Shown: piece by piece, positions 1 to 64,000 of the stretch
Numbering within the stretch: the stretch's first letter is position 1
How the letters are laid out: the number at the start of each line of letters is the position of its first letter
Assembly (NCBI GenBank): GCA_946965045.2
Contig: OX337238.1
Span: forward strand, 2,976,001-3,040,000
Length of the DNA: 64,000 bases
Direction: 5' to 3'
Origin: Epithemia pelagica
Lineage: Eukaryota > Protista > Bacillariophyta
The notes under the pieces: generated by a model
Database searches by the model: none
What the model was told of the DNA's origin: nothing
Seen by the model: the letters and a program-made list of their open reading frames with translations, nothing else
Program-made: the position numbers and the translations under genes

Positions 1-780
1 GAATCCAATCGTTGGTGGTTTCGAGTGATGGACGACGACAAGACGGTTGCTACGTTGGGAACAATCGTTGGTGTCACGTGATTGTCGTTGATGTTGTTTG
101 GAGGGTCTTGCAGTTGAAGTGGTGGTGGTGGTGCAAGAGACCCACTGTCAACTGCACCATCATTACCCCACTCTGGCCGAACGTGACTCAGCTCCTGGTC
201 CAGGTGGTTGTTGTCCTCTCGAACCTAGGAGTGCGTTTTTTGCTTGTCCACTCTTATTGCGGGTAACACGATCATCTTTCGTAGTAGTTTGTCTTATTGA
301 TGGTTTGAGAAGAAAGGGGATACCGGGGCATTGCAATGGGTGGTGGTTTGTACCCTTTTCATCAAGTCCAAGGCTTTGTCTTGTTCTTGTTTCGTCGTTC
401 GACACAAGCGATCGACCTGGACTTGCTGTTGACGTGCCGTCATGTTTCTTCTTCCTGTCTTGGGTGATGGTGCTTCGTTTTTCGGTAGGAGTTCTTCTTC
501 TTTTAGTGGTTGTCCGTTCGGGCGGAGATGGGTCGTGAAATTGAGGAGAATGCTTTGCCGTTTGCTTGCTTCTTTGTTGTTGTGTACTACGACTTTGTAT
601 GGTTCATGATGGTCCTCTCTCTCTCTCTCTCTGTCCTCGTCGTCCTCCTTCGTCTTGTTACCAATGAGGAGCGTGTGTTGTCTTGAAAGTTGGGGAAGGA
701 GAACCCTTTGCCTGTTATAGTCCGTACAACAGTCGTACACTCCTTCATATGTGATAGCCCCAGACTCCAAGGACTTCACC
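1..780 (-). pseudogene. Relic of the low-complexity membrane-anchored family (paralogue of 30293-32941), cut by the window edge
   Basis: Minus-strand frames encode MTARQQQVQVDRLCRTTKQEQDKAL and THCNAPVSPF, matching MTVRQQQVQIDRLCRMTKQEHDKAL and THCNASASPF in the intact gene. Near-identical to 12176-12950. Reading frame is broken. Confidence 0.7.
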
Positions 781-983
781 CAAACGTGAAGTCTGTTGTT
801 TGGGGATATCTTTAATTGTTACTACAACTTTCTTGTTCTTTCCGGAACCAATGTCATTATTTGATGGTCTCTCTTTTTTCGTCCTCGTCTCTTTTCGACG
901 CCCTTTTACAGTTCGCATCGCAGTCCTACACCCTACACTAACTCCTGTACTCTGTACTACTTCTATCTCATTGGAATTGGAAG

Positions 984-1568
984 TAGTGTTGGGGGCAAGG
1001 TCTGGACGAGGGGGTCACGGGTCACGGGTCACGCTGAGTTAAGGGGTCACAAAAAATGACCCCCGGCATGCTCCTACGTGACCCTTTCGGCACCTCATGC
1101 AACATCAACACGTTAAGGACTTAGTAACATGTCTACAAGAAAAATGGACTCCTCTTCTTCTTCATTGGGACCAATAGTAGCTGTAGCATGTGCACTCCTG
1201 GGGTTCCACTTGATCCAGCAACCTCTCTATCCATTATCTCCTTCAAGACTGACAAGTCGAACATTTGGCGAACGAATGGCTGGTTATTACCTATTATTGG
1301 AAGAGGAAGTGGTGGTCCCTCGACTTGTGTTCTAGGTAGACTTGATTCTCATTCAAGAGAGGCTCCAGTGGATCATCACTGTCATGTTCTGTTACTGTCT
1401 GTCGAACTCGACCTCAAAGTCAACATCATCAACATAAATGGTCGCTTAACAGTCGCTTTTAATCGTTCGGCATGCCCCGTCTATATTTTGCAATGACGGG
1501 CACAGGGTCACGGGTCATGGGGGCATGCACCTTTTCGGCATGCCCCATGCCGAATGCCCACAACACTA
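984..1568. mobile_element. Non-autonomous hAT-type DNA transposon (MITE), 585 bp
   Basis: 14-bp TIRs: TAGTGTTGGGGGCA (984-997) and TGCCCACAACACTA (1555-1568), 13/14 match. Perfect 8-bp TSD ATTGGAAG (976-983, 1569-1576). Subterminal GGGTCAC repeats. Empty paralogous site with a single ATTGGAAG at 36943-36950. Confidence 0.9.
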
Positions 1569-2029
1569 ATTGGAAGGCATCCGAGTCCCGAGTCCGAATT
1601 ACTATACTCGATTCCGATCCCGTCTGAGACGCCCGCGACTCGACATAAAAAATGAATCCCTGTCTGTCCGAGTCACGGATGTCACGGGCCAACAAAAAAA
1701 AGAGGCATTGTTATTTTCTCTGCTTTGGCCTGGTAGTCGCACTAAAGATCCACCATCCTTTTGTGTTGGCAGAATCACCATGACGACCTACGGACAAAAC
1801 GACGGCCCACACACATTCGCACACGTTTCCAGTGTGTTTGTTGTGTCAAGAATGATGATGATGATCGAGTGATGGCGGAAATCCTCCAGACACACTCACT
1901 CACTCCGATGAACAGCACTCTCCAAACGGCATGACGGATGATTTGCGCAGAGAATGGTTCCTTTTTTGGGAGGATGATGCCAGCCACGAAAGTCTCATCC
2001 TGTCGTAGTCCCTAGTCCCCGGAACCCTC

Positions 2030-3030
2030 GTTGCTGAATTTCGCGGGTCCTTTTTGGGCCACTATATAATACATGAGGATGATACCCAGCCCGAAACGCC
2101 GCCATGGAGCTCTACACCAGTCATCCTCGAACCAAACCAAAATAAAACAAAACCATGGAGCCGCATTCACAACCACCACAACCACAAGGACGAGGACTAC
2201 ACAATGCTGCTAATACAAAAGGCAGCAAGAGACTAGCATTCTACCATAACCATTGGCACTGTTTCGCAACGACTTGTTGAGTTGCGACACTGCTCGTGCC
2301 ACACAGTGAGGAGAGAACGAGCGATGATGAGGCTAATGATTGAACCATGAGCTCACAAAGAGAGAGCCAAAGTCGCTGTCTCAACGTGGAAGCTCCTAGC
2401 ATTTGTTGCATCTTTGCGTTTGCCAGTGTGGGACAACCGTGTGTGATCGATGATTGGATTGGAACCTATGGATTTGGCCCATTTCGTTGCGCATGGAGGA
2501 GGATAGAGCGTTTGGCTGTGATGCTGATGTATTGTACAAACAGCTAGAAGGAATTTGAAAAGTGCCTCAAGACTGTAACTGACAAGTACTGCTAACTTAC
2601 CAATATACAGTGGCAAAGGGGTTCCAGTGAGGCCACGCGTTCTTCGAAGTGGCAAAAGGGGTTTCAGTGAGGCCACGCGTTCTTCTAAATGGTCAGTGTA
2701 TTCGTGGAATCTCTGGATTTGTGCCGAAGCAGTTATTTTCGTGGATGGTTTTGGACCCGTTCATCTGTCCAAAGTCATCCGATCAATAAGAGAAGGATGG
2801 TTTTGGACGTGTTCATCTGTCCAAGGCCATCCATCCGAGGATATACGGCCATGATTCAAATCGCCGCGTAGAGGTGCGTCCGTCGTTGCTGCCGTCTTTG
2901 GTTCCTGCTTTGGTGTGAAACCAAAATATTCAGTCCATTTTGTTCGGAGTCCATTTTCGTATTTTTTTGAGGAGAAAGACGAAACTCTGAGGTCCATTCC
3001 TTGGTGTTGTCATAAAATCTGCAAGTACCA
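2030..3030. repeat. Segmental duplicate of ~37720-38679 (upstream flank of K1 and K7)
   Basis: Near-identical sequence; short ORF translations recur (2347-2547 and 38029-38229). Confidence 0.85.
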
Positions 3031-4199
3031 TGACGACTACACAGCAACAGCATGCAAACCAATCTGGGCTTGCCTTTCTCAACATTAATAATAACAGTAA
3101 CGAGCCACATTGGAATACCAGTGACTGGCCAACCCTTTTGGGTGGGTGGCGTTATTCGCATGCATCGGCTGTGCTCGACCATCCCGACCAGGATAACACT
3201 GCACAGACGGTTGTTGTTTTGGGAGGATACAAACAAGGTCAAGGCTTTACCAACTCAGTTCTGCTGATGAATCTGGCAGAAAAAACTAAGCAATGGCGCG
3301 AAGGACCGCCATTAAATCGCAACCGAGCCTATCATGCTGCGGTGATTTGTAACGGAGGAGTTTACGTTATCGGAGGACACAATAGAAGTTCACGTTTGGA
3401 TAGTATCGAACGGATTGATGTCGAAAATTTGTGTTCCGAATCCAAGGAAAGCTCTACCAGCAACCAATGGAAGACTGTGACTTGTCGATTATCTACGAGA
3501 AGAAATGAATGTTCGGCTGTTGTCGTGCACAATCGCTATATTGTCGTGATCGGTGGATCCAACGGAAACTTATTGTCGTCGGTTGATATAATCGATACAG
3601 CTATCGCAAGCAACCACACTGTGATTGTGGGACCATCCATGTCAGTTCCTTGTTGTGGTTGTGCAAGTGCTGTCATTGGTGATCGCATTTTTGTCGTTGG
3701 AGGCTACAATGGGCACAATGCAGAAGACATCAAATCAGTGGACTACTTGGAGATTCCTGATCCTTCAGGCAATGAGACAATGACCACAGTAGGTGCAGTG
3801 TTTCCATCTTCATGCCGTTGGACACGTCATGACCAACTCAATCTTTCCATCCAACGGTGGTTTCATGCAGTTGTAGCTGTTGGATCATGTCTGATTGTTA
3901 TGGGTGGTCGCTTAGCAGCGGACACTGCAGAAGTCTTGGATACTCGCCGAAACACACTTTCGACCTTACCCCAATTAACAGGGTCACGTTATTCATGCAG
4001 TGCTGTGGTTCACTCGAGGGGAATTGCTGTGATTAGTGGATATGACAATACTTCTTGCGCGACACTCTCCTTGGTTGACAAGAATACGTGGTGTTTTCGT
4101 CGACTCACGGAGCAGGCGCCGAGTACAATCTTTGGGTCAAGAACAGACTCACTGCGATCTTCTCCAGGGCCTACTACATCATGGAAGGAGTCCGGTTAG
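3030..4199 (+). CDS. Stand-alone Kelch-repeat beta-propeller protein K1 (389 aa)
   Basis: Six GG-containing Kelch blades (VVVLGG, VYVIGG, IVVIGG, IFVVGG, LIVMGG, IAVISG) with W/R-x-H motifs; ACCATG start; no introns. Confidence 0.9.
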   Translation: MTTTQQQHANQSGLAFLNINNNSNEPHWNTSDWPTLLGGWRYSHASAVLDHPDQDNTAQTVVVLGGYKQGQGFTNSVLLMNLAEKTKQWREGPPLNRNRAYHAAVICNGGVYVIGGHNRSSRLDSIERIDVENLCSESKESSTSNQWKTVTCRLSTRRNECSAVVVHNRYIVVIGGSNGNLLSSVDIIDTAIASNHTVIVGPSMSVPCCGCASAVIGDRIFVVGGYNGHNAEDIKSVDYLEIPDPSGNETMTTVGAVFPSSCRWTRHDQLNLSIQRWFHAVVAVGSCLIVMGGRLAADTAEVLDTRRNTLSTLPQLTGSRYSCSAVVHSRGIAVISGYDNTSCATLSLVDKNTWCFRRLTEQAPSTIFGSRTDSLRSSPGPTTSWKESG

Positions 4200-4759
4200 C
4201 GCCGTAAGAAGAAGTTATCAACTGGGAAAACTGAGACGTAAAAAGTGTTAATTGAGAAATATAAATACTATGATTTAAACTCAGTCATTTACCAACATTC
4301 TGGGAGAAATGCACTCCACGTTGTGTAACACAAACGTGCGAAAGCAAACATAGTTCTAGAGAGCTCACTTCAAGCAATCACTTCGTGATGTTGCTACGAT
4401 CCTGTGGCACAAGGAACGATCTGCTTTGTTGGACCCACTGCATTGAAGTGCATTGCAGAAGTCCCCGGAAAAGATTTTGTGCGTCCGGTCGGTTCTTCTC
4501 TAGATCTGATGCGTGTCCGCAGGTTTTGTGGAGGCCACTGTTCGACGCCCCACTTCGCCCGGCGTTGCGCCCGGGACGCGCCTGCGGATTCGCGCCATAA
4601 TTTTTTAAAATCCACGTTGTCATTGACAATGGGAAATGGGAGTGACAAAATGCCGTTCCGCTGTGGATTTGGCCATTGCAGCAATCTGTTTTGGATATCG
4701 TGTACGGGACGAGAAACTTGTTATGCAAGCCAGCAACAAGACGATCTGGAAGTGCTCTT

Positions 4760-5360
4760 AAATGGCCTCAAAGACTGAAAGGACAAATCAACTAACCAAG
4801 GTAGTAATAGGGAGACCACAATGGCGACAAGCCATGGGCAAGAAAACTCCAGCAGCAAAAGAAGGTCGTAACCACATAAAGGCCCAATTGAACATTCTCC
4901 TACGCCAGCACGACACCCTCTCCCGAATGATCAGGCTGCAGCAGTATAAACTGTTATCGGTCCATCTCCATCTCCTCTCACTTTCATCAGTTGGCATCTG
5001 ATGATGAATCCTGATCCATATCCTTTTCGTCTCTTGTTGGCAGAATCATCACCATCACAATGAACGAGACGGCCCACACATTTCGCACACGTACGTTTCC
5101 AGAGTGTTTGTGTCAAGGATGATGCTAATGACAATCCAGAATCCAGACACTTTCAAGGACCCACGACCAGGAGGACACTGCTACTGTCAAGCAAATGAGC
5201 CACAACCAGCCAGCATCACACATACCGCGGTTCCGGAACGAGGCGTGCTGCTGGAATGAGGGCGAGACCTCTCTTGTGTCATAGGAGTGCGGGTGAGAAC
5301 AATCGATTGTTAGAATAGGTTGGATAGATGCACTGCCGAGATTGTATTCACTTCTCCTAC
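4760..5360 (-). pseudogene. Degraded C-terminal (TM-region) relic of the low-complexity membrane-anchored family
   Basis: Minus frame QHASFRNRGMCDAGWLWLICLTVAV loosely aligns to KDASLERNSQWKSAVLVMLLWLVVVV of the intact gene. Related blocks at ~37100-37700, ~40920-41300, ~46380-47300 and ~58860-59500. Confidence 0.45.
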
Positions 5361-5533
5361 CAATGCTCCTTGTGCGACACTCTCCTTGGTTGACAAGAGT
5401 ACATGGTGTTTTTGCCAAGTATAATCGTTGGGTCAAGAACAGACTCACTGCGATCTACTCCAGGGCGTACTGCAACATGGAAGGAGTCTCATGAGCGCCC
5501 TAAGAAGAAGTCATCATCTGGCATAACTGAGAC
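5361..5533 (+). pseudogene. Solo 3' fragment of a Kelch gene with a small internal deletion
   Basis: CAATGCTCCTTGTGCGACACTCTCCTTGGTTGACAAG...GAGCGCCCTAAGAAGAAG matches K-gene 3' ends. The conserved 3' flank continues to ~5660. Confidence 0.85.
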
Positions 5534-5961
5534 GAGGAAAATGTCAATTGAGCAGTATAAATAGTAGGAGTGAAACGCAGTCATGACAATGAGGGTTCGA
5601 ACTGCTTTTGCTGTCAAGTGCATTTACAAACATGCTGGGAGAAATGTATTTTCCATAATGACTGGAACGTTCCATTTGCCAAACTTACGACAATGCGGCT
5701 ACAAAGGAACACGAAACCAGCAGCACAATTGACCAACAGCCCAACGAGCATACCGCTTTTGGGAGAAGGAAAAGGCGTTTGGCTGCGATGCTGGTGTATT
5801 GTGCAAAACAGCCAGAAGGAATCTGAAGCTTGGCCTGACTGGAACCCTTTTGCCACCGTATCATTGGAAGTGTTCGTCCGTTGCAGTCTTGAGGCCCTTT
5901 CCCCTCGAAATGGGATTGTCGGCGATCTTTGGTTTTGTGCGGGGGTGGCTTTTTCTTTCGT

Positions 5962-6084
5962 GGATGGTTTTGGACCCGTTCATCTGTCCAAGGCCATCCA
6001 TCCGAGAATGCAATGATTGAAATCGCCACCGTGGAGGTGCGTCCGTCGTTGCTGCTGTCTTTCGTTCCGGTTTTGGTGTATTAA
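5962..6084 (+). promoter_or_regulatory. Kelch leader: 14-bp hairpin (5962-5999) plus 23-codon uORF (6013-6084)
   Basis: GGATGGTTTTGGAC-10 nt-GTCCAAGGCCATCC; uORF MIEIATVEVRPSLLLSFVPVLVY*. Confidence 0.5.
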
Positions 6085-6182
6085 AAAAAATATTCAGTCC
6101 ATCTCGTTCGGAGTCCATTTTCGTATTGTTTTGAAGAGAAAGACGAAGGTCTGAGGTCAATTCCTGCGAGTTTGCAAGTACT

Positions 6183-7393
6183 ATGACGATGGAACTGCAA
6201 CAGCAAGCAAAGCAATCTGGGCTTGCCTTTTTGGACAGTGACAATGACAGTCTTACGCCTCATTGGAATACCAATGACTGGCCTGCCCTTTTAGGTGGGT
6301 GGCGTGAGTATCATGCTTCAGTCGTGCTCGACCATCCCGAACCGGATGACAGGGCACAGACGGTTGTTGTTTTGGGAGGGAAGAAAAAAATCAAGGGTTG
6401 ACCAACTCAGTTCAGCTGATGAATTTGGCAGAAGAAAATAAGCAATGGCGGGAAGGACCGCCGTTGAACAGCAACCGAGCCTATCATGCTGCGGTGGTTT
6501 GTAGTGGAGGAGTTTACGTGATAGGAGGAGACAGTGGAAGTTCACGCTTGGATAGTATCGAACGGATTGATGTTCAAAAGTTGTATTCCGAATCCATGGA
6601 AAGTTCTACCAGCAACCAATGGACGACTCTGACTTGTCGATTGTTGACGGCAAGAGATGAATGTTCGGCTGTTGTCGTGCACAATCGCTATTTTGTCGTG
6701 ATCGGTGGATCCAACGGAAACTTTTTGTCGTCGGTTGATATAATCGATACAGCTGCGCCAAGCAACCACACTGTGATTGTGGGACCATCCATGACAGTTC
6801 CTCGTTGTGGTTGTGCAAGTGCTGTCATTGGTGATCGCATTTTTGTTGTTGGAGGCTGCAATGGGCACTCTGGAGAAGATCTCAAATCAGTGGAGTACTT
6901 GGAGATTCATGAACCTCCAGGCAATGAGACAATGACCACAGCAGGTGCAGTGTTTCCATCCTCATGCCGTTGGACACGTCATGACCAGCTTGAGCTTTGC
7001 ATGTCACGCTGTCAGCATGCAGTTGTAGCTGTAGGATCATGTCTGATTGTTATGGGAGGCTACTTTGGCGTGGACACTGCAGAAGTCTTGGATACTCGCC
7101 GAAACGCTGTGTGGACCTTTCCCCAATTATCAGGGCCGCGTTATATCTCCGATGCAGTGGTTCACTCGAGGGGAATTGCTGTGATTAGTGGAGATGACAA
7201 TGCTTCTTGTGCGACACTATCGTTGTTTGACAAGAATTCGTGGTATTTTTGTCGACTCAGTGAGCAGCCGCCGAGTACAATCTTTGGGACCAGAACAGAC
7301 TCACTGCGATCTGCTCTGGAAGCTACTACAGTATTGAAGGAGTCTGGTGAGCGCCCTAAGAAGATGTTATCAACTGGCAAAACTGAAACGTAG
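6183..7393 (+). pseudogene. Kelch paralogue K2, 1-nt frameshift at ~6385-6400
   Basis: ORFs 6183-6401 and 6398-7393 join into a full-length Kelch protein. One base is missing in an A7 run relative to paralogues, so this may be a sequencing error. Confidence 0.8.
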
Positions 7394-7399
7394 AAAGTG

Positions 7400-9370
7400 T
7401 TAATTGAGAAATACAGGTACTAGTAGTAAAACATAGTGATGCGAATGAGTTCTATAGGGTTGCTGTTTTCTGCACCGTCTTGTCCTCGTGTTGGCGAAAA
7501 AAGTGGTAGTGGTGTATGGCCTGAAGCTGTCCTTGGCTTTTGTTGCAACGATAATCCGTTTTTGAACTCGGCCCCTATACATTGCATCGCAAAAATCACC
7601 ACACCAATGGATACGAAATGCTCATCCTTTCCAACGCTGTGCTGCTGCTCAATTCGGTTTGCGCAAAGAAGCAATCGTAATACTTTCTGCGTTCATTATC
7701 ACTGTCCGACAAAAATCCTGAACACTTTTCTCAAGACTCATTGTTAAAGGTCCAATGCTGTTGTGTTTTCGCAGCTGCCGGCATCAAGTCAGTGAGCAAA
7801 GAAACTGGTCTGCAGACAAGTATGGCATTCCTGGTCGCAAAGCAACCTTTCTTCTAGTATACGGGACGAGAAAGCGAACGAACCCGACCAAAGTTGACAG
7901 AAAGATGTTATCCACATGTCAAGGATCGGCTCGTTTGAGTCAAACTAAAAGTTGACAGAAAGATGTTATCCACATGTCAAGGATCGGCTCGTTTGAGTCA
8001 AACTACTAGTGTTCGCAAAGGGAGGTTGGATATTCCAGAATGACAACTGGCACCCGAGTTGGCTATTGTGAATGCAACTGGCCCTTGTCGTGATGCAAGT
8101 CGTGAACAAACCGTAATAGCATGCCTCCAGTTGTCGCCTTGATGAACTAGAGTTGGTGACCCCACTCTTCAACTCCATGTGACAAAAGATCGTAACGCCG
8201 AACCGTTGGTCTTTTTGTATCAAGGGGCCTTTCAGGCATGTCACTACGTGGAACGAGAGGTGAACCACACATCAGTGTTTGCAGGGGCGGGCAGTCGAGA
8301 ACAACACCAAGGCATCGTTTTCCCGAATTCGAGCAACCAGACAGAGTGTCCAAACACTTTTATGTGTTGACCAATTGACACGACGCCATCACCAACGCCA
8401 CGATACGTTGTCCTGGTCGAATGCAAGCCTGGGAAAGTATAGCGAGGCAGGGGGTTCCGAAACTTGGGGGGTTCTAAAGGCGTCATGGTGAAGAGTCGTG
8501 TAGGTGAACAGATGCTGGATTCATGAAGTGGTCTGTCTATTTGGGAATGGAAGGCACCAATGACCAATGAGGGTATTGTTGTGTGCTGTTCGTATACTTG
8601 GTGGCCGTCAATTTGGAGCGATTCGAGGCGCACTGGTCAAACACGACATCAAACTACAAAAGAATCAAACAACACTTAATGAGAGAGTACATTCCACAAC
8701 CAAACCACCGAACCGTGAATTGGATTTCTTGGCCGTACCTATCGACAAGAGCCAAACCAAACAGGGCGACGATGTGAAAGGGAGAAAATGGCTCTGTGAA
8801 CGAGTTTCCGTGGAAACAACCCAATACGAGTGTCGAGAATGCACGCCAGAGACGAGACTGTTCGAGTATACTTCTCTGTTCGTTTTGGTCCTCTTCCAGC
8901 TCCCATTCATCGTGGTCTGTGCACAATCAGCAAAAATTGTAACCACCACTACCATCGCAACGAGAGACCAACGAAGTCAACAAACATCAAGTGATAATTG
9001 TGTCACCGCCTTTCGGCATTCCTCTCATGGATGCAACATTCCGTCTCTCTGATCTCTCTCATAATATCTCTTCAAAGAAAAAGCGCGCGTACGCGCCGAC
9101 CGGCCGCATGCCGACCGAAGATTCCCGTAAAAACTCAAAAAGTGTCTTGGAATCCGTGCGACTGATCATTCGTTCACGCGGGATCCAAACCGAAGCTTTT
9201 CATTTTCTTTCGAAAAATCGAGACCAAACGACAGAAAGAAGAAGACTCTTGCTGTCAACCACAAGTCCATGTCGTCGAAGCCTTTGATGCTTTGTTGTGA
9301 TGCTCTTCCAGAGTAAAGAAAGATTTTATTATGGGTATTTGCCCTGAGGTATTTGTGCCGGTTGCATCTA
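7400..9370. repeat. Segmental duplicate of ~49050-50760 (spacer between K2-K3 and between K9-K10)
   Basis: Long near-identical non-coding stretch. The same 129-aa antisense ORF appears at 8244-8633 and 49647-50036. Confidence 0.85.
7890..8005. repeat. 58-bp direct tandem duplication
   Basis: AAAGTTGACAGAAAGATG...GAGTCAAACTA at 7890 and 7948, inside a ~260-bp block absent from the paralogous segment at ~49378. Confidence 0.9.
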
Positions 9371-9765
9371 TATGATTCTTCGTGTCGCTTCCCCAGGCCC
9401 GGTGCCAATTTCAAGTGATCTCGAAAGGAGGTTCGAAGGTCTTCTAGAATTGGATTGTCAGCGTGTTCGTGGAATCTCTGGTTTTGAGCCCGGGTCGCTT
9501 TTTCTGTTTTTCGTGGATGGTTTTGGACCCGTTCATCTGTCCAAGGCCATCCATCCGATGAATGATTGAAATCGCTGCTGTGGAGGTGCGTCCGTCGTTG
9601 CTGCCGTCTTTCGTTCCAGTTTTGGACAGAATATTCAGTCCAACCACGTCCATCTCTCTGCCGTTTGTCATTCAAGGCCGGCGGAGGCCACATTGTAGTA
9701 TTTTCTGTGGTTTCGAGAAGAAAGACGATCCATACCTTGGTGTTGTCATAAAATCTGCATGTACC

Positions 9766-10938
9766 ATGACGACAACACTGCATCAGCAAGCACAACAATC
9801 TGGGCTTGCCTTTCTCGAAATTCATCATAACAGTAACGAGCCACATTGGAATGTCAATGACTGGCCTCCCGTTTTGGGTGGATGGCGTGTTCGGCATGCA
9901 TCGGTTGTGCTCGACCATCCGGAACAGGAAGGCAATGCACAGACGGTTGTAGTACTGGGAGGAAAACAATGTCCAGACTACACCAACTCAGTTCTGCTGA
10001 TGAATTTGGCACAAGAAACTAGGCGATGGCGTGAAGGACCTCCGTTGAACAACAACAGAGCCTATCATGCTGCGGTGGTTTGTCGCGGAGGAGTTTACGT
10101 GATTGGAGGAGACAATGGAAGCTCAGACTTGGATTGTATCGAGCGGATTGATGTTGGAAATTTGTGTTCACAATCAATGGAAAGCGCTCCCAGCAACCAA
10201 TGGACGACCCTGACTTGTCGATTGTCTACGTCGAGAAAAGGATGTACGGCTGTTGCCGTTCACAATCGCTATATTGTCGTCATTGGTGGATCCAACGGAT
10301 GCCTTTTGTCGTCGGTTGATATAATCGATACAGCCATCACAAGCAACCACACCGTGATTGTGGGACCATCCATGACAGTTCCTCGGTCTGGTTCTGCAAG
10401 TGCTGTCATTGGTGATCGCATTTTTGTTGTTGGAGGCCTCACTGGGTATAATTTAGAAGATCTCAAATCAGTGGAGTACGTGGAGATTCCTGATCCTTCA
10501 GGCAATGAGACAATGGCCACAGCAGGTGCAGCGTTTCCATCCTCATTTCGTTGGACACTTCATCACAAGCTCAAGCTTTCCATCCTCCCGACTAGACATG
10601 CAGTTGTAGCTGTTGGATCATGTCTGATTGTTATGGGAGGTTCTGTTGATGTCTTGGATACTCGACGAAACACAGTGTGGACCTTTCCCCCATCAACAGG
10701 TTACCGTTGTGCCTACAGTGCTGTGGTTCACTCGAGGGGAATAGCTGTGATTGGTGGAAATGGCAATGCTGCTTGTGCGACACTCTCCTTGGTTGACAAG
10801 AATACGTGGTGTTTTCGTCGACTCATTGAGCAGGTGCCGAGTACAATCTTTGGGACAAGAACAAACTCACTTCCATCTGCTCCGAAACGCACTACACCAT
10901 CGAACGAGCTAACCAGAGATGAAGACAATGTCAATTGA
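9766..10938 (+). CDS. Kelch paralogue K3 (390 aa; open in frame upstream to 9562)
   Basis: Six Kelch blades; ACCATG at 9766 is homologous to the other K starts. Confidence 0.9.
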   Translation: MTTTLHQQAQQSGLAFLEIHHNSNEPHWNVNDWPPVLGGWRVRHASVVLDHPEQEGNAQTVVVLGGKQCPDYTNSVLLMNLAQETRRWREGPPLNNNRAYHAAVVCRGGVYVIGGDNGSSDLDCIERIDVGNLCSQSMESAPSNQWTTLTCRLSTSRKGCTAVAVHNRYIVVIGGSNGCLLSSVDIIDTAITSNHTVIVGPSMTVPRSGSASAVIGDRIFVVGGLTGYNLEDLKSVEYVEIPDPSGNETMATAGAAFPSSFRWTLHHKLKLSILPTRHAVVAVGSCLIVMGGSVDVLDTRRNTVWTFPPSTGYRCAYSAVVHSRGIAVIGGNGNAACATLSLVDKNTWCFRRLIEQVPSTIFGTRTNSLPSAPKRTTPSNELTRDEDNVN

Positions 10939-11199
10939 GACATAAAAATACCAGGAGTATGACGCAGTCATGAGAATGAGAGTTCGAAGTGCTTGCTGTT
11001 CTTCCTGAGAAGAAGACGCGTTTACAAACATGCTGGGAGTGTACGTTGTGTAACACAAACGAACGACAGCAAACATATAGTTAGAACTCACCTCAAGTAA
11101 TCACTTTGTGTTGTTGGTACGATCTTTTGTAGCACAAGGAACGATTCATGTGGGCTGGTCATAGCACAAGTGGAAGAAAAAACAGTCGGTCTACTCTTG

Positions 11200-12950
11200 G
11201 GTAGAACATCCTCCAAAATGGTCCACAATTCATACGACACAGGCACTGGCAAAAAATCCATGCCCCAATTGGTGTTTGATCCAAAGAAGAATCGTGATAT
11301 GGCAAAAGTCGTACCATGCGTAGTCCTTCATATCATTGGGTTCATGTTCTGTACTTTGTACTCGTCCTCACGGCGGATGCAATTATGGGAGAGACAATGT
11401 GGTTGGTGTTTTGACAGAGTTGATCGACACGGCGTGTCTGTTGCAAAATCTCCTCGTGAAATCACGATTCCAAAGAATGGGGCTCCGAAACGTCGTCCTG
11501 GAGAGAATCCTTGTCGTGTTGTTGTTGGAGTGAAACTGTCGATTCAGCATTGCTCATAATTGGAGTATCTGGAAGCGGAGTTTTCTTCCATAATGACAGT
11601 AACGCCTGATTTACCAAACTCGCCGCACTTTGGTCCTTCACCGTGGCATCCTTGGAAGCGACGTCTTGTTCCAGATCCACGTCCCAGATGGTGTTGTGTA
11701 CCGTGTCTCCGGCTTCCGACGACGACAAGACGAGAGACGGAGGAGACTCCAAGACCATGCATGCCTCTTCATCATCAAAGACCATGCATTCTTCATCATC
11801 CTCTTCTTGTTCGATAGTGTTGTCGTTTGGGCGACAAGGGGACGAAACAGACATTGCGGGAGAAATGGGATTCCAGACATTGGTCAACCACAAGAAGGGC
11901 CTTCCCACAAGATCACTATCATCGTGAGCAGCAGCATCCTTCCACGACGACGACAAGAACGGTTGTCCCCAAATGGAGGATTCAACTTTGAATCGTCGTC
12001 CTTCTTGTGGATCCGGGCCGAAGACAACAACGGTACGTTCGTTTGCATTGCATACCTCGTACCATCATCACCACTACTACAACTATCATTGCTGCTGCTG
12101 CTGCCGCAAGTCCACCGAATGGATTCAGGTGCCGCCAAGACCGATGATGACAAGGACGACAACTAGGAGGAATACGAATCCAATCGTTGGTGGTTTCGAG
12201 TGATGGACGACGACAAGACGGTTGCTACGTTGGGAACAATCGTTGGTGTCACGTGATTGTCGTTGATGTTGTTTGGAGGGTCTTGCAGTTGAAGTGGTGG
12301 TGGTGGTGCAAGAGACCCACTGTCAACTGCACCATCATTACCCCACTCTGGCCTAACGTGACTCAGCTCCTGGTCCAGGTGGTTGTTGTCCTCTCGAACC
12401 TAGGAGTGCGTTTTTTGCTTGTCCACTCTTATTGCGGGTAACACGATCATCTTTCGTAGTAGTTTGTCTTGATGGTTTGAGAAGAAAGCGGATACCGGGG
12501 CATTGCAATGGGTGGAGGTTTGCACCCTTTTCATCAAGTCCAAGGCTTTGTCTTGTTCTTGTTTCGTCGTTCGACACAAGCGATCGACCTGGACTTGCTG
12601 TTGACGTGCCGTCATGTTTCTTCTTCCTGTGTTGGGTGATGGTGTCGTGAACCAGTGTTTGCTTCGTTTTTCGGTAGGAGTTCTTCTTCTTCTTCTTCTT
12701 CTAGTGGTTGTCCGTTCGGGTGGAGATGGGTCGTGAAATTGAGGAGAATGCTTTGGCGTTTGCTTGCTTCTTTGTTGTTGTTTGTATTGTTCATGAAAGT
12801 CCTCTCTCTCTCCTCGTCGTCCTCCTTCGTCTTGTTACCAATGAGGAATGAGGACGCGTGGTATAGTGTGCGTGTATTGTCTTGGAAGTTGGGGAAGGAG
12901 AACCCTTTGCCTGTTACAGTCCGTACAACAGTCGCACACTCCTTCATATG
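11200..12950 (-). pseudogene. Pseudogene of the low-complexity membrane-anchored family
   Basis: ORF 11462-11956 matches the central part of the intact gene (TNVWNP, CMVLESPPSLVLSSS, DVDLEQDVA). In-frame TGA at 11462-11464 replaces the Arg of ESRFHQEIL; frameshifts elsewhere. Confidence 0.8.
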
Positions 12951-13467
12951 TGATAGCCCCAGACTCCAAGGACGTCACCCAGTCTTGAAGGCTGTTGTTT
13001 GGGGATATCGTTCTTTCCGGAACCACAATGTCATGATGGGTCTTTCTTTGTCGTCCTCTCGTCGTCTCTCGTCTGGACCCTTGCCCTTTTACAGTTCGCG
13101 TCACAGTCTTACACCCTACACTGAGTTCTCTACTACTTATCTAATTGGAGGGCATCCGAGTCCCGAGTCCGAAGTACTTTCGCGACCATACTCGAACCTC
13201 CGATTCCGATCCCGTCTCAGACGTCCGAATCCTTGTCTGGGACACCCGGCATTTTGGTTCCCCCAGGATGACTTTACCTAAACTCCTTTTGGGTAGCTAG
13301 GGCTGATCGCTAATTTTGCGAGGGCTAGCTATTTTATTTTATGCACAATAGGGTTCGGGTCAAAGACACGTGTTCAAGACCAAACGAACTGTTAATTAGT
13401 CGTTTTTTGTGTCACATCTGAGTCTTGTATTATGACGATCGCTAAAGCTTTCTCGTTTTGAGTCGTG

Positions 13468-13626
13468 TTGGTTTCGGGTTGGTCCCGGTTTTAACGTCTG
13501 GTTTCGAGTTGGTGTCCACTGGTTTCGAGTGGTTTCGGGTTGGTGTCCACTGGTTTCGAGTTGGTTTCCAAGTTGGTTTCGAGTTGGTTTCGAGTTGGTT
13601 TCGAGTTGGTTTCGAGTTGGTTTCGA
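13468..13626. repeat. 11-bp minisatellite (GGTTTCGAGTT)n, left array
   Basis: Tandem units visible directly, with GGTGTCCACT variants. Confidence 0.9.
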
Positions 13627-14233
13627 CCCCTCTACAAACTGCGAACGCAATAATCAACCATGTCGCTCAACAGACGGATCGTTTTGACCCAACAACTATG
13701 GAACCAACAACAACGAGGAAGCAACAAGCAACGACCTCCCGAACAACAACAACAGGCACCATGGATGCAACAAGGTGATACGCATGTCTCGGCTATGGCC
13801 TTCTCGTCTTCCTACCCTCCTACTGCTGGTCCTATCGAACGACAGTGAACGGGAAATGGAAACGCGGCAACCAGACGGCGACAACGACAACAACAACAAC
13901 ACCATACGCAACAATCAATCGATAGCCTTGACGAGGGTGGTGGTGTATAGGGTTCAATCTCGACGGACAATCCTCGTCGAATGTGTCGATGGGAGGAGGC
14001 GGATGGTCTCTGCTAGGTTCTCTTGTTTCACTTACTCGACAATCTGATCGAGACGTTTCACGGCACCCATGGCCTTGGCTACGGTATCGGCTGTGAGTAT
14101 TCGAGCGTCGTTGTTGTCGTTTTGTGCCCGAAAGCACGTTTGGACAAACTCCATGGCATCGGCCACCGTCACATTGTCCGAACCGGAAGTTTGAAATCTC
14201 ATCCCAGTCCGTACAAGAGGACAGGACATGGGA

Positions 14234-15232
14234 GGGAAGAATGGTGGTTTTGGATGGAGGAAGTGTCAAGGAAGCAGTAGTGGTGATGGCGACGACGTAG
14301 CGACGACAAGGACTAACGACAACAACAGCAAGTGACTAGCGGCGACAACGACAACGACAGCAAGCGGCGACAACGACTAGCGGCGACAAGGACAACGACT
14401 GGACGGAAAATGGCTGTGCCCCAACAGCCCCAATGCGACAATCAACTACTGGCTACCACCAAACGAACAACAACAACTACAGCACTCGGAGACAACAACG
14501 ACAACAGTCTGATGCTGCGACAACACCAAACGCAACAACACCTTACTCAACAATCAACTCCCAGGGAAGAATGGTGGTTTTGGATGGAGGAAGCAGTAGT
14601 GGTGATGGAGACGACGTTGCGACGACAAGGACTGTCGCAGCAACGACAACAACAGCAAGCGACTAGCGGCGACAACGACAAACCCAACGACGACAACGAC
14701 AGCAAGCGGCGACAATGACTAGCGGCGACAAGGACAACGACTGGACGGAAAATGGCTGTGCCCCAACAGCCCCAATGCGACAATCAACTACTGGCTACCA
14801 CCAAACGAACAACAACAACTACAGCACTCGGAGACAACAACGACAACAGTCTGATGCTGCGACAACACCAAACGCAACAACACCTTACTCAACAATCAAC
14901 TCCCAGGGAAGAATGGTGGTTTTGGATGGAGGAAGCAGTAGTGGTGATGGAGACGACGTTGCGACGACAAGGACTGTCGCAGCAACGACAACAACAGCAA
15001 GCGACTAGCGGCGACAACGACAAACCCAACGACGACAACGACAGCAAGCGGCGACAATGACTAGCGGCGACAAGGACAACGACTGGACGGAAAATGGCTG
15101 TGCCCCAACAGCCCCAATGCGACAATCAACTACTGGCTACCACCAAACGAACAACAACTGCAGCACTCGTAGAAAACAACGACAACAATCTGACACCAAA
15201 CGCAACAACACCTTACTCAACAATCAACTCCC
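14234..15232. repeat. ~3 copies of a 342-bp tandem repeat rich in ACAACG/ACAACA
   Basis: Identical translations recur at a 342-bp offset (14547/14889, 14752/15094). The first copy is degenerate. Confidence 0.9.
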
Positions 15233-15500
15233 CCGTTGGAACCTTTGTCGCTGGGTGCAATGTCAACGAGAGCCCCTTTTAAAAACCTTGATGGACGCTG
15301 AAACAACAACCAACGAAGACAAATGGATCGATGCAGGATGGTGAAGATGAACGAAACGATTGCCTACGACCTACGACACATACAAGCATGTACAAAGCTA
15401 GGTAGATGTTCTATAATAGTAGCTGTTCGTATTCAAAGAGGTTGATTGTTGTGCTAGCGCCTCCTCACCATGGTGTGGTTGGAGGTGGAGCTCGTATGTA

Positions 15501-15656
15501 GGTTTCGAGTTGGTTTCGAGTTGGTTTCGAGTTGGTTTCGAGTTGGTGTCCACTTGTTTCCACTTGTTTCGAGTTGGTGTCCAGTGGTTTCGAGTTGGTG
15601 TCCAGTGTCCAGTGGTTTCGACTTGGTTTCGACGTGGTTTCGACTCTGGTTTCGAC
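15501..15656. repeat. 11-bp minisatellite (GGTTTCGAGTT)n, right array, same orientation as the left
   Basis: Same unit and variants as 13468-13626. Confidence 0.9.
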
Positions 15657-17373
15657 GTTAAGCCACACGTGGCTCTGACTTGCGGACTCGAAAACATTTA
15701 AGACTGTTTCCATTGTGGGCGCGGATATTTCAGAGGGGTCCCAATTTGAGTTCGTTACATAGATCAACTCGTCTTTGAATGCTCTTTCGATTGGTTCAAT
15801 ATATGCCTCGCCAAATTAAGATATACACTTTGAAATATTGGACTAAAGTATGGCCGGCAAAATTTTAGTATTCAAAACCCTAATGTGAGATGTGCTAAAA
15901 GGTACGTAAAAACGGTACTGCAGTCGCGCACGTGAATGACAATAGGGGTATATCGCGCGCATACCGCGCAAAACTTTCAAGCTTGATTTCTCGAAAAGTG
16001 GATTTTTCAAATATCCGACTAGATGTCCGCTTCTTAGCCGTCCGGCCGCTCTCCGCGACCAATCATTTTCATTTTCGTTTTTTTTCGTTTATGAAGAAAA
16101 TTTCTGGTCAAAATGAAAATGATCACGCCGGCCTTCTGGATCACCCTTTCGAAATCTTGTGAGCAGACGTGCGCGCTTTGACCGTTGGTCTTGGTTCGTC
16201 TTCACTTTCCCCTCTTCCATGTTCCATTTCTTCACACAATTTTTTCTCTTCGTCTTTTCTCCTCTTCTCTGTTTGTCATGGACAATGGACATGACCATGC
16301 ATTCTCCATCATGCATACCACTGACATTTTTTGACATGAATAGACCATACATAGATAGAGTTTGGCTGTGCCCCCATCCCACCTTTTTCTAGTGTTGTTT
16401 TTTCTCGTGTAATTCTCGGTTTAAAAGAACACCCTCATCCACAACACCTTGTCTATACCGTAGGCTTGTCTCTTTGCGAGCAATTGACCTACAACTACAC
16501 ACTACACCCCTATTTTAGGATAACTCTCTTCCTGCTTTTGTTATGGAACATGCAGAGTCCCACATGCTGCTGAGAAACACTAGGCATGCTCCGGGCAATA
16601 AAAGCAGACCAAGAGGAGCAAGTCGACAACACAAGCAACTGAAGACTCAAACTGAGCAACAGATGAGAAATGGATGGTTTGCTCCACTAATCCTATCTCA
16701 CTGAGCTTTAAAACTCTATGGAATACTAAAAGAATCCTACAATTGATTTTAGCTGCCGCCCATTGAATGGACCAAAAATGGTGTTATACAGCACAAACAC
16801 ATGGCAATGTGGCAAAGAAGTGAGAACCTATCCCAAACTATTGTCCAATTCCAATGCAGTGATTAAGCTTTGTGGAACTTACCATGCTAACAAAGATGAG
16901 ATGCTCAGTGCTCAGCGACGAATTTGGTGTTGGTTTGGTCATTGCCTCATTTTGTTGCTTGCGTCCTGCGTCGATTTTGTGGCCTCTTCTGAACAACACA
17001 ATTTTGAGTCTTGTTGAGCAGAACGCCGGCCATCTATCAACTGCCAAAACACGCCAGCCACTCCAGACGGAAGTCAGATTTTTTTCTGGCGGAGTTGGAG
17101 TTTTTGGTGAGCGGGACAGACCATTCAAGAGTTGACAGGCAGACCACTAAAAAGCGGACACCTAGTCGGTGCCATTTAACGTCAGAAAGCAATTTTGATC
17201 TTATTTCAAGATCAAAACTCTTAATTATCAATAAAGTCAACGGATATTGTTGTTAAGTAGTTAACTTATTGTGTTGTAAGAGATCGCTAAATTCACACTG
17301 TACCAATTTAGGAGACTACCAAGCTGCCACCAAAGTACCGGGTGTCCCAGAGAATTCGGATTCCGATTCCGAA

Positions 17374-17484
17374 TGCTTCAGTCGCGGAAATCGTCGAGTC
17401 GTGAAGAATCGAAACGGGACCTACTCGTGACTGGCACGTGACCGGAAAAACCGGAGCGACTTTCCATTATACGCGCGACCACAT
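17374..17484 (+). promoter_or_regulatory. Upstream element shared with 19119-19208
   Basis: TGCTTCAGTCGCGGAAATCGTC...TCGAAACGGGAC.TACTCGTGACTGG.ACGTGAC.GGAAAA...ACGCGCGACCACAT precedes both K4 and the arrestin gene. Confidence 0.5.
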
Positions 17485-17614
17485 CGACAACCAATCAACT
17501 AGACAGACGACAGACAGACAGACTGACATTCATATCCCTGGGGTCTTTTCGGGTTTTCAGGAGAAGAATCAATCCTATCGCCCTCTCTGTTCTGCACGCC
17601 ATAACATCAACCCC

Positions 17615-18542
17615 ATGACACTCATGACACTGCAAGAACAAGCATGGCAGTCGGGCCTTGTCCTTTCGGACAACATGGACCATAACAGTGATGTATCACA
17701 GTGGAACTTGAACGACTGGCCTCCCCTTTTGGGTGGGTACCGTTTCAATCATGCATCGGTGGTGCTAGACCATCCCGAAAAGGATGGCAGTGCACAGACG
17801 GTTGTAGTTTTGGGAGGAGACATACTATGTGGTTTCGACACCACCATCTCAGTGTTGTTGTTGAGTTTGGCAGAAGAAAACAAGCAGTGGCGGGAAGGAC
17901 CGCCATTGAGCGACAAGAGAGGTTTACATGCTGCGGTGGTTTGTAACGGAGGAGTTTATGTGATTGGAGGACACAATGAAAGTTCACGCTTGGATAGTAT
18001 CGAACGGATTGATGTTGAAAAACTGTTGCAAACGTACTCGACGAGCACTACGGGGAACCATTGGACCATTTTGAATTGTCGATTATCTACCCCCAAAACT
18101 GCATGTTCGGCTGTTGCCGTGCAAAATCGATACACTGTCATCATGGGTGGAGGCCACGAGGAGACGAGTTTGTCATCAGTTGATATTGTAGATACGGCTT
18201 CTACAAAGCAACCACCCTGTCATGGTGGGACCGTCCATGACAATACCTCGGGAACGGTTCGGAAGTGCTGTCATTGGTGATCGCATCTTTGTTGTTGGAG
18301 GTTACAACAAGAGTGATGAACTAGATCTGACATCAGTGGAGTACTTGGAGTTCCAGAAGTCATCTGCGATTGAAACAACAAAGACTGCAGCAGAAGTCTT
18401 CCCCCCATCTTGCGCTTGGATAACTCTCGCGGACATCAAGCTTTCCGCACCAAGGCAAAATCGTGTGGTATCTCTGGGATCACGTTTAGCTCCTGGACGT
18501 GCAAAGACAAATTCATGCAATGATAACAGGAACGAGAATTGA
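17615..18542 (+). pseudogene. Divergent Kelch paralogue K4, frameshifted (~18205) and lacking most of the last two blades
   Basis: Blades 1-3 in ORF 17438-18280, blade 4 in 18222-18542. +1 base in TCTACAAAGCAAC; homology ends near LSAPRQNRVVSLGS. Confidence 0.8.
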
Positions 18543-19683
18543 AATGTACTACATGGAATCACCAGGTTTGTTCTTGGCTTTGTGTTTGTTTTCGTGAAAT
18601 CTTTGAGTTCATTCCTCAAAGTAGAACTATACAACCAGAACAGTGTATATACTCCTCCTTCCGTGTGTGTTTCTTGTTTACCCTTCAGTTAGTCTACGCT
18701 TCCGTAAATGTGTCTATTAGTGGCAATAAGCACAGGGTATCACATTGTGGCACGACACTTAGTACGTACCAACGGTGCGAAGTGCCTACAAGGGAGAGAG
18801 AGAGAGACTGAAAGTTGCCTCAAATGAGATGATCCACAAGAGGAGCTCTTCGTTCTTTGAGTGCGTTGGGCCAGTAGATGACAGACTGTGGATGACCTTC
18901 GCTTTTTGCGAGTAGACGCTATTTGATCACTAATGGTCGAGTGGTCGGGCTTGTGGATTACCATAGTCCCACCCTTCTCACCTGTGCAACGGCACTCTCC
19001 AGAAGAGGTCCAACTTGGACCGTGTGGCGGCTGGATCGTGTCTTGTGTGGTGGTTGTCGTTTGCTGTGTGGTTGTCTCGTTTCTCGTTGCCCACAATATT
19101 GCGAACTCGGAAGAGAACTGCTTCAGTCGCGGAAATCGTCTAGTCGTGAATCGAAACGGGACTTACTCGTGACTGGAACGTGACAGGAAAACAAACGCGC
19201 GACCACATGACATCACTACACGCTCTAGCGAGCGAGGCTTCTAGGGTGGTTCAACGATTTTAAACCCTCAAATTCAGCCCCGCTAGAGAGTGGACATCGA
19301 GCGCAGAAAAGATACCCACACTCCCACACCCACGCGATCTTTTGCCCCGCAGAAAACACACACAAAATCACAAACACAATCCCCACTCGCTCAATTGCAA
19401 TGGTAGATCGTAGTCATCCGGACGACTCACAATCCCCGTTGCCGTCATGATGAGAATGATCGATGATACCACACGTCTCCATGATTCAGGAGGAAGACCA
19501 ATCGCCCCGAGAGCGCCTAAAATCGCGAGTGGCGAGTGAGCAGTCCTCCACGAGACAAAGCACCCCCAATCTCATCACCACCAACAACCAACACATATGC
19601 ACACAATTTGGTTTGCTCCTCAAGAACTACTCCCAGCGACTATTAGAGATCAACAAGTACAAAAGAACCATGAAGAAGGTTGA

Positions 19684-21595
19684 ATTACTCATTCTCTTTC
19701 CAGATCATCCAACCATGGAGGCACCCTTATCTCCTCAAGAAAAACTAAACTATTACGACAAGCTCGCTCTGAAAGACAAGACGAAGGAGACAGTACAGCA
19801 GTAGCCCCTTCGATTTCCGTTGCCAAGGCTGGTGAGTCGATACAAGGATTTGTGGTACTCATCGTCAACGATCCCAAGGGTGTTTTGGCCACGGCATTGG
19901 ATATCACCTTTCATGGCAAGGAAGACACAAGTGTTGAGATCGACGATGGCACTGTTCGAGAACAGTATGGCTTTTTGGAACTCAAACTGCCGATGCCTTC
20001 TCTGGCTTCGACTGTCTATCAAACCTACGACAAAAAGGAAGAAGAGAACGAGACTTTCATTGACGACAGCAAAACGAGCGAAAAGAAGAGCAAACGGGAG
20101 AACAAAATTCGGATTCCTGCTGGCAAGTATCAAATTCCCTTTTCAGTGGAGTTGCCAAAATCCATACCCGGTAGTTTCTCTTTTGGAAAATCTACCCAGG
20201 GATGCAAAATACTTCAAGGCAGAGCTTCAAGGTTCCGGTCGAATGTGGAACTACGACAAGGAAGAAAACATTCATGTTGAGAGCAATGGTGGCATCTTTT
20301 ATAACCGCAATAAAGGCCGCAAGCTCGAAGCGAGCGGCATCGCAGTGGAAAGGCTTCATGAAAATCCAGACCCAATTCCTTACAATGCACCTCCTGTCAC
20401 TAGAAAGGTTTGGTCGTGCTGTTTTCCAATGGGAAGTATATCGTTGGCAGCACAGTTTGACAATATTCGTGTGCACAAAGGTCAAGAATGCCAGATCAAT
20501 ATTTCGTGTCGCAATCACTCGGTAAAAGAAATTGATTCCGTCAAGGCTACCTTGCTACAAAGATTCAGTTGGAAAGCCGGCTCCAATACATCGAGTAGGG
20601 CACAATCTCTGTTGTCCATGGACTTTACCCAACCTTTACTTTGCCAAGGCAGTTTGGCCACGCAAAGCAAGACCGTACAACAAGCTCAGGACATTTCATG
20701 GGAGTTGCGAGAAATATTTCGCGAAGTCAGCAATGCTCGTCATTCCGCAACCTTTACCATTCCACGTACAATTCCCAGTACTAACTTCGAGGATCGAATC
20801 CTGTGTTCCTATTTCGGTGGAAGCATTATCATATCACATCATTTGGTACTGGAAGTATCCACGTCCGGTTGTTGTGTTACCAATCCATCGCTCCAAGTTT
20901 TGCTTCTGGTCGAAGAAGAACCTTCAAATCAAGAAGAAGATGAAAACGACAATGATGATGAGGCAGAAGTGGAAGTCGTCGGTTCAGGACCAGCGATGTA
21001 TGTTCCCCCACAGTACGAAGATGCCATTCAAGCGCCTGTGATTTATGTTTCAAGTTCTCACGTGACCATAGGTGGTACAACGGTGGATGATGCCGTCGAG
21101 GATCAAGGCATTGAAGTAGATGTACAAGAATCGATGCTCGTGCCATCGGATGTTGCTGCACAACAACCCTCTCTCAAAATTCTGTTGCAGGAAATGTCGG
21201 GATCCGCGGCCGATTGGGGCATTGTTGAACGCAAAATCCAGGATCCCGACTGGTATAATGTTGTCTTTTCCGAACTGACGCCTGATGAGTACGCCCTCAT
21301 TTTGGAACAAGTTACTTTGCCTTTCGATAAACCCCAAATTGCTGCCTGTCTTGCACAAGCACTACAGCAGCAAGGTTCCGATTCTTCAACCTTTACTTGT
21401 GCCCATGTGGTGGCTGCTTTGAAAGTTGCTTCGGAAATGCATCGATCGACACTGGTAGAAAAAACCATTTTCTTCTGTTCCGATTTGGCAACCAACCAAG
21501 ATCAGATTCTTTCTCAATTGACAGACTGGGAAAAGTTGATGACATCGCATGCCTTTGCCAAAGCACAGGAACAAAATTTGCTTCGTGAATGGTAA
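19684..21595 (+). CDS. Alpha-arrestin (arrestin N + C domains, PPxY motif, helical C-terminal domain); 5' end uncertain, apparent frameshift at ~20205
   Basis: AGESIQGFVVLIV...ITFHGKEDT and GKYQIPFSVELPKSIPGSF...GCKI, continuing in another frame as YFKAEL...INISCRN.S...VKATLLQ and SHHLVLEV; VPPQY motif. Confidence 0.75.
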
Positions 21596-22025
21596 AGGAT
21601 TGGGTATGCCGATCCATGTTCGGCTAAGTATGCCCAGTACAAAAGCTACTGGATGACGGGAGGTCGGGTGCACCGAGAATAAGGTGGAGAGTCTTTGCTA
21701 TTTCGGATATTTTCAATCTTTATCGCAATTGAGAGGGAAGTGATGCTTATAGGGCATTGTAGTCCTCCCCGATGCATCGGGGTATGGTGGCTCTTGCTTA
21801 CCATTGCCATTGGCATGGATTTGGTCCTCACTCTAATGAGTGATAAGGGATGGATTGAATGTATCTTTCACACGTCTAGGTAGACCTATATTTTGAAGAG
21901 TTTGGCGAGTGGCCCAATAACTGGGACTTTCAATGGGAGCAGGATTCACTTTTTGCTATTCTTACCAAAGCGACGGTACACAAATGATGGCGGAAAGAGA
22001 GACGGCTCGTCTTTGGAAGAAAGCT

Positions 22026-22853
22026 TCAACTCGAGCTGGTCCGCGTCCATGCCCACATGGCGACAATCGCATTCCAACTGACCAGCATTGGTACAACTAT
22101 GCCTGGTGCCAATACCATGGGGTATGCAAACACAACATTGTTGGAAACAGTGCTCTGGTACAATTTAGTTGGCTTCATACCAAGCTGCAACATGGTGATG
22201 CCAGAAGGTACAATAATGACAAACCCAATCAAGTTCCACCAGACCAAGAACAATTGGTCATGAATCCATCGATTCTGTACCAGTAGAGCCAATGCACTGA
22301 GCCCAAACAACATGTCTGGAAACGCTGTTCCCCACGCAAAAACTGTGGGGAATAGCCCTTTGCGCCACTTGAGGAGACTTCCTATGGCAAGTGATCGAAT
22401 CCCTTGAAGGGTAACAAAAACTTGAATCGGAAGCGTGTCTAACATACGAAACACGGCATCCATCTCGAAACTGAACATGCTCATTTGAAGGAACACTGTA
22501 ATCATGGGGAACCATAAAATTGGCATGGAATGTAGGAACGAGTCGGTAGCAAAGATTCCTTGTTTACCAAGACGAATTACCAGAGAGGCCCAAACAGCTT
22601 GAAGTACGGGAGTAACCGCCAGAAGGAGGGCTTGTTTGGGACTGTAGATCTCGACGTGATACGAATACGCAACAACAGCCAGATTGAACAAGATCACCAT
22701 TGCTACCATTCGCGGTAACATTGAACTCGTTTGGACAATAGTAGCTGGTGCACCATCGGAGGAGGAAAGAAGTGGTGTGGTTGGAGTAGGACTAGGCGTT
22801 TTCGTGGCCATGTTCGATTTCTTCAATAGTTGACTGTCAAGTTTTATGAACAT
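22026..22853 (-). CDS. Multi-pass membrane protein (275 aa), intronless
   Basis: Long ORF with ~7 hydrophobic segments; motifs LQGIRSLAIG, GLFPTVFAWG...PDMLFGL, WNLIG, YPMVLAPGIVVP. Confidence 0.75.
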   Translation of the reverse strand: MFIKLDSQLLKKSNMATKTPSPTPTTPLLSSSDGAPATIVQTSSMLPRMVAMVILFNLAVVAYSYHVEIYSPKQALLLAVTPVLQAVWASLVIRLGKQGIFATDSFLHSMPILWFPMITVFLQMSMFSFEMDAVFRMLDTLPIQVFVTLQGIRSLAIGSLLKWRKGLFPTVFAWGTAFPDMLFGLSALALLVQNRWIHDQLFLVWWNLIGFVIIVPSGITMLQLGMKPTKLYQSTVSNNVVFAYPMVLAPGIVVPMLVSWNAIVAMWAWTRTSSS

Positions 22854-23104
22854 ATGTTGTCATGATGGTAAGAGTTGATGTGTCTTTGTTGTTCCCAACA
22901 ATAGATCCATTTTCTCGACATCAATCAATCCTCTCGAGCAGTCTTCAGTCGCTCCTCATACGCGCCAAATTTCTTCTCTGTTGTTCATATCTTTTTGTCG
23001 TTTTGTTCCGACGAATGGAGACTTCGTTGGAAGCACTGACCATGATGCCGTCTGGAACTTCTTCCCGGAACAGATCTTGGTTTTATTACAAGGAACGTGC
23101 TTGT

Positions 23105-23256
23105 TAAAGCCGATGCACCGCCCAATTGGCTCGAATGCGTCGTTGGCGCTTCCGCATCTACGTTCATTTGACATGGGCATGATTTGCGCAGCAGGACAAT
23201 GTGTCGATGAAGTTGACAGCGAATTCAAATCGTTGCTAGAAAAACGGGATGTACCT
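23105..23256 (+). pseudogene. Detached, internally deleted adhE relic
   Basis: 23105-23153 matches adhE ~26821-26870; 23167-23256 matches ~27331-27431 (SFDMGMICAAGQ...EFKSLLEKR vs SFDNGMICAAEQ...EFKSLLEKR). Confidence 0.85.
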
Positions 23257-23801
23257 CACATCTCTTTCTCTGAAAATCGGCAGGATTGTGAGTGCCACAA
23301 TACTCTCGGGATTCCCTTGATGAGATCCATTTCCCATTCAATTCAACAGTGAGACGGAGCAACATTGACTCATGCCCCCTGGACGATGAAAGAGCGTTTG
23401 GCTGCGATGCTGTTGTAGTGTGTGCAAAACATCCAGAAGAAATTCGAGAAGGGCCTCAAGACTGCAACGGACGAGCACTATTACCGATTCAGTGACAAAT
23501 GGGTTCCAGTGCGGCCAAGCTTCGTTCGAAATGGGATTGTCAGCGTTCGTGAAATCTCTGGATTTGTTTCGAAGTAGTTGTTTTCGTGGATGGTTTTGGA
23601 CCCGTTCATCTGTCCAAGGTCATCCATCCGATGAAGGATACCATGATGGAAATCGACGCCGTAGAGGTTCGTCCGCCGTTGCAGCCGTCTTTCGTTCCGG
23701 TCCATCCGTTGATGCCTGGCGCTGAAGGCCACATTTTCGTTTTTTCTGGGGTTTTGAGGAGACGAAACTCTGAGGTCCATTCCTGGGTGTTGGCAAGTAC
23801 G

Positions 23802-25013
23802 ATGGCGATGACACTGCAACAGCAAGCAAAGCAATCCGGGCTTTGCTTTCTGGACGTTGACAATAATAGTGAGGCACCGCAATGGAATACCAATGACTGG
23901 CCTCCCCTTTTGTGTGGATGGCGTTGTTTGCATGCATCGGTTGTGCTCAACCATCCCGAACAGGATAACAATGCACAGACGGTTGTTGTTTTGGGAGGAT
24001 ACAAACAAAATCAAGGCTTGACCAACTCAGTTCTGCTGATGAATCTGGCAGAAAAAACTAAGCAATGGCGGGAAGGACCGCCGTTAAACAGCAACCGAGC
24101 CTATCATGCTGCGGTGATTTGTAGTGGAGGAGTTTACGTGCTCGGAGGACACAACGGAAGTTCACGATTGAATAAAATCGAACGGATTGATGTTGCAAAT
24201 TTGTGTTCCGAATCAATGGAAAGCTCTACCAGCAACCAATGGACGACCCTGACTTGTCGATTGTCTACGAGAAGAAATGGATGTTCGGCTGTTGCCGTGC
24301 ACAATCGCTATATTGTCGTCATGGGTGGATACAGCGGAAACGATCTGTCGTCGGTTGATATAATCGATACAGCTATCGCAAGCAACCACACTGTGATTGT
24401 GGGACCATCCATGACAGTTGCGCGGTCTGGATGTGCTAGTGCTGTCAGTGGCCACTGCATCTTTGTTGTTGGAGGCGAAATTGGGCACAATGGAGAAGAT
24501 CTGGACTCAGTAGAGTATTTGGAGATTCATGATCCTTCAGGCAATGAGACAATGAACACATCAAGTACAGTGTTTCCATCCTCATGCCGCTGGAAACGTC
24601 ATGACAAGCTCAATCTTTCCATCGGACGGAATAGTCATGCAGTTGTAACTGTTGGAACATGTCTGATTGTTATGGGAGGTTTCTCAGCCCCGGACACTGT
24701 TGATGTCTTGGATACTCGCCGAAACACTATGTGGACCTTTCCACGATCAACAGGGCCGCGTTATCTCTCCACTGCTGTGGTTCACTCGAGGGGAATTGCT
24801 GTGATAAGTGGAGATGACAATGCTTCTTGTGCGACACTCTCCTTGGTTGACAAGAATACGTGGTGTTTTCGTCGACTCATTGAGCAGGTGCCGAGTACAA
24901 TCTTTGAGACAAAAACAGACTCACTGCGATTTACTCCAGGGCATACTACAGCATTGAAGGAGTCCGGTGAGCGCCCTAAGAAGAAGTTATTAACTGGCAA
25001 ATCTGAGACGTAG
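23802..25013 (+). CDS. Kelch paralogue K5 (403 aa; open upstream to 23586)
   Basis: Six Kelch blades; basic tail ERPKKKL. Confidence 0.9.
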   Translation: MAMTLQQQAKQSGLCFLDVDNNSEAPQWNTNDWPPLLCGWRCLHASVVLNHPEQDNNAQTVVVLGGYKQNQGLTNSVLLMNLAEKTKQWREGPPLNSNRAYHAAVICSGGVYVLGGHNGSSRLNKIERIDVANLCSESMESSTSNQWTTLTCRLSTRRNGCSAVAVHNRYIVVMGGYSGNDLSSVDIIDTAIASNHTVIVGPSMTVARSGCASAVSGHCIFVVGGEIGHNGEDLDSVEYLEIHDPSGNETMNTSSTVFPSSCRWKRHDKLNLSIGRNSHAVVTVGTCLIVMGGFSAPDTVDVLDTRRNTMWTFPRSTGPRYLSTAVVHSRGIAVISGDDNASCATLSLVDKNTWCFRRLIEQVPSTIFETKTDSLRFTPGHTTALKESGERPKKKLLTGKSET

Positions 25014-25855
25014 ACAGTGTCAATTGAGAAATATAAATACCAGTAAAACGCATTCATGAGAATGAGTACTAGGCTTCAAAGTGCTTGCTGTTCTTCCCCC
25101 TGAAAACAAGTGCGTTTACAAACATGATGGAGAGAATGTACATCACGTTGTGAAACACAAACGAACGACAGCGAACATAGTTAGAACTCACCTCAAGTAA
25201 TCACTTCGTGTTGTTGGTGCGATCTTGTGGCACAAGGAAGGATCTGTTTCAAGCACAAGCGCAAGAAAAACCAGGTGGACCTACTGCATTGCAGAAGCAA
25301 CAGTTTGGTTAGGTTCACGGAAAAAATGCAGTCCCCTCGACCGGGTTCCATATCACGACATCTTCCTCAAGCCCGAGTGCGACTGACGATTCCCATAAAA
25401 ACTCGAAAAATGTATGCCAATCCGTGCGACTGATCATGGAGAAACCGTGCGACTGATCAGTCGTTCACGCGGGACTCAAACCGAAGCTTTTCAAACGGCA
25501 TGGTGAATGGTGAGTTGAAAAATCGAGACCAAACGACAAAAAGAAGACTCTTGTTGTGTCAACCACAAGTTCACTTCTCATCCTGTCGTCAATATTCGAG
25601 AAACACGAATTTCCAGAACGGATTTTGCTTCGACGAGACGACACCGTGGAACTCCATCCGCATCGGGTTGTCAAGCAAAGCCATGTAAACTTGTCCGCAA
25701 AGGACTAGGCGTTCTGCTTCCCAATTCGGCATTATCATCCGCTTCCTCTTTTCTTTCCCCCGTGTTCTCATTTCTGCAAAAAACGAGTCCAGATAACAAC
25801 AACAACAACTTCTGTTCACTACTTCGCAACCGCAACAAGTCTCCACAACGCAATC

Positions 25856-28800
25856 ATGTCAATGATGATACGAGGAGCCAGCCACATGGGTCTCCGCAGT
25901 GTTCTACCTGTGGCTACTAGTAGTCGAAATTTGGTCCAAATGGCACTCCACGCTCAACTGCTACCATCCACGACGGCCCTACTATCGCATATGACTCCTC
26001 CTTGCTGGTTACAAAGCCCAACTGTCAAGAAGCGACATGCAATGATCTTTTCGACCATGACAGATGCCTCGCCTCCTGCACCACCCCATCCAGTGCGAGT
26101 CTGGAACGACCGTCTTCTTGTCGACCATCCAAAAAGCAGCCACTCCGCATGGAGTAGCGCCGAATCACTGATCGACAACAACAAATCCAGCGCCCTCTTT
26201 TCAGCAGCACGACCGACGGACAGTGTGGAAGAGCTCATGGCACGTGCCTGTGTCGCTCGAGAGGAATTTGCCAAACTTTCTCAAACCGATGTGGATCGAA
26301 TCTTTTTGGCCGTCGCCCATGCGGCCGACAAACAGCGAGTGCCACTGGCACAAATTGCCGTAGGTACGTACGAGACAAATTGTCGAGACGAAAAGTGTGT
26401 GTTTTTCTGACATCGCAAGGTGTCACCTCTCATATTTGTTTCTTTAATTCTATGTTTGTACATTAATGAAATGACAACGATGACGACGACATCAACGACC
26501 ACCGTCAACAGACGAAACCAACATGAATTTGGTGGAAGATAAGGTTTTAAAGAATGGTCTGGCCACTGAAATGATTCGTCATCGATACAAGGATTTGAAA
26601 ACATGTGGCAAGATTTGGCAGGACGAGGTGCATGGAATTACCAAATATGCAACACCGGTGGGAATTGTCGCATGCATTTTACCCACCACCAATCCAACGT
26701 CGACAGCCATTGCCAAGGCCCTGTTTTTAGCCAAAACACGCAATGTTGGCGTGGTTTTGCCCCATCCTCGAGCCGTACAAAGCACGGCAGCGGCCGTGCA
26801 AGTATGTCACAATGCCGGTGTAAAAGCCGGTGCACCACCCAATTGGCTCCAATGTGTCGTTGGCGCTCCCACAGTTACGGCAAGTGCCACCAATGAGAAC
26901 AACAACAAGAACGACCATCCATTCATGTCGCAATTGGAACTTTCAGATGCTGTCATGAAACATGAAAAGACAAATCTCATCTTGGCCACGGGGGGAGAAG
27001 GAATGATCAAAGGTACGCGACTGGTACATTTGCTACGAGAATGGCAATCACGTGTTTAGGTTCATGAACCCCAGCTGTTCTCATTTTTTTCTGTGGTTGC
27101 TTCTCTGTTGCTCAGCATCTTACAGCACTGGTCATCCAGCAATTGGTGGAGGCGCCGGAAATGCTCGTACGTGTGACTAGACTTTTTTGTCTATTCTCTT
27201 TCTTTAATGGCGAGATTGTGTTGTTCTCATGTTTCTATGGTTGGTTTTGTATGTTGCTGTTGCACAGCAATTTTGGTGGACGAAACGGCCGATTTGAAAC
27301 AGGCTGTGGGGTCCATTGTTTTGGGAAAGTCTTTTGACAATGGTATGATTTGCGCAGCAGAACAGTGCGTCGTTTGTGTAAATGAAGTTTACGACGAATT
27401 CAAATCGTTGCTCGAAAAACGGGGATGTACCTTTCTGTACGGTGAAGACAAGAAGAAACTAGAAGACAACATGATACGAGACGGTAAGGTCAACATCAAC
27501 TTGGTTGGTAAATCGGCCATGGTTATTGCCAAAGCTATTGGCGTTACGGTGCCACCTCATACCTTGGTGTTGGTGGCGGAGGATTCAAGGATTGGGGACC
27601 ATGCTCCGTTGAGTCACGAAAAGCTTTCTCCCATTCTGGCTGTGTATCGGGCCAAAGACTTTGACAATGGGGTTGATATTGCCGAACAATTAGCACGTTA
27701 CGGTGGCTTGGGTCATACGGCAGGCATTTATTCGACGAATCCATCACATGTGAAACACTATGGTCGCCAAATGCCCGTGGGACGCATCTTGGCCAACATG
27801 CCCACCTCCTTGAGTGCAATTGGTACCGAATTCAACCATTTTGTGGATCCCTCCTTTACCCTTGGTGTCGGAACCACTGCTGGGTCTAGCGTGAGTGAGA
27901 ATGTTGGACCCATGCATTTGTTGAACATAAAGTGTGTCGCCACGAGGCAAAAACACATGGAATGGGTGAGTGTTTGATTTTGAGAGTCTTGAGTTGACCG
28001 ATATGTTGACTGCCTCGTAACTCATACATAGTTCTTCTTCTTTTCATTGACAGTTCAAGAACCCACCCGACATTTACTATAATCGTGGGTGTTTGGAGGA
28101 AGCATTGGCCGATTGCGCGAGACCTATGAAATCAGGAGATCGTATGAGTCGATGCATGATTGTGACCGACAAAGTAATGGACTCGCTGGGGTATGTGGAC
28201 CGCGTCAAGAGAGGCCTTGTCCAGCACGGCTTTACTGTGTCCGTCTTTGACGACGTGAACCCGGATCCTGACATGGATACCGTCCGGATGGGAGTGAAAG
28301 CTTGCCAGCAATTCAAACCCGATATGATGTTATGTCTTGGTGGCGGATCTCCGATGGATGCGGGCAAGTTTATTCGTGCGTTGTACGAACATCCTGAATT
28401 GTCACTGGAAGATGCAGCGGCCCGATTCCTGGAATTGCGACAGCGCACATGTCCTTTCCCGGTCCTGGGATCGAAAATCAGAAAGGTAGTGTGTATACCC
28501 ACTACGAGTGGAACAGCTTCGGAAGTGACGCCCTTTTCTGTCATCACTGACGACAATGGAATGAAACTTCCACTGTTCTCGTACCGTTTGACTCCCGACA
28601 TTGCCATTATTGATTCCAGTTTTTGCGAAAAGTTACCGCCAAACCTGATTGCCTACGCCGGTATCGATGCCATCACGCATGCAACGGAAACACTTGTGTC
28701 GGTGGCGGCCAATGATTTTACGCAGGGTCATGGACTTCGCGCACTTCAGCTCTTGACTGATAATTTGGTGGATTCCTTTGCTACGGGCAACTCCGACGCT

Positions 28801-29552
28801 CGCGATGCTGTTCATCACGGTGCGACCTTGGCTGGTTTGGCCTTTAGTAACAGCTTTTTGGGCATTGCGCACAGCTTGGCACACAAAATGGGAGCTGCGT
28901 TTCATCTGCCACATGGATTGGCATGTGGTATCGTGTTGCCTCACGTGATTCGATTCAACAGTTCGTTGACACCCACCCGCATGGGAGTCTATCCAGTTTA
29001 TGATTATCCAAAAGCCCTGGAACAGTATGCGACCATTGCTCGCCACTTGGGACTACTCCAGGAGGACGGCAGACCGCATACCAATACGGAACTCATGGAA
29101 GCGTACATTGCCAAATTATATGACATGTACGATGCAATGAGTGTTCCCAAAACCTTTTTGGAAGCTGGATGTTCGGAAGAAGTGTTCTTGGATCAACTTG
29201 ATGATATTGCACTGCAAGCATTTGACGATCAATGTACACCCGCGAATCCAAGATTCCCTCTCATTTCTGAGCTAAAAGACATTCTGAACTCATGGAAGCG
29301 TACATTGCCAAATTATATGACATGTACGATGCAATGAGTGTTCCCAAAACCTTTTTGGAAGCTGGATGTTCGGAAGAAGTGTTCTTGGATCAACTTGATG
29401 ATATTGCACTGCAAGCATTTGACGATCAATGTACACCCGCGAATCCAAGATTCCCTCTCATTTCTGAGCTAAAAGACATTCTGAAAGAAGCATTTTACGG
29501 AAAAGACTCAATCCCCACGGAGTGTCATGAAATCGACATGCCTCTACAATAA
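25856..29552 (+). CDS. adhE: Bifunctional acetaldehyde-CoA/alcohol dehydrogenase, 5 exons (25856-26363, 26512-27012, 27116-27166, 27268-27965, 28054-29552 allowing for the 197-bp duplication)
   Basis: VEDKVLKN, PTTNPTSTAI, ILATGG.GM, GAGN.P, SFDNGMICAAEQ (catalytic Cys), GHTAG, GGGSPMDA, PTTSGTASEVTPF, DAITHATE, HSLAH, PHG (Fe ligands). Four GT-AG introns (26364-26511, 27013-27115, 27167-27267, 27966-28053) restore the frame. Confidence 0.95.
29089..29485 (+). repeat. 197-bp exact tandem duplication in the adhE 3' coding region
   Basis: Units start at 29089 and 29286 with GAA microhomology. Period is not a multiple of 3. Confidence 0.92.
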
Positions 29553-29620
29553 GAACCCTTTTTTTGACTAAGAACTTGGACTAAAAGTTTAGGATAGCGA
29601 AGAATGCATCGTGTTGATAG

Positions 29621-29986
29621 TCATAGGAGGAACAAGCCATGACGACGTTGTAGTCGTTCCAACTCCTGAGCAAGTTCTTGACGTTGGTCCTGGAGAGCCG
29701 GAAGATTCTGAAGCTTGTCTCGAAGGACAATTCGTTGTTCACGGAGTTGCTTCTTGGTTTTAAGCATCGAATCCTTATCCTGCTTGGATCCAATACCAGA
29801 GTTGAGAAGAAAGTTAAGGTTATTGATTTCCTCTTGAACCATTTTAAGCTTCTTGGACGTCTTGTGCAACGCTGTAATTTGATTCTCCAAGGCTTCCATC
29901 TGTTCTTGAATATCTTGGACGATTCCGAGAGTGACGTCTTCATCAAGGAGAAGAGTAGCGCTGTTGTTGGAGCGAGTAGAGAGCAT
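29621..29986 (-). CDS. Small coiled-coil protein (121 aa)
   Basis: Heptad-like L/I/M pattern rich in E/Q/K (IQEQMEALENQITALHKTSKKLKMVQEEINNL). ATG at 29986; the ORF track uses an upstream TTG. Confidence 0.55.
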   Translation of the reverse strand: MLSTRSNNSATLLLDEDVTLGIVQDIQEQMEALENQITALHKTSKKLKMVQEEINNLNFLLNSGIGSKQDKDSMLKTKKQLREQRIVLRDKLQNLPALQDQRQELAQELERLQRRHGLFLL

Positions 29987-30292
29987 GTTTATCGGGTTTG
30001 TTGGTTGAAGCTGGATGCTGTAGAAAGGTTTGGGTTTCTTGTTTTGTGAGAACAGATTCAAACAGGAATGACGCCAAAGTCGGCGAATCGTGGTTCCGAA
30101 TGCGAGTCACGACTGGAACTTGTGGTGGGGAAGTGGGGCTCTGTTTGACTGGTCCAGGCAGATTTCGTCTGTCCAGCGTAGCCGTCCGGTCTTCCGCGAC
30201 CACAAGATCGCGAATCCCGTCCGTCCCTCCGTCCGTTGCGTCTACTTAAGACATCAGTGCCACAGACTCCTAGCTAGAATATAGTTCCTAGC

Positions 30293-32941
30293 TTAGTGGA
30301 GAAGAGAAGGTTCCGAGCCATGGTATTCCCAAACTCCTTGCGACTGTATGTGCAACAAGTGTTGTTGCGAATGGTCCTGGTGATGGGCCTTATTATGGTT
30401 CCACAACACAGGGATGGAGGAATGCATCCGTGCTACTACAACCATCCGCCAACGATCCCTGTGCTGCCCAGCCAACCTGTTGTTGTCACGATGACAGTTT
30501 CTCCAGGACCAAGCGTTGGTCCCGAAAACCGTAACAACAACAACAACAACAACAACAAGCCAAAGTAACATGACCAGCACAGCTGATTTCCATTGAGAAT
30601 TTCTCTCCAGACTGGCGTCCTTGTTGGACCGACGGACCACAGCAAGACGACGACGACGACGACGACAAGAATCCAGCCACGTCCAGCCTATTGTTTGGTA
30701 GAGCATCCTCCAATTGGTCCACAATTCATACGACAGGCACTGGCAAACAGTCACATAAAATACATGCCACACTTGGTGTTTGATCCAGAGACGAATCGTG
30801 ACATGGAAATAGTCGTACCATGACAAATCCTTCATAGCATTGGGTCCTTCTGGAACATGACATTGTACTTCGTCCTCATCGTCATTGCGGATGTAGTCTT
30901 GGGAGAGACAATGGTTCAACACGCAGTGCATGTCGTTGGTGTTTTGACAGAGTTGATTGACACGACGTGTCTGTTCCAAAATCTCCTGGTGAAACCGCGA
31001 TTCCAAAGAATAGGCCTCCGAAACGTTGTCATGGAGGTCATCCTTGGATTGAATTCGTGAAACTGTCGATTCAGCACCGCTCTTCATGGTTGGAACGGGG
31101 GGTTCCTTCCAAAATGACGGTAACGTCTCATTTGCACTTTGGTCCTCCACGACCTTTGCCACATCTTGTTCCAGATCCACCTCCCAGGAGGAAGAGTGTG
31201 TCGTGTCTCCGGTATCCGACGACGACAAGACGAGAGACGGGGGAGACTCCAAGACCATGCATTCTTCTTCTTCATCCGAATCAAAGATAATGCATTCTTC
31301 TTCATCATCCGAATCAAAGACAATGCACTCTTCCTCATCCTTATTATCTTTTGCAGTGTGATTGTTCCTGTTTGGGTGACAAGGTGACACTGCCGAAGAC
31401 GAATGCGGATTCCAGACATTTGTCATCGACAATAAGGGCGTTCCCACAGGATCATCCTCATCGTGAGCAATCCTTGAACACGACAGGGTCGTTTTTGTGA
31501 CGTGCCTCGTACAATCGTCACCACTCGTGTCGCTACTGTCGCTGCTGTTGCAAGTCCAGCGAATGGATTGGGGGGCCGCCACCAAGGAGGAGGATGACGA
31601 TGAGGAGGACAACGACGACAATGAGGATGAATTCGAATCCAATCGTTGATGGTTTCGAGTGATGGACGACGACAAGACGGTTGTACTGGTAGCACTGATG
31701 GGGACGATGGTGGGAGTCACGGAATTGTCGTTGTTGTTCTTCTTGTCGTTGTTGTTGTTGTTTGGAGGGTCGTCATCTTGCAGTTGTGGCGGTAGAATGT
31801 TAGATTCCCCGTCGCGGCCACCTGTGCATGGCTCATGGTCCAAATGTTGGTCGTTGTCGCCATCTCGAACCGAATTCACCTCGGTTGGTGGTGGTGGTGG
31901 TGGTAGTGTGTTGTTGTTCTTGTTCTTGTTGTTCTTGTCGACTATGGGAGGATCTTGTGGTGGTGTCTCTTGTAGTTTGTCCTGAATGTTTGGTATTAAG
32001 AAAGGAGATGCAGAGGCATTGCAATGGGTGATGGTTTCCCCCAACTCTACTCCTCTCATCATCATCATCCAGTGCAAGGCCTTGTCGTGTTCTTGCTTTG
32101 TCATTCGACACAACCGATCAATCTGGACTTGCTGCTGACGTACCGTCATGCTTCTTCTTGTTGTTGTTGGTGGTGTCGTGGGAGTGAACCTCTTGGGCCT
32201 TCTTTGGACAAAGGTTGTTGGAGTGTCGGTGGGAGCATCTCCTCCTCCTCTTTCCTCATGGACGATTGCCAAGGATGAAGATCCAGGACCCAGGCAGGGT
32301 GGTTGGCAATCCTCCTCCTGCTGATGGAGTACGAACGAGTTGTGGCTGTCGGTAGATTCCGTTCCAGAACAAGTAGTGTCTACTTGCAACAAAGAACAGG
32401 AGGAAGAAGAACCACAAGAATCCTCCTCCTCCTCAGTGTTTCCGTGTGGATCTTTTGGCTGCTCTTGTTGTGGTGGTGATTGTTCTTGTTCTTGTTCTTG
32501 TTCTTGTTCTTGTTCTTGTTGTGGACTGGAAGAGGAAGAGGAGGATCCCCACCATCCATGACACACATTGCAACAAACACCACAAGCGTTCTCACCCCCA
32601 AAGCCGCGTGGAAGGAAAGCTTGTCGACGACGTCGTCGTCTTTTGTGTTTGTTGTTGGGAGTACTATTGCTGCTCCTCCAAATCAATTGGACACGTCGTC
32701 GACGAGGACGTCGAATGGCACATGATTGGTAGCCACCACCACGACAACAACAACTCGGACAACACTGATCTTCGTCCGGTGGTTGCCATTGGTTGTTTCC
32801 TGATAATGTTTGTTGTTGTTGTTGTTGTTCGAGCATGACGACACTGTGGGTCCAGGCCTGCCACAAGTTGTAAAAGGCGACATGCTCATCCGGATTGGGC
32901 TCCACCACTGCCTCGGCAGAACCCTGCGAGGAGCATGTCAT
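30293..32941 (-). CDS. Low-complexity/disordered protein with a C-terminal hydrophobic helix (~882 aa); only intact family member in the window
   Basis: 2.65-kb open frame from ACCATG at 32941. Poly-Q/S/E/N/P tracts, a W/Y/C-rich segment (WYDYFHVTIRLWIKH) and a TM-like stretch AVLVMLLWLVVVVVVVVTVF. Many decayed paralogues nearby. Confidence 0.7.
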   Translation of the reverse strand: MTCSSQGSAEAVVEPNPDEHVAFYNLWQAWTHSVVMLEQQQQQQTLSGNNQWQPPDEDQCCPSCCCRGGGYQSCAIRRPRRRRVQLIWRSSNSTPNNKHKRRRRRRQAFLPRGFGGENACGVCCNVCHGWWGSSSSSSSPQQEQEQEQEQEQEQSPPQQEQPKDPHGNTEEEEDSCGSSSSCSLLQVDTTCSGTESTDSHNSFVLHQQEEDCQPPCLGPGSSSLAIVHEERGGGDAPTDTPTTFVQRRPKRFTPTTPPTTTRRSMTVRQQQVQIDRLCRMTKQEHDKALHWMMMMRGVELGETITHCNASASPFLIPNIQDKLQETPPQDPPIVDKNNKNKNNNTLPPPPPPTEVNSVRDGDNDQHLDHEPCTGGRDGESNILPPQLQDDDPPNNNNNDKKNNNDNSVTPTIVPISATSTTVLSSSITRNHQRLDSNSSSLSSLSSSSSSSSLVAAPQSIRWTCNSSDSSDTSGDDCTRHVTKTTLSCSRIAHDEDDPVGTPLLSMTNVWNPHSSSAVSPCHPNRNNHTAKDNKDEEECIVFDSDDEEECIIFDSDEEEECMVLESPPSLVLSSSDTGDTTHSSSWEVDLEQDVAKVVEDQSANETLPSFWKEPPVPTMKSGAESTVSRIQSKDDLHDNVSEAYSLESRFHQEILEQTRRVNQLCQNTNDMHCVLNHCLSQDYIRNDDEDEVQCHVPEGPNAMKDLSWYDYFHVTIRLWIKHQVWHVFYVTVCQCLSYELWTNWRMLYQTIGWTWLDSCRRRRRRLAVVRRSNKDASLERNSQWKSAVLVMLLWLVVVVVVVVTVFGTNAWSWRNCHRDNNRLAGQHRDRWRMVVVARMHSSIPVLWNHNKAHHQDHSQQHLLHIQSQGVWEYHGSEPSLLH

Positions 32942-34122
32942 GGTAGATTCAACACATACACCAACAGAGAAATGATGAGGATGCGCGTGTTGGAAGGTGG
33001 AAGGAACCCTTGCCTTTGTACAGTCACCATGACAGTAGTACACTCCCTCTTATACAGTTTCTCGTCTATGGATCGGTCCATCTCCATCTCATCATCATCG
33101 GTTGGCATCCGAGTCCCGAGTCCCAGAAGTACTTTCGCGACCATACTTTGTAGCACCTAATACCTATCCATCCGATCCCGTCTCAGACGCCCGCGACTCC
33201 ATACACCCAACAAAGAATCCCCATCGCGCGCGCATCTCATCAAGATGTCCTGGTTGGCAGAATCACCATGACGACCTATACAACGACAAGGACAAAACGA
33301 CGGCCAACACACATTCGCACGGTTCTGTCAAGAATGATGATGATGATCGAGTGACGGTGTCATTCTTCCAGACACGCTCACTCGGTGCATCCTTCACAGT
33401 GTACTAGAACGAGCGATGATGAGGCTATAATGATTGATATCGAGACCAAACAACAGAAAGAAGAAGACTCTTGATTGAAGCGTTTAATGCTTAATTGTGA
33501 TGGCCTTCATCATCATCATCACACCGAAAGAGAACAAAAAAGTCTCTCACTTTTTCTCCGACAACACAGCGTGGGCCTATAGAGTGCAATCCAATGTGGA
33601 AGAAGAAGAAAACAACAGAGGACCCAGCAATCGGCCTGAGAAAGATCATTGGTGAAAACGTACGAGATGCTTTGTTGTGATGGTCTTCAAGATTGGAGAA
33701 AGAGTCCTGGTCCCTTTATTATGGGTATTTGCCCTGTGGTATTTGCGCCGGTTGCATTTATTATTGTTCTTGTCGCTTCCCTACGTACGGTGGGTGATTT
33801 TCCTATCGTGGGTGCCAATTTCAAGTGATCTCGATAGAATGGCTTCTAGCAGTGTGGGACAACCATGTGTGGATTTGGTCCGCTTCGTTGTGCATGGACG
33901 ATGAGCTAGCGCTTGACTGCGATGCTGATGCATTGTGCAAAACAGCCCGGAAAAATCTGAAAAGGGCCTCCAGACTGCAACGGACAAGCACTGCTACCGA
34001 TGTACAGTGGCAAAGGGGTTGCAAGGAAGTGGAATCTCTGGATTTGTGCGGGGGTGGCTTTTTAGTGGATGGTTTTAGAGCCGTTCATCTGTCCAAGGTC
34101 ATCCATCCGATGAATAAAAGAA

Positions 34123-34242
34123 GGATGGTTTTGGACCCGTTCATCTGTCCAATGCCATCCATCCGAGGATACCATGATTGAAATCGCCACCGTGGAGATG
34201 CGTCCGTCGTTGCTGCCGTCTTTCGTTCCGGTTTTGGTGTAA
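34123..34242 (+). promoter_or_regulatory. Kelch leader: hairpin plus 22-codon uORF (34174-34242)
   Basis: ACCATG context; MIEIATVEMRPSLLPSFVPVLV*. A second, degenerate hairpin lies at 34067-34104. Confidence 0.5.
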
Positions 34243-34356
34243 AAGGTTCAAAATATTCAGTCCATATCGTTCGGAGTCCATTTTCGTATTTTTTCGAGGA
34301 GAAAGACGAAGCTCTAAGGTCCATTTCTTGGTGTTGTCATAAAATCTCAAAGTACC

Positions 34357-35568
34357 ATGACAACAGCACTGAAACAGCAAGCAAAACAATCTGGGCTTGC
34401 CTTTCTGGACAGTGACAATAACAGTCTTGCGCCTAATTGGAATACCAATGACTGGCCTCCCCTTTTGGGTGGGTGGCGTAGGCACCATGATTCAGTCGTG
34501 CTCGACCATCCCGAACAGGATAACAATGCACAGACGGTTGTTGTTTTGGGAGGATACAAACAAAATCAAGGCTTGACCAACTCAGTTCTGCTGATGAATC
34601 TGGCAGAAAAAACTAAGCAATGGCGGGAAGGACCGCCGTTAAACAGCAACCGAGCCTATCATGCTGCGGTGATTTGTAGTGGAGGAGTTTACGTGCTCGG
34701 AGGACACAACGGAAGTTCACGATTGAATAAAATCGAACGGATTGATGTTGCAAATTTGTGCTCGGAATCAATCGAAAGCTCTACCAGAAACCAATGGACG
34801 GCTTTGACTTGTCGATTGACTACGGCAAGAAATGGATGTTCGGCTGTTGTCGTGCACAATCGCTATATTGTCGTGATCGGTGGATCCAACGGAAACTTTT
34901 TGTCGTCGGTTGATATAATCGATACAGCTGCGCCAAGCAACCACACTGTGATTGTGGGACCATCCATGACAGTTCCTCGGTCTGGTTGTGCAAGTGCTGT
35001 CATTGGCCACCGCATTTTTGTTGTTGGAGGCCTCACCGGGTACAATGGAGATGATTTCAAATCAGTGGAGTATTTGGAGATTCATGATTTTCCCGGCAAT
35101 GAGACAATGGACACAGCAAGTGCAGTGTTTACATCCTCACGCCGTTGGACGAGTCACAACGAGGTCAATCTTTCCATCGGACGATGTATTCATGCAATTG
35201 TAGCTGTTGGATCATGTCTTATTGTGATGGGAGGTATCTTGGCCCCGGAGACTGTTGAAGTCGTGGACACTCGACGGAACACTGTGTGGACCTTTCCCCA
35301 ATTAACAGGGTCACGTTATTCATGCAGTGCTGTGGTTCACTCGAGGGGAATTGCTGTGATTAGTGGAGATGACAATGCTTCTTGTGCGACACTATCGTTG
35401 TTTGACAAGAATACGTGGTGTTTTCGTCGACTCATTGAGCAGGTGCCAAGTACAATCTTTGGAACAAGCAGAGACTCACTGCGATCTGCTCAAGGGTGTA
35501 CTACAGCATTGAAGGAGTCCGGTGAGCGCTCTAAGAAGAAGTCATCAACTGGCAAAACTGAGACGTAG
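34357..35568 (+). CDS. Kelch paralogue K6 (403 aa)
   Basis: Six Kelch blades; ACCATG start. Confidence 0.9.
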   Translation: MTTALKQQAKQSGLAFLDSDNNSLAPNWNTNDWPPLLGGWRRHHDSVVLDHPEQDNNAQTVVVLGGYKQNQGLTNSVLLMNLAEKTKQWREGPPLNSNRAYHAAVICSGGVYVLGGHNGSSRLNKIERIDVANLCSESIESSTRNQWTALTCRLTTARNGCSAVVVHNRYIVVIGGSNGNFLSSVDIIDTAAPSNHTVIVGPSMTVPRSGCASAVIGHRIFVVGGLTGYNGDDFKSVEYLEIHDFPGNETMDTASAVFTSSRRWTSHNEVNLSIGRCIHAIVAVGSCLIVMGGILAPETVEVVDTRRNTVWTFPQLTGSRYSCSAVVHSRGIAVISGDDNASCATLSLFDKNTWCFRRLIEQVPSTIFGTSRDSLRSAQGCTTALKESGERSKKKSSTGKTET

Positions 35569-35744
35569 AAAGTGTCAATTCTAAAAAAAAATCTTAGGAC
35601 TAAAACGCAGTCATGAGAATGATTACTGCGAATCGAAGTGCTTGCTGTCCTTCCTGAGAACAATATGCGTTTACAAACATGCGGGGAGAAATGTACATCA
35701 CGTTGTGTAACATAAACGAACAACAGCAAACATATAGTTACAAC

Positions 35745-36400
35745 TCAAAAGTAATCACTTTGTGTTGTTGGTACGATCTTTTGTAACCCAAGGAACGATC
35801 CATGCGGGCTGGTTATAGCACAAGCGCAAGAAACAACAGTCGGTCTGCTCTTGGGTAGAACATCCTCTCCTTGTTCGATAGTGTTCTCGTTTGGGCGACA
35901 AGGGGACGAAACAGACACTGCGGGAGAAATGGGATTCCAGACGTTGGTCAACCACAATAAGGGCCTTCCCACAAGATCACTATCATCGTGAGCTGCAGCA
36001 TCCTTTCCACGACGACGACAAGTATGGTGGTCCCCAAATGGAGGATGCAACTTCGAATCGTCCTCCTTCTTGTGGATCCGGGCCGACGACAACAACGGTA
36101 CGTTCGTTTTCATTGCATGCCTCGTACCATCATCACCACTACTACAACTATCATTGGTGCTGCTGCTGCTGCTGCCGCAAGTCCACCGAACGAATCCAGG
36201 TGCCGCCAAGACCGATGATGATAAGGACGAAAAGGATGACAATGAGGAGGAAAACGAATCGAATACTTGATGGTTTCGAGTGATGGACGACGACAAGACG
36301 GTTGCTACGTTGGGAACAATCGTTGGTGTCACGTGATTGTCGTTGATGTTGTTTGGAGGGTCTTGCAGTCGAAGTGGTGGTGGTGGTGGTCCTTTTTCGG
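35745..36400 (-). pseudogene. Internally deleted relic of the low-complexity family, convergent on K6
   Basis: Homologous to ~11810-12300 and joined at ~35868 to sequence homologous to ~11210 via CATCCTC microhomology. Confidence 0.7.
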
Positions 36401-37491
36401 AAGGAAACAGCTGGTGGTACTCGATCGAACCGTTCTCACATCGTCCGTGTCGTCGTAGGTGTCTGCTTCCTTTTCGGAAAGGTTGCTGACCTTGTCGAAA
36501 GGGTTATAAATTATTTGTGTTTGAATCGACATTCTGAGAGCGACAATGAAATGAGGGGATGACTTTGGGCGCCTCCCTTTCTATTTTGGTCTTACTGGTC
36601 ATGCTCTTGTGCTGATTCGAGCGATTCTTCCAGAGTCCCAACCACACATGGACCACACATGGACCACAACATCTACCCACAGACGGACAGTCCAAACGTT
36701 TGCCTTTTCTTGGATTCGATCCAGCCGCTGTAAAGTGCTCTTCTCTTTGCTTTGTTTTGTCTTTGTTGTTGTTTGTTTGGGGATATCGTTAATTGTTACT
36801 ACGACTTTCTTGTTCTTTCCGGAACCACAATGTCATGATGGTCTCTCTTTTGTCATCCTCGTCTCTCGTCGTTTCGCCGAGAGTCCTTTACAGTTCGCGT
36901 CACAGTCCTACACCCTACACTGAGTTCTCTACTACTTATCTGATTGGAAGGCATCCGAGTCCCGAGTCCGAAGTACTTTCGCGACTATACTCGAACCTCC
37001 GATTCCGATCCCGTCTCAGACGCCCGCGACTCCACATAAAAAAGGAATCCCCGTCTGTCCGAGTCACGGATGTCATGGGCTAACAACAAAAAGATCCAAT
37101 CACCATGACGACCTACCGACAAAACGACGGCCCACACCTACATTCGCACACGTTACCAGTGTGTTGGTTGTGTCAAGAATGACGACGGCGGCAATCCTCC
37201 AGACACACTCACTCACTCCGATGAACAGCACTCTCCAACCGCCATGACGGATGATTTGCGCAGAGAATGGTTCCTTTTTTAGGAGGATGATGCCAGCCAC
37301 GAAACTCTCATCCTGTCGTATTAGTCCCCAGAACAACCACTACAACCACTAGGACGACACTGCTGCTGCCAAGCGGCGAATGAGCCACAACAAGCCAGCA
37401 AAAGCACTCTATATACCAACACCAACCCGAACACCAACACGAAAATGACGCTGTTTTTTTGGAACGAGGCGCGTGCTACTGGAATGGCGAG

Positions 37492-37525
<34 letters not shown>

Positions 37526-38678
37526 CCACAGGAGTGCCAATGACGAGAAGAATCGATTGCCGAGCATAGAGAGTCTCTTCTTCTTCTCCTTTTCATCCTC
37601 CGACGACAAGGTCCGTGGTGGTCTATGTATAAAGATCGTTGGCAAAACATCCAACATACAGACAGACAGGAATGGGGGAGCTGGTGGAGCATTCGACAGG
37701 ATGCCGCCGTCCTCGTTGCCGAATTTCGCGGGTCCTTTTTGGGCCACTATTTAATACATGAGGATGATACCCAGCCCGAAACGCCGCCATGGAGCTCTAC
37801 ACCAGTCATCCTCGAACCAAACCAAAATAAAACAAAACCATGGAGCCGCATTCACAACCACCACAACCACAAGGACGAGGACTACACAATGCTGCGACAA
37901 ACTGGAGCAAGAGACTAGCATTCTACCATAACCATTGGCACTGTTTCGCAACGACTTGTTGAGTTGCGACACTGCTCGTGCCACACAGTGAGGAGAGAAC
38001 GAGCGATGATGAGGCTAATGATTGAACCATGAGCTCACAAAGAGAGAGCCAAAGTCGCTGTCTCAACGTGGAAGCTCCTAGCATTTGTTGCATCTTTGCG
38101 TTTGCCAGTGTGGGACAACCGTGTGTGATCGATGATTGGATTGGAACCTATGGATTTGGCCCATTTCGTTGCGCATGGAGGAGGATAGAGCGTTTGGCTG
38201 TGATGCTGATGTATTGTACAAACAGCTAGAAGGAATTTGAAAAGTGCCTCAAGACTGTAACTGACAAGTACTGCTAACTTACCAATATACAGTGGCAAAG
38301 GGGTTCCAGTGAGGCCACGCGTTCTTCTAAATGGTCAGTGTATTCGTGGAATCTCTGGATTTGTGCCGAAGCAGTTATTTTCGTGGATGGTTTTGGACCC
38401 GTTCATCTGTCCAAGGTCATCCATCCGATGACTCAAAGAAGGATGGTTTTGGACGTGTTCATCTGTCCAAGGCCATCCATCCGAGGATATACGACCATGA
38501 TTCAAATCGCCGCGTAGAGGTGCGTCCGTCGTTGCTGCCGTCTTTGGTTCCTGCTTTGGTGTGAAAGGTCCAAAATATTCAGTCCATTTTGTTCGGAGTC
38601 CATTTTCGTATTTTTTTGAGGAGAAAGACGAAACTCTGAGGTCCATTCCTTGGTGCTGTCATAAAATCTGCAAGTACC

Positions 38679-39896
38679 ATGACGACTACACAGCAACAGC
38701 ATGCAAACCAATCTGGGCTTGCCTTTCTCGACATTAATAATAACAGTAACGAGCCACATTGGAATACCAGTGACTGGCCAACCCTTTTGGGTGGGTGGCG
38801 TCGGTGGCATGCATCGGCTGTGCTCGACCATCCCGACCAGGATAACACTGCACAGACGGTTGTTGTTTTGGGAGGATACAAACAAAATCAAGGCTTGACC
38901 AACTCAGTTCTGCTGATGAATCTGGCAGAAAAAACTAAGCAATGGCGCGAAGGACCGCCATTAAACCGCAACCGAGCCTATCATGCTGCGGTGATTTGTA
39001 ACGGAGGAGTTTACGTTATCGGAGGACACAATGGAAGATCATGTTTGGAAAGTATCGAACGGATTGATGTTCAAAATTTGTGTTCCGAATCAATGAAAGG
39101 CTCTACCAGCAACCAATGGACGACACTGACTTGTCGATTGTCTACGGCAAGAGATGAATGTTCGGCTGTTGCCGTGCACAATCGCTATATTGTCGTGATT
39201 GGTGGAAACAACAACGGAAAGTATTTGTCATCGGTTGATGTAATTGATACAGCTGTGAGAAGCAGCCATACAGTGACTGTGGGACCATCCATGTCAGTTC
39301 CTCGGTCTTGTTGTGCTAGCGCTGTCATTGGTAATCGCATTTTTGTTGTTGGAGGCTACAATGGGCACAATAGACAAGAAGGTCTCAAGTCAGTGGAGTA
39401 TTTGGAAATGTATGATCCTTCAGGCATTGAGACAATGAACACAGCAAATGCAGTGTTTTCATCCTCATATCGTTGGACACGTCATGACAAGCTCAATCTT
39501 TCCAGCCGACGGCGAGATCATGGAGTTGTAGCTGTTGGATCATGTCTGATTGTTGTGGGAGGTTTCTTAGCCCCGGAGACTGTTGAAGTCTTGGATACTC
39601 GCCGAAATTCTGTGTGGACCTTTCCCTGATCAACAGGGCCAGATAATGGGTATAGTGCTATGGTTCACTCGAGGGAAATAGCTGGGATTGGTGGAAGTGA
39701 CAATGCTCCTTGTGCGACACTCTCCTTGGTTGACAAGAATACGTGGTGTTTTCGTCGACTGATTGAGCAGGTGCCGAGTAGAATCTTTGGGACAAGGACA
39801 AACTCACCTGGGTCTTCCCCGGAACATACTACAGCATGGAAGGAGTCTCATGAGCTCCCTAATGAGAAGTTATCATCTGGCAAAACTGAGGCGTAA
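38679..39896 (+). pseudogene. Kelch paralogue K7 with an in-frame TGA at 39627-39629 before blade 6
   Basis: TTTCCC-TGA-TCAACAGGG where paralogues have CGA/CAA/CCA. The frame continues to 39896. Confidence 0.85.
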
Positions 39897-41993
39897 AAAG
39901 TGTCAATTGAGCAGTACAAATAGTAGGAGTAAAACTCAGTCATGAGAATGAGGGTTCGAAGTGGTTTTGCTGTTCTTCCTGAGAACAAGATGGGTGTACA
40001 AACATGATGAGCGAAATGTACATCACATTGTGTAACATAAACGAACGACAGCAAACATATAGTTAGAACTCACTTCAAGCAATCACTTGGGTTGTTGCTA
40101 CGATCTTGTAGGACAAAAGGACCGATCCATGCGTGCTGTTTAGAGGACCAGCGCGAGACAAAACAGTTGGACCTACTGCATGCTGTCCTTGGAAAATATT
40201 AAGTGCGTCCGCTGTTTTCTGTCGGTTCCATCACGATCTTCCTCTCTTCTTCGGGTGCAGTGATTCTTTCGGTCCATGATGTTGTTGATCTGCGGTTGCG
40301 TGTGAGCAGGTTTTGTGAGGATTCCAGATCGTCGCTCCGGGCCGTCGCTCACGCCACTTCGCCCGGCGCTGCGCCGGCGAATTCGCGCCGTATCTCAAAA
40401 TCCACAATTGCGAATTGCGATAGTGACCATGGAAGTGACAAGAAATGCCGTTCCGCTGTGGATTTGGCCAGTCCAGCATTCTATGTTATGCACGCCACAG
40501 TCACCAAGACGAACTGGAAGTGTTCTCAAAGCACCACCACAATGGCGAATAGATACAAGCCACTTCGCAAGGAACGCGTAATGACATGCTCATTGACATG
40601 CTCGTTGCCGATACCAAGAAAATCTCCAGCAAAGCAAGGTCGTAGCCACACACACATGCAGCCCCAATTCAACGTTCTCCAAAGCCCGTAAGACACCCTC
40701 TCCCGAACGATTGGGCTTTATTGTGTCGTATGGAAACAAGATCATGGCCAAATTATGGCCTCCATCATGATATCGCAGTCGCTGGAACCAGAACAGATCC
40801 TCTGAACATCGCTAAGCTCTATCAGCATTGCCCTTGAATTGTTGATTGTCTACGGGGACAGGCGGCTGTTACCGTGCACAATCGATAGATTGTCGTGATT
40901 GGTGACTACCGCAACACTGATATTAGGTCCCCAGAACAACCACAACGACACTGTTGCCAAGCTAAGGAGCCACAACAAGCCAGCAGAAGCATTTTACAAT
41001 GTGGAATTCTTTTGCTGGTTCTGCGTCTATAGTACCATGACATTGGACTTTTTGTGGAACGATCCATAAAACAGCATGGACACACGCGCGCTTAAGACAA
41101 TCCGTCTTGTGGATGAGCCACAACAAAAGCCAGCAGCAGTGTACTCTACCATCATCACTATAACACTGGAAGTGCGAGACCTCGCCGTGCCACATGAGTG
41201 CTTGCTGGACTATCTTTTGGATAGTTACTGCCGAGAATAGAGTCTCTTCTTCTTCTCTCCTCCTTCTCCGACAAAAGGTGTGGACCAAGCGCCAGCACGA
41301 ACAAAACAACGAAGGCCCACCATCAGCGGTACATCGTGTGCAAAAGTCCAGCACCAAGACAATTGGTGCTGGTGGAACCGTACCAGACGGTAAAGCCGGA
41401 TTCGAAAAGTCGTCGTTCTCGTACTAGAGTTTGGCGGACGCTTCCTTGTTGCCCATATAAAATGATACGTGAGGTTGATACCTAACCCCGAACAGCCGCC
41501 ATGTTTAGATCCACCAATCCTCGAAACAACTACCACCACAGCAGCAGTAGTAACAACAATCACAACCACCACAAGGCCGACAATGACTGCAGTGCGGCTA
41601 CAATGGAGCAAGAAAGCCAACGGTATACCATGACCCACAACCAAACGAGGCGTCGAGTTGTGACATTTCTCGTGCCACATTGTGTGCAGAGAACGATCGA
41701 TGAGGGTGTTATGGATTCATCATCATCATCACACCGAGAGAACAACCAGTCTGTCTCACTTTTTTCTCCGAAAACACAATGTGGACCTATAGAGTGCGAC
41801 GTTCCCACAAACAAGAAGATGAAGAGAAATAAGGGCTGCTATATTTTTATTAGTATTCCCCCAAATCGTCCTTACAGACTTGATTGATTGAACCGTACGA
41901 GACGGCATAATAGAATGTGTCAAACTATTCGGATGTTTTGTGTATTTGGACCCTTTTATCTGTCCAAGGTCATCCATCCGATGAATAAAAGAA

Positions 41994-42120
41994 GGATGGT
42001 TTTGGACGTGTTCATCTGTCCATGGCCATCCATCAGATGAAGAAGGATACCATGATTGACATCGCCGCCGTGGAGGTGCGTCCGTCGTTGCTGCCGTCTT
42101 TCTTTCCGGTTCTGGTGTGA
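41994..42120 (+). promoter_or_regulatory. Kelch leader: hairpin plus 22-codon uORF (42052-42120)
   Basis: MIDIAAVEVRPSLLPSFFPVLV* with ACCATG context. Confidence 0.5.
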
Positions 42121-42343
42121 AAGGTCCAGAATATTCCGTCCATCCGTTGATTCCTCGTCCGGACCGCCGTTCGATATCAAGGCCGGCGCCACACCGTGTT
42201 ATTTTCTGGGATTTGCGGTTTTGAGAAGCCGTTCGTCATCCAAGGCCACGTTATCGTATATTCTGGGGATTTGAGGAGAAAGACGAAGCTCTGAGGTTCA
42301 TTCCTCGGTATTGCCATCAAATCTGCAGCTTCGGTTTGGTACC

Positions 42344-43555
42344 ATGACGACACTGCAACAGCGAGCACAGCAATCCGGGCTTGTCTTTGTTGACAGTGAC
42401 AATATTAGTGATGCGCCACAATGGAATGTCAATGACTGGCCTCCCCTTTTAGGTGGGTGGCGTTGGTGGAATGCATCGGTTGTGCTCGACCATCCCGAAC
42501 AGGATGACAGGGCACAGACGATTGCAGTTTTGGGAGGACGCAAACAAGATCGACGCTACACCAACTCAGTGTTGTTGTTGAGTTTGGGAGATGAAAACAA
42601 GCAATGGCGGGAAGGACCGCCACTGAACGACAACCGAGCCGATCATGCTGCGGTGGTTTGTCGCGGAGGAGTTTACGTGATCGGAGGATGCAACCGAAGT
42701 TCAGACTTGGATACTGTCGAATTGATTGATGTTCAAAACTTGTGTTCAGGGGCGGCGGTACGCACCACCAGCAACCAATGGACAACCTTGAATTGTCGAC
42801 TGACTATGGGAAGAAAAGGATTTTCGGCCGTTACGGTGTACAATCGTTATATCGTCGTCATGGGTGGATGCTGCAACGGAAACTATTTGTCGTCGGCTGA
42901 TATAATCGATACAGCTATCGCAAGCAACCACACTGCGATTGTGGGACAATCCATGACAGTTCCTCGTTGTGGTTGCGCAAGTGCTGTCATTGGTGATCGC
43001 ATTTTTGTTGTTGGAGGCTACAATGGGCACAATGCAGAAGACATCAAATCAGTGGAGTATTTGGAAATGCATGATCCATCCGGCAATGAGACAATGAACA
43101 CAGCAAGTGCAGTGTTTCCATCCTCATGCTGTTGGACACGTCATGACAAGCTCAATCTCTCCATCCGACGGAGTGATCATGCAGTTGTAGCTGTTGGATC
43201 ATGTCTTATTGTTATGGGAGGTCGCTTAGCCGTGGACAGTGTTGAAGTCTTGGATACTCGCCGAAACACTATGTGGACCTTTCCACTATCAACAGGGCAC
43301 AGTTTTGGCTGTAGTGCTGTGGTTCACTCGAGGGGAATTGCTGTGATTAGTGGAGCTGACAATGCTTCTTGTGCGACACTATCGTTGAGTGACAAGAATA
43401 CGTGGTGTTTTCGTCGACTCACTGAGCAGGTGCCGAGTGCAACCTTTGGGTCAAGAACAGACTCACTGCGATCTGCTCCGGAACCTGCTACAGTATTGAA
43501 GAAGTCTGGCGAGCGCCCCAAGAGGAAGTTATCAACAAACAAAATCGAGACATAA
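42344..43555 (+). CDS. Kelch paralogue K8 (403 aa)
   Basis: Six Kelch blades; ACCATG at 42344. Confidence 0.9.
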   Translation: MTTLQQRAQQSGLVFVDSDNISDAPQWNVNDWPPLLGGWRWWNASVVLDHPEQDDRAQTIAVLGGRKQDRRYTNSVLLLSLGDENKQWREGPPLNDNRADHAAVVCRGGVYVIGGCNRSSDLDTVELIDVQNLCSGAAVRTTSNQWTTLNCRLTMGRKGFSAVTVYNRYIVVMGGCCNGNYLSSADIIDTAIASNHTAIVGQSMTVPRCGCASAVIGDRIFVVGGYNGHNAEDIKSVEYLEMHDPSGNETMNTASAVFPSSCCWTRHDKLNLSIRRSDHAVVAVGSCLIVMGGRLAVDSVEVLDTRRNTMWTFPLSTGHSFGCSAVVHSRGIAVISGADNASCATLSLSDKNTWCFRRLTEQVPSATFGSRTDSLRSAPEPATVLKKSGERPKRKLSTNKIET

Positions 43556-43729
43556 AAAGTGTCACTTGAGAAATATAAATACCAGGAGTAAAACACAGTC
43601 ATGAGAATGAGAGTTCGAAGTGCTTGCTGTTCTTCCAGAGAACAAGATGCGTTTACAAATATGCTGGAACATCACGTTGTGTAACATAAACGAACGAACG
43701 CAAACATATTTAGAGCTCACCTCAAGCAA

Positions 43730-44480
43730 TCACTTCGTTGTTGCTACGATCTTGTGGCACAAGGAACGATCTGCTTTGTTGGACCTTCGGCATTGTAGTG
43801 CATTGCAGAAGTCCATGCGGACTGGTTGTAGCACAAGCGCAAGAAAAAACAGTAGGTCTGCTCTTGGGTAGAGCATCCTCCGAATGCAGACTGTCACATA
43901 AAATCCATGCGACGAGTAGTGTTTGATCCAGAGACGAATCGTGACATGGCAATAGTCGTACCATGCTAAGTCCTCCATTCCAATGGTTCCTTCTGGAACA
44001 TGACACTGTACTTTGTCCTCATCTTTGTTGTTGACGTGCCGTCATGCTTGTTCTTGTGGTGTCGGTGGGAGTATCTCCTCCTCCCTCATTGACGATTGCC
44101 AATGATAAAGATCCTGGAGGATCCAGGCATGGTGGTGGGCATTCCTCCTGATGCTGGGGTACGAACGACTTGTTGTGGTGGTTGTTGGTGGATTCCATAC
44201 CAGAACAAGTGTCTACGAGCCACGAAGAAGAAGAAGAACTACCAGAAATAGAATCCTTCTCATGCTCCACCCATGGTGTTGGTGTTCTTGTTGCGTCAGC
44301 GTTTGGTTCTGACTGCTCTGGCTGATGTCGTTGTTCTTGTTCATGCTGTGGGCTGTGAGAGGAGTAGGACCAACACACCATTCTTGACACACATGACAAT
44401 CACCAGATTTCTTGCCCGAACGACCCTGTGGAAGAAAGCATCTTTGGCGGCGTCTTTTGTGTTTCTTGTTGCTAGTGCAA
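43730..44480 (-). pseudogene. Relic of the low-complexity family with a ~1.3-kb internal deletion
   Basis: DTCSGMEST...PPPCLDP...MTARQQQ is joined at ~44020 to VQCHVPEG...MEDLAWYDYCHVTIRLWIKH. These segments are ~1.3 kb apart in the intact gene. Confidence 0.75.
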
Positions 44481-44618
44481 CTTATTGTAAAGTATGTTCA
44501 TGAAAATGGATGCACATGGAGCAAACGGGTGAGCCTCTGTCCTTTCGCATTGCCTTAGGCGACAAAAAGGCACCTTGAAACGCCGGAACAAATAAATGAA
44601 ATCGGAAGGCAAAGAAGC

Positions 44619-46014
44619 TTACTTAGTGAAAGACCCAGCTATCGAGGGCACAGAAGGGGCGAACCGCGAAAGAGTCTTCTCCGCCTCAAGCTCCAACAAG
44701 AAATCACTTTCCAAAGAAGAAATAGACGACATTTCTCCATGATCCATGTACTGATGCTTCTTCCCTTGTTCCATTGTAACTTCTAGACCCTCGACCTCTT
44801 TTCCATTGCCGTTCTCGATATCAATTTCAGCTGCATCCGATCTTGTTCGTTCGTAATCATAGTCATCCTGCGCGACGGCAGAGGCTCGCAAACGGAATTT
44901 ATTGCCAACGGACCAAACCACAGTGGCGCGGGCTAACAGCAGCAAGATTGGGTCTGGAGCGACATGGAGACCTGTTTGGAAGGTTTCTACATCATTGTAA
45001 CTGAAACGAATCTTACAAACCGCTCGATGATTTTCAAGGGGTAGCGAAGTTTCAGAATCAGGAATAGGAATGAAAGCATGGTCAAGAGCAGAGACAGCCT
45101 CTCGAAGTTTCTTGCGGCGGGATAACCGCAGAGCCGACGCCGATTCCATGAGCTTTTTCTCGGCCTTTGTTGCACTTGAAGGCACGAAAGGGACATCGAA
45201 ATTCATCAATGACTGGACCAATGCACACGTAAAAAAGTCAAGTAGGCAAAGGGCCTTCTTCACGTCTGCATCTGTCGCGTCCAAGACTGTGATGTTATCC
45301 ACGTCAGTCATCCCGACCTCTTTCGTTGCCCATTTCTGACTCTTCCCATCATCGTTTGCTCCAATCAAAACAAAAGTTTCGTACTCTTCACCGTTCCAGT
45401 CTTTGCATTGCTCTATAGTCCGGATTGGCAGAATCAGTAACTGGGGGTCCTCCTTGTCCAGGAGTGTTTCGTGGCCATTGATTCTAGCCTTGTTCGCTAC
45501 AAAGTGTCTGAAACCACAGCCAAATACTCGTTTGTTGTCTTTTCCTTTTGTTTCGTGAAGCATACGCAAAACTGTTGACCAGTCTGTGTTCTCAGGATCT
45601 ACTCCCATAGCCCAACATGCGACGTCATACCATTCGACCGCATGGCCCGGGGCATCTGGAAGAAGATGGGCAATTTCGCTCTTCTTGCTTTCTTCCAATA
45701 ATCGCGCAAAGATATCAACACACAAAATTTTTACCTTTGCTCTCTAATGAAGCAATCTTAACTTTACCCTCCATGGTCTTTTTCGTCGTAAGGAATTCTC
45801 GCACTCCGTTTTTCCCGCCAGGTGCCAAGTAGTCTGGTTGTCGCGTGCGTTTGAATGCCCTAGCCCAGTCATTCCGCTTGGCGCCGTTTTCGAAAGTTAT
45901 GCCGTCCAAAGTATGCCATTTCGTACGACTTTTGGGAATTAGTTCTTCAAGTGAGTAAAAAGTACTCTCCCTTTTCGATGAGAAACTCTCTGTATTCTTC
46001 ATTTGCCGTGGCAT
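44619..46014 (-). CDS. Putative HNH-like (HNH_2-type) nuclease-domain protein, frameshifted at ~45720
   Basis: 368-aa ORF with DIF...SEIAHLLP, FRHFVANKARI...LLD...LLILP and HVAPDPILLLARA..WS. Upstream ORF 45715-46014 joins if one base is removed from an A5/T4 run. Family call is from remembered motif resemblance only. Confidence 0.45.
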
Positions 46015-47838
46015 CTCCCGATCGTACCCTCTCCAAAAACTCCTCTTTTTTTCTTCTCAGCTTTTCCTCTGCGTTTTTCTTTTCTGGCAGAGGCTCATTC
46101 TCTTGCCCTTCTTTGGTATATCTACTCTCTCATGCTCTTCGTTTTCAATGATGATGAATGAAAACCGGTGGTCTCTGTTCATTTTGTTCATCGGTTGGAG
46201 GATTCCCGAGTCCCCAGTCCCCAGGTACTTTCGAGCCCATACTCCAAAGTCGATCCATCCGATCCCGTCTCAGATGCCCGCGCGACCACAAAAAAGTTCC
46301 CCCCAGCACCTGCAACCCCCCCCCACTAAACGGGGCATAGCAGGAGTAGCTAGACTAACATTACTCTATTAGCTCTAGGTAGTAGGAGTAGGAGTAGCAA
46401 CAAAAGAAGCCAAAAGATCCATAGATGTGCTTCTTTTCAAACGAACCACACAATGATAAAACGACAACACTAACGACGGCCCACACATTGGCTCATTGCC
46501 AGTGTTTGTGTCAAGGATAATGCCGGCAATCCAGAAGCCAGACAAACTACAATACAACTCGGTGACCCACCACAACCGTAATAACAACCAGGACAAGGAC
46601 GATGCTGCTTCCAAGCAAATGAGCCAATACAAACGCACTCTATACCATCATCCTTACTAAGACCAACACGACGAGAATGATTCCGCGGTTCCAAACTAAG
46701 GCGTGCTGCTCGAATGCCGACATTTTTCTCGTGTCACATGATGAATGTGGATGACAACAAATCGATTGCCGGTTGGATAATATAGAGTCACCACCGAGGT
46801 TGTATTCCCTCCTTCTCCGACAACATGGGTGGACCTCAAGTGCCAGACGGTTTGTTTCCAAAAGTGAGAGGCGTGCTGCTGGAAGTGCGAGACGAGACCT
46901 CGCCGTGGCACCCACACAGTGCTTGCTGAACTATACTGTCAGATCCAACGAGAACGTGTATCGAAGTTTGCGAATCGTCCAAGTTCACAGCCACAATTGT
47001 GTTGTTGTTGCTGGTGGTAAATGACGAGGTATAAAGGTAGAACCATACCAGACGGCAAAGGAGGAGAACCAGCCGGATTTAAAAAGCTGTCGTTGTCTTT
47101 GTTAAATCCGTCGTCTTTGCAGAATTCCGAGGGTCCTTTCTGGCCCATATAGAATGCGTGAGGAAGAAACCTAGCCCGAAAAAACACCCATCAATCCTCG
47201 AAATAATCACCACAGCAGCAGTCACAACCACAACAACGAAGATTGATGTGATTGCTTCTACTGATCCTCTGCTCCAGTACAAAAAGTCCAATTGAATCAT
47301 TCAATTTCCGGAAGAATCGTTCCAAGTAAAGTATGGAGGGTTTGGAATGGAATCCATTTCTCCTCAGAGTTGTGATATTGTGGTGAGTATTCGAAGAATT
47401 GACCATTGACCATGCATGGCTGTGTGACAGACTGAGCTCCCGGCCGCTCGTTGGAAACGAAGAAAGGAGAATGTAATGCCCATTCAAATGAGACTTGCTT
47501 TCTTTGTGCTTGTTGTTGTCGGTACCTACGTTGGAGTTGGTACAAGAGTTGTGTAAATGCCCTCAAGACTGCAACGGACAAACAGTACTACCGATACAGT
47601 GACAAAACGGTTCCAGTGAGGCCAAGCCCACGAAATGGGATTGTCAGCGTTTGTGGAATCTCTGGGATGGTGCGAGGGTGGCTTTTGTCTTGGTGGACCC
47701 TCAAAGGATGAAGGATACAATGATTGAAATCGCGCCGTAGAGGTCCGTCCGTCGTTGCCGCCGTCTTTCCTTCCGGTTTTGGTGTGAAAGGTCATCACGT
47801 TCGGAGTCCATTTTTTAGTGTTGGAAAGTACCACGACG

Positions 47839-49044
47839 ATGACACTGCAACAGCAAGCAAAGCAATCCGGGTTTTGCTTTCTGGACATCGACAATTATAG
47901 TTAGGCGCCGCAATGGAATACCAATGACTGGCCTCCCCTTTTGGGCGGGTGGCGTTATTCGCATGCATCGGTTGTGCTCAATCATCCCGAACAGGATAAC
48001 AATGCACAGACGGTTGTTGTTTTGGGAGGAAACAAACAAAATCAAGGCTTCACCAACTCAGTTCTGCTATTGCATTTGACAGAAGAAAACAAGTATTGGC
48101 GGGAAGGACCGTCTTTGAACGACAAGAGACGCTCACATGCTGCGGTGGTTTGTAGCGGAGGAGTTTACGTGCTCGGAGGACACAACGGAAGTTCACGATT
48201 GGATAAAATCGAACGGATTGATGTTGCAAATTTGTGTTCACAATCAATTGAAAGCTCTACCAGCAACCAATGGACGACCCTGACTTGTCGATTGTCCACG
48301 AGATGTAATGGATGTTCGGCTGTTGCCGTGCACAATCGCTATATTGTGGTGATCGGTGGATCCAATAGAGACCCTTTGTCGACGGTTGACATAATCGATA
48401 CAGCTGTGCCAAGCAACCACGCTGTTATTGCAGGGCCATCGATGACAGTTCCTCGTTGTGGTTGTGCAAGTGCTGTCATTGGTGATCGCATTTTTGCTGT
48501 CGGGGGCGACAATTGGCACAATGAAGAAGTGCTCCAATCAGTGGAGTATTTGGAGATTCCTGATCCTTCAGGCAATGAGACACTGAACACAGCAAGTGCA
48601 GTGTTTCCATCCTCACGCCGTTGGACGAGTCACAACGAGGTCAATCTTTCCATCAATCGGTGTTTTCATGCAATTGTAGCTGTTGGATCATGTCTTATTG
48701 TGATGGGAGGTATCTTCGCCCCGGAGACTGTTGAAGTCTTGGATTCTCGACGAAACACGTTGTGGACCTTTCCCCAATTAACAGGGTCACGTTTTTCATG
48801 CACTGCTGTGGTTCACTCGAATGGAATTGCAGTGATTGGTGGAAGTGACAATGCTTCTTGTGCGACACTATCGTTGAGTGATAAGAATACGTGGTGTTTT
48901 CGTCGACTCACTGAGCAGGTGCCGAGTACAATCTTTGGGACCAAAACAGACGCACTGCCATCTGCTCTGGAAGCAACTACAGCATTGAAGGAGTGTTATG
49001 AGCGCCCTAAGAAGATGTTATCAACTGGCAAAACTGAGACGTAA
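47839..49044 (+). pseudogene. Kelch paralogue K9 with a nonsense codon (GAG>TAG, 47902-47904)
   Basis: First ATG mutated to ACG (47833); TAG at codon 22 from the ATG at 47839; rest of the frame open; upstream hairpin deleted. Confidence 0.85.
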
Positions 49045-50916
49045 AACGTGTTAATTGAGAAATACAAGTACTAGTAGTAAAACACAGTGATGCAAATTGT
49101 TGTTTTCTGCGCCGTCCTCTCCTCGTGTTGGCAAAAAAGTGGTAGTGGTGTATGGCCTGAAGCTACCCTTGGCTTTTGTTGCAACGATATCCGTTTTTGA
49201 ACTCGGCCCCTACATTGCATGGCAAAAATCACCACATAAATGGAAAGGAAATGCTCATCCTTTCCATGTTTTGCTGCTGCTCAATTCGGTTTGCGCAAAT
49301 AAGCAATCGTAGAACTTTCTGCGTTCCTTGTCACTCTCCAACAAAATCCTGAACACTTTTCTCAAGACTCATTGTAAAAGGGAGATTGGATATTCCAGAA
49401 TGGCAACTGGCACCCAAGTTGGCCGTTGTAAATGCACTGCCACGACTGACCCTTGCCGTGATGCAAGTCGTGAACAAACCGAGTTGCCCTGCGTGAGACA
49501 TAGGATGCCTCCAGTTGTCGCCTTGATGAACTAGGGTTGGTGACCCCACTCTTCAACTCCATGTGACAAAAGATCGTCCTGGCAATTCGCATGGGACCAA
49601 GCCGAGAACCGTTGGTCTTTTTGAATCAAGGGGCCTTTCAGGCATGTCAATACGTGGAACGAGAGGTGAACCACACGTCAGTGCTTGTAGGGGCGGGCAG
49701 TCGAGAACAACACCAAGGCATCGTTTTCCCGAATTCGAGCAACCAGACAGAGTGTCCAAACACTTTTATGTGTTGACCTATTGACACGACGCCACCAACG
49801 CCACGATACGTTGTCCTGGTCGAATTCAAGCCTGGGAAAGTATAGAGACCCGAAACTTGGGGGGGGGGGGGGGGTTCTAAAGGCGTCATGGTGAAGAGTC
49901 GTGTAGGTGAACAGATGCTGGATTCATGAAGTGGTCTGTCTATTTGGGAATGGAAGGCACCAATGACCAATGAGGGTATTGTTGTGTGCTGTTCGTATAC
50001 TTGGTGGCCGTCAATTTGGAGCGATTCGAGGCGCACTGGTCAAACACGACATCAAACTACAAAAGAATCAAACAACACTTAATGAGAGAGTACATTCCAC
50101 AACCAAACCACCGAACCGTGAATTGGATTTCTTGGCCGTACCTATCGACAAGAGCAACACCAAACAGGGGGACGATGTGAAAGGGAGAAAATGACTCTGT
50201 GAACGAGTCTCCGTGGAAGCAACCCATTACGAGTGTCGAGAATGTACGCCAGAGACGAGACTGTTCGAGTATACTTCTCTGTTCGTTTTGGTCCTCTTCC
50301 AGCTCCCATTCATTGTGGTCTGTGCACAATCAGCAAAAATTGTAACCACCATTATACCATCACAACGAGAGACCAACGAAGTCCACAAACATCAAGTGAC
50401 TGGAATTCAGTGGTCATTTTGTTATTGTGTCGCCGCCTTTCGACATTCCACTCATGGTTCATCATTCCGTCTCTATGATCTCTTCAAAGAAAAAACAAGA
50501 TTCCCGTAAAAACTCGAAAATTGTCTTGGAATCCGTGCGACTGATCATTCGTTCTCGCGGGATTCAAACCGAAGCTTTTGAAAAATCGAGACCAAACGAC
50601 AGAAAGAAGACTCTTGCTGTCAACCACAAGTCCATGTCGTCGAAGCCTTTGATGCTTTGTTGTGATGGTCTTCCAGAGTAAAGAAAGATTCCCGGTCCCT
50701 TTATTATGGGTATTTGCCCTGAGGTATTTGTGCCGGTTGCATCTATATGATTCTTCGTGTCGTTTCCCCAGGTCCGCTGCCAATTTCAAGTGATCTCGAA
50801 AGGAGGTTCGAAGGTCTTCAAGGTTACAGATAGGCCACGCGTTCTTCGAAATTGGATTGTCAGCGCGTTCGTGGAATCTCTGGTTTTGAGCCCGGGTCGC
50901 TGTTTCTGTTTTTCGT

Positions 50917-51032
50917 GGATGGTTTTGGACCCGTTTATCTGTCCAAGGCCATCCATCCGATGAATGATTGAAATCGCCGCTGTGGAGGTGCGTCCGTCGC
51001 TGCTACCGTCTTTCGTACCGGTTTTGGTGTGA
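50917..51032 (+). promoter_or_regulatory. Kelch leader: hairpin plus 22-codon uORF (50964-51032)
   Basis: MIEIAAVEVRPSLLPSFVPVLV* with several synonymous differences from other copies. Confidence 0.5.
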
Positions 51033-51146
51033 AAGGTCCAAAATATTCAGTCCATATCGTTCGGAGTCCATTTTCGTATTTTTTCGAGGAGAAAGACAAA
51101 GCTCTGAGGTCCATTCCTTGGTGTTGTTATAAAATCTCAAAGTATC

Positions 51147-52361
51147 ATGATGACAACACTGAAACAGCAAGCAGAACAATCCGGGCTTTGCTTTCTGGAC
51201 ATCGACAATTATAGTGAGGCGCCGCAATTGAATACCAATGACTGGCCTCCCCTTTTGGGTGGGTGGCGTTATTCGCATGCATCGGTTGTGCTCAATCATC
51301 CCGAACAGGATAACAATGCACAGACGGTTGTTGTTTTGGGAGGAAACAAACAAAATCAAGGCTTCACCAACTCAGTTCTGCTATTGCATTTGACAGAAGA
51401 AAACAAGTATTGGCGGGAAGGACCGCCGTTGAACAACAACCGAGGCAGTCATGCTGCAGTGGTTTGTCGCGGAGGAGTTTACGTGATCGGAGGATGCAAT
51501 CGAAGTTCATGCTTGGATAGTATCGAACGGATTGATGTTCAAAAGTTGTGTTCAGGGACAGCGGTACGCACCACCAGCAACCAATGGACAACCTTGAATT
51601 GTCGATTGTCCACGGCAAGAGATGGATGTTCGGCCGTTACTATCTACAATCGTTATATTGTCGTCATTGGTGGATGCAATCGAATCGGATACAATTTTTC
51701 GACGGTTGATATAATCGATACAGCTGTGCTAAGCAACCACACTGTGATTGTGGGACCACCCATGACAGTTCCTCGGTGTGGTTGTGCTAGTGCTGTCATT
51801 GGTAATCGTATTTTTGCTGTTGGAGGCCACAATGGAGCAGATATCGAGTCAGTAGAGTATTTGGAAATGCATGATCCTTCAGGCATTGAGACAATGGACA
51901 CAGCAAGTGCAGTGTTTCCATCCTCATGCCGTTGGACAGTTCATGGCCAACTCAATCTTTCCATGCGACGGAATCATCATGCAGTTGTAGCTGTTGGATC
52001 ATGTCTGATTGTGATGGGAGGTTCCTTAGTAGCGGACACTGTTGAAGTCTTGGATACTCGACGAAACACTGTGTGGAGCTATCCCCGATCATCAGGGCTG
52101 CGTTGTATCTTCAGGAGCGCTGTGGTTCACTCGAGGGGAATTGCTGTGATTAGTGGATATGACAGTCCTTCTTGTGCGACACTCTCCTTGGTTGACAAGA
52201 ATACGTGGTGTTTTCGTCGACTCACTGAGCAGGTGCCAAGAAGTATAATCTTTGGGACAAGAACAGACGGACTGGAATCTAGTCCAGGGCCTACTTTAGC
52301 ATTGAAGGAGTCTGGTGAGCGCTCTGAGAAGAAGTTATCAACAAGCATAATCGAGACATAG
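51147..52361 (+). CDS. Kelch paralogue K10 (404 aa)
   Basis: Six Kelch blades; intact ORF. Confidence 0.9.
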   Translation: MMTTLKQQAEQSGLCFLDIDNYSEAPQLNTNDWPPLLGGWRYSHASVVLNHPEQDNNAQTVVVLGGNKQNQGFTNSVLLLHLTEENKYWREGPPLNNNRGSHAAVVCRGGVYVIGGCNRSSCLDSIERIDVQKLCSGTAVRTTSNQWTTLNCRLSTARDGCSAVTIYNRYIVVIGGCNRIGYNFSTVDIIDTAVLSNHTVIVGPPMTVPRCGCASAVIGNRIFAVGGHNGADIESVEYLEMHDPSGIETMDTASAVFPSSCRWTVHGQLNLSMRRNHHAVVAVGSCLIVMGGSLVADTVEVLDTRRNTVWSYPRSSGLRCIFRSAVVHSRGIAVISGYDSPSCATLSLVDKNTWCFRRLTEQVPRSIIFGTRTDGLESSPGPTLALKESGERSEKKLSTSIIET

Positions 52362-52747
52362 AAAGTGTCAATTGAGAAATATAAATACGACTTTCGGCTG
52401 TTGTCATCCCCATGTCCGGCTCGTCATTGCGCAGAGTTTCTGGTATCTTTCTTTGACCAGGCGCGATCGGAATGGACTTCAGCTCCTCGGACCGGGGATA
52501 GCGTATACACATAGCTTTAAAATTCAAAGAGGGTCTTCGCTCTCAATGATATCAACTATTCTATCTATAGTCTCACTCATTCGTATGATATCATAAATCC
52601 AACGATTTTGTGTGTGGTCGTCATTGATAAATTACTGCCGCCGCTTTGGGGCTCGTCTCTGCTGCTGCTTGGGATCATTTCCAAACGAAAAAACGATGTG
52701 TCTTCCCGCTCGACTCTATGGATTCCACAACAGTCACCCCATCACAG

Positions 52748-54277
52748 TTATACAAAAAGTTCCATGTACGGGTGCATGTCGAGCATGCGATTCGGATCTT
52801 GTGCGGTTTGTGGTTGCAGCAGGAATACGGGACGTTGGTAGTACGACGATTGGGTCGTCCATTGCAACAAGCACGCAAAGAGTTGGGATAGTTGATCCGT
52901 CAAACCAAGGCAATGGCAAACCTTGTTGGATTGCACTCGTGTGGTTCGACTACTGGTGACACCACCACCCACAAGGATGAGTCCATGGTCCTTGAGGTAT
53001 ACCATGCCACATCCTTGTCGGGGGACCCGCAGTTGTGGTGCCGTCCACACTTGGTTTCGTTTCGTATCCCAAATTTGGATCCGATTCGATTCCTGGTCGC
53101 CACTCCATGCGCCTCCTGCCATGACCAAACAGCATCCTACTCGTACAACGGTAGCATTGCATCGATTCGCCATTCTTGTTTGGAGAACCAGGTCTGTCTG
53201 CTTGTTGTGCTGGATCCACGAGGAGGAACTGGAAAAGGTTGGCATTATGGATGGAGTACTGAGAAATCGAATACTCGTTTTCGTCGCTTTCGTACTGCTT
53301 GCAAGTAGGTTCGTTCGTTTCCTCTTTTTGCTTGACAAGTGCAGGGGTTGCGTAAAAGAAGAAGGAGGTGTTACAACCAGGGGGTCGGTCAGTTGCAGCG
53401 ATTACATGAAATTTTCTCCCACAACGTAAATCTGACGACCAACCGTAGCAATCCCACAACCAATGGGAGGCACATTCAAAAAGGGTCCAGCATACAGGAT
53501 TGGGCCATTGTTGTTGTTGTTGTTGTTGTTGCTGCTGCTGCAGGTATCAATCACATGGACCGACACCAGCCAGTCCCCTACAATGACAATGTACCGATCC
53601 TGAACGACGGTTGCCGCACATGCTGCTCGGGCAATGGGCAAGCGACAAAAGCGAGTCCATGCTGCTGTGGTGTTGGTGTGGTTGGTTTGTTCTTGTTCCG
53701 CGGTCGAGGAGGGAACGTTGGTGTCTTGTCGTCGTTCCAACATGGACCACAAGGAAGTGATTTTGTGTCGTTCCACGCAATGCAGACTCAAGTTCCGGTG
53801 GTTTTGTCCCCCAATGGTGTACACATGGTCCTTGCAAACTACAGAGGCATGATGTTTCCGAGCCATGTCCATACGGGGACCACGTTGCCAATTCGTTTGT
53901 CCTGGTGTCCACATTAGGACGGAATTGGTGGTGAGGGTTTGTCGAGTGGGATGTACCACACCTCCCACAATCAGTATCATGGACTTGATGTCTTGGTCTT
54001 TTGATTTTGATGCCTCCTCTTCTTGCCCTGGTCCTGAGGAAGAAGTCGGATTCAAAGGCTGTGGAAGAACCACCGAGGCATGATACATTCTGCTCCTTGG
54101 CAAAGGTGGCACTGGACCAGTCTTCCATTCTGGACAGTCACTGTCAAATCGTAGTCCAGAGCTGCGTGCTTCCTCTTGTATGGTCTTGATGCTCCATGGG
54201 TTGTTGGGAGTTTCTTCCTCCAGGAACCGTGGACCTGTCGAGGAACGGTTCATGTTCGTTTGCAGTAGTGTCGTCAT
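52748..54277 (-). pseudogene. Divergent Kelch-repeat gene with one in-frame TAA (53402-53404)
   Basis: SRMYHASVV, ILIVGG, WQRGPRMDMARKHHASVVC..HVYTIGG, VVQDRYIVIVG, IYVVG. After the stop the same frame gives VGCCLVMAGG, IWDTKRNQVW and LILVGGG. Confidence 0.75.
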
Positions 54278-55012
54278 TGTTTTGTGACTGCTACTACTGC
54301 GCAAGTATCACCAGAACGACAAGGGAGACGAAGAGTGCTGTGATGCTTGTCGGGAGAGTTCCAGAAAAGGTCATTGCGAGGAGACAGGAATCGTCGCCAT
54401 GGATATGAAAATGGATGAGCACAGTAGAGATAAAACGGTGACTGACTGTGTGACCGTCAAAAATGGAAGAGAACTCTCGCCTGGCGCGGGAACGCCGGCA
54501 CTGTGGACTCTTGGAAGGACTCAGATAGGAACTGACAGAAAGTAATCAGAGTAGGTAGTACTCCTCAAGCTGCTCCTAGGTAGGCAAAGGAAGAAATTCA
54601 AGGTCCACGGCCTGTAGACGAATCCAAAGTCTTTACACCTGTCATGTATCGCTTTGCACCGACTGTAGCAAAAGTAGTTAGCCCTGTGGTCCCCATGGTT
54701 CGCCCCATCATGAATCCAACCTACCGAATCCATGTTGCAACCGAATCATTGAAACCTAGTGATACGGCATTCATCAAGCGGTTGTGCGTGTCGAATGGTA
54801 CCCAAGGCAAAGATGGCCACACTTGCATCACACTACAACTGGTGCCAACAACAAACGCATCGAACAAGTCTCATTTGAATGAGTCTATTATACTTTGGTA
54901 TTTTCACGGCTCTCTTGGTTTACAACGAACGGCTCTGTCGCAGCACAGACATGGATGGTCACTCGAATACCAATATCGGGATCCAAAGAAGAAGAGGATT
55001 CCTTTTGATACC

Positions 55013-55933
55013 TTATTTCTTTCCCTCGGAGCAATTCGGGATGGAAAGATTGGATTTGGCTTTTTTCGAAGGAGGAGGACCAGGAACAATTACATCCACA
55101 TGGGTGAGTGTTCCGTATTTCTCTATTTCATCGTCTGCTCCCAGAACCTTGACAACCAAGCGTGACTCTCCCCATTCCGTGCCGAGTCCCTGCCCTTGAA
55201 ACACTTGATCAACCTCGTTCCGAAAATCCTGGTCATTGGCATACGAAAAGGCACCATCGTCTCGAAATAGGAGCAGCATTTTTTCGAGGTTATGACGCAC
55301 AATTTCATCCTCACTATGCTCGTCATGTCCAAACACAAGACGGCTTCTCATCTGCGGATGTCCTTGAATGCTCGTCTCGTACGATTTCACCAATTCTTGG
55401 ACAACTTGGAGAATTCGCAAATACCGTTTGGCCCTTATTTTTGTTGGAATGTCTTGCACTTGCGATAGGTCCACGTTCACCGATGAGATACAATCTTGAT
55501 TTATCAAGCCTAGATAATCAAGTACTGGCAAGAGGCCTCGCAATTCTACTCCTCGCTCCGGAAGTGTGATCATGTTGCCGTTGGTAGTCTTGTTGCCGAC
55601 CTTGTGCTTTTTAGCAGCATCGTCATTGTCGTTGTTCTTGTTACTGATCTGGTTGTTCCGGGGATCGGTATACATGAGATCAATTGCTGGTATCATGGCA
55701 AAGGACCAGTCCTCTACATCCGTCATGTTTACTGCAATGGGATTTTCTTCCGTGGACCCATGCTCTGGATCAGTCTTCCATAAGTCCGATGCCATGGTAC
55801 TGAGTAAAGATTCCCGTTTTTGCTGGAGAGCTGTTTCGTCAAGTACCAGTCTGTCATTGTGAGATGCAGAGTTCGTGTCGTGATTGCCGTCACTATCATC
55901 GACAAACTGAAAGTGAACTTTTGCCGTCGTCAT
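55013..55933 (-). CDS. BTB/POZ-like domain protein, paralogue 1 (306 aa)
   Basis: RLVLDETAL...ESLLSTMAS..W, WSFAMIPAI..MY and LPERGVELRGLLPVLDYLGL fit a BTB/T1-type pattern. C-terminal PPPSKKAK; CCACCATG start. Confidence 0.6.
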   Translation of the reverse strand: MTTAKVHFQFVDDSDGNHDTNSASHNDRLVLDETALQQKRESLLSTMASDLWKTDPEHGSTEENPIAVNMTDVEDWSFAMIPAIDLMYTDPRNNQISNKNNDNDDAAKKHKVGNKTTNGNMITLPERGVELRGLLPVLDYLGLINQDCISSVNVDLSQVQDIPTKIRAKRYLRILQVVQELVKSYETSIQGHPQMRSRLVFGHDEHSEDEIVRHNLEKMLLLFRDDGAFSYANDQDFRNEVDQVFQGQGLGTEWGESRLVVKVLGADDEIEKYGTLTHVDVIVPGPPPSKKAKSNLSIPNCSEGKK

Positions 55934-56764
55934 GGTGGTAGGCAACCTCAGCAAAGAATCGTGAAAAAAGTATGCACTTGTCTACCTTGGGTGCGAAGCA
56001 AATCACATTCCAACTCGATGCGTTGATTCACTGATCGAAATGGACAGAAGGTTCGCCACGAAAGTTAATTTGTCGAGACATCTTTCACGCAAAACATGAT
56101 GGGATTCGACACATGCGGTTGAAGGCATGAGAAGATTTGATAGAGTAGGAAGTTATCGGTCTTGCGCAAGCCCCTGCGAGTGCGAGAGAACGCCACGAAA
56201 AATCGTGTAGCGCGACGAGAGCTCTCCTCACATTTCAGTCGCGTTCTGCGATTCGACGTCCACCCCATCCACAGAACGAAATACAGCGTAGTAGTAGTGC
56301 CATTATGCTTGTTAGACACAATCATTGACGGACAAGTCTACGAGGTGTTCTCTTCGGAATGGTCAATGGAATCCGTTCCCGCAACTATGGCTGTTTGAGG
56401 AGTTTGCCTTTCAGATCGTAAATTTCCTCTTGTAGATCCTGAACGGAACGGAACTTGCCATGATTGCGGAGTGACTCCTTGAATGGTAGCATCATTTCGA
56501 CCTTGGCGGCCTGCTGCAAAACGGTTACATCCTCACACTCATGGCTTGCTTGACAAACTGTATTCTAAGTATTCTTGATTTCTGTTTCAAGTTCTTCCTG
56601 ACACGAGAACATGTCCTATGCAACGAAGCAAAGTGCTGGTGAGAAAGGGAATTGGATCCTATCCAGTATAGTCAGTGAGTAACAACCGTACGTACCTACA
56701 GGTATACTTTCGCGTCTGTCCATCAACGTAAATGCATAGCTCGAGTCCTTTGGGTCTACACCAA

Positions 56765-57795
56765 TCAATGCAAAATGGACGCCATGCTATGGATATCGCG
56801 CTCGGTGTCCCAAACCTCGACCGAAATCAATCCCTTGGAGCCGTTGAGCCTTGCAACAGTAACAAGGCATGATCCTATTTTGGGAAACGCACAAGGATCT
56901 TGTTCTTTCGGACCCCAGGATCTCACAAAAGGTTCTGGGAGCCGAGAGAACAAGATCCTTGTGCGATCCCCAAGACCATACCGGAAATTTGTTTTTGATG
57001 ACGCGCTTAGGATCATCCATGTTTGTCTTGTTGCCTTCGTCATCATCATATTTGCTAGTCTTGTCCTCGGCAGTATCATTCATATCCATTAGGAATTACC
57101 GATATTCGACCGAACAATCCGTGGCATGTCCACGCTTATCCGAATCACCCACAACATGCCCACCGACACACGGTCCTGTCATTACAGTCTTGGCGACCGT
57201 GTCGATCATTTCCGTGTAGCCCAATCAATAATATCAGTCGTGTCCTCCCGCCACAACAATGTAACGATTGTGCACCACGGCAGCGGTACATCCAATTCTC
57301 CGTTCTCTCAACTCACAGTCCCTTACACCTTTCCATGCGGCTGGATCATGGTTGCAGTACGGCTTGAGGTCACAGGAGGTCACAGCACGTAAAGGTTTCC
57401 ATTACAAAGAACTGCCGCGTGGCCATTGGCATCTAAGGCTCGGCCTCTCTCTCCATTTCAGTCACTTTTGGTTCTGAACTCCTCCTCCTCCTGCTAGGTT
57501 CAAGAGAAGGACCGATTTGGTACAATTGGTATAGGCACCGAGCCAATCGACACGCTCTGCTTTTGCTAGTTCCACTTTTCCCAGGACGACAAGGACTATT
57601 TGTTGGCCAGTCTCAGTAGAATCATTCTTATCCTCCACGACAATGGATGCATGACCCGATCGTCCTCCTCCCAACAAGGGAGGCCATGGACTCGAAATCC
57701 ATTAGGGTGTTTGGTCCTCGTTTTCCGAATTGCGAAAGGCCAGTCCCAACAAGAGACCAACAAGAAAGTTTCGGTTTGGAGTGCAGGTAGTACCA
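56765..57795 (-). pseudogene. Heavily degraded Kelch pseudogene
   Basis: GLAF...WPPLLGGGRSGHASIVV, KSVLLLNLA, HAAVLCNGNLYVL, AVVHNRYIVVAGG and GSCLV...VEVWDTERD spread across several frames with stops. Confidence 0.75.
56878..56975 (+). other. 98-nt fold-back with 45-bp arms and an 8-nt loop
   Basis: Arms 56878-56922 and 56931-56975 are 37/45 identical as inverted repeats; 41/45 can pair on the + strand counting G.U. Confidence 0.85.
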
Positions 57796-59188
57796 TGGTC
57801 TGCAGCAGCAGCAAAAGTCTTTGGTAAAGACTACATTGCAAGTTGCAATGGGGGACCATGTCGACTCCTCCTGTGGGTCTTGTATGTTCGTATCGTCCCC
57901 GGAATAGACAAGACAGAATTCCTGTTTGGGTTTTGGGTGCCAATCCTCGCGCGTGACTCGCCGCCGTGCGACTGTCACGCGAGGGCGACCGTCTGACACT
58001 CCTGGCGCGCGTGACCTGACTCCCGAACTGACCGTGACTCAACCTTTTCGATCCCGTACTCCTTTTTCAGGCACTACAAGAAACATGTCGCGCTGGGGAC
58101 TTGACTACTGAGCCATCAAAATTTTCGCCAGTTGCAGGATACCTTCCAGCAGATTCTCCAGATCCATTTGGTGTATGCGTTGAAAAAGTTGGAATGCGGA
58201 AAGAGCAATGGCATATTGGAAATACTATGAGAATAATAAAAGAAGCTGAGAGTCGACAATACAAGAGGAGTGGTGAAGTGAAGAGGAGGAGCAGCTCTGA
58301 ACAAGAAAAAACTTTCAAGATATGATGAATGTTCGGCTCCCATCATCACCACCATGGTTTCCTACTAGAAGCAAGTACTATCGTCAATCTCGTCGGGGTC
58401 TTTGGTGTCGTGTGCAAAACACAAAGTGTCAACCATTTGCCGTCGTCGTCTTGGTCGGACCATTACTTGCATTCTTTGATTAGTTTGGAATGAGAGGACA
58501 GTGGATCTTGTAGTACTAAGGAACGATGGTACATCAACTTGATTACGTCTACAGCATATGATATTACAGTTCTTGCAAGTTCGATCGCATATCTTGAATT
58601 TGTCGACGGTGTTTCTACTGCAAAAGATGAAGTGCCTCCCCTGTGTCTCGTGACTTTTGTGGCCCTTCGATGGATTTGGAGCAGGTCGGTTCCGTCACGA
58701 TTTTCCTCTCTTCTTCGGATGCACTGATTCTTGGCCCATCGTTGTCCATCCCTGGAGTAGCAGTGGACGTTGATGCGTCTTTGGTGAGACCGATCCCGTG
58801 TCAGGCCCCGCGACCAAAAAGGATTCATCTGTCACGGGCCAAAAGATCCATATCCTGTTCGTCGTTGTGGCAAAAGAACCATGACAAAAAGACTACGAAC
58901 GACGGCCAACACACATTTGCACACGTTTTCATTGGGTGGGTCAAGAATCATCCTAGAGAGTGACGGCAATATGATCGTAATGGCAGCACTCCCGACACAC
59001 CAACAACTCACTCGATGCATCCTCTGAGCATTCTAGCATGGCCCAAAACCAAACGAGAATGATACTTTTTTCCAGATCTAGGCGTCGAATTGAGCCATTT
59101 TCTCGTGCCACAATGTGTGGAGAGAACGATCTAGGAGGGTTATTAATTCATCATCATCATCATCATCACACCGAGAGACAACAAAAAC

Positions 59189-59189
<1 letters not shown>

Positions 59190-59267
<78 letters not shown>
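59190..59267. repeat. (TC)n microsatellite, ~39 units
   Basis: Seen directly; a shorter (TC)n lies at ~37495-37521. Confidence 0.95.
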
Positions 59268-59270
<3 letters not shown>

Positions 59271-60432
59271 TATTCTCCGACAACACAATGTGGACATGTA
59301 GAGTACAAGCCAATTTGTTCTCACGAAGAAAAAAGGGTCCATCACCGGCGGTATTCATTAATATTATTGTCGAATTTTTCTCCAAGTCGGCTGCCTGAGA
59401 CATGCGTACGAGACGGCATAGGAGAATGTGATGATTTGTGTACCACAAATTTTCGGCAGTACACAACCACCCCCAAACTCTATGATGAGAATGCCCTTTT
59501 CCCCTCCAATACTCCACAATGAACGACCAGGAGTTGCGGAACAAGAGGTGATGAACATTCGAGTGGTTCTGCACAGCTCAGGGACGACTGGACACGTCAT
59601 GGGGAGAGTCATGCCTGTGATTGTCCACGTTACTGGAGGAAACCATGAAAAAGAAGGACACTATAAAATATGAGACACTCACACCCATGACGTGTATGTG
59701 ATTGCTTCAAAAACCAGCCAAATGAAATCATTTCATCTCCTGAAGAATCGTTTCGAGTGAATGTAGTAAGGGTTTGGAATAAAATCCATTTCTCCTCAGA
59801 GTTGCGATAGTGTGAGAGAGTCAGTGACCATGCATGTCTATCCGCTCTTTGGAAACCAAGAAGGGGGTTATGTACTACCCATTCAAATGAGACTCGTTTC
59901 CTCTGTGCTTGTTCTTGTCGGTACCTACGTTGGAGTTGGTACAAGTGTCACAAACGCTCTTGTTTGAAATTCGGCAGAGTTTTGGGTGCAATGTCACTCT
60001 CGGGTTTCTTCTCTATGAGATCCATATTCCATTGTCTTTCAACAGTGAGACGGTGCAAGAAAAGACTGTTTGGTTGCGATGCTGATGTAGGTTGCAAAAC
60101 AGCCAGAAGGAATCTGAAAAGGGCCTCGCGACTGCAACAAACAAACACTACTACCGATACAGTGATCGATGGTTTTGGACCCATTCATCGGTCCAAGGTC
60201 ATCCAAGGATACCGTGATTGAAATCGCCACCGTGGAGGTCCGTCCGTTGTTTCTGCCCTCTTTCGTTCCGGTTTTGGTGTGCAAGGTCCATAATATTCAG
60301 TCCATCCGTTGATTCCTCGTCTATGCGTCTTTCAAGGCCTGCGGAGTCAACAACAGGGGTTTTGCGGTTTTGGGGGAAAAGACGAAGCTCTGAGGTCTAT
60401 TCCGTGTTGTTGTCATAAAATCTGAAAGTACC

Positions 60433-61566
60433 ATGACGACTACACTGCAAGAGCAAGCAAAGCAATCCGGGTTTTGCTTTCTGGACAGTGACAATAACAG
60501 TCTTGCGCCTCATTGGAATACCAATGACTGGCCTCGTCTTTTAGGTGGGTGGCGTCAGTATCATGCTTCAGTCGTGCTCGACCATCCCGAAAAAGACATT
60601 GCACAGACCGTTGTAGTTTTGGGAGGACGCAAACAAAATCAAGGTTATACCAACTCAGTGGTGTTGTTGAGATTGTCAGATGAAAATACGCAGTGGCAGG
60701 AAGGACCGCCACTGAACGACAAGCGAGCCTTTCATGCTGCGGTGGTTTGTAACGGAGGAGTTTATGTGATTGGAGGATGGAATGGAAGTTCACAGTTGGA
60801 TAGTATCGAACGGATTGATGTTGCAAAGCAGTGTTCGGAACCAATGGAAAGCTCTACCAGCAACCAATGGACGACACTGACTTGTCGATTGTCTACGGCA
60901 AGAAATGGATGTTCGGCTGTTACCGTGTACAATCGCTATATTGTCGTCATTGGTGGATCCAACGAAAACTGTTTGTCGTCGGTTGATATAATCGATACAG
61001 CTATCGCAAGCAACCACACTGTGATTGTGGGACCATCCATGACAGTTCCTCGGTCTGGTTCTGCAAGTGCTGTCATTGGTCATCGCATTTTTGCTGTTGG
61101 AGGCTACAATGGGCACAATGAAGAAGTTCTCAAATCAGTGGAATATTTGGAGATTCATGATCCTTCAGGCAATGGGACAATGAACACATCAAGTTCAGTG
61201 TTTCCATCCTTATGCCGTTGGACACGTGATGACAAGCTCAATCTTTCCATCCAACGGAGTTATCATGGAGTTGTAGCTGTTGGATCCTGTCTGATTGTTA
61301 TGGGAGGTTGCAATCTCAGAGCTCAGGAGAATGCAGAAGTCTTGGATACTTGCCGAAATACTGTATGGACCAATCCCCAATTCACAGAGTTACGTTTTGC
61401 CCGTAGTGCTGTGGTTCACAAGAAGGGAATCGCAGTGATTGGTCGACTCGACAATTCTTCTTGTGAGACACTTTCGGTGATTGACAAGAATACTTGGTGT
61501 TTTCGTCGACTCACTGAGCAGGTGCCAAGTACAATCTTTGGGACAAGAACAGACGCACTGCGATAA
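60433..61566 (+). CDS. Kelch paralogue K11 (377 aa), C-terminal basic tail lost
   Basis: Six blades intact; stop after TDALR. The conserved family 3' flank is absent. Confidence 0.88.
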   Translation: MTTTLQEQAKQSGFCFLDSDNNSLAPHWNTNDWPRLLGGWRQYHASVVLDHPEKDIAQTVVVLGGRKQNQGYTNSVVLLRLSDENTQWQEGPPLNDKRAFHAAVVCNGGVYVIGGWNGSSQLDSIERIDVAKQCSEPMESSTSNQWTTLTCRLSTARNGCSAVTVYNRYIVVIGGSNENCLSSVDIIDTAIASNHTVIVGPSMTVPRSGSASAVIGHRIFAVGGYNGHNEEVLKSVEYLEIHDPSGNGTMNTSSSVFPSLCRWTRDDKLNLSIQRSYHGVVAVGSCLIVMGGCNLRAQENAEVLDTCRNTVWTNPQFTELRFARSAVVHKKGIAVIGRLDNSSCETLSVIDKNTWCFRRLTEQVPSTIFGTRTDALR

Positions 61567-61905
61567 TGTGTAGAAATGTTTGTATATCACACATTCTGCA
61601 GTACACGGAACTGGCAAAGAGTGGATGCAATAGTGTGTGGGGCCTACTTATCGGTGACAGGGAGCTTTGCCTTCCTAAAGGACTTCCTAAAGGAAGTTCA
61701 TCGTCAATGCCTTCCCAACTAAACGTTGGTACGAGTACTCTGATTTGTCTAGTACTACTACCATCACACGACGGCATTGTCATAGTGCCCATAGCCATGA
61801 GCTATCTGCCGATACCCAGTGATGTATGTACGATGTCACTCATCCTCTACTACTAACCAGGGACTGCAAGTAGTCTATTGACTTGGGATCTACAATACAC
61901 TCCCT

Positions 61906-62778
61906 TCACTTACTACCATAAGGGCTGGATTTGGCTTTTTTCGAAGGAGGAGGACCAGGAACAATCACATCCACATGGGTGAGTGTTCCATAGTTCTTTT
62001 TTTCATCGCTCGCCCCGGTAACTCTGACAATCATGCGTGACGATCCCCATTCCGTGTCCAGTCCCTGTGCTTGAAACACTTGATTCACCTCGTTCCGAAA
62101 ATCCTGGTCATTGGCATACGCAAATGCATCATCATTTTTCACTAGTTCCAACATATTTTGGGGGTTGTGATGCCGAATGTCGTAGGCATCATGAACATCT
62201 TGACAGAACAAAAGACGGCTTCTTGAATACGGTTTTTTCTCATATGCTTTCTCGGACGTTTTCACCAATTTTTGGAGAACTTGGAGGATTCGCAGATATC
62301 GCTGAGCCCTCTTTTTCGTGGGAACGTCTTTCACTTGGGATAAGTCCACGGTGTCGGAGGAGATACAATCCCGTTTGATCAACCCTAGATAGTCCAGCAC
62401 TGGCAAGAGGTCTCGCAATTCCACGCCACGCTCCGGAAGCGTAATCGTGTGAGTGACACTGTCGTCATTGTTGTTTTCGTTGTTACTGTTGTGGTTGTTC
62501 CGGGGATCTTTATACATGAGTTCTATTGTTGGAATCATCGCAAAGGACCACTCCCCCAAATCCGTCACGTGTACTTGAATGGGGAGGCAGTACATGGATC
62601 CATGCTTCGGATGAGTCTTCCACACGTCCGATGCCATGGTACTGAGCAAAGATTCCCTCTTTTTCTGGAGATCTGTTTCGTCTAGCACTAGTCTATCATT
62701 GTAGGATGCCGAGTTTGTGTCTGGATTGTCGTCACTATCATCGACAAACTGGAAGTGAACTTTTGCCGTCGTTGTCAT
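61906..62778 (-). CDS. BTB/POZ-like domain protein, paralogue 2 (290 aa)
   Basis: Clear paralogue of 55013-55933 (AKVHFQFVDDSD, ESLLSTMASD.WK, LLPVLDYLGL, GTLTHVDVIVPGPPPSKKAKS). Confidence 0.6.
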   Translation of the reverse strand: MTTTAKVHFQFVDDSDDNPDTNSASYNDRLVLDETDLQKKRESLLSTMASDVWKTHPKHGSMYCLPIQVHVTDLGEWSFAMIPTIELMYKDPRNNHNSNNENNNDDSVTHTITLPERGVELRDLLPVLDYLGLIKRDCISSDTVDLSQVKDVPTKKRAQRYLRILQVLQKLVKTSEKAYEKKPYSRSRLLFCQDVHDAYDIRHHNPQNMLELVKNDDAFAYANDQDFRNEVNQVFQAQGLDTEWGSSRMIVRVTGASDEKKNYGTLTHVDVIVPGPPPSKKAKSSPYGSK

Positions 62779-63181
62779 GGTGGTTCGCTCGGTTCCCGTT
62801 TTCGATATTTTTTAAAACCGCGACTGACTTTTTAGCGCTATGTCCAGCGAGTCTAAGTTAGGGGGTGCCCCTCCTTATAAGTTTCATATCTTTCATCGCT
62901 CTATCCACCCCCCCAAGATAACTTCTCTCTCTAAGCGAAGACGAATACGAACAGTCACCATGAGATGTGGACACTAGAATCAAAAGAGCATTTTTACTTT
63001 GGTGTACTACTATAATATGAAGGCTATCATGAATCCAAACATTTGTTTTGAGGCCGTCATTTGATCACAGCTCCTGCTCTCAGGCTCGTCAGCTACAGAT
63101 CGTGCGTCTACAAAGTCGACAAGTATGCCAGTTGGTTTGTTTTGGTCCACCGTGGTAGTCGACACCCATTTCAGCGCATTT

Positions 63182-64000
63182 TTACGAGTCGCCTGCATTT
63201 TCTTTGTCAGCGTGTTTTCTTTCAAGCTCCTTGTCGTATTTTTGTTTTGATTTCCAATTGCATAGCGTGTTCCGGGCCTCTAACAGGAGCCGAAAGATAA
63301 CGGCAGAATCCTCTTGGTTACGTTTGTCTGGGTGAAAAATCTTGGAAAGCTCGCTGAATTTGCTGCGAATAGTTTTGGCCGACGCATCCGGCGCAACACC
63401 CAAAATATCATAGTGAGTTGCATCTTCGCGGTAAAATACTGCCACATCATCTTGGGGATTGGTCTTGAATTCCAACAACAACTGGCTTGTCTTTGTTCGC
63501 GCATCATGATCTCGTGTGAAATGATCTCTACGACGACTTTCTCGCTCCTCTAGATACTTTTGCTTCACGTCATTGCTCTCAAAGGCAGTTTTGGTTCGCT
63601 TAATGCCATTCATTTCTTCCAAATACTGAAATATTTCTGAACGACTGGCCGACCCATTTGCCAATGCCTCTCGAAATGCAATAGTACGGTAGTGATCTCG
63701 TTCAGCCCGTCGGACAGTTTCTCTATCCGTACGCAGCTTTCGTCCATACATTTTCTTGCGTCGTTTGTCCAAAAACGAATACAGCTTTCTGGATCTTCGC
63801 ATCTCATCCATTTTATCACTGGTCACATCAAGTTCTTTCCCAAGTTGTTCGCCATTCAGTACCATGCTGTTGGAGGATGCAACACTGAGAGTCCACTCGA
63901 CATTCAACTTGATAGCTGCTAAAACCTGAAAACTTACCTGAAACTTCCATCCTTTCCCTGACGTGCACATCGACCTTTGATTTGCACTTCCTCCGATAAA
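63182..64000 (-). CDS. 3' end of a gene with a C-terminal J (DnaJ) domain; intron 63867-63937; runs off the window
   Basis: HYDILGV..DAS...I...F..LS..FHPDK...YD is a canonical J domain with HPD. GTAAGT...CAACAG intron; the upstream exon reads EEVQIKGRCARQGKDGSFSMVL. Confidence 0.8.
   Translation of the reverse strand, partial: FIGGSANQRSMCTSGKGWKFQVSFQVLAAIKLNVEWTLSVASSNSMVLNGEQLGKELDVTSDKMDEMRRSRKLYSFLDKRRKKMYGRKLRTDRETVRRAERDHYRTIAFREALANGSASRSEIFQYLEEMNGIKRTKTAFESNDVKQKYLEERESRRRDHFTRDHDARTKTSQLLLEFKTNPQDDVAVFYREDATHYDILGVAPDASAKTIRSKFSELSKIFHPDKRNQEDSAVIFRLLLEARNTLCNWKSKQKYDKELERKHADKENAGDS

What the first reader, a model, noticed from the sequence alone, without database searches (positions are those of the whole stretch)
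3030..61566. Hypervariable repertoire of stand-alone Kelch propellers: conserved scaffold, variable top-face loops
Eleven co-oriented, intronless paralogues have near-constant core strands but differ sharply at the positions after the blade-start Arg and after each GG. Blade 5 reads IQRWFH, MSRCQH, ILPTRH, IGRNSH, IGRCIH, SRRRDH, IRRSDH, INRCFH, MRRNHH and IQRSYH. Blade 1 reads R-YSH, EYH, VRH, CLH, RHH, RWH, WWN and QYH. In Kelch proteins such as Keap1/KLHL these loops form the ligand-binding face. Inference: a diversifying recognition repertoire, possibly for defence against pathogens or parasites, in a probable diatom. No BTB, BACK or F-box domain is attached.
Basis: partly seen in the sequence, partly recalled or inferred. 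Interest (0 to 1): 0.85.

Follow-up and report, generated by a model that had tools for sequence, protein, structure and literature searches.

The report
Fast-evolving Kelch propeller gene array
This alga carries a large family of small propeller-shaped proteins whose framework stays fixed while the usual binding face changes faster than neutral, as expected for a set of binding proteins tracking changing targets that are still unknown.

Summary
The window holds 11 co-oriented, intronless genes for ~400-aa stand-alone six-blade Kelch propellers. Four are fully intact, three have an intact propeller but an altered C-terminal tail, and four are broken.

They belong to a family of at least 120 distinct clusters. 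Nearly all members I traced lie in one ENA assembly, ERZ21939226.

Bottom-face loops give 0.6-0.8, strands 0.4, and a conserved C-terminal motif 0.1-0.5.

Short-tract gene conversion is present and inflates tree-based tests. My simulations measured this, so single-site calls need caution, but the class-level result does not depend on trees.

No BTB, BACK, F-box or BC-box is present.

A role in defence is untested. I found no expression data, no target and no partner.

The scan had already reported this family on other DNA of the same genome (s1-256958, s1-252178). I found no paper describing it.

The parts
3030..4199 (+). K01: Kelch gene with an intact propeller. A stop at 4197-4199 removes the last 14 codons (the basic tail); homology continues to 4238. 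The blade-4 Arg is replaced by Cys.
5344..5534 (+). Isolated C-terminal fragment of a Kelch copy (residues ~334-403), in two frames
   Evidence: tblastn
6183..7393 (+). K02: pseudogene with a 1-nt deletion near codon 68. An intact copy 99.5% identical (L4c) lies on ctg1253l.
9766..10938 (+). K03: intact propeller. An 8-nt deletion gives a different C-terminal tail. The upstream uORF2 is fused in frame from 9562.
17630..18488 (+). K04: old, decayed copy with several frameshifts, truncated after about residue 288
23802..25013 (+). K05: intact 403-aa gene. uORF2 is fused in frame from 23631.
34029..34356 (+). Conserved 5' leader of K06, repeated before every copy, with two short conserved uORFs (34069-34113 and 34174-34242)
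34357..35568 (+). K06: intact 403-aa reference copy. Propeller at residues 28-352, conserved motif at 351-365, disordered basic tail to 403. The strongest hypervariable codons are 42-43 (34480-34485), 117 (34705-34707), 181 (34897-34899), 275-278 (35179-35190), 294-298 (35236-35250), 319-322 (35311-35322) and 338-339 (35368-35373).
38679..39893 (+). K07: pseudogene or truncated copy with an in-frame stop at codon 317 (39627-39629), before blade 6
42341..43555 (+). K08: intact 404-aa gene
47836..49044 (+). K09: pseudogene with an in-frame stop near codon 25 (47902-47904); otherwise full length
51147..52361 (+). K10: intact 404-aa gene
60433..61566 (+). K11: intact propeller and conserved motif. 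Homology ends at residue 376, so the basic tail is missing.
52862..54304 (-). Diverged Kelch gene (~28% identity to K06) on the opposite strand, split over two ORFs. A distant relative, not part of the close array.

Best explanation
What it is (shown). The window is one stretch of a very large family of ~400-aa stand-alone six-blade Kelch propellers. The family grows and shrinks by tandem and segmental duplication, pseudogene formation and short-tract gene conversion. The beta-strand scaffold and a C-terminal motif (DKNTWCFRRLxEQVPSTIFG) are kept by purifying selection. A ring of residues in the inter-blade DA loops and the BC loops, on the top face, changes faster than synonymous sites. This is the face that binds substrate in KLHL/KEAP1 Kelch domains.

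How it most likely works (inferred). Each copy is a binding module with its own top-face specificity. All 25 copies compared have different signatures, and the variable positions are rich in Tyr, Phe and Asp. The proteins are intracellular, because there is no signal peptide or membrane segment, and the basic PKKK-type tail may send them to the nucleus. The constant motif and N-terminal helix probably dock every copy onto one shared partner.

What drives it (inferred). The family tracks changing ligands, as in a genetic conflict with viruses, parasites, mobile elements or self/non-self recognition. Neither the target nor the partner is known.
For: Fold: Pfam Kelch. AF2 six-blade propeller, pLDDT 80.8. 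Foldseek best natural hits are KLHL12, KEAP1 and NS1-BP, target-normalised TM 0.76-0.83.

Selection by class: tree-free pairwise ML gives omega 2.25 (CI 1.80-2.75) at the 36 a-priori top-face positions, against 0.6-0.7 for other top and bottom loops, 0.4 for strands and 0.1-0.5 for the tail motif. The result repeats in 15 copies from other loci (2.25, CI 1.80-3.00) and in the 7 window copies (2.0, CI 1.5-3.0). NG86 gives 1.79 (CI 1.12-3.26).

Sister pairs: in 9 independent pairs N:S is 96:18 at these positions against 292:166 elsewhere (p = 1e-5).

Random-effects LRT against any omega distribution <= 1: 2dlnL = 274 (one tree) and 227 (six segment trees). Null simulations gave 0-2 without recombination and 11-55 with it.

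Location of variable sites: 28 of the 30 most variable positions family-wide are in top loops. 22 of 31 concordant selected sites are in top loops, across all six blades.

K01 against its 97.8% collinear counterpart: the CDS differs by 3.6% and the flanks by 0.85%, with 29 nonsynonymous and 7 synonymous codon changes.

Functional constraint: 15 of 15 copies in other loci are open.

Gene conversion: PHI-like p <= 0.001.

DA and BC loops form the Kelch substrate pocket: PMC3597819.
Against: I found no expression data for any copy, and no target or partner is known.

The top/bottom assignment comes from the DSSP strand order of a predicted model plus the standard propeller topology, not from measured coordinates.

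The sister-pair omega (1.31) is not by itself significantly above 1.

Gene conversion inflates tree-based tests, so individual site calls are uncertain.

The 'shared handle' role of the tail motif is pure inference. It matches no Pfam family, BC-box or F-box, and AF2 leaves it disordered.

Four of the 11 window copies are dead and bottom loops have omega 0.6-0.8, so constraint is loose overall.

The pairwise ML confidence intervals resample sites only, while the pairs share history.
Confidence: 0.72

Rival explanations
1. Relaxed constraint only. The family is redundant, its loops are simply free to drift (omega about 1), and gene conversion among paralogues shuffles variants. The result looks like diversifying selection without any adaptive value.
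For: Gene conversion is real. Alone, it produced 2dlnL up to 55 and up to 84 false site calls in my simulations. Four of 11 window copies are pseudogenes. Gene-wide omega is 0.73. Sister-pair omega at the top face is 1.31, not significantly above 1.
Against: Tree-free estimates, which recombination cannot bias, give omega 2.0-2.25 with CIs above 1.5 in three data sets. Bottom-face loops, which are equally exposed, stay at 0.6-0.8. The observed LRT is about 4-5 times the largest value seen in the recombination simulations. All 15 copies outside the window keep open reading frames.
Confidence: 0.1
2. The selection is real, but the conflict is internal rather than with pathogens. The propellers would take part in mating or self/non-self recognition, in silencing or pairing with mobile elements, or in a drive or toxin-antidote type system.
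For: The arrays lie among repeated segments that also carry a fast-evolving low-complexity ORF family, ADH gene fragments and a Copia-type RT gene nearby. Apart from one distant relative, every member I traced lies in one assembly. Earlier notes report unusual mobile elements in this genome.
Against: Nothing links the Kelch genes to any mobile-element protein. The repeated unit holds only the leader, the CDS and a short 3' flank. No partner gene is consistently paired in intact form.
Confidence: 0.13
3. Artefact. The apparent copy number and variability come from haplotigs or mis-assembly collapsing or duplicating a few genes.
For: The assembly holds near-identical blocks on a second contig (L004 against window 2026-8506 at 97.8%; K02 against L4c at 99.5%). 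Many clusters have exactly two members.
Against: The 11 window copies sit on one contig and differ from each other by 11-20% at the nucleotide level, with different flanks and spacers. Haplotigs would at most halve the family count, not create it.
Confidence: 0.03

Closest known systems
Kelch domains of BTB-BACK-Kelch (KLHL) CRL3 substrate adaptors, e.g. KLHL12, KEAP1, KLHL20
   Same: Six-blade Kelch propeller with a GG doublet and a blade-start Arg. These are the best natural structural and sequence matches. The variable positions here are the DA and BC loops that shape the substrate pocket in those proteins (PMC3597819).
   Different: No BTB, BACK or 3-box, so there is no recognised link to Cul3. 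The protein stands alone at 400 aa with its own N-terminal helix and C-terminal motif. It is massively amplified and under diversifying selection, whereas KLHL proteins are conserved single-copy orthologues.
Expanded ubiquitin-ligase adapter families under positive selection: nematode F-box and MATH-BTB genes, plant F-box-Kelch genes (e.g. PMC8120010; Thomas 2006, cited from my own knowledge)
   Same: Large lineage-specific tandem families with birth-and-death evolution and many pseudogenes. Positive selection is focused on the substrate-binding domain while the rest is conserved. A role against pathogens has been proposed for them.
   Different: Those families carry a recognisable ligase-docking domain (F-box or BTB). 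Here none is detectable, and the only constant non-propeller parts are a short helix and a 15-20-aa motif of unknown function.
KLHDC2/KLHDC3/KLHDC10-type Kelch receptors of CRL2
   Same: A Kelch propeller without BTB, followed by a short C-terminal docking segment. Pfam PF24681 (KLHDC2/KLHL20/DRC7 Kelch) is the top hit.
   Different: No BC-box or Cul2-box pattern in the tail. Those proteins are not amplified and not hypervariable.
Hypervariable repeat domains of fungal NLRs (WD40, ANK, TPR) and other repeat-based recognition repertoires (e.g. PMC12222747)
   Same: A beta-propeller or repeat scaffold with hypervariable positions on the binding face, diversified by recombination or conversion between repeats or paralogues.
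   Different: There the variable module is fused to NACHT/NB-ARC and effector domains, and diversity arises between repeats within one gene. Here whole stand-alone genes are the units and no signalling domain is attached.

Membership tests
Kelch-repeat beta-propeller superfamily (Pfam Kelch_1 PF01344 and relatives) | Kelch motif matches above the curated threshold | tested here: met
   Kelch_1 scores 94-112 bits against a cut-off of 20.1. Kelch_6, Kelch_2 and PF24681 are also above their cut-offs.
Kelch-repeat beta-propeller superfamily (Pfam Kelch_1 PF01344 and relatives) | Six four-stranded blades forming a closed propeller | tested here: met
   AF2 model with pLDDT 80.8 and pTM 0.82, with 23 strands in blade order. 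Foldseek target-normalised TM is 0.76-0.83 to KLHL12 and KEAP1 Kelch domains.
Kelch-repeat beta-propeller superfamily (Pfam Kelch_1 PF01344 and relatives) | Per-blade GG doublet after strand B and a conserved Arg before strand A | tested here: met
   GG at 65-66, 115-116, 175-176, 224-225 and 292-293 (SG at 336-337). Arg at 41, 99, 158, 208, 276 and 320. These are invariant or nearly so across 83 members.
BTB-BACK-Kelch (KLHL/KBTBD) Cul3 adaptors | N-terminal BTB/POZ domain | tested here: not met
   No BTB hit in any copy. The N-terminal 45 aa have no Pfam hit even at E = 10. The upstream DNA holds only two short uORFs.
BTB-BACK-Kelch (KLHL/KBTBD) Cul3 adaptors | BACK domain with 3-box | tested here: not met
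   No BACK hit. Only 35 residues precede the propeller.
F-box-Kelch (FBK/KFB) SCF adaptors | F-box domain | tested here: not met
   No F-box Pfam hit. No LPxE-type pattern in any of the 25 copies.
KLHDC2-type CRL2 Kelch receptors | C-terminal BC-box / Cul2-box | tested here: not met
   The pattern [STPA]L...[CSA]...[AILV] is absent from the tail of every copy. The tail has no Pfam hit at E = 10. A diverged box cannot be excluded.
Diversifying recognition repertoires (operational class: adapter or receptor families under positive selection) | Large lineage-specific expansion in tandem clusters, with pseudogenes | tested here: met
   At least 120 clusters (at 90% identity) with E below 1e-108. 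11 copies in 58 kb, four of them broken. Arrays span at least 285 kb of one contig and occur on many contigs.
Diversifying recognition repertoires (operational class: adapter or receptor families under positive selection) | dN/dS above 1 confined to the ligand-binding surface | tested here: met
   Omega 2.25 (CI 1.80-2.75) at the a-priori top-face positions, against 0.4-0.7 elsewhere. Site enrichment OR 5.3.
Diversifying recognition repertoires (operational class: adapter or receptor families under positive selection) | Demonstrated binding of variable ligands, or a role in defence | not testable with these tools
   No expression, interaction or phenotype data are available. Literature searches found nothing on this family.

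The most novel reading that the evidence does not exclude
A diatom has built an intracellular, innate-immune-like recognition repertoire from hundreds of stand-alone Kelch propellers. Point substitution and short-tract gene conversion diversify the substrate-binding face. A short constant C-terminal motif couples every copy to one shared effector, for example an undescribed ubiquitin-ligase docking mode.
Probability: 0.3. Interest if true: 0.85.

Novelty: new variant of a known kind. Interest (0 to 1): 0.66.

Why it matters
Almost nothing is known about how diatoms recognise viruses, parasites or foreign DNA inside the cell, although diatoms are major primary producers. This family has the evolutionary signature of known recognition repertoires, but it uses a scaffold and an architecture not described in that role: a stand-alone Kelch propeller with no ligase-docking domain. 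That gives a concrete and testable candidate. The variable residues are mapped, the constant motif suggests a bait for finding the shared partner, and intact and broken copies sit side by side for comparison. If the targets turn out to be pathogen proteins, this would be a new type of immune receptor family in a major algal lineage. Otherwise it is still a clear case of adaptive diversification by gene conversion in a protist.

Tried and rejected
1. A single-tree FUBAR-like site analysis and a single-tree LRT. I kept these only as supporting evidence. My simulations showed that recombination alone yields 2dlnL of 11-55 and up to 84 false site calls.

2. My first PHI-like run returned zero because of a numpy boolean bug. 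It was fixed.

3. My first a-priori set was offset by one residue in blade 6 (R320/Y321 instead of Y321/S322). The corrected set was used from then on. The values (omega 2.03 and 2.13) refer to the uncorrected set.

4. I tested whether the upstream conserved DNA hides an extra exon or domain. It holds only two short uORFs.

5. I tested the 'BTB-like' neighbours at 55013-55954(-) and 61906-62778(-). Pfam finds nothing, the family has only 5 members, and the AF2 model is unusable at pLDDT 34.5. There is no support for a BTB fold, but it is not excluded.

6. I looked for a consistently paired partner gene. The recurring 916-aa low-complexity ORF family is mostly fragmentary next to the Kelch copies and has no known domain or solved relative.

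7. I searched for a BC-box, an F-box, or any Pfam match in the N-terminal 45 aa and the C-terminal 64 aa. None was found.

8. I considered L001 as a simple haplotig of the window. It is a mosaic: 97.5% identical around K02, ~92% across the ADH-K06 block, with fewer Kelch copies between.

9. Literature searches for a described diatom Kelch repertoire, or for the assembly accession, found nothing.

10. I did not identify the species independently.


Full report
**What is in the window.** tblastn with the copy at 34357-35565 (K06) finds 11 co-oriented copies on the + strand between 3030 and 61566. It also finds a C-terminal fragment at 5344-5534 and two ~28%-identical relatives on the - strand. 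Pfam assigns only Kelch families (Kelch_1 at 94-112 bits against a cut-off of 20.1; PF24681 and others) and nothing else.

Reading all three frames of each copy gives this status:
- K05, K06, K08 and K10 are fully intact at 403-404 aa.
- K01 has a stop at 4197-4199, 14 codons early. K03 has an 8-nt deletion that changes the tail. K11's homology ends at residue 376. All three keep the propeller and the conserved motif but lose the basic tail.
- K02 has a 1-nt deletion near codon 68. K04 has several frameshifts and is truncated. K07 has a stop at 39627-39629. K09 has a stop at 47902-47904. These four are broken.

The ORFs are continuous, so no introns are needed.

The repeated unit runs from about 230-330 nt upstream of the ATG to 50-300 nt past the stop. 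The upstream part is a conserved leader with two short uORFs, not an extra exon or domain.

**Structure.** An AF2 model built on an 83-member family alignment (A1) is a six-blade propeller covering residues 28-352 (mean pLDDT 80.8, pTM 0.82). It has an N-terminal helix at 2-11 and a disordered tail at 354-403. Foldseek's best natural matches are the substrate-binding Kelch domains of KLHL12, KEAP1 and NS1-BP (target-normalised TM 0.76-0.83). A profile search of PDB sequences agrees.

In the model each strand B ends in the GG doublet and each strand A is preceded by the conserved Arg. Canning et al. (PMC3597819) state that the Kelch substrate pocket lies on the upper face and is shaped by exactly these loops. 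I could not read model coordinates. The top/bottom classes therefore rest on strand order and the standard propeller topology (DA and BC loops on top, AB and CD loops on the bottom).

**Family size and spread.** The word-indexed search returned 600 hits. The best 120 clusters (at 90% identity) all score below E = 1e-108 and are unnamed ENA proteins on large contigs. The exhaustive search of 50%-identity representatives gave 147 hits at E <= 1e-30, about 100 of them full-length stand-alone relatives down to ~35% identity.

Of 20 such representatives, 19 are ENA-only. All those I traced lie in assembly ERZ21939226, on many contigs. One 31%-identical relative, P0264, occurs on transcript-sized contigs in six SRA runs.

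K06 maps to ctg1337l:982,291-983,502, so the window is about 947,935-1,011,934 of that contig. Loci L002 and L003, 100-220 kb upstream, hold further arrays.

Earlier scan notes call the organism a pennate diatom. I did not test that.

**Is the variation more than chance, and is it selection?** I built codon alignments of the window copies. I added 15 further copies from four other loci (L001-L004), all with open frames.

Gene-wide omega is 0.66-0.73. That is high for a protein with dozens of invariant scaffold residues.

A four-gamete PHI-like test shows recombination (p <= 0.001), with incompatibility rising over ~100-300 nt. This indicates short-tract gene conversion. I therefore treated tree-based methods with care.

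A random-effects likelihood-ratio test asks whether any omega class above 1 is needed, against a fully flexible distribution on omega <= 1. It gives 2dlnL = 274 on one tree and 227 on six segment-specific trees, with ~20% of sites above 1 and ~4% at 5-7.

I ran simulations under the fitted null. Without recombination they gave 2dlnL of 0-2 and no false sites. With data evolved on the six segment trees but analysed on one tree they gave 11-55 and 0-84 false sites. The global signal is therefore well beyond the recombination artefact, but single-site calls are not safe on their own.

**The tree-free evidence is decisive.** It gives:
- omega 2.25 (bootstrap CI 1.80-2.75) for the 22 copies with intact propellers
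- omega 2.0 (CI 1.5-3.0) for the 7 window copies

The remaining top-loop residues give 0.6, bottom loops 0.6-0.8, strands 0.4 and the 351-365 motif 0.1-0.5.

Nei-Gojobori counting gives 1.79 (CI 1.12-3.26), and about 1.8 when every column next to an indel is dropped. In nine independent sister pairs the nonsynonymous:synonymous counts are 96:18 at these positions against 292:166 elsewhere (p = 1e-5) and 79:32 in bottom loops (p = 0.014). The pair-level omega of 1.31 is not by itself significantly above 1.

At the protein level, 28 of the 30 most variable positions across the 83-member alignment lie in top loops.

Combining the tree-free site estimate with the segment-tree posterior gives 31 concordant sites. 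Of these 22 are in top loops, spread over all six blades and strongest in blades 1, 5 and 6.

The selected top-face positions are rich in Tyr, Phe and Asp. All 25 copies carry different top-face signatures.

Neither is observed.

**A recent comparison.** Window 2026-8506 is collinear with L004 (ctg1253l) at 97.8% identity. The non-coding flanks differ by 0.85% and the K02 CDS by 0.5%. The K01 CDS differs by 3.6% (Poisson P = 4e-15), with 29 nonsynonymous and 7 synonymous codon changes.

Some changes are unique to one copy. Others come in short runs whose codon states occur in other paralogues (codons 42-43 and 274-278), and synonymous divergence is also above the flank rate (P = 0.013). This pattern fits point substitution plus small conversion patches acting on the coding sequence.

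K02's frameshift is absent from its 99.5%-identical counterpart, so that break is very recent.

**Constant parts.** Every copy, including the three with altered tails, keeps the motif DKNTWCFRRL(I/T)EQVPSTIFG (omega 0.1-0.5). Most end in a basic ERPKKKLSTGKTET segment that looks like a nuclear localisation signal.

Neither end matches any Pfam family even at E = 10, and no BC-box or F-box pattern is present. There is no signal peptide or membrane segment by inspection.

I therefore infer an intracellular, possibly nuclear, protein in which a variable face is joined to a constant handle. The handle's partner is unknown.

**Neighbours.** The spacers hold:
- an AdhE-like gene at 26523-29337, pieces of which were co-duplicated with the array
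- a fast-evolving low-complexity 916-aa ORF family lying tail-to-tail with many Kelch copies, with no Pfam or PDB match
- a diverged Kelch gene on the - strand
- two paralogous ORFs that another note called BTB-like

For those last two, Pfam finds nothing and the AF2 model is unusable at pLDDT 34.5. I found no consistently paired intact partner gene.

**Comparison with what is known.** The fold and the variable surface are those of KLHL/KEAP1 Kelch domains. Membership in the BTB-Kelch, F-box-Kelch and KLHDC2-type families fails on their defining docking domains.

The evolutionary behaviour is that of the positively selected adapter families of nematodes and plants (for example PMC8120010) and of hypervariable repeat domains in fungal NLRs (PMC12222747).

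Searches of the literature found no description of a diatom Kelch repertoire, nor of this assembly.

The scan itself had already reported the same family in two other windows of this genome (s1-256958, s1-252178). My analysis is independent of those notes and agrees with them.

**Verdict.** The diversifying-selection reading is well supported. The defence function, the expression of the genes and the mechanism of coupling to an effector remain untested. I rate it a new variant of a known kind, with moderately high interest.

Noticed in passing
window 30293-33043 (-); fragments at 3-521, 11239-12675, 35883-36374, 43886-44369; L001 5889-8657, L002 6514-8706: A second multi-copy family is interleaved tail-to-tail with the Kelch genes. 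It is a 916-aa low-complexity ORF (poly-Q/E/S/N runs with a hydrophobic C-terminal segment). Full-length copies are only 56-72% identical. It has no Pfam or PDB match.
   Followed up: partly
window 34029-34356 and the equivalent region before each copy: Conserved 5' leader with two short uORFs (MVLDPFICPRPSIR and MIEIAAVEVRPSLLPSFVPVLV). The first motif is duplicated in K01, K06 and K07. uORF2 is fused in frame to the main ORF in K03 and K05.
   Followed up: partly
window 55013-55954 (-) and 61906-62778 (-): Two paralogous ORFs (67% identical) from a 5-member family that ends in PGPPPSKKAKS. They have no Pfam domain and the AF2 model is unusable (pLDDT 34.5), so the 'BTB-like' label from another note is unsupported.
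   Followed up: partly
window 26523-29337 (+); L001 4473-5105; L003 5383-6015: An AdhE-like gene (aldehyde dehydrogenase plus Fe-alcohol dehydrogenase) split over at least three ORFs. Fragments containing only ADH_Fe_C recur beside Kelch copies elsewhere, so pieces of it were carried along by the segmental duplications.
   Followed up: no
window 52862-54304 (-) and 56913-57746 (-): One diverged Kelch gene (~28% identity, split over two ORFs) and a weaker Kelch-like tblastn hit, both on the strand opposite to the array.
   Followed up: no
K02, L2c, L3a, L4c tail motif (K06 residues 355-357): A subset of copies reads WYFCRL instead of WCFRRL. The Cys moves two positions within the conserved tail motif, which may be a compensated change.
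   Followed up: no
window 19820-21595 (+): A 591-aa ORF with a weak arrestin C-terminal domain match (PF02752, 29.5 bits against a cut-off of 27.7), sitting between K04 and K05.
   Followed up: no
window 59187-59270: A dinucleotide microsatellite of about 80 nt upstream of K11.
   Followed up: no
L008-L013 (SRA runs SRR30635575, SRR30635582, SRR31008970-73): A 408-aa stand-alone Kelch protein (P0264) 31% identical to K06. It has the same N-terminal layout but a different C-terminus, and lies on transcript-sized contigs from other sequencing runs. The organism is unknown.
   Followed up: partly

Follow-up and report, generated by a model that had tools for sequence, protein, structure and literature searches.

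The window, a 64,000-nucleotide stretch of Epithemia pelagica DNA, holds part of a tandem and segmentally duplicated array of intronless Kelch genes. In all likelihood, the copies of this array swap short stretches by ordinary ectopic gene conversion, which is homology-driven and non-reciprocal and takes place between non-allelic copies. K6, for example, is a mosaic with segments nearest to K5, K2, K9 and K1. Of the 11 copies in the window, seven are intact and have a start codon of their own; the ten copies aligned with MAFFT share 78.8-88.6% identity over the whole gene. The Kelch family comprises several hundred similar copies, all seen so far in one assembly. Six copies, and the lesion of a seventh, are as follows:

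K5, 23802..25013, plus strand: intact Kelch gene of 403 codons (alignment and lesion table; assigned to Kelch by homology to K6)
K6, 34357..35568, plus strand: intact gene for a predicted six-blade Kelch propeller of 403 amino acids (Pfam, AlphaFold, tract table)
K7, 38679..39896, plus strand: one premature TGA at codon 317 (39627-39629), otherwise open to the normal end
K8, 42344..43555, plus strand: intact Kelch gene (lesion table)
K9, 47833..49044, plus strand: ACG at the usual start, in-frame TAG at 47902-47904, zero other lesions
K10, 51147..52361, plus strand: intact Kelch gene (lesion table)
A7 run of K2, 6384..6390, plus strand: sole frame-breaking lesion of K2, a one-base slip in the A-run

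The homologous run has seven A in K2, nine in its sister B1 and eight in the intact K2-type gene C1.

The genes are predicted to encode stand-alone six-blade Kelch propellers. Both K6 and K10 match Kelch_1 (PF01344; 94 and 86 bits, cut-off 20.1) and PF24681 (98.7 and 114.4 bits, cut-off 50). The Pfam search of these two proteins returned Kelch-type families only, with no BTB, BACK, F-box, NB-ARC or TIR domain. About 40 residues lie upstream of blade I, and the proteins lack the N-terminal domain of BTB-Kelch and F-box-Kelch proteins. The AlphaFold model of K6 (pLDDT 80.5, pTM 0.81) has six sets of strands, as in a six-blade propeller; its best Foldseek matches are the Kelch domains of KLHL12 and Keap1 (TM 0.77-0.84, target-normalised).

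Each blade has two variable loops, B-C and D-A, between conserved strands. These loops sit on the face where Kelch domains bind partners or substrates. They make up 25% of codons, yet contain 26 of the 45 most variable positions, and their dN/dS is 1.12 versus 0.34 in the strands. However, the disordered tail has the same dN/dS of 1.12 as the top loops, so a simple dN/dS test with values close to 1 cannot part positive selection from relaxed constraint. The tract table and the loop map together support the view that exchange has brought loops into new combinations; these combinations were presumably kept by selection.

An earlier note on this DNA, made by reading the letters, described four near-identical pairs (K5/K6, K9/K10, K6/K9 and K10/K8), and all four exist. 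Three pairs that it gave approximately are 1-3 bp out of register; ungapped comparison yields 23-32% identity because of this offset, and the MAFFT alignment shows that the tracts are real. The shared tracts are:

K5/K6, K5 23951..24228 and K6 34506-34783, plus strand: 281 columns, 3 mismatches, codons 50-143, global p<0.001
K6/K9, K6 35135..35270 and K9 48611-48746, plus strand: 127/136 identical, codons 260-305
K9/K10, K9 47875..48111 and K10 51189-51425, plus strand: 243 columns, 3 mismatches, codons 15-93
K10/K8, K10 51548..51606 and K8 42742-42800, plus strand: 56/59 identical, next best copy 78%
K6/K2, K6 34838..34978 and K2 6663-6803, plus strand: 151 columns, 1 mismatch, codons 161-208 (approximately blade III), global p=0.002
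K6/K1, K6 35298..35365 and K1 3971-4038, plus strand: 0 mismatches, codons 314-337
K5/K9, K5 24137..24314 and K9 48168-48345, plus strand: 178 columns, 7 mismatches, global p=0.007
K7/K1, K7 37711..39032 and K1 ~2026-3383, plus strand: long tract of ~1.3 kb
K6 short patch, 35507..35522, plus strand: identical to K5, derived in K6 at five sites relative to its sisters A3 and B3

The K5/K6 tract has an exact core in which K5 23950-24205 and K6 34505-34760 are identical at 256/256 positions. Outside the tract these two genes differ at ~15% of sites; the chance of 256 identical bases is ~1e-18. Between K9 47877-48111 and K10 51191-51425, 232 of 235 positions agree, and the next best copy reaches 90.2%. 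The next best copy in the K6/K9 region reaches 81.6%. The K10/K8 tract gives blade II a long C-D loop of a distinct type. Both of these last pairs fall short of global significance in the permutation test; each forms a clade with 100% bootstrap on a long branch, (K6,K9) in the tree of columns 870-1050 and (K8,K10) in that of columns 360-620.

The earlier note also held that closest relatives change along each gene and that simple whole-gene duplication would not give such a pattern. A GENECONV-like permutation test and per-segment trees, akin to the GENECONV run and per-blade trees that it had proposed, were run on the alignment together with PHI. These three independent tests reject a single history. 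Permutation of polymorphic sites finds seven pairs with global p<0.05 when only exact runs are counted, and, with mismatches tolerated, nine significant tracts that measure 77-359 bp. PHI gives z = -15.8, with none of 2000 permutations as low. Five maximum-likelihood trees, one per segment, were compared by the AU test: each rejects the whole-gene tree as well as the trees of the remaining segments (p<0.05 throughout, mostly <0.001). The Hudson-Kaplan Rm of 55 is an overestimate, as recurrent mutation at 12-20% divergence inflates the four-gamete count. Given pair-specific tracts and incongruent segment trees, whole-gene duplication cannot, on the aligned sequences, account for the patchwork. 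Purifying selection on an embedded element was rejected as the cause of the tracts, as the identity is pair-specific and other copies are 7-10% different there. Targeted hypermutation outside the tracts was likewise rejected; the divergent parts match other paralogues and are hence templated.

The majority of tracts, at 16-460 bp, lie inside a gene between flanks that remain locus-specific, a pattern characteristic of ectopic gene conversion. In K5/K6, K9/K10, K2/K6 and K6/K9, identity peaks within the coding region. The flanks reach 35-60% identity in a forced alignment and are thus unrelated; upstream of the K5/K6 tract they are unalignable. K7/K1 is the exception to this internal, non-crossover form: its tract runs from ~1 kb upstream of the gene through codon 118, after which identity is 80-88%.

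The clearest view of single patches comes from a recent triplicate composed of K6, A3 (same contig, ~245 kb off) and B3 (another contig). In ~1 kb of non-coding flank the three show 0-2 differences per 100 bp (~1%), whereas in the coding region differences occur in patches of 10-18%. These patches are embedded in 3.7-kb sister blocks which are ~99% alike elsewhere. Clustered differences account for 31 of 34 coding differences between K6 and A3 and for 71 of 77 between K6 and B3 (>90%), and they match other paralogues. Neighbouring K6/A3 differences lie a median of 5 bp apart versus 25 bp expected; none of 20000 permutations gave a median as small. One A3 patch, corresponding to K6 positions 35332-35491, is identical to K2 over 163 columns (0 mismatches); it has 2 mismatches to the intact K2-type gene C1. 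Sister copies polarise the direction of exchange for this K2-type patch in A3 and for the K5-type patch in K6 (35507-35522), and for only two or three events overall. Among recent duplicates, the differences due to conversion outnumber those due to point mutation by roughly ten to one.

Chimeric genes could instead be made by unequal crossing-over of misaligned copies. Block duplications, deletions and rearranged gene order are seen when the window, L001 and L002 are compared, and K1/K7 has a single in-gene breakpoint with similarity extending ~1 kb upstream. Because of this upstream similarity, the K1/K7 tract may be left over from a duplicated block or stem from unequal crossing-over, not from conversion. 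As a general account, crossing-over is distinctly improbable: most tracts have two breakpoints in the coding region between unrelated flanks, and a single crossover cannot yield patches inside near-identical 3.7-kb sister blocks.

Segmental gene conversion, as the earlier note proposed, is thus the best reading of the permutation tracts, segment trees, flank profiles and sister-block patches. In outline, a break or gap in one copy would be repaired from a paralogue lying 3 kb to >200 kb away on the same contig. Donor sequence would replace 16-460 bp of the recipient, occasionally >1 kb, and a single tract would carry anything from no variable loop to approximately four into new surroundings. 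Many such events in the course of evolution, combined with the duplication of blocks and the death of genes, would make the nearest relative switch every few hundred bases. The repair mechanism and the direction of most events are presumed in this scheme.

The exchanges had been described as blade-scale. In size this is apt, since tracts span 20-120 codons and a blade is ~50 codons. The register of tracts with blade boundaries is weak (P=0.03) and is biased by the location of variable sites. Shuffling of blades out of register is excluded: K6 compared with itself has no internal DNA repeats, and its blades have no DNA similarity to each other.

It had also been suggested that nonsense copies and fragments may serve as donors. 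The broken copies K7 and K9, and perhaps also K2, do have tracts in common with intact genes. However, none of these cases shows a broken copy to be the donor, and no lesion was found copied into any intact gene in the lesion and tract tables. The T at 47902 which creates the K9 stop codon is private to K9, being absent from every other copy, yet it falls within the K9/K10 tract; it therefore either postdates the exchange or was not transferred in it. For fragments, the suggestion finds no support: K4, K11 and the small fragments have no high-identity tract with any copy.

A programmed or somatic form of diversification would have one or a few expressed Kelch genes rewritten in vegetative growth from an archive of silent sequences, pseudogenes and fragments among them. 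Such a system would fit the presence of a broken copy (K7, K9, or K2 if truly broken) in seven of the nine significant pairs, a share which does not exceed the chance expectation of 53% for three broken among ten copies. It would also fit the frameshifted K2 being the best match of the patch in intact A3, ahead of intact C1, and the report that homologous chromosomes often recombine at mitosis in clonal diatom cultures (10.1101/2020.11.08.373134). Nonetheless, this explanation is highly improbable. Most copies in the window are intact with start codons of their own, the upstream region is related across copies, and there is no sign in the window of one expression site set against an archive. 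The K9 stop never reached K10, intact genes are free of copied lesions, and fragments are free of tracts. Tract mismatches form a continuum from 0/256 up to 6.6%, versus a background of 12-20%, and this range of tract ages fits germline events over evolutionary time.

That the mosaics are assembly artefacts, from chimeric joins or over-correction between paralogues, is scarcely credible: the family does have hundreds of similar copies, public k-mer contigs fragment inside genes, and the K2 lesion is in a homopolymer, where long-read consensus is known to be error-prone, but a chimeric join would leave one switch point and the other locus's flank, whereas the tracts are internal 60-280 bp patches with both flanks locus-specific; the copies are just 79-89% alike, too different for read confusion over kilobases; the contig is 1.09 Mb, with a name format that suggests a long-read assembler; the K6 form of the K5/K6 tract recurs in sister A3, 245 kb away; and the unique flanks are matched without difference by contigs of three runs (X1-X3; at most two samples from one study). 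Over 47000-52999 the k-mer contigs are 100-480 bp pieces inside genes, none of which bridges a tract, and their depth is hundreds to thousands in genes, where many paralogues are summed, versus 60-80 in the unique flank.

Ectopic conversion in the Kelch array has well-known counterparts. The earlier note drew an analogy with VSG and avian immunoglobulin diversification. Chicken immunoglobulin pseudo-V gene conversion is a case similar to that of the VSG mosaics. In Trypanosoma brucei, segmental gene conversion that draws on pseudogenes and silent genes builds mosaic VSGs (PMC3708902). The Kelch genes resemble both systems in having short templated patches, several donors per gene and broken copies in the repertoire. 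Unlike those systems, the array has no visible expression-site and archive layout, and most copies are intact and appear independently expressible. The likeness stays an analogy; there is no indication of an expression site or of a silent archive, nor of somatic change.

Clusters of plant NLR (NBS-LRR) genes, such as coffee SH3, evolve by birth-and-death, gene conversion between paralogues and positive selection on solvent-exposed residues (PMC3113787). The Kelch array shares with them tandem paralogues and pseudogenes, conversion tracts, block duplications and deletions, and a dN/dS that is raised on the binding surface of a repeat protein relative to its conserved scaffold. It differs in that the Kelch propeller stands alone, without NB-ARC, TIR, BTB or F-box, and in that the host is not a plant and the several hundred Kelch copies were all seen in one assembly.

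In Plasmodium falciparum, mitotic recombination between var genes creates in-frame chimeric genes (PMC4270465). Both var and Kelch are large hypervariable families in which non-allelic exchanges preserve reading frame and domain architecture and newly combine variable blocks between conserved ones. However, var events were observed directly in mitotic clonal lines, whereas the Kelch array shows a historical footprint only; and var genes encode surface antigens with mutually exclusive expression. Mitotic interhomolog recombination in diatoms consists of allelic exchange and loss of heterozygosity (10.1101/2020.11.08.373134). Unlike exchange in the Kelch array, it is not between paralogues, but it would give a recombination-prone vegetative genome where ectopic repair could occur.

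A bolder reading, which we consider improbable, is that the binding faces of several hundred recognition proteins, forming a germline repertoire, owe their diversity mainly to short-tract conversion, including very short patches confined to one hypervariable codon, and that such conversion is also active in vegetative growth, so that clones, like those of Plasmodium with its var genes, produce new variants of the Kelch genes at a rate that can be measured. If true, this would be an immune-like or recognition repertoire of a type so far undescribed in this algal group; a literature search found no description of Kelch family expansion in diatoms. The mechanism itself is ordinary, patchwork paralogues made by conversion being textbook for NLR, MHC, var and VSG genes. 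It is the setting that is noteworthy: hundreds of putative stand-alone Kelch propellers with variable loops on the binding face, which offer a testable handle on the diversification of a possible recognition repertoire in a microalga. Unless recombination is modelled, gene phylogenies, site models of dN/dS and orthology assignments in the Kelch family are unreliable.

The window corresponds to positions 947,935-1,011,934 of ctg1337l (1,085,916 bp) in the ENA assembly ERZ21939226. Its G+C content is 47%, and its ORFs are sparse and eukaryote-like. It bears a head-to-tail array of intronless Kelch genes of ~403 codons each, numbered K1 to K12 along the window:

K1, 3030-4199 (+), changes confined to the disordered tail
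K2, ~6230-7393 (+), one base lost
K3, ~9772-10938 (+), changes confined to the disordered tail
K4, 17628-18350 (+), truncated and divergent, only ~61% alike
K5, 23802-25013 (+)
K6, 34357-35568 (+)
K7, 38679-39896 (+), premature TGA at codon 317 as sole lesion
K8, 42344-43555 (+)
K9, 47833-49044 (+), ACG in place of the usual start and a TAG at 47902-47904
K10, 51147-52361 (+)
K11, 53402-54304 (-), divergent copy
K12, 60433-61566 (+), changes confined to the disordered tail

Whole-gene identity between aligned copies is 78.8-88.6%. K6 and K10 match Pfam Kelch models well over the cut-off and match no other domain. A word-based protein search gave more than 600 relatives; the best 120 of these all lie on ENA assembly contigs, and the four loci examined are all from ERZ21939226. 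No description of this Kelch family was found in a literature search. The following copies outside the window are used here:

L001, 726,663-747,874 of ctg1337l (the same contig as the window), copies A1-A5
L002, on ctg1253l, copies B1-B4
L004 3001-4212, at the end of ctg1253l, C1, an intact K2-type gene (protein P0008)

L001 and L002 are 93-95% alike to the window over 9 kb; they may be paralogous or partly allelic to it.

The Kelch paralogues are mosaics. The earlier note named four near-identical stretches, and all four are real: K5 23950-24205 equals K6 34505-34760 at 256 of 256 positions, and the three approximate pairs, whose register was off by 1-3 bp, stand once aligned. These are K6/K9 (127/136; next best copy 81.6%), K9/K10 (232/235; next best 90.2%) and K10/K8 (56/59; next best 78%). 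Since ~15% of sites differ between K5 and K6 outside their tract, an exact 256-bp core would arise by chance with a probability of ~1e-18. Under random reordering of 473 polymorphic sites, exact runs were significant (global p<0.05) in 7 pairs; with mismatches allowed, the permutation test gave nine tracts of 77-359 bp (K1/K7, K9/K10, K5/K6, K5/K7, K6/K7, K5/K9, K1/K2, K2/K6 and K1/K6). The PHI statistic lies 15.8 standard deviations under the permutation mean. The Hudson-Kaplan minimum is 55 events, part of the four-gamete failures at this divergence being recurrent mutation. Maximum likelihood trees of five gene segments, whose borders were picked with the alignment already seen, disagree: K9 and K10 are sisters in the first (99% support), K8 and K10 in the second (100%), and K9 and K6 in the fourth (100%). 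The AU test, run on the same borders, rejects for each segment every tree but its own (the four from other segments as well as that of the whole gene), so the trees are not congruent across blades and the mosaic claim stands.

The K5/K6, K9/K10, K2/K6 and K6/K9 tracts are two-ended patches; identity peaks within the coding region, and both sides are essentially unalignable, a form that favours conversion over crossover. K1 and K7 are near-identical from ~1 kb upstream down to codon 118, and because this similarity reaches upstream, block duplication or crossover may be involved in that pair. Chimeric assembly would produce a single switch with foreign flank, whereas internal patches are observed, and the K5/K6 tract is present in its K6 form in A3 as well, 245 kb off. 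K-mer contigs from four runs of the same organism (one study, at most three samples; none recorded as RNA) and one low-share metagenome contain the region, and contigs of runs X1, X2 and X3 match the unique flank 47000-47545 with zero differences. Within the genes these contigs are pieces of 100-480 bp whose depth is the sum of many paralogues; pooled in this way, they show no alternative base at the K9 TAG, which gives that stop weak support.

Conversion is best evidenced by K6, A3 and B3, which lie in recently triplicated sister blocks of 3.7 kb. Over ~1 kb of non-coding flank these blocks show 0-2 differences per 100 bp; within the gene there are patches of 10-18% difference. Between K6 and A3, 31 of the 34 differences fall in three clusters with a total span of 197 bp, and 71 of 77 are clustered between K6 and B3. 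Isolated substitutions among the three number only 3-9 per gene, equal to the flank level. Among recently duplicated intact copies, differences due to patch replacement thus outnumber those due to point mutation roughly tenfold. The patches are templated by other paralogues: A3 carries a patch, derived by comparison with K6 and B3, that matches K2 at all of 163 columns, the derived K6 patch 35507-35522 equals K5, and K3 differs by 2 mismatches from the A3 patch at 35002-35052. The DNA-level comparison covered 20 of several hundred copies, so the donors of many patches, for example the 460-bp patch of B3, lie outside the sample. Patches contain 67-92% of the differences in K6/A3, K6/B3 and A4/B4, all pairs of intact sisters. 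The frameshifted sisters K2 (6230-7393) and B1 (L002 136-1348) have 11 scattered substitutions and zero patches; this single pseudogene pair, an anecdotal case, would fit selection retaining converted patches only in working genes.

Tract divergence is 0 in K5/K6 and K1/K6, 1.2% in K9/K10, 2.5% in K1/K7 and 6-7% in K6/K9 and K1/K2, against a background of 12-20%. Given this spread, exchange is a long-running process rather than one burst. Partners within the window are 3 to 36 kb apart; the K2-type patch of A3 implies a distance of ~218 kb, or a donor on another contig. Exchange on the scale of blades, as had been proposed, agrees with tract length (20-120 codons, i.e. blade size). The K2/K6 tract (codons 161-208) coincides with blade III; other tracts, at codons 15-93, 50-143, 57-108, 112-171, 260-305 and 314-337, correspond to no single blade. 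Over 14 tract ends the mean distance to the blade limits is 9.5 residues, compared with 13.7 at random (P=0.03); any register that this suggests is weak and biased, as the ends are not independent and blade limits fall at variable D-A loops, where tract ends are most readily detected. No DNA similarity was found between blades of one gene, which limits exchange to equivalent positions of different copies.

A model from 46 family members (pLDDT 80.5, pTM 0.81) predicts a propeller of six blades, followed by ~50 disordered residues as a C-terminal tail; its closest structural matches are the Kelch domains of KLHL12 and Keap1. The modelled blades span roughly residues 40-98, 99-157, 158-207, 208-275, 276-319 and 320-350. 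Amino-acid entropy is maximal right after each Gly-Gly (B-C loops) and right before each A strand (D-A loops). In Kelch domains of Keap1/KLHL topology, B-C and D-A loops make up the substrate-binding face; by analogy they would form the putative face in this family, the faces being set by that topology and not by model coordinates. For classes fixed in advance from the secondary structure of the model, dN/dS is 1.12 in B-C and D-A loops, 0.34 in strands, 0.68 in other loops and 1.12 in the disordered tail. Of the 45 most variable positions, 26 lie in B-C and D-A loops, which make up 25% of codons. Such variability is compatible with diversifying selection and also with relaxed constraint. The proposal that conversion creates new loop combinations is borne out, since each significant tract carries zero to four of these loops. 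They also hold 20 of the 38 mismatches inside near-identical tracts. In-tract mismatches often alter two or three bases of one hypervariable codon, with both states occurring in other copies, as at codons 42, 43 and 70 in K1/K7 (codons 42-43 are K1 3153-3158 and K7 38802-38807) and codon 275 in K6/K9 (K6 35179-35181); conversion over very short patches, or selection acting repeatedly on these codons, may account for them. Within the K9/K10 tract, K10 has a private change at codon 28 (51228-51230), where Leu replaces a nearly invariant Trp28.

K7, K9 and K2 have tracts in common with intact genes, so broken copies do take part in exchange, as the earlier note suggested. Its extension to fragments is not supported: when a tract must reach at least 93% identity over 40 bp, neither K4 nor K11 nor any of four small fragments shares one with another copy. 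The K9 TAG lies within the K9/K10 tract and its T is private to K9, so the stop postdates the exchange or at least was never transmitted. No intact gene was found with a tract covering a lesion of its partner. The A3 patch is the only polarised event pointing to a broken copy; it has no mismatches with K2, 2 with the frameshifted B1 and 2 with the intact C1. Within this K2-type subfamily, the B-C loop of blade I contains a run of A that varies in length (A7 at 6384-6390 in K2, where it is the sole lesion, A8 in C1, A9 in B1 at L002 ~337), and the sisters K2 and B1 are thus each one base out of frame there, in opposite directions. The spot may be a slippage hot spot or a homopolymer consensus error of long reads; the K2 lesion may be later than the transfer to A3, and K2 may in fact be intact. 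With the K9 stop private, intact-gene tracts clear of partner lesions, C1 close to the A3 patch and the K2 lesion ambiguous, broken copies are no more than candidate donors.

Plant NLR clusters resemble the Kelch array in birth-and-death and in conversion among paralogues; positive selection on exposed residues is also described there (PMC3113787). The var genes resemble it in exchanging in frame among non-allelic copies (PMC4270465). VSG mosaics draw on pseudogenes as donors and have an expression site (PMC3708902); both features would be hypothetical in the Kelch array. Frequent mitotic recombination in diatoms (10.1101/2020.11.08.373134) makes vegetative-phase events conceivable in the array, although that exchange is allelic.

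Several other genes neighbour the Kelch copies:

25856-29337, between K5 and K6, iron-type alcohol dehydrogenase / AdhE-like gene, broken into four ORFs
30293-33043 (-), low-complexity ORF, ~916 aa, with runs of Gln, Ser, Asn and Arg
55013-55954 (-) and 61906-62778 (-), paralogous pair inside the array, ~300 aa each

The nearest Atlas clusters of the AdhE-like gene are bacterial; only a C-terminal fragment of it is found in L002 (4473-5105). The low-complexity ORF accompanies the K6 block in all three copies, with sisters of 920 aa and 847 aa (L001 1-1670 and L002 5886-8429), and no Pfam family was recorded for it in these sister loci. The region of the paralogous pair was first read as possibly BTB-like; a Pfam scan of the gene at 55013-55954 gave no match. 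Immediately past the B4 block lies a Copia-type retrotransposon (RVT_2; L002 20406-21212); at the homologous position L001 continues as a K7-like gene.
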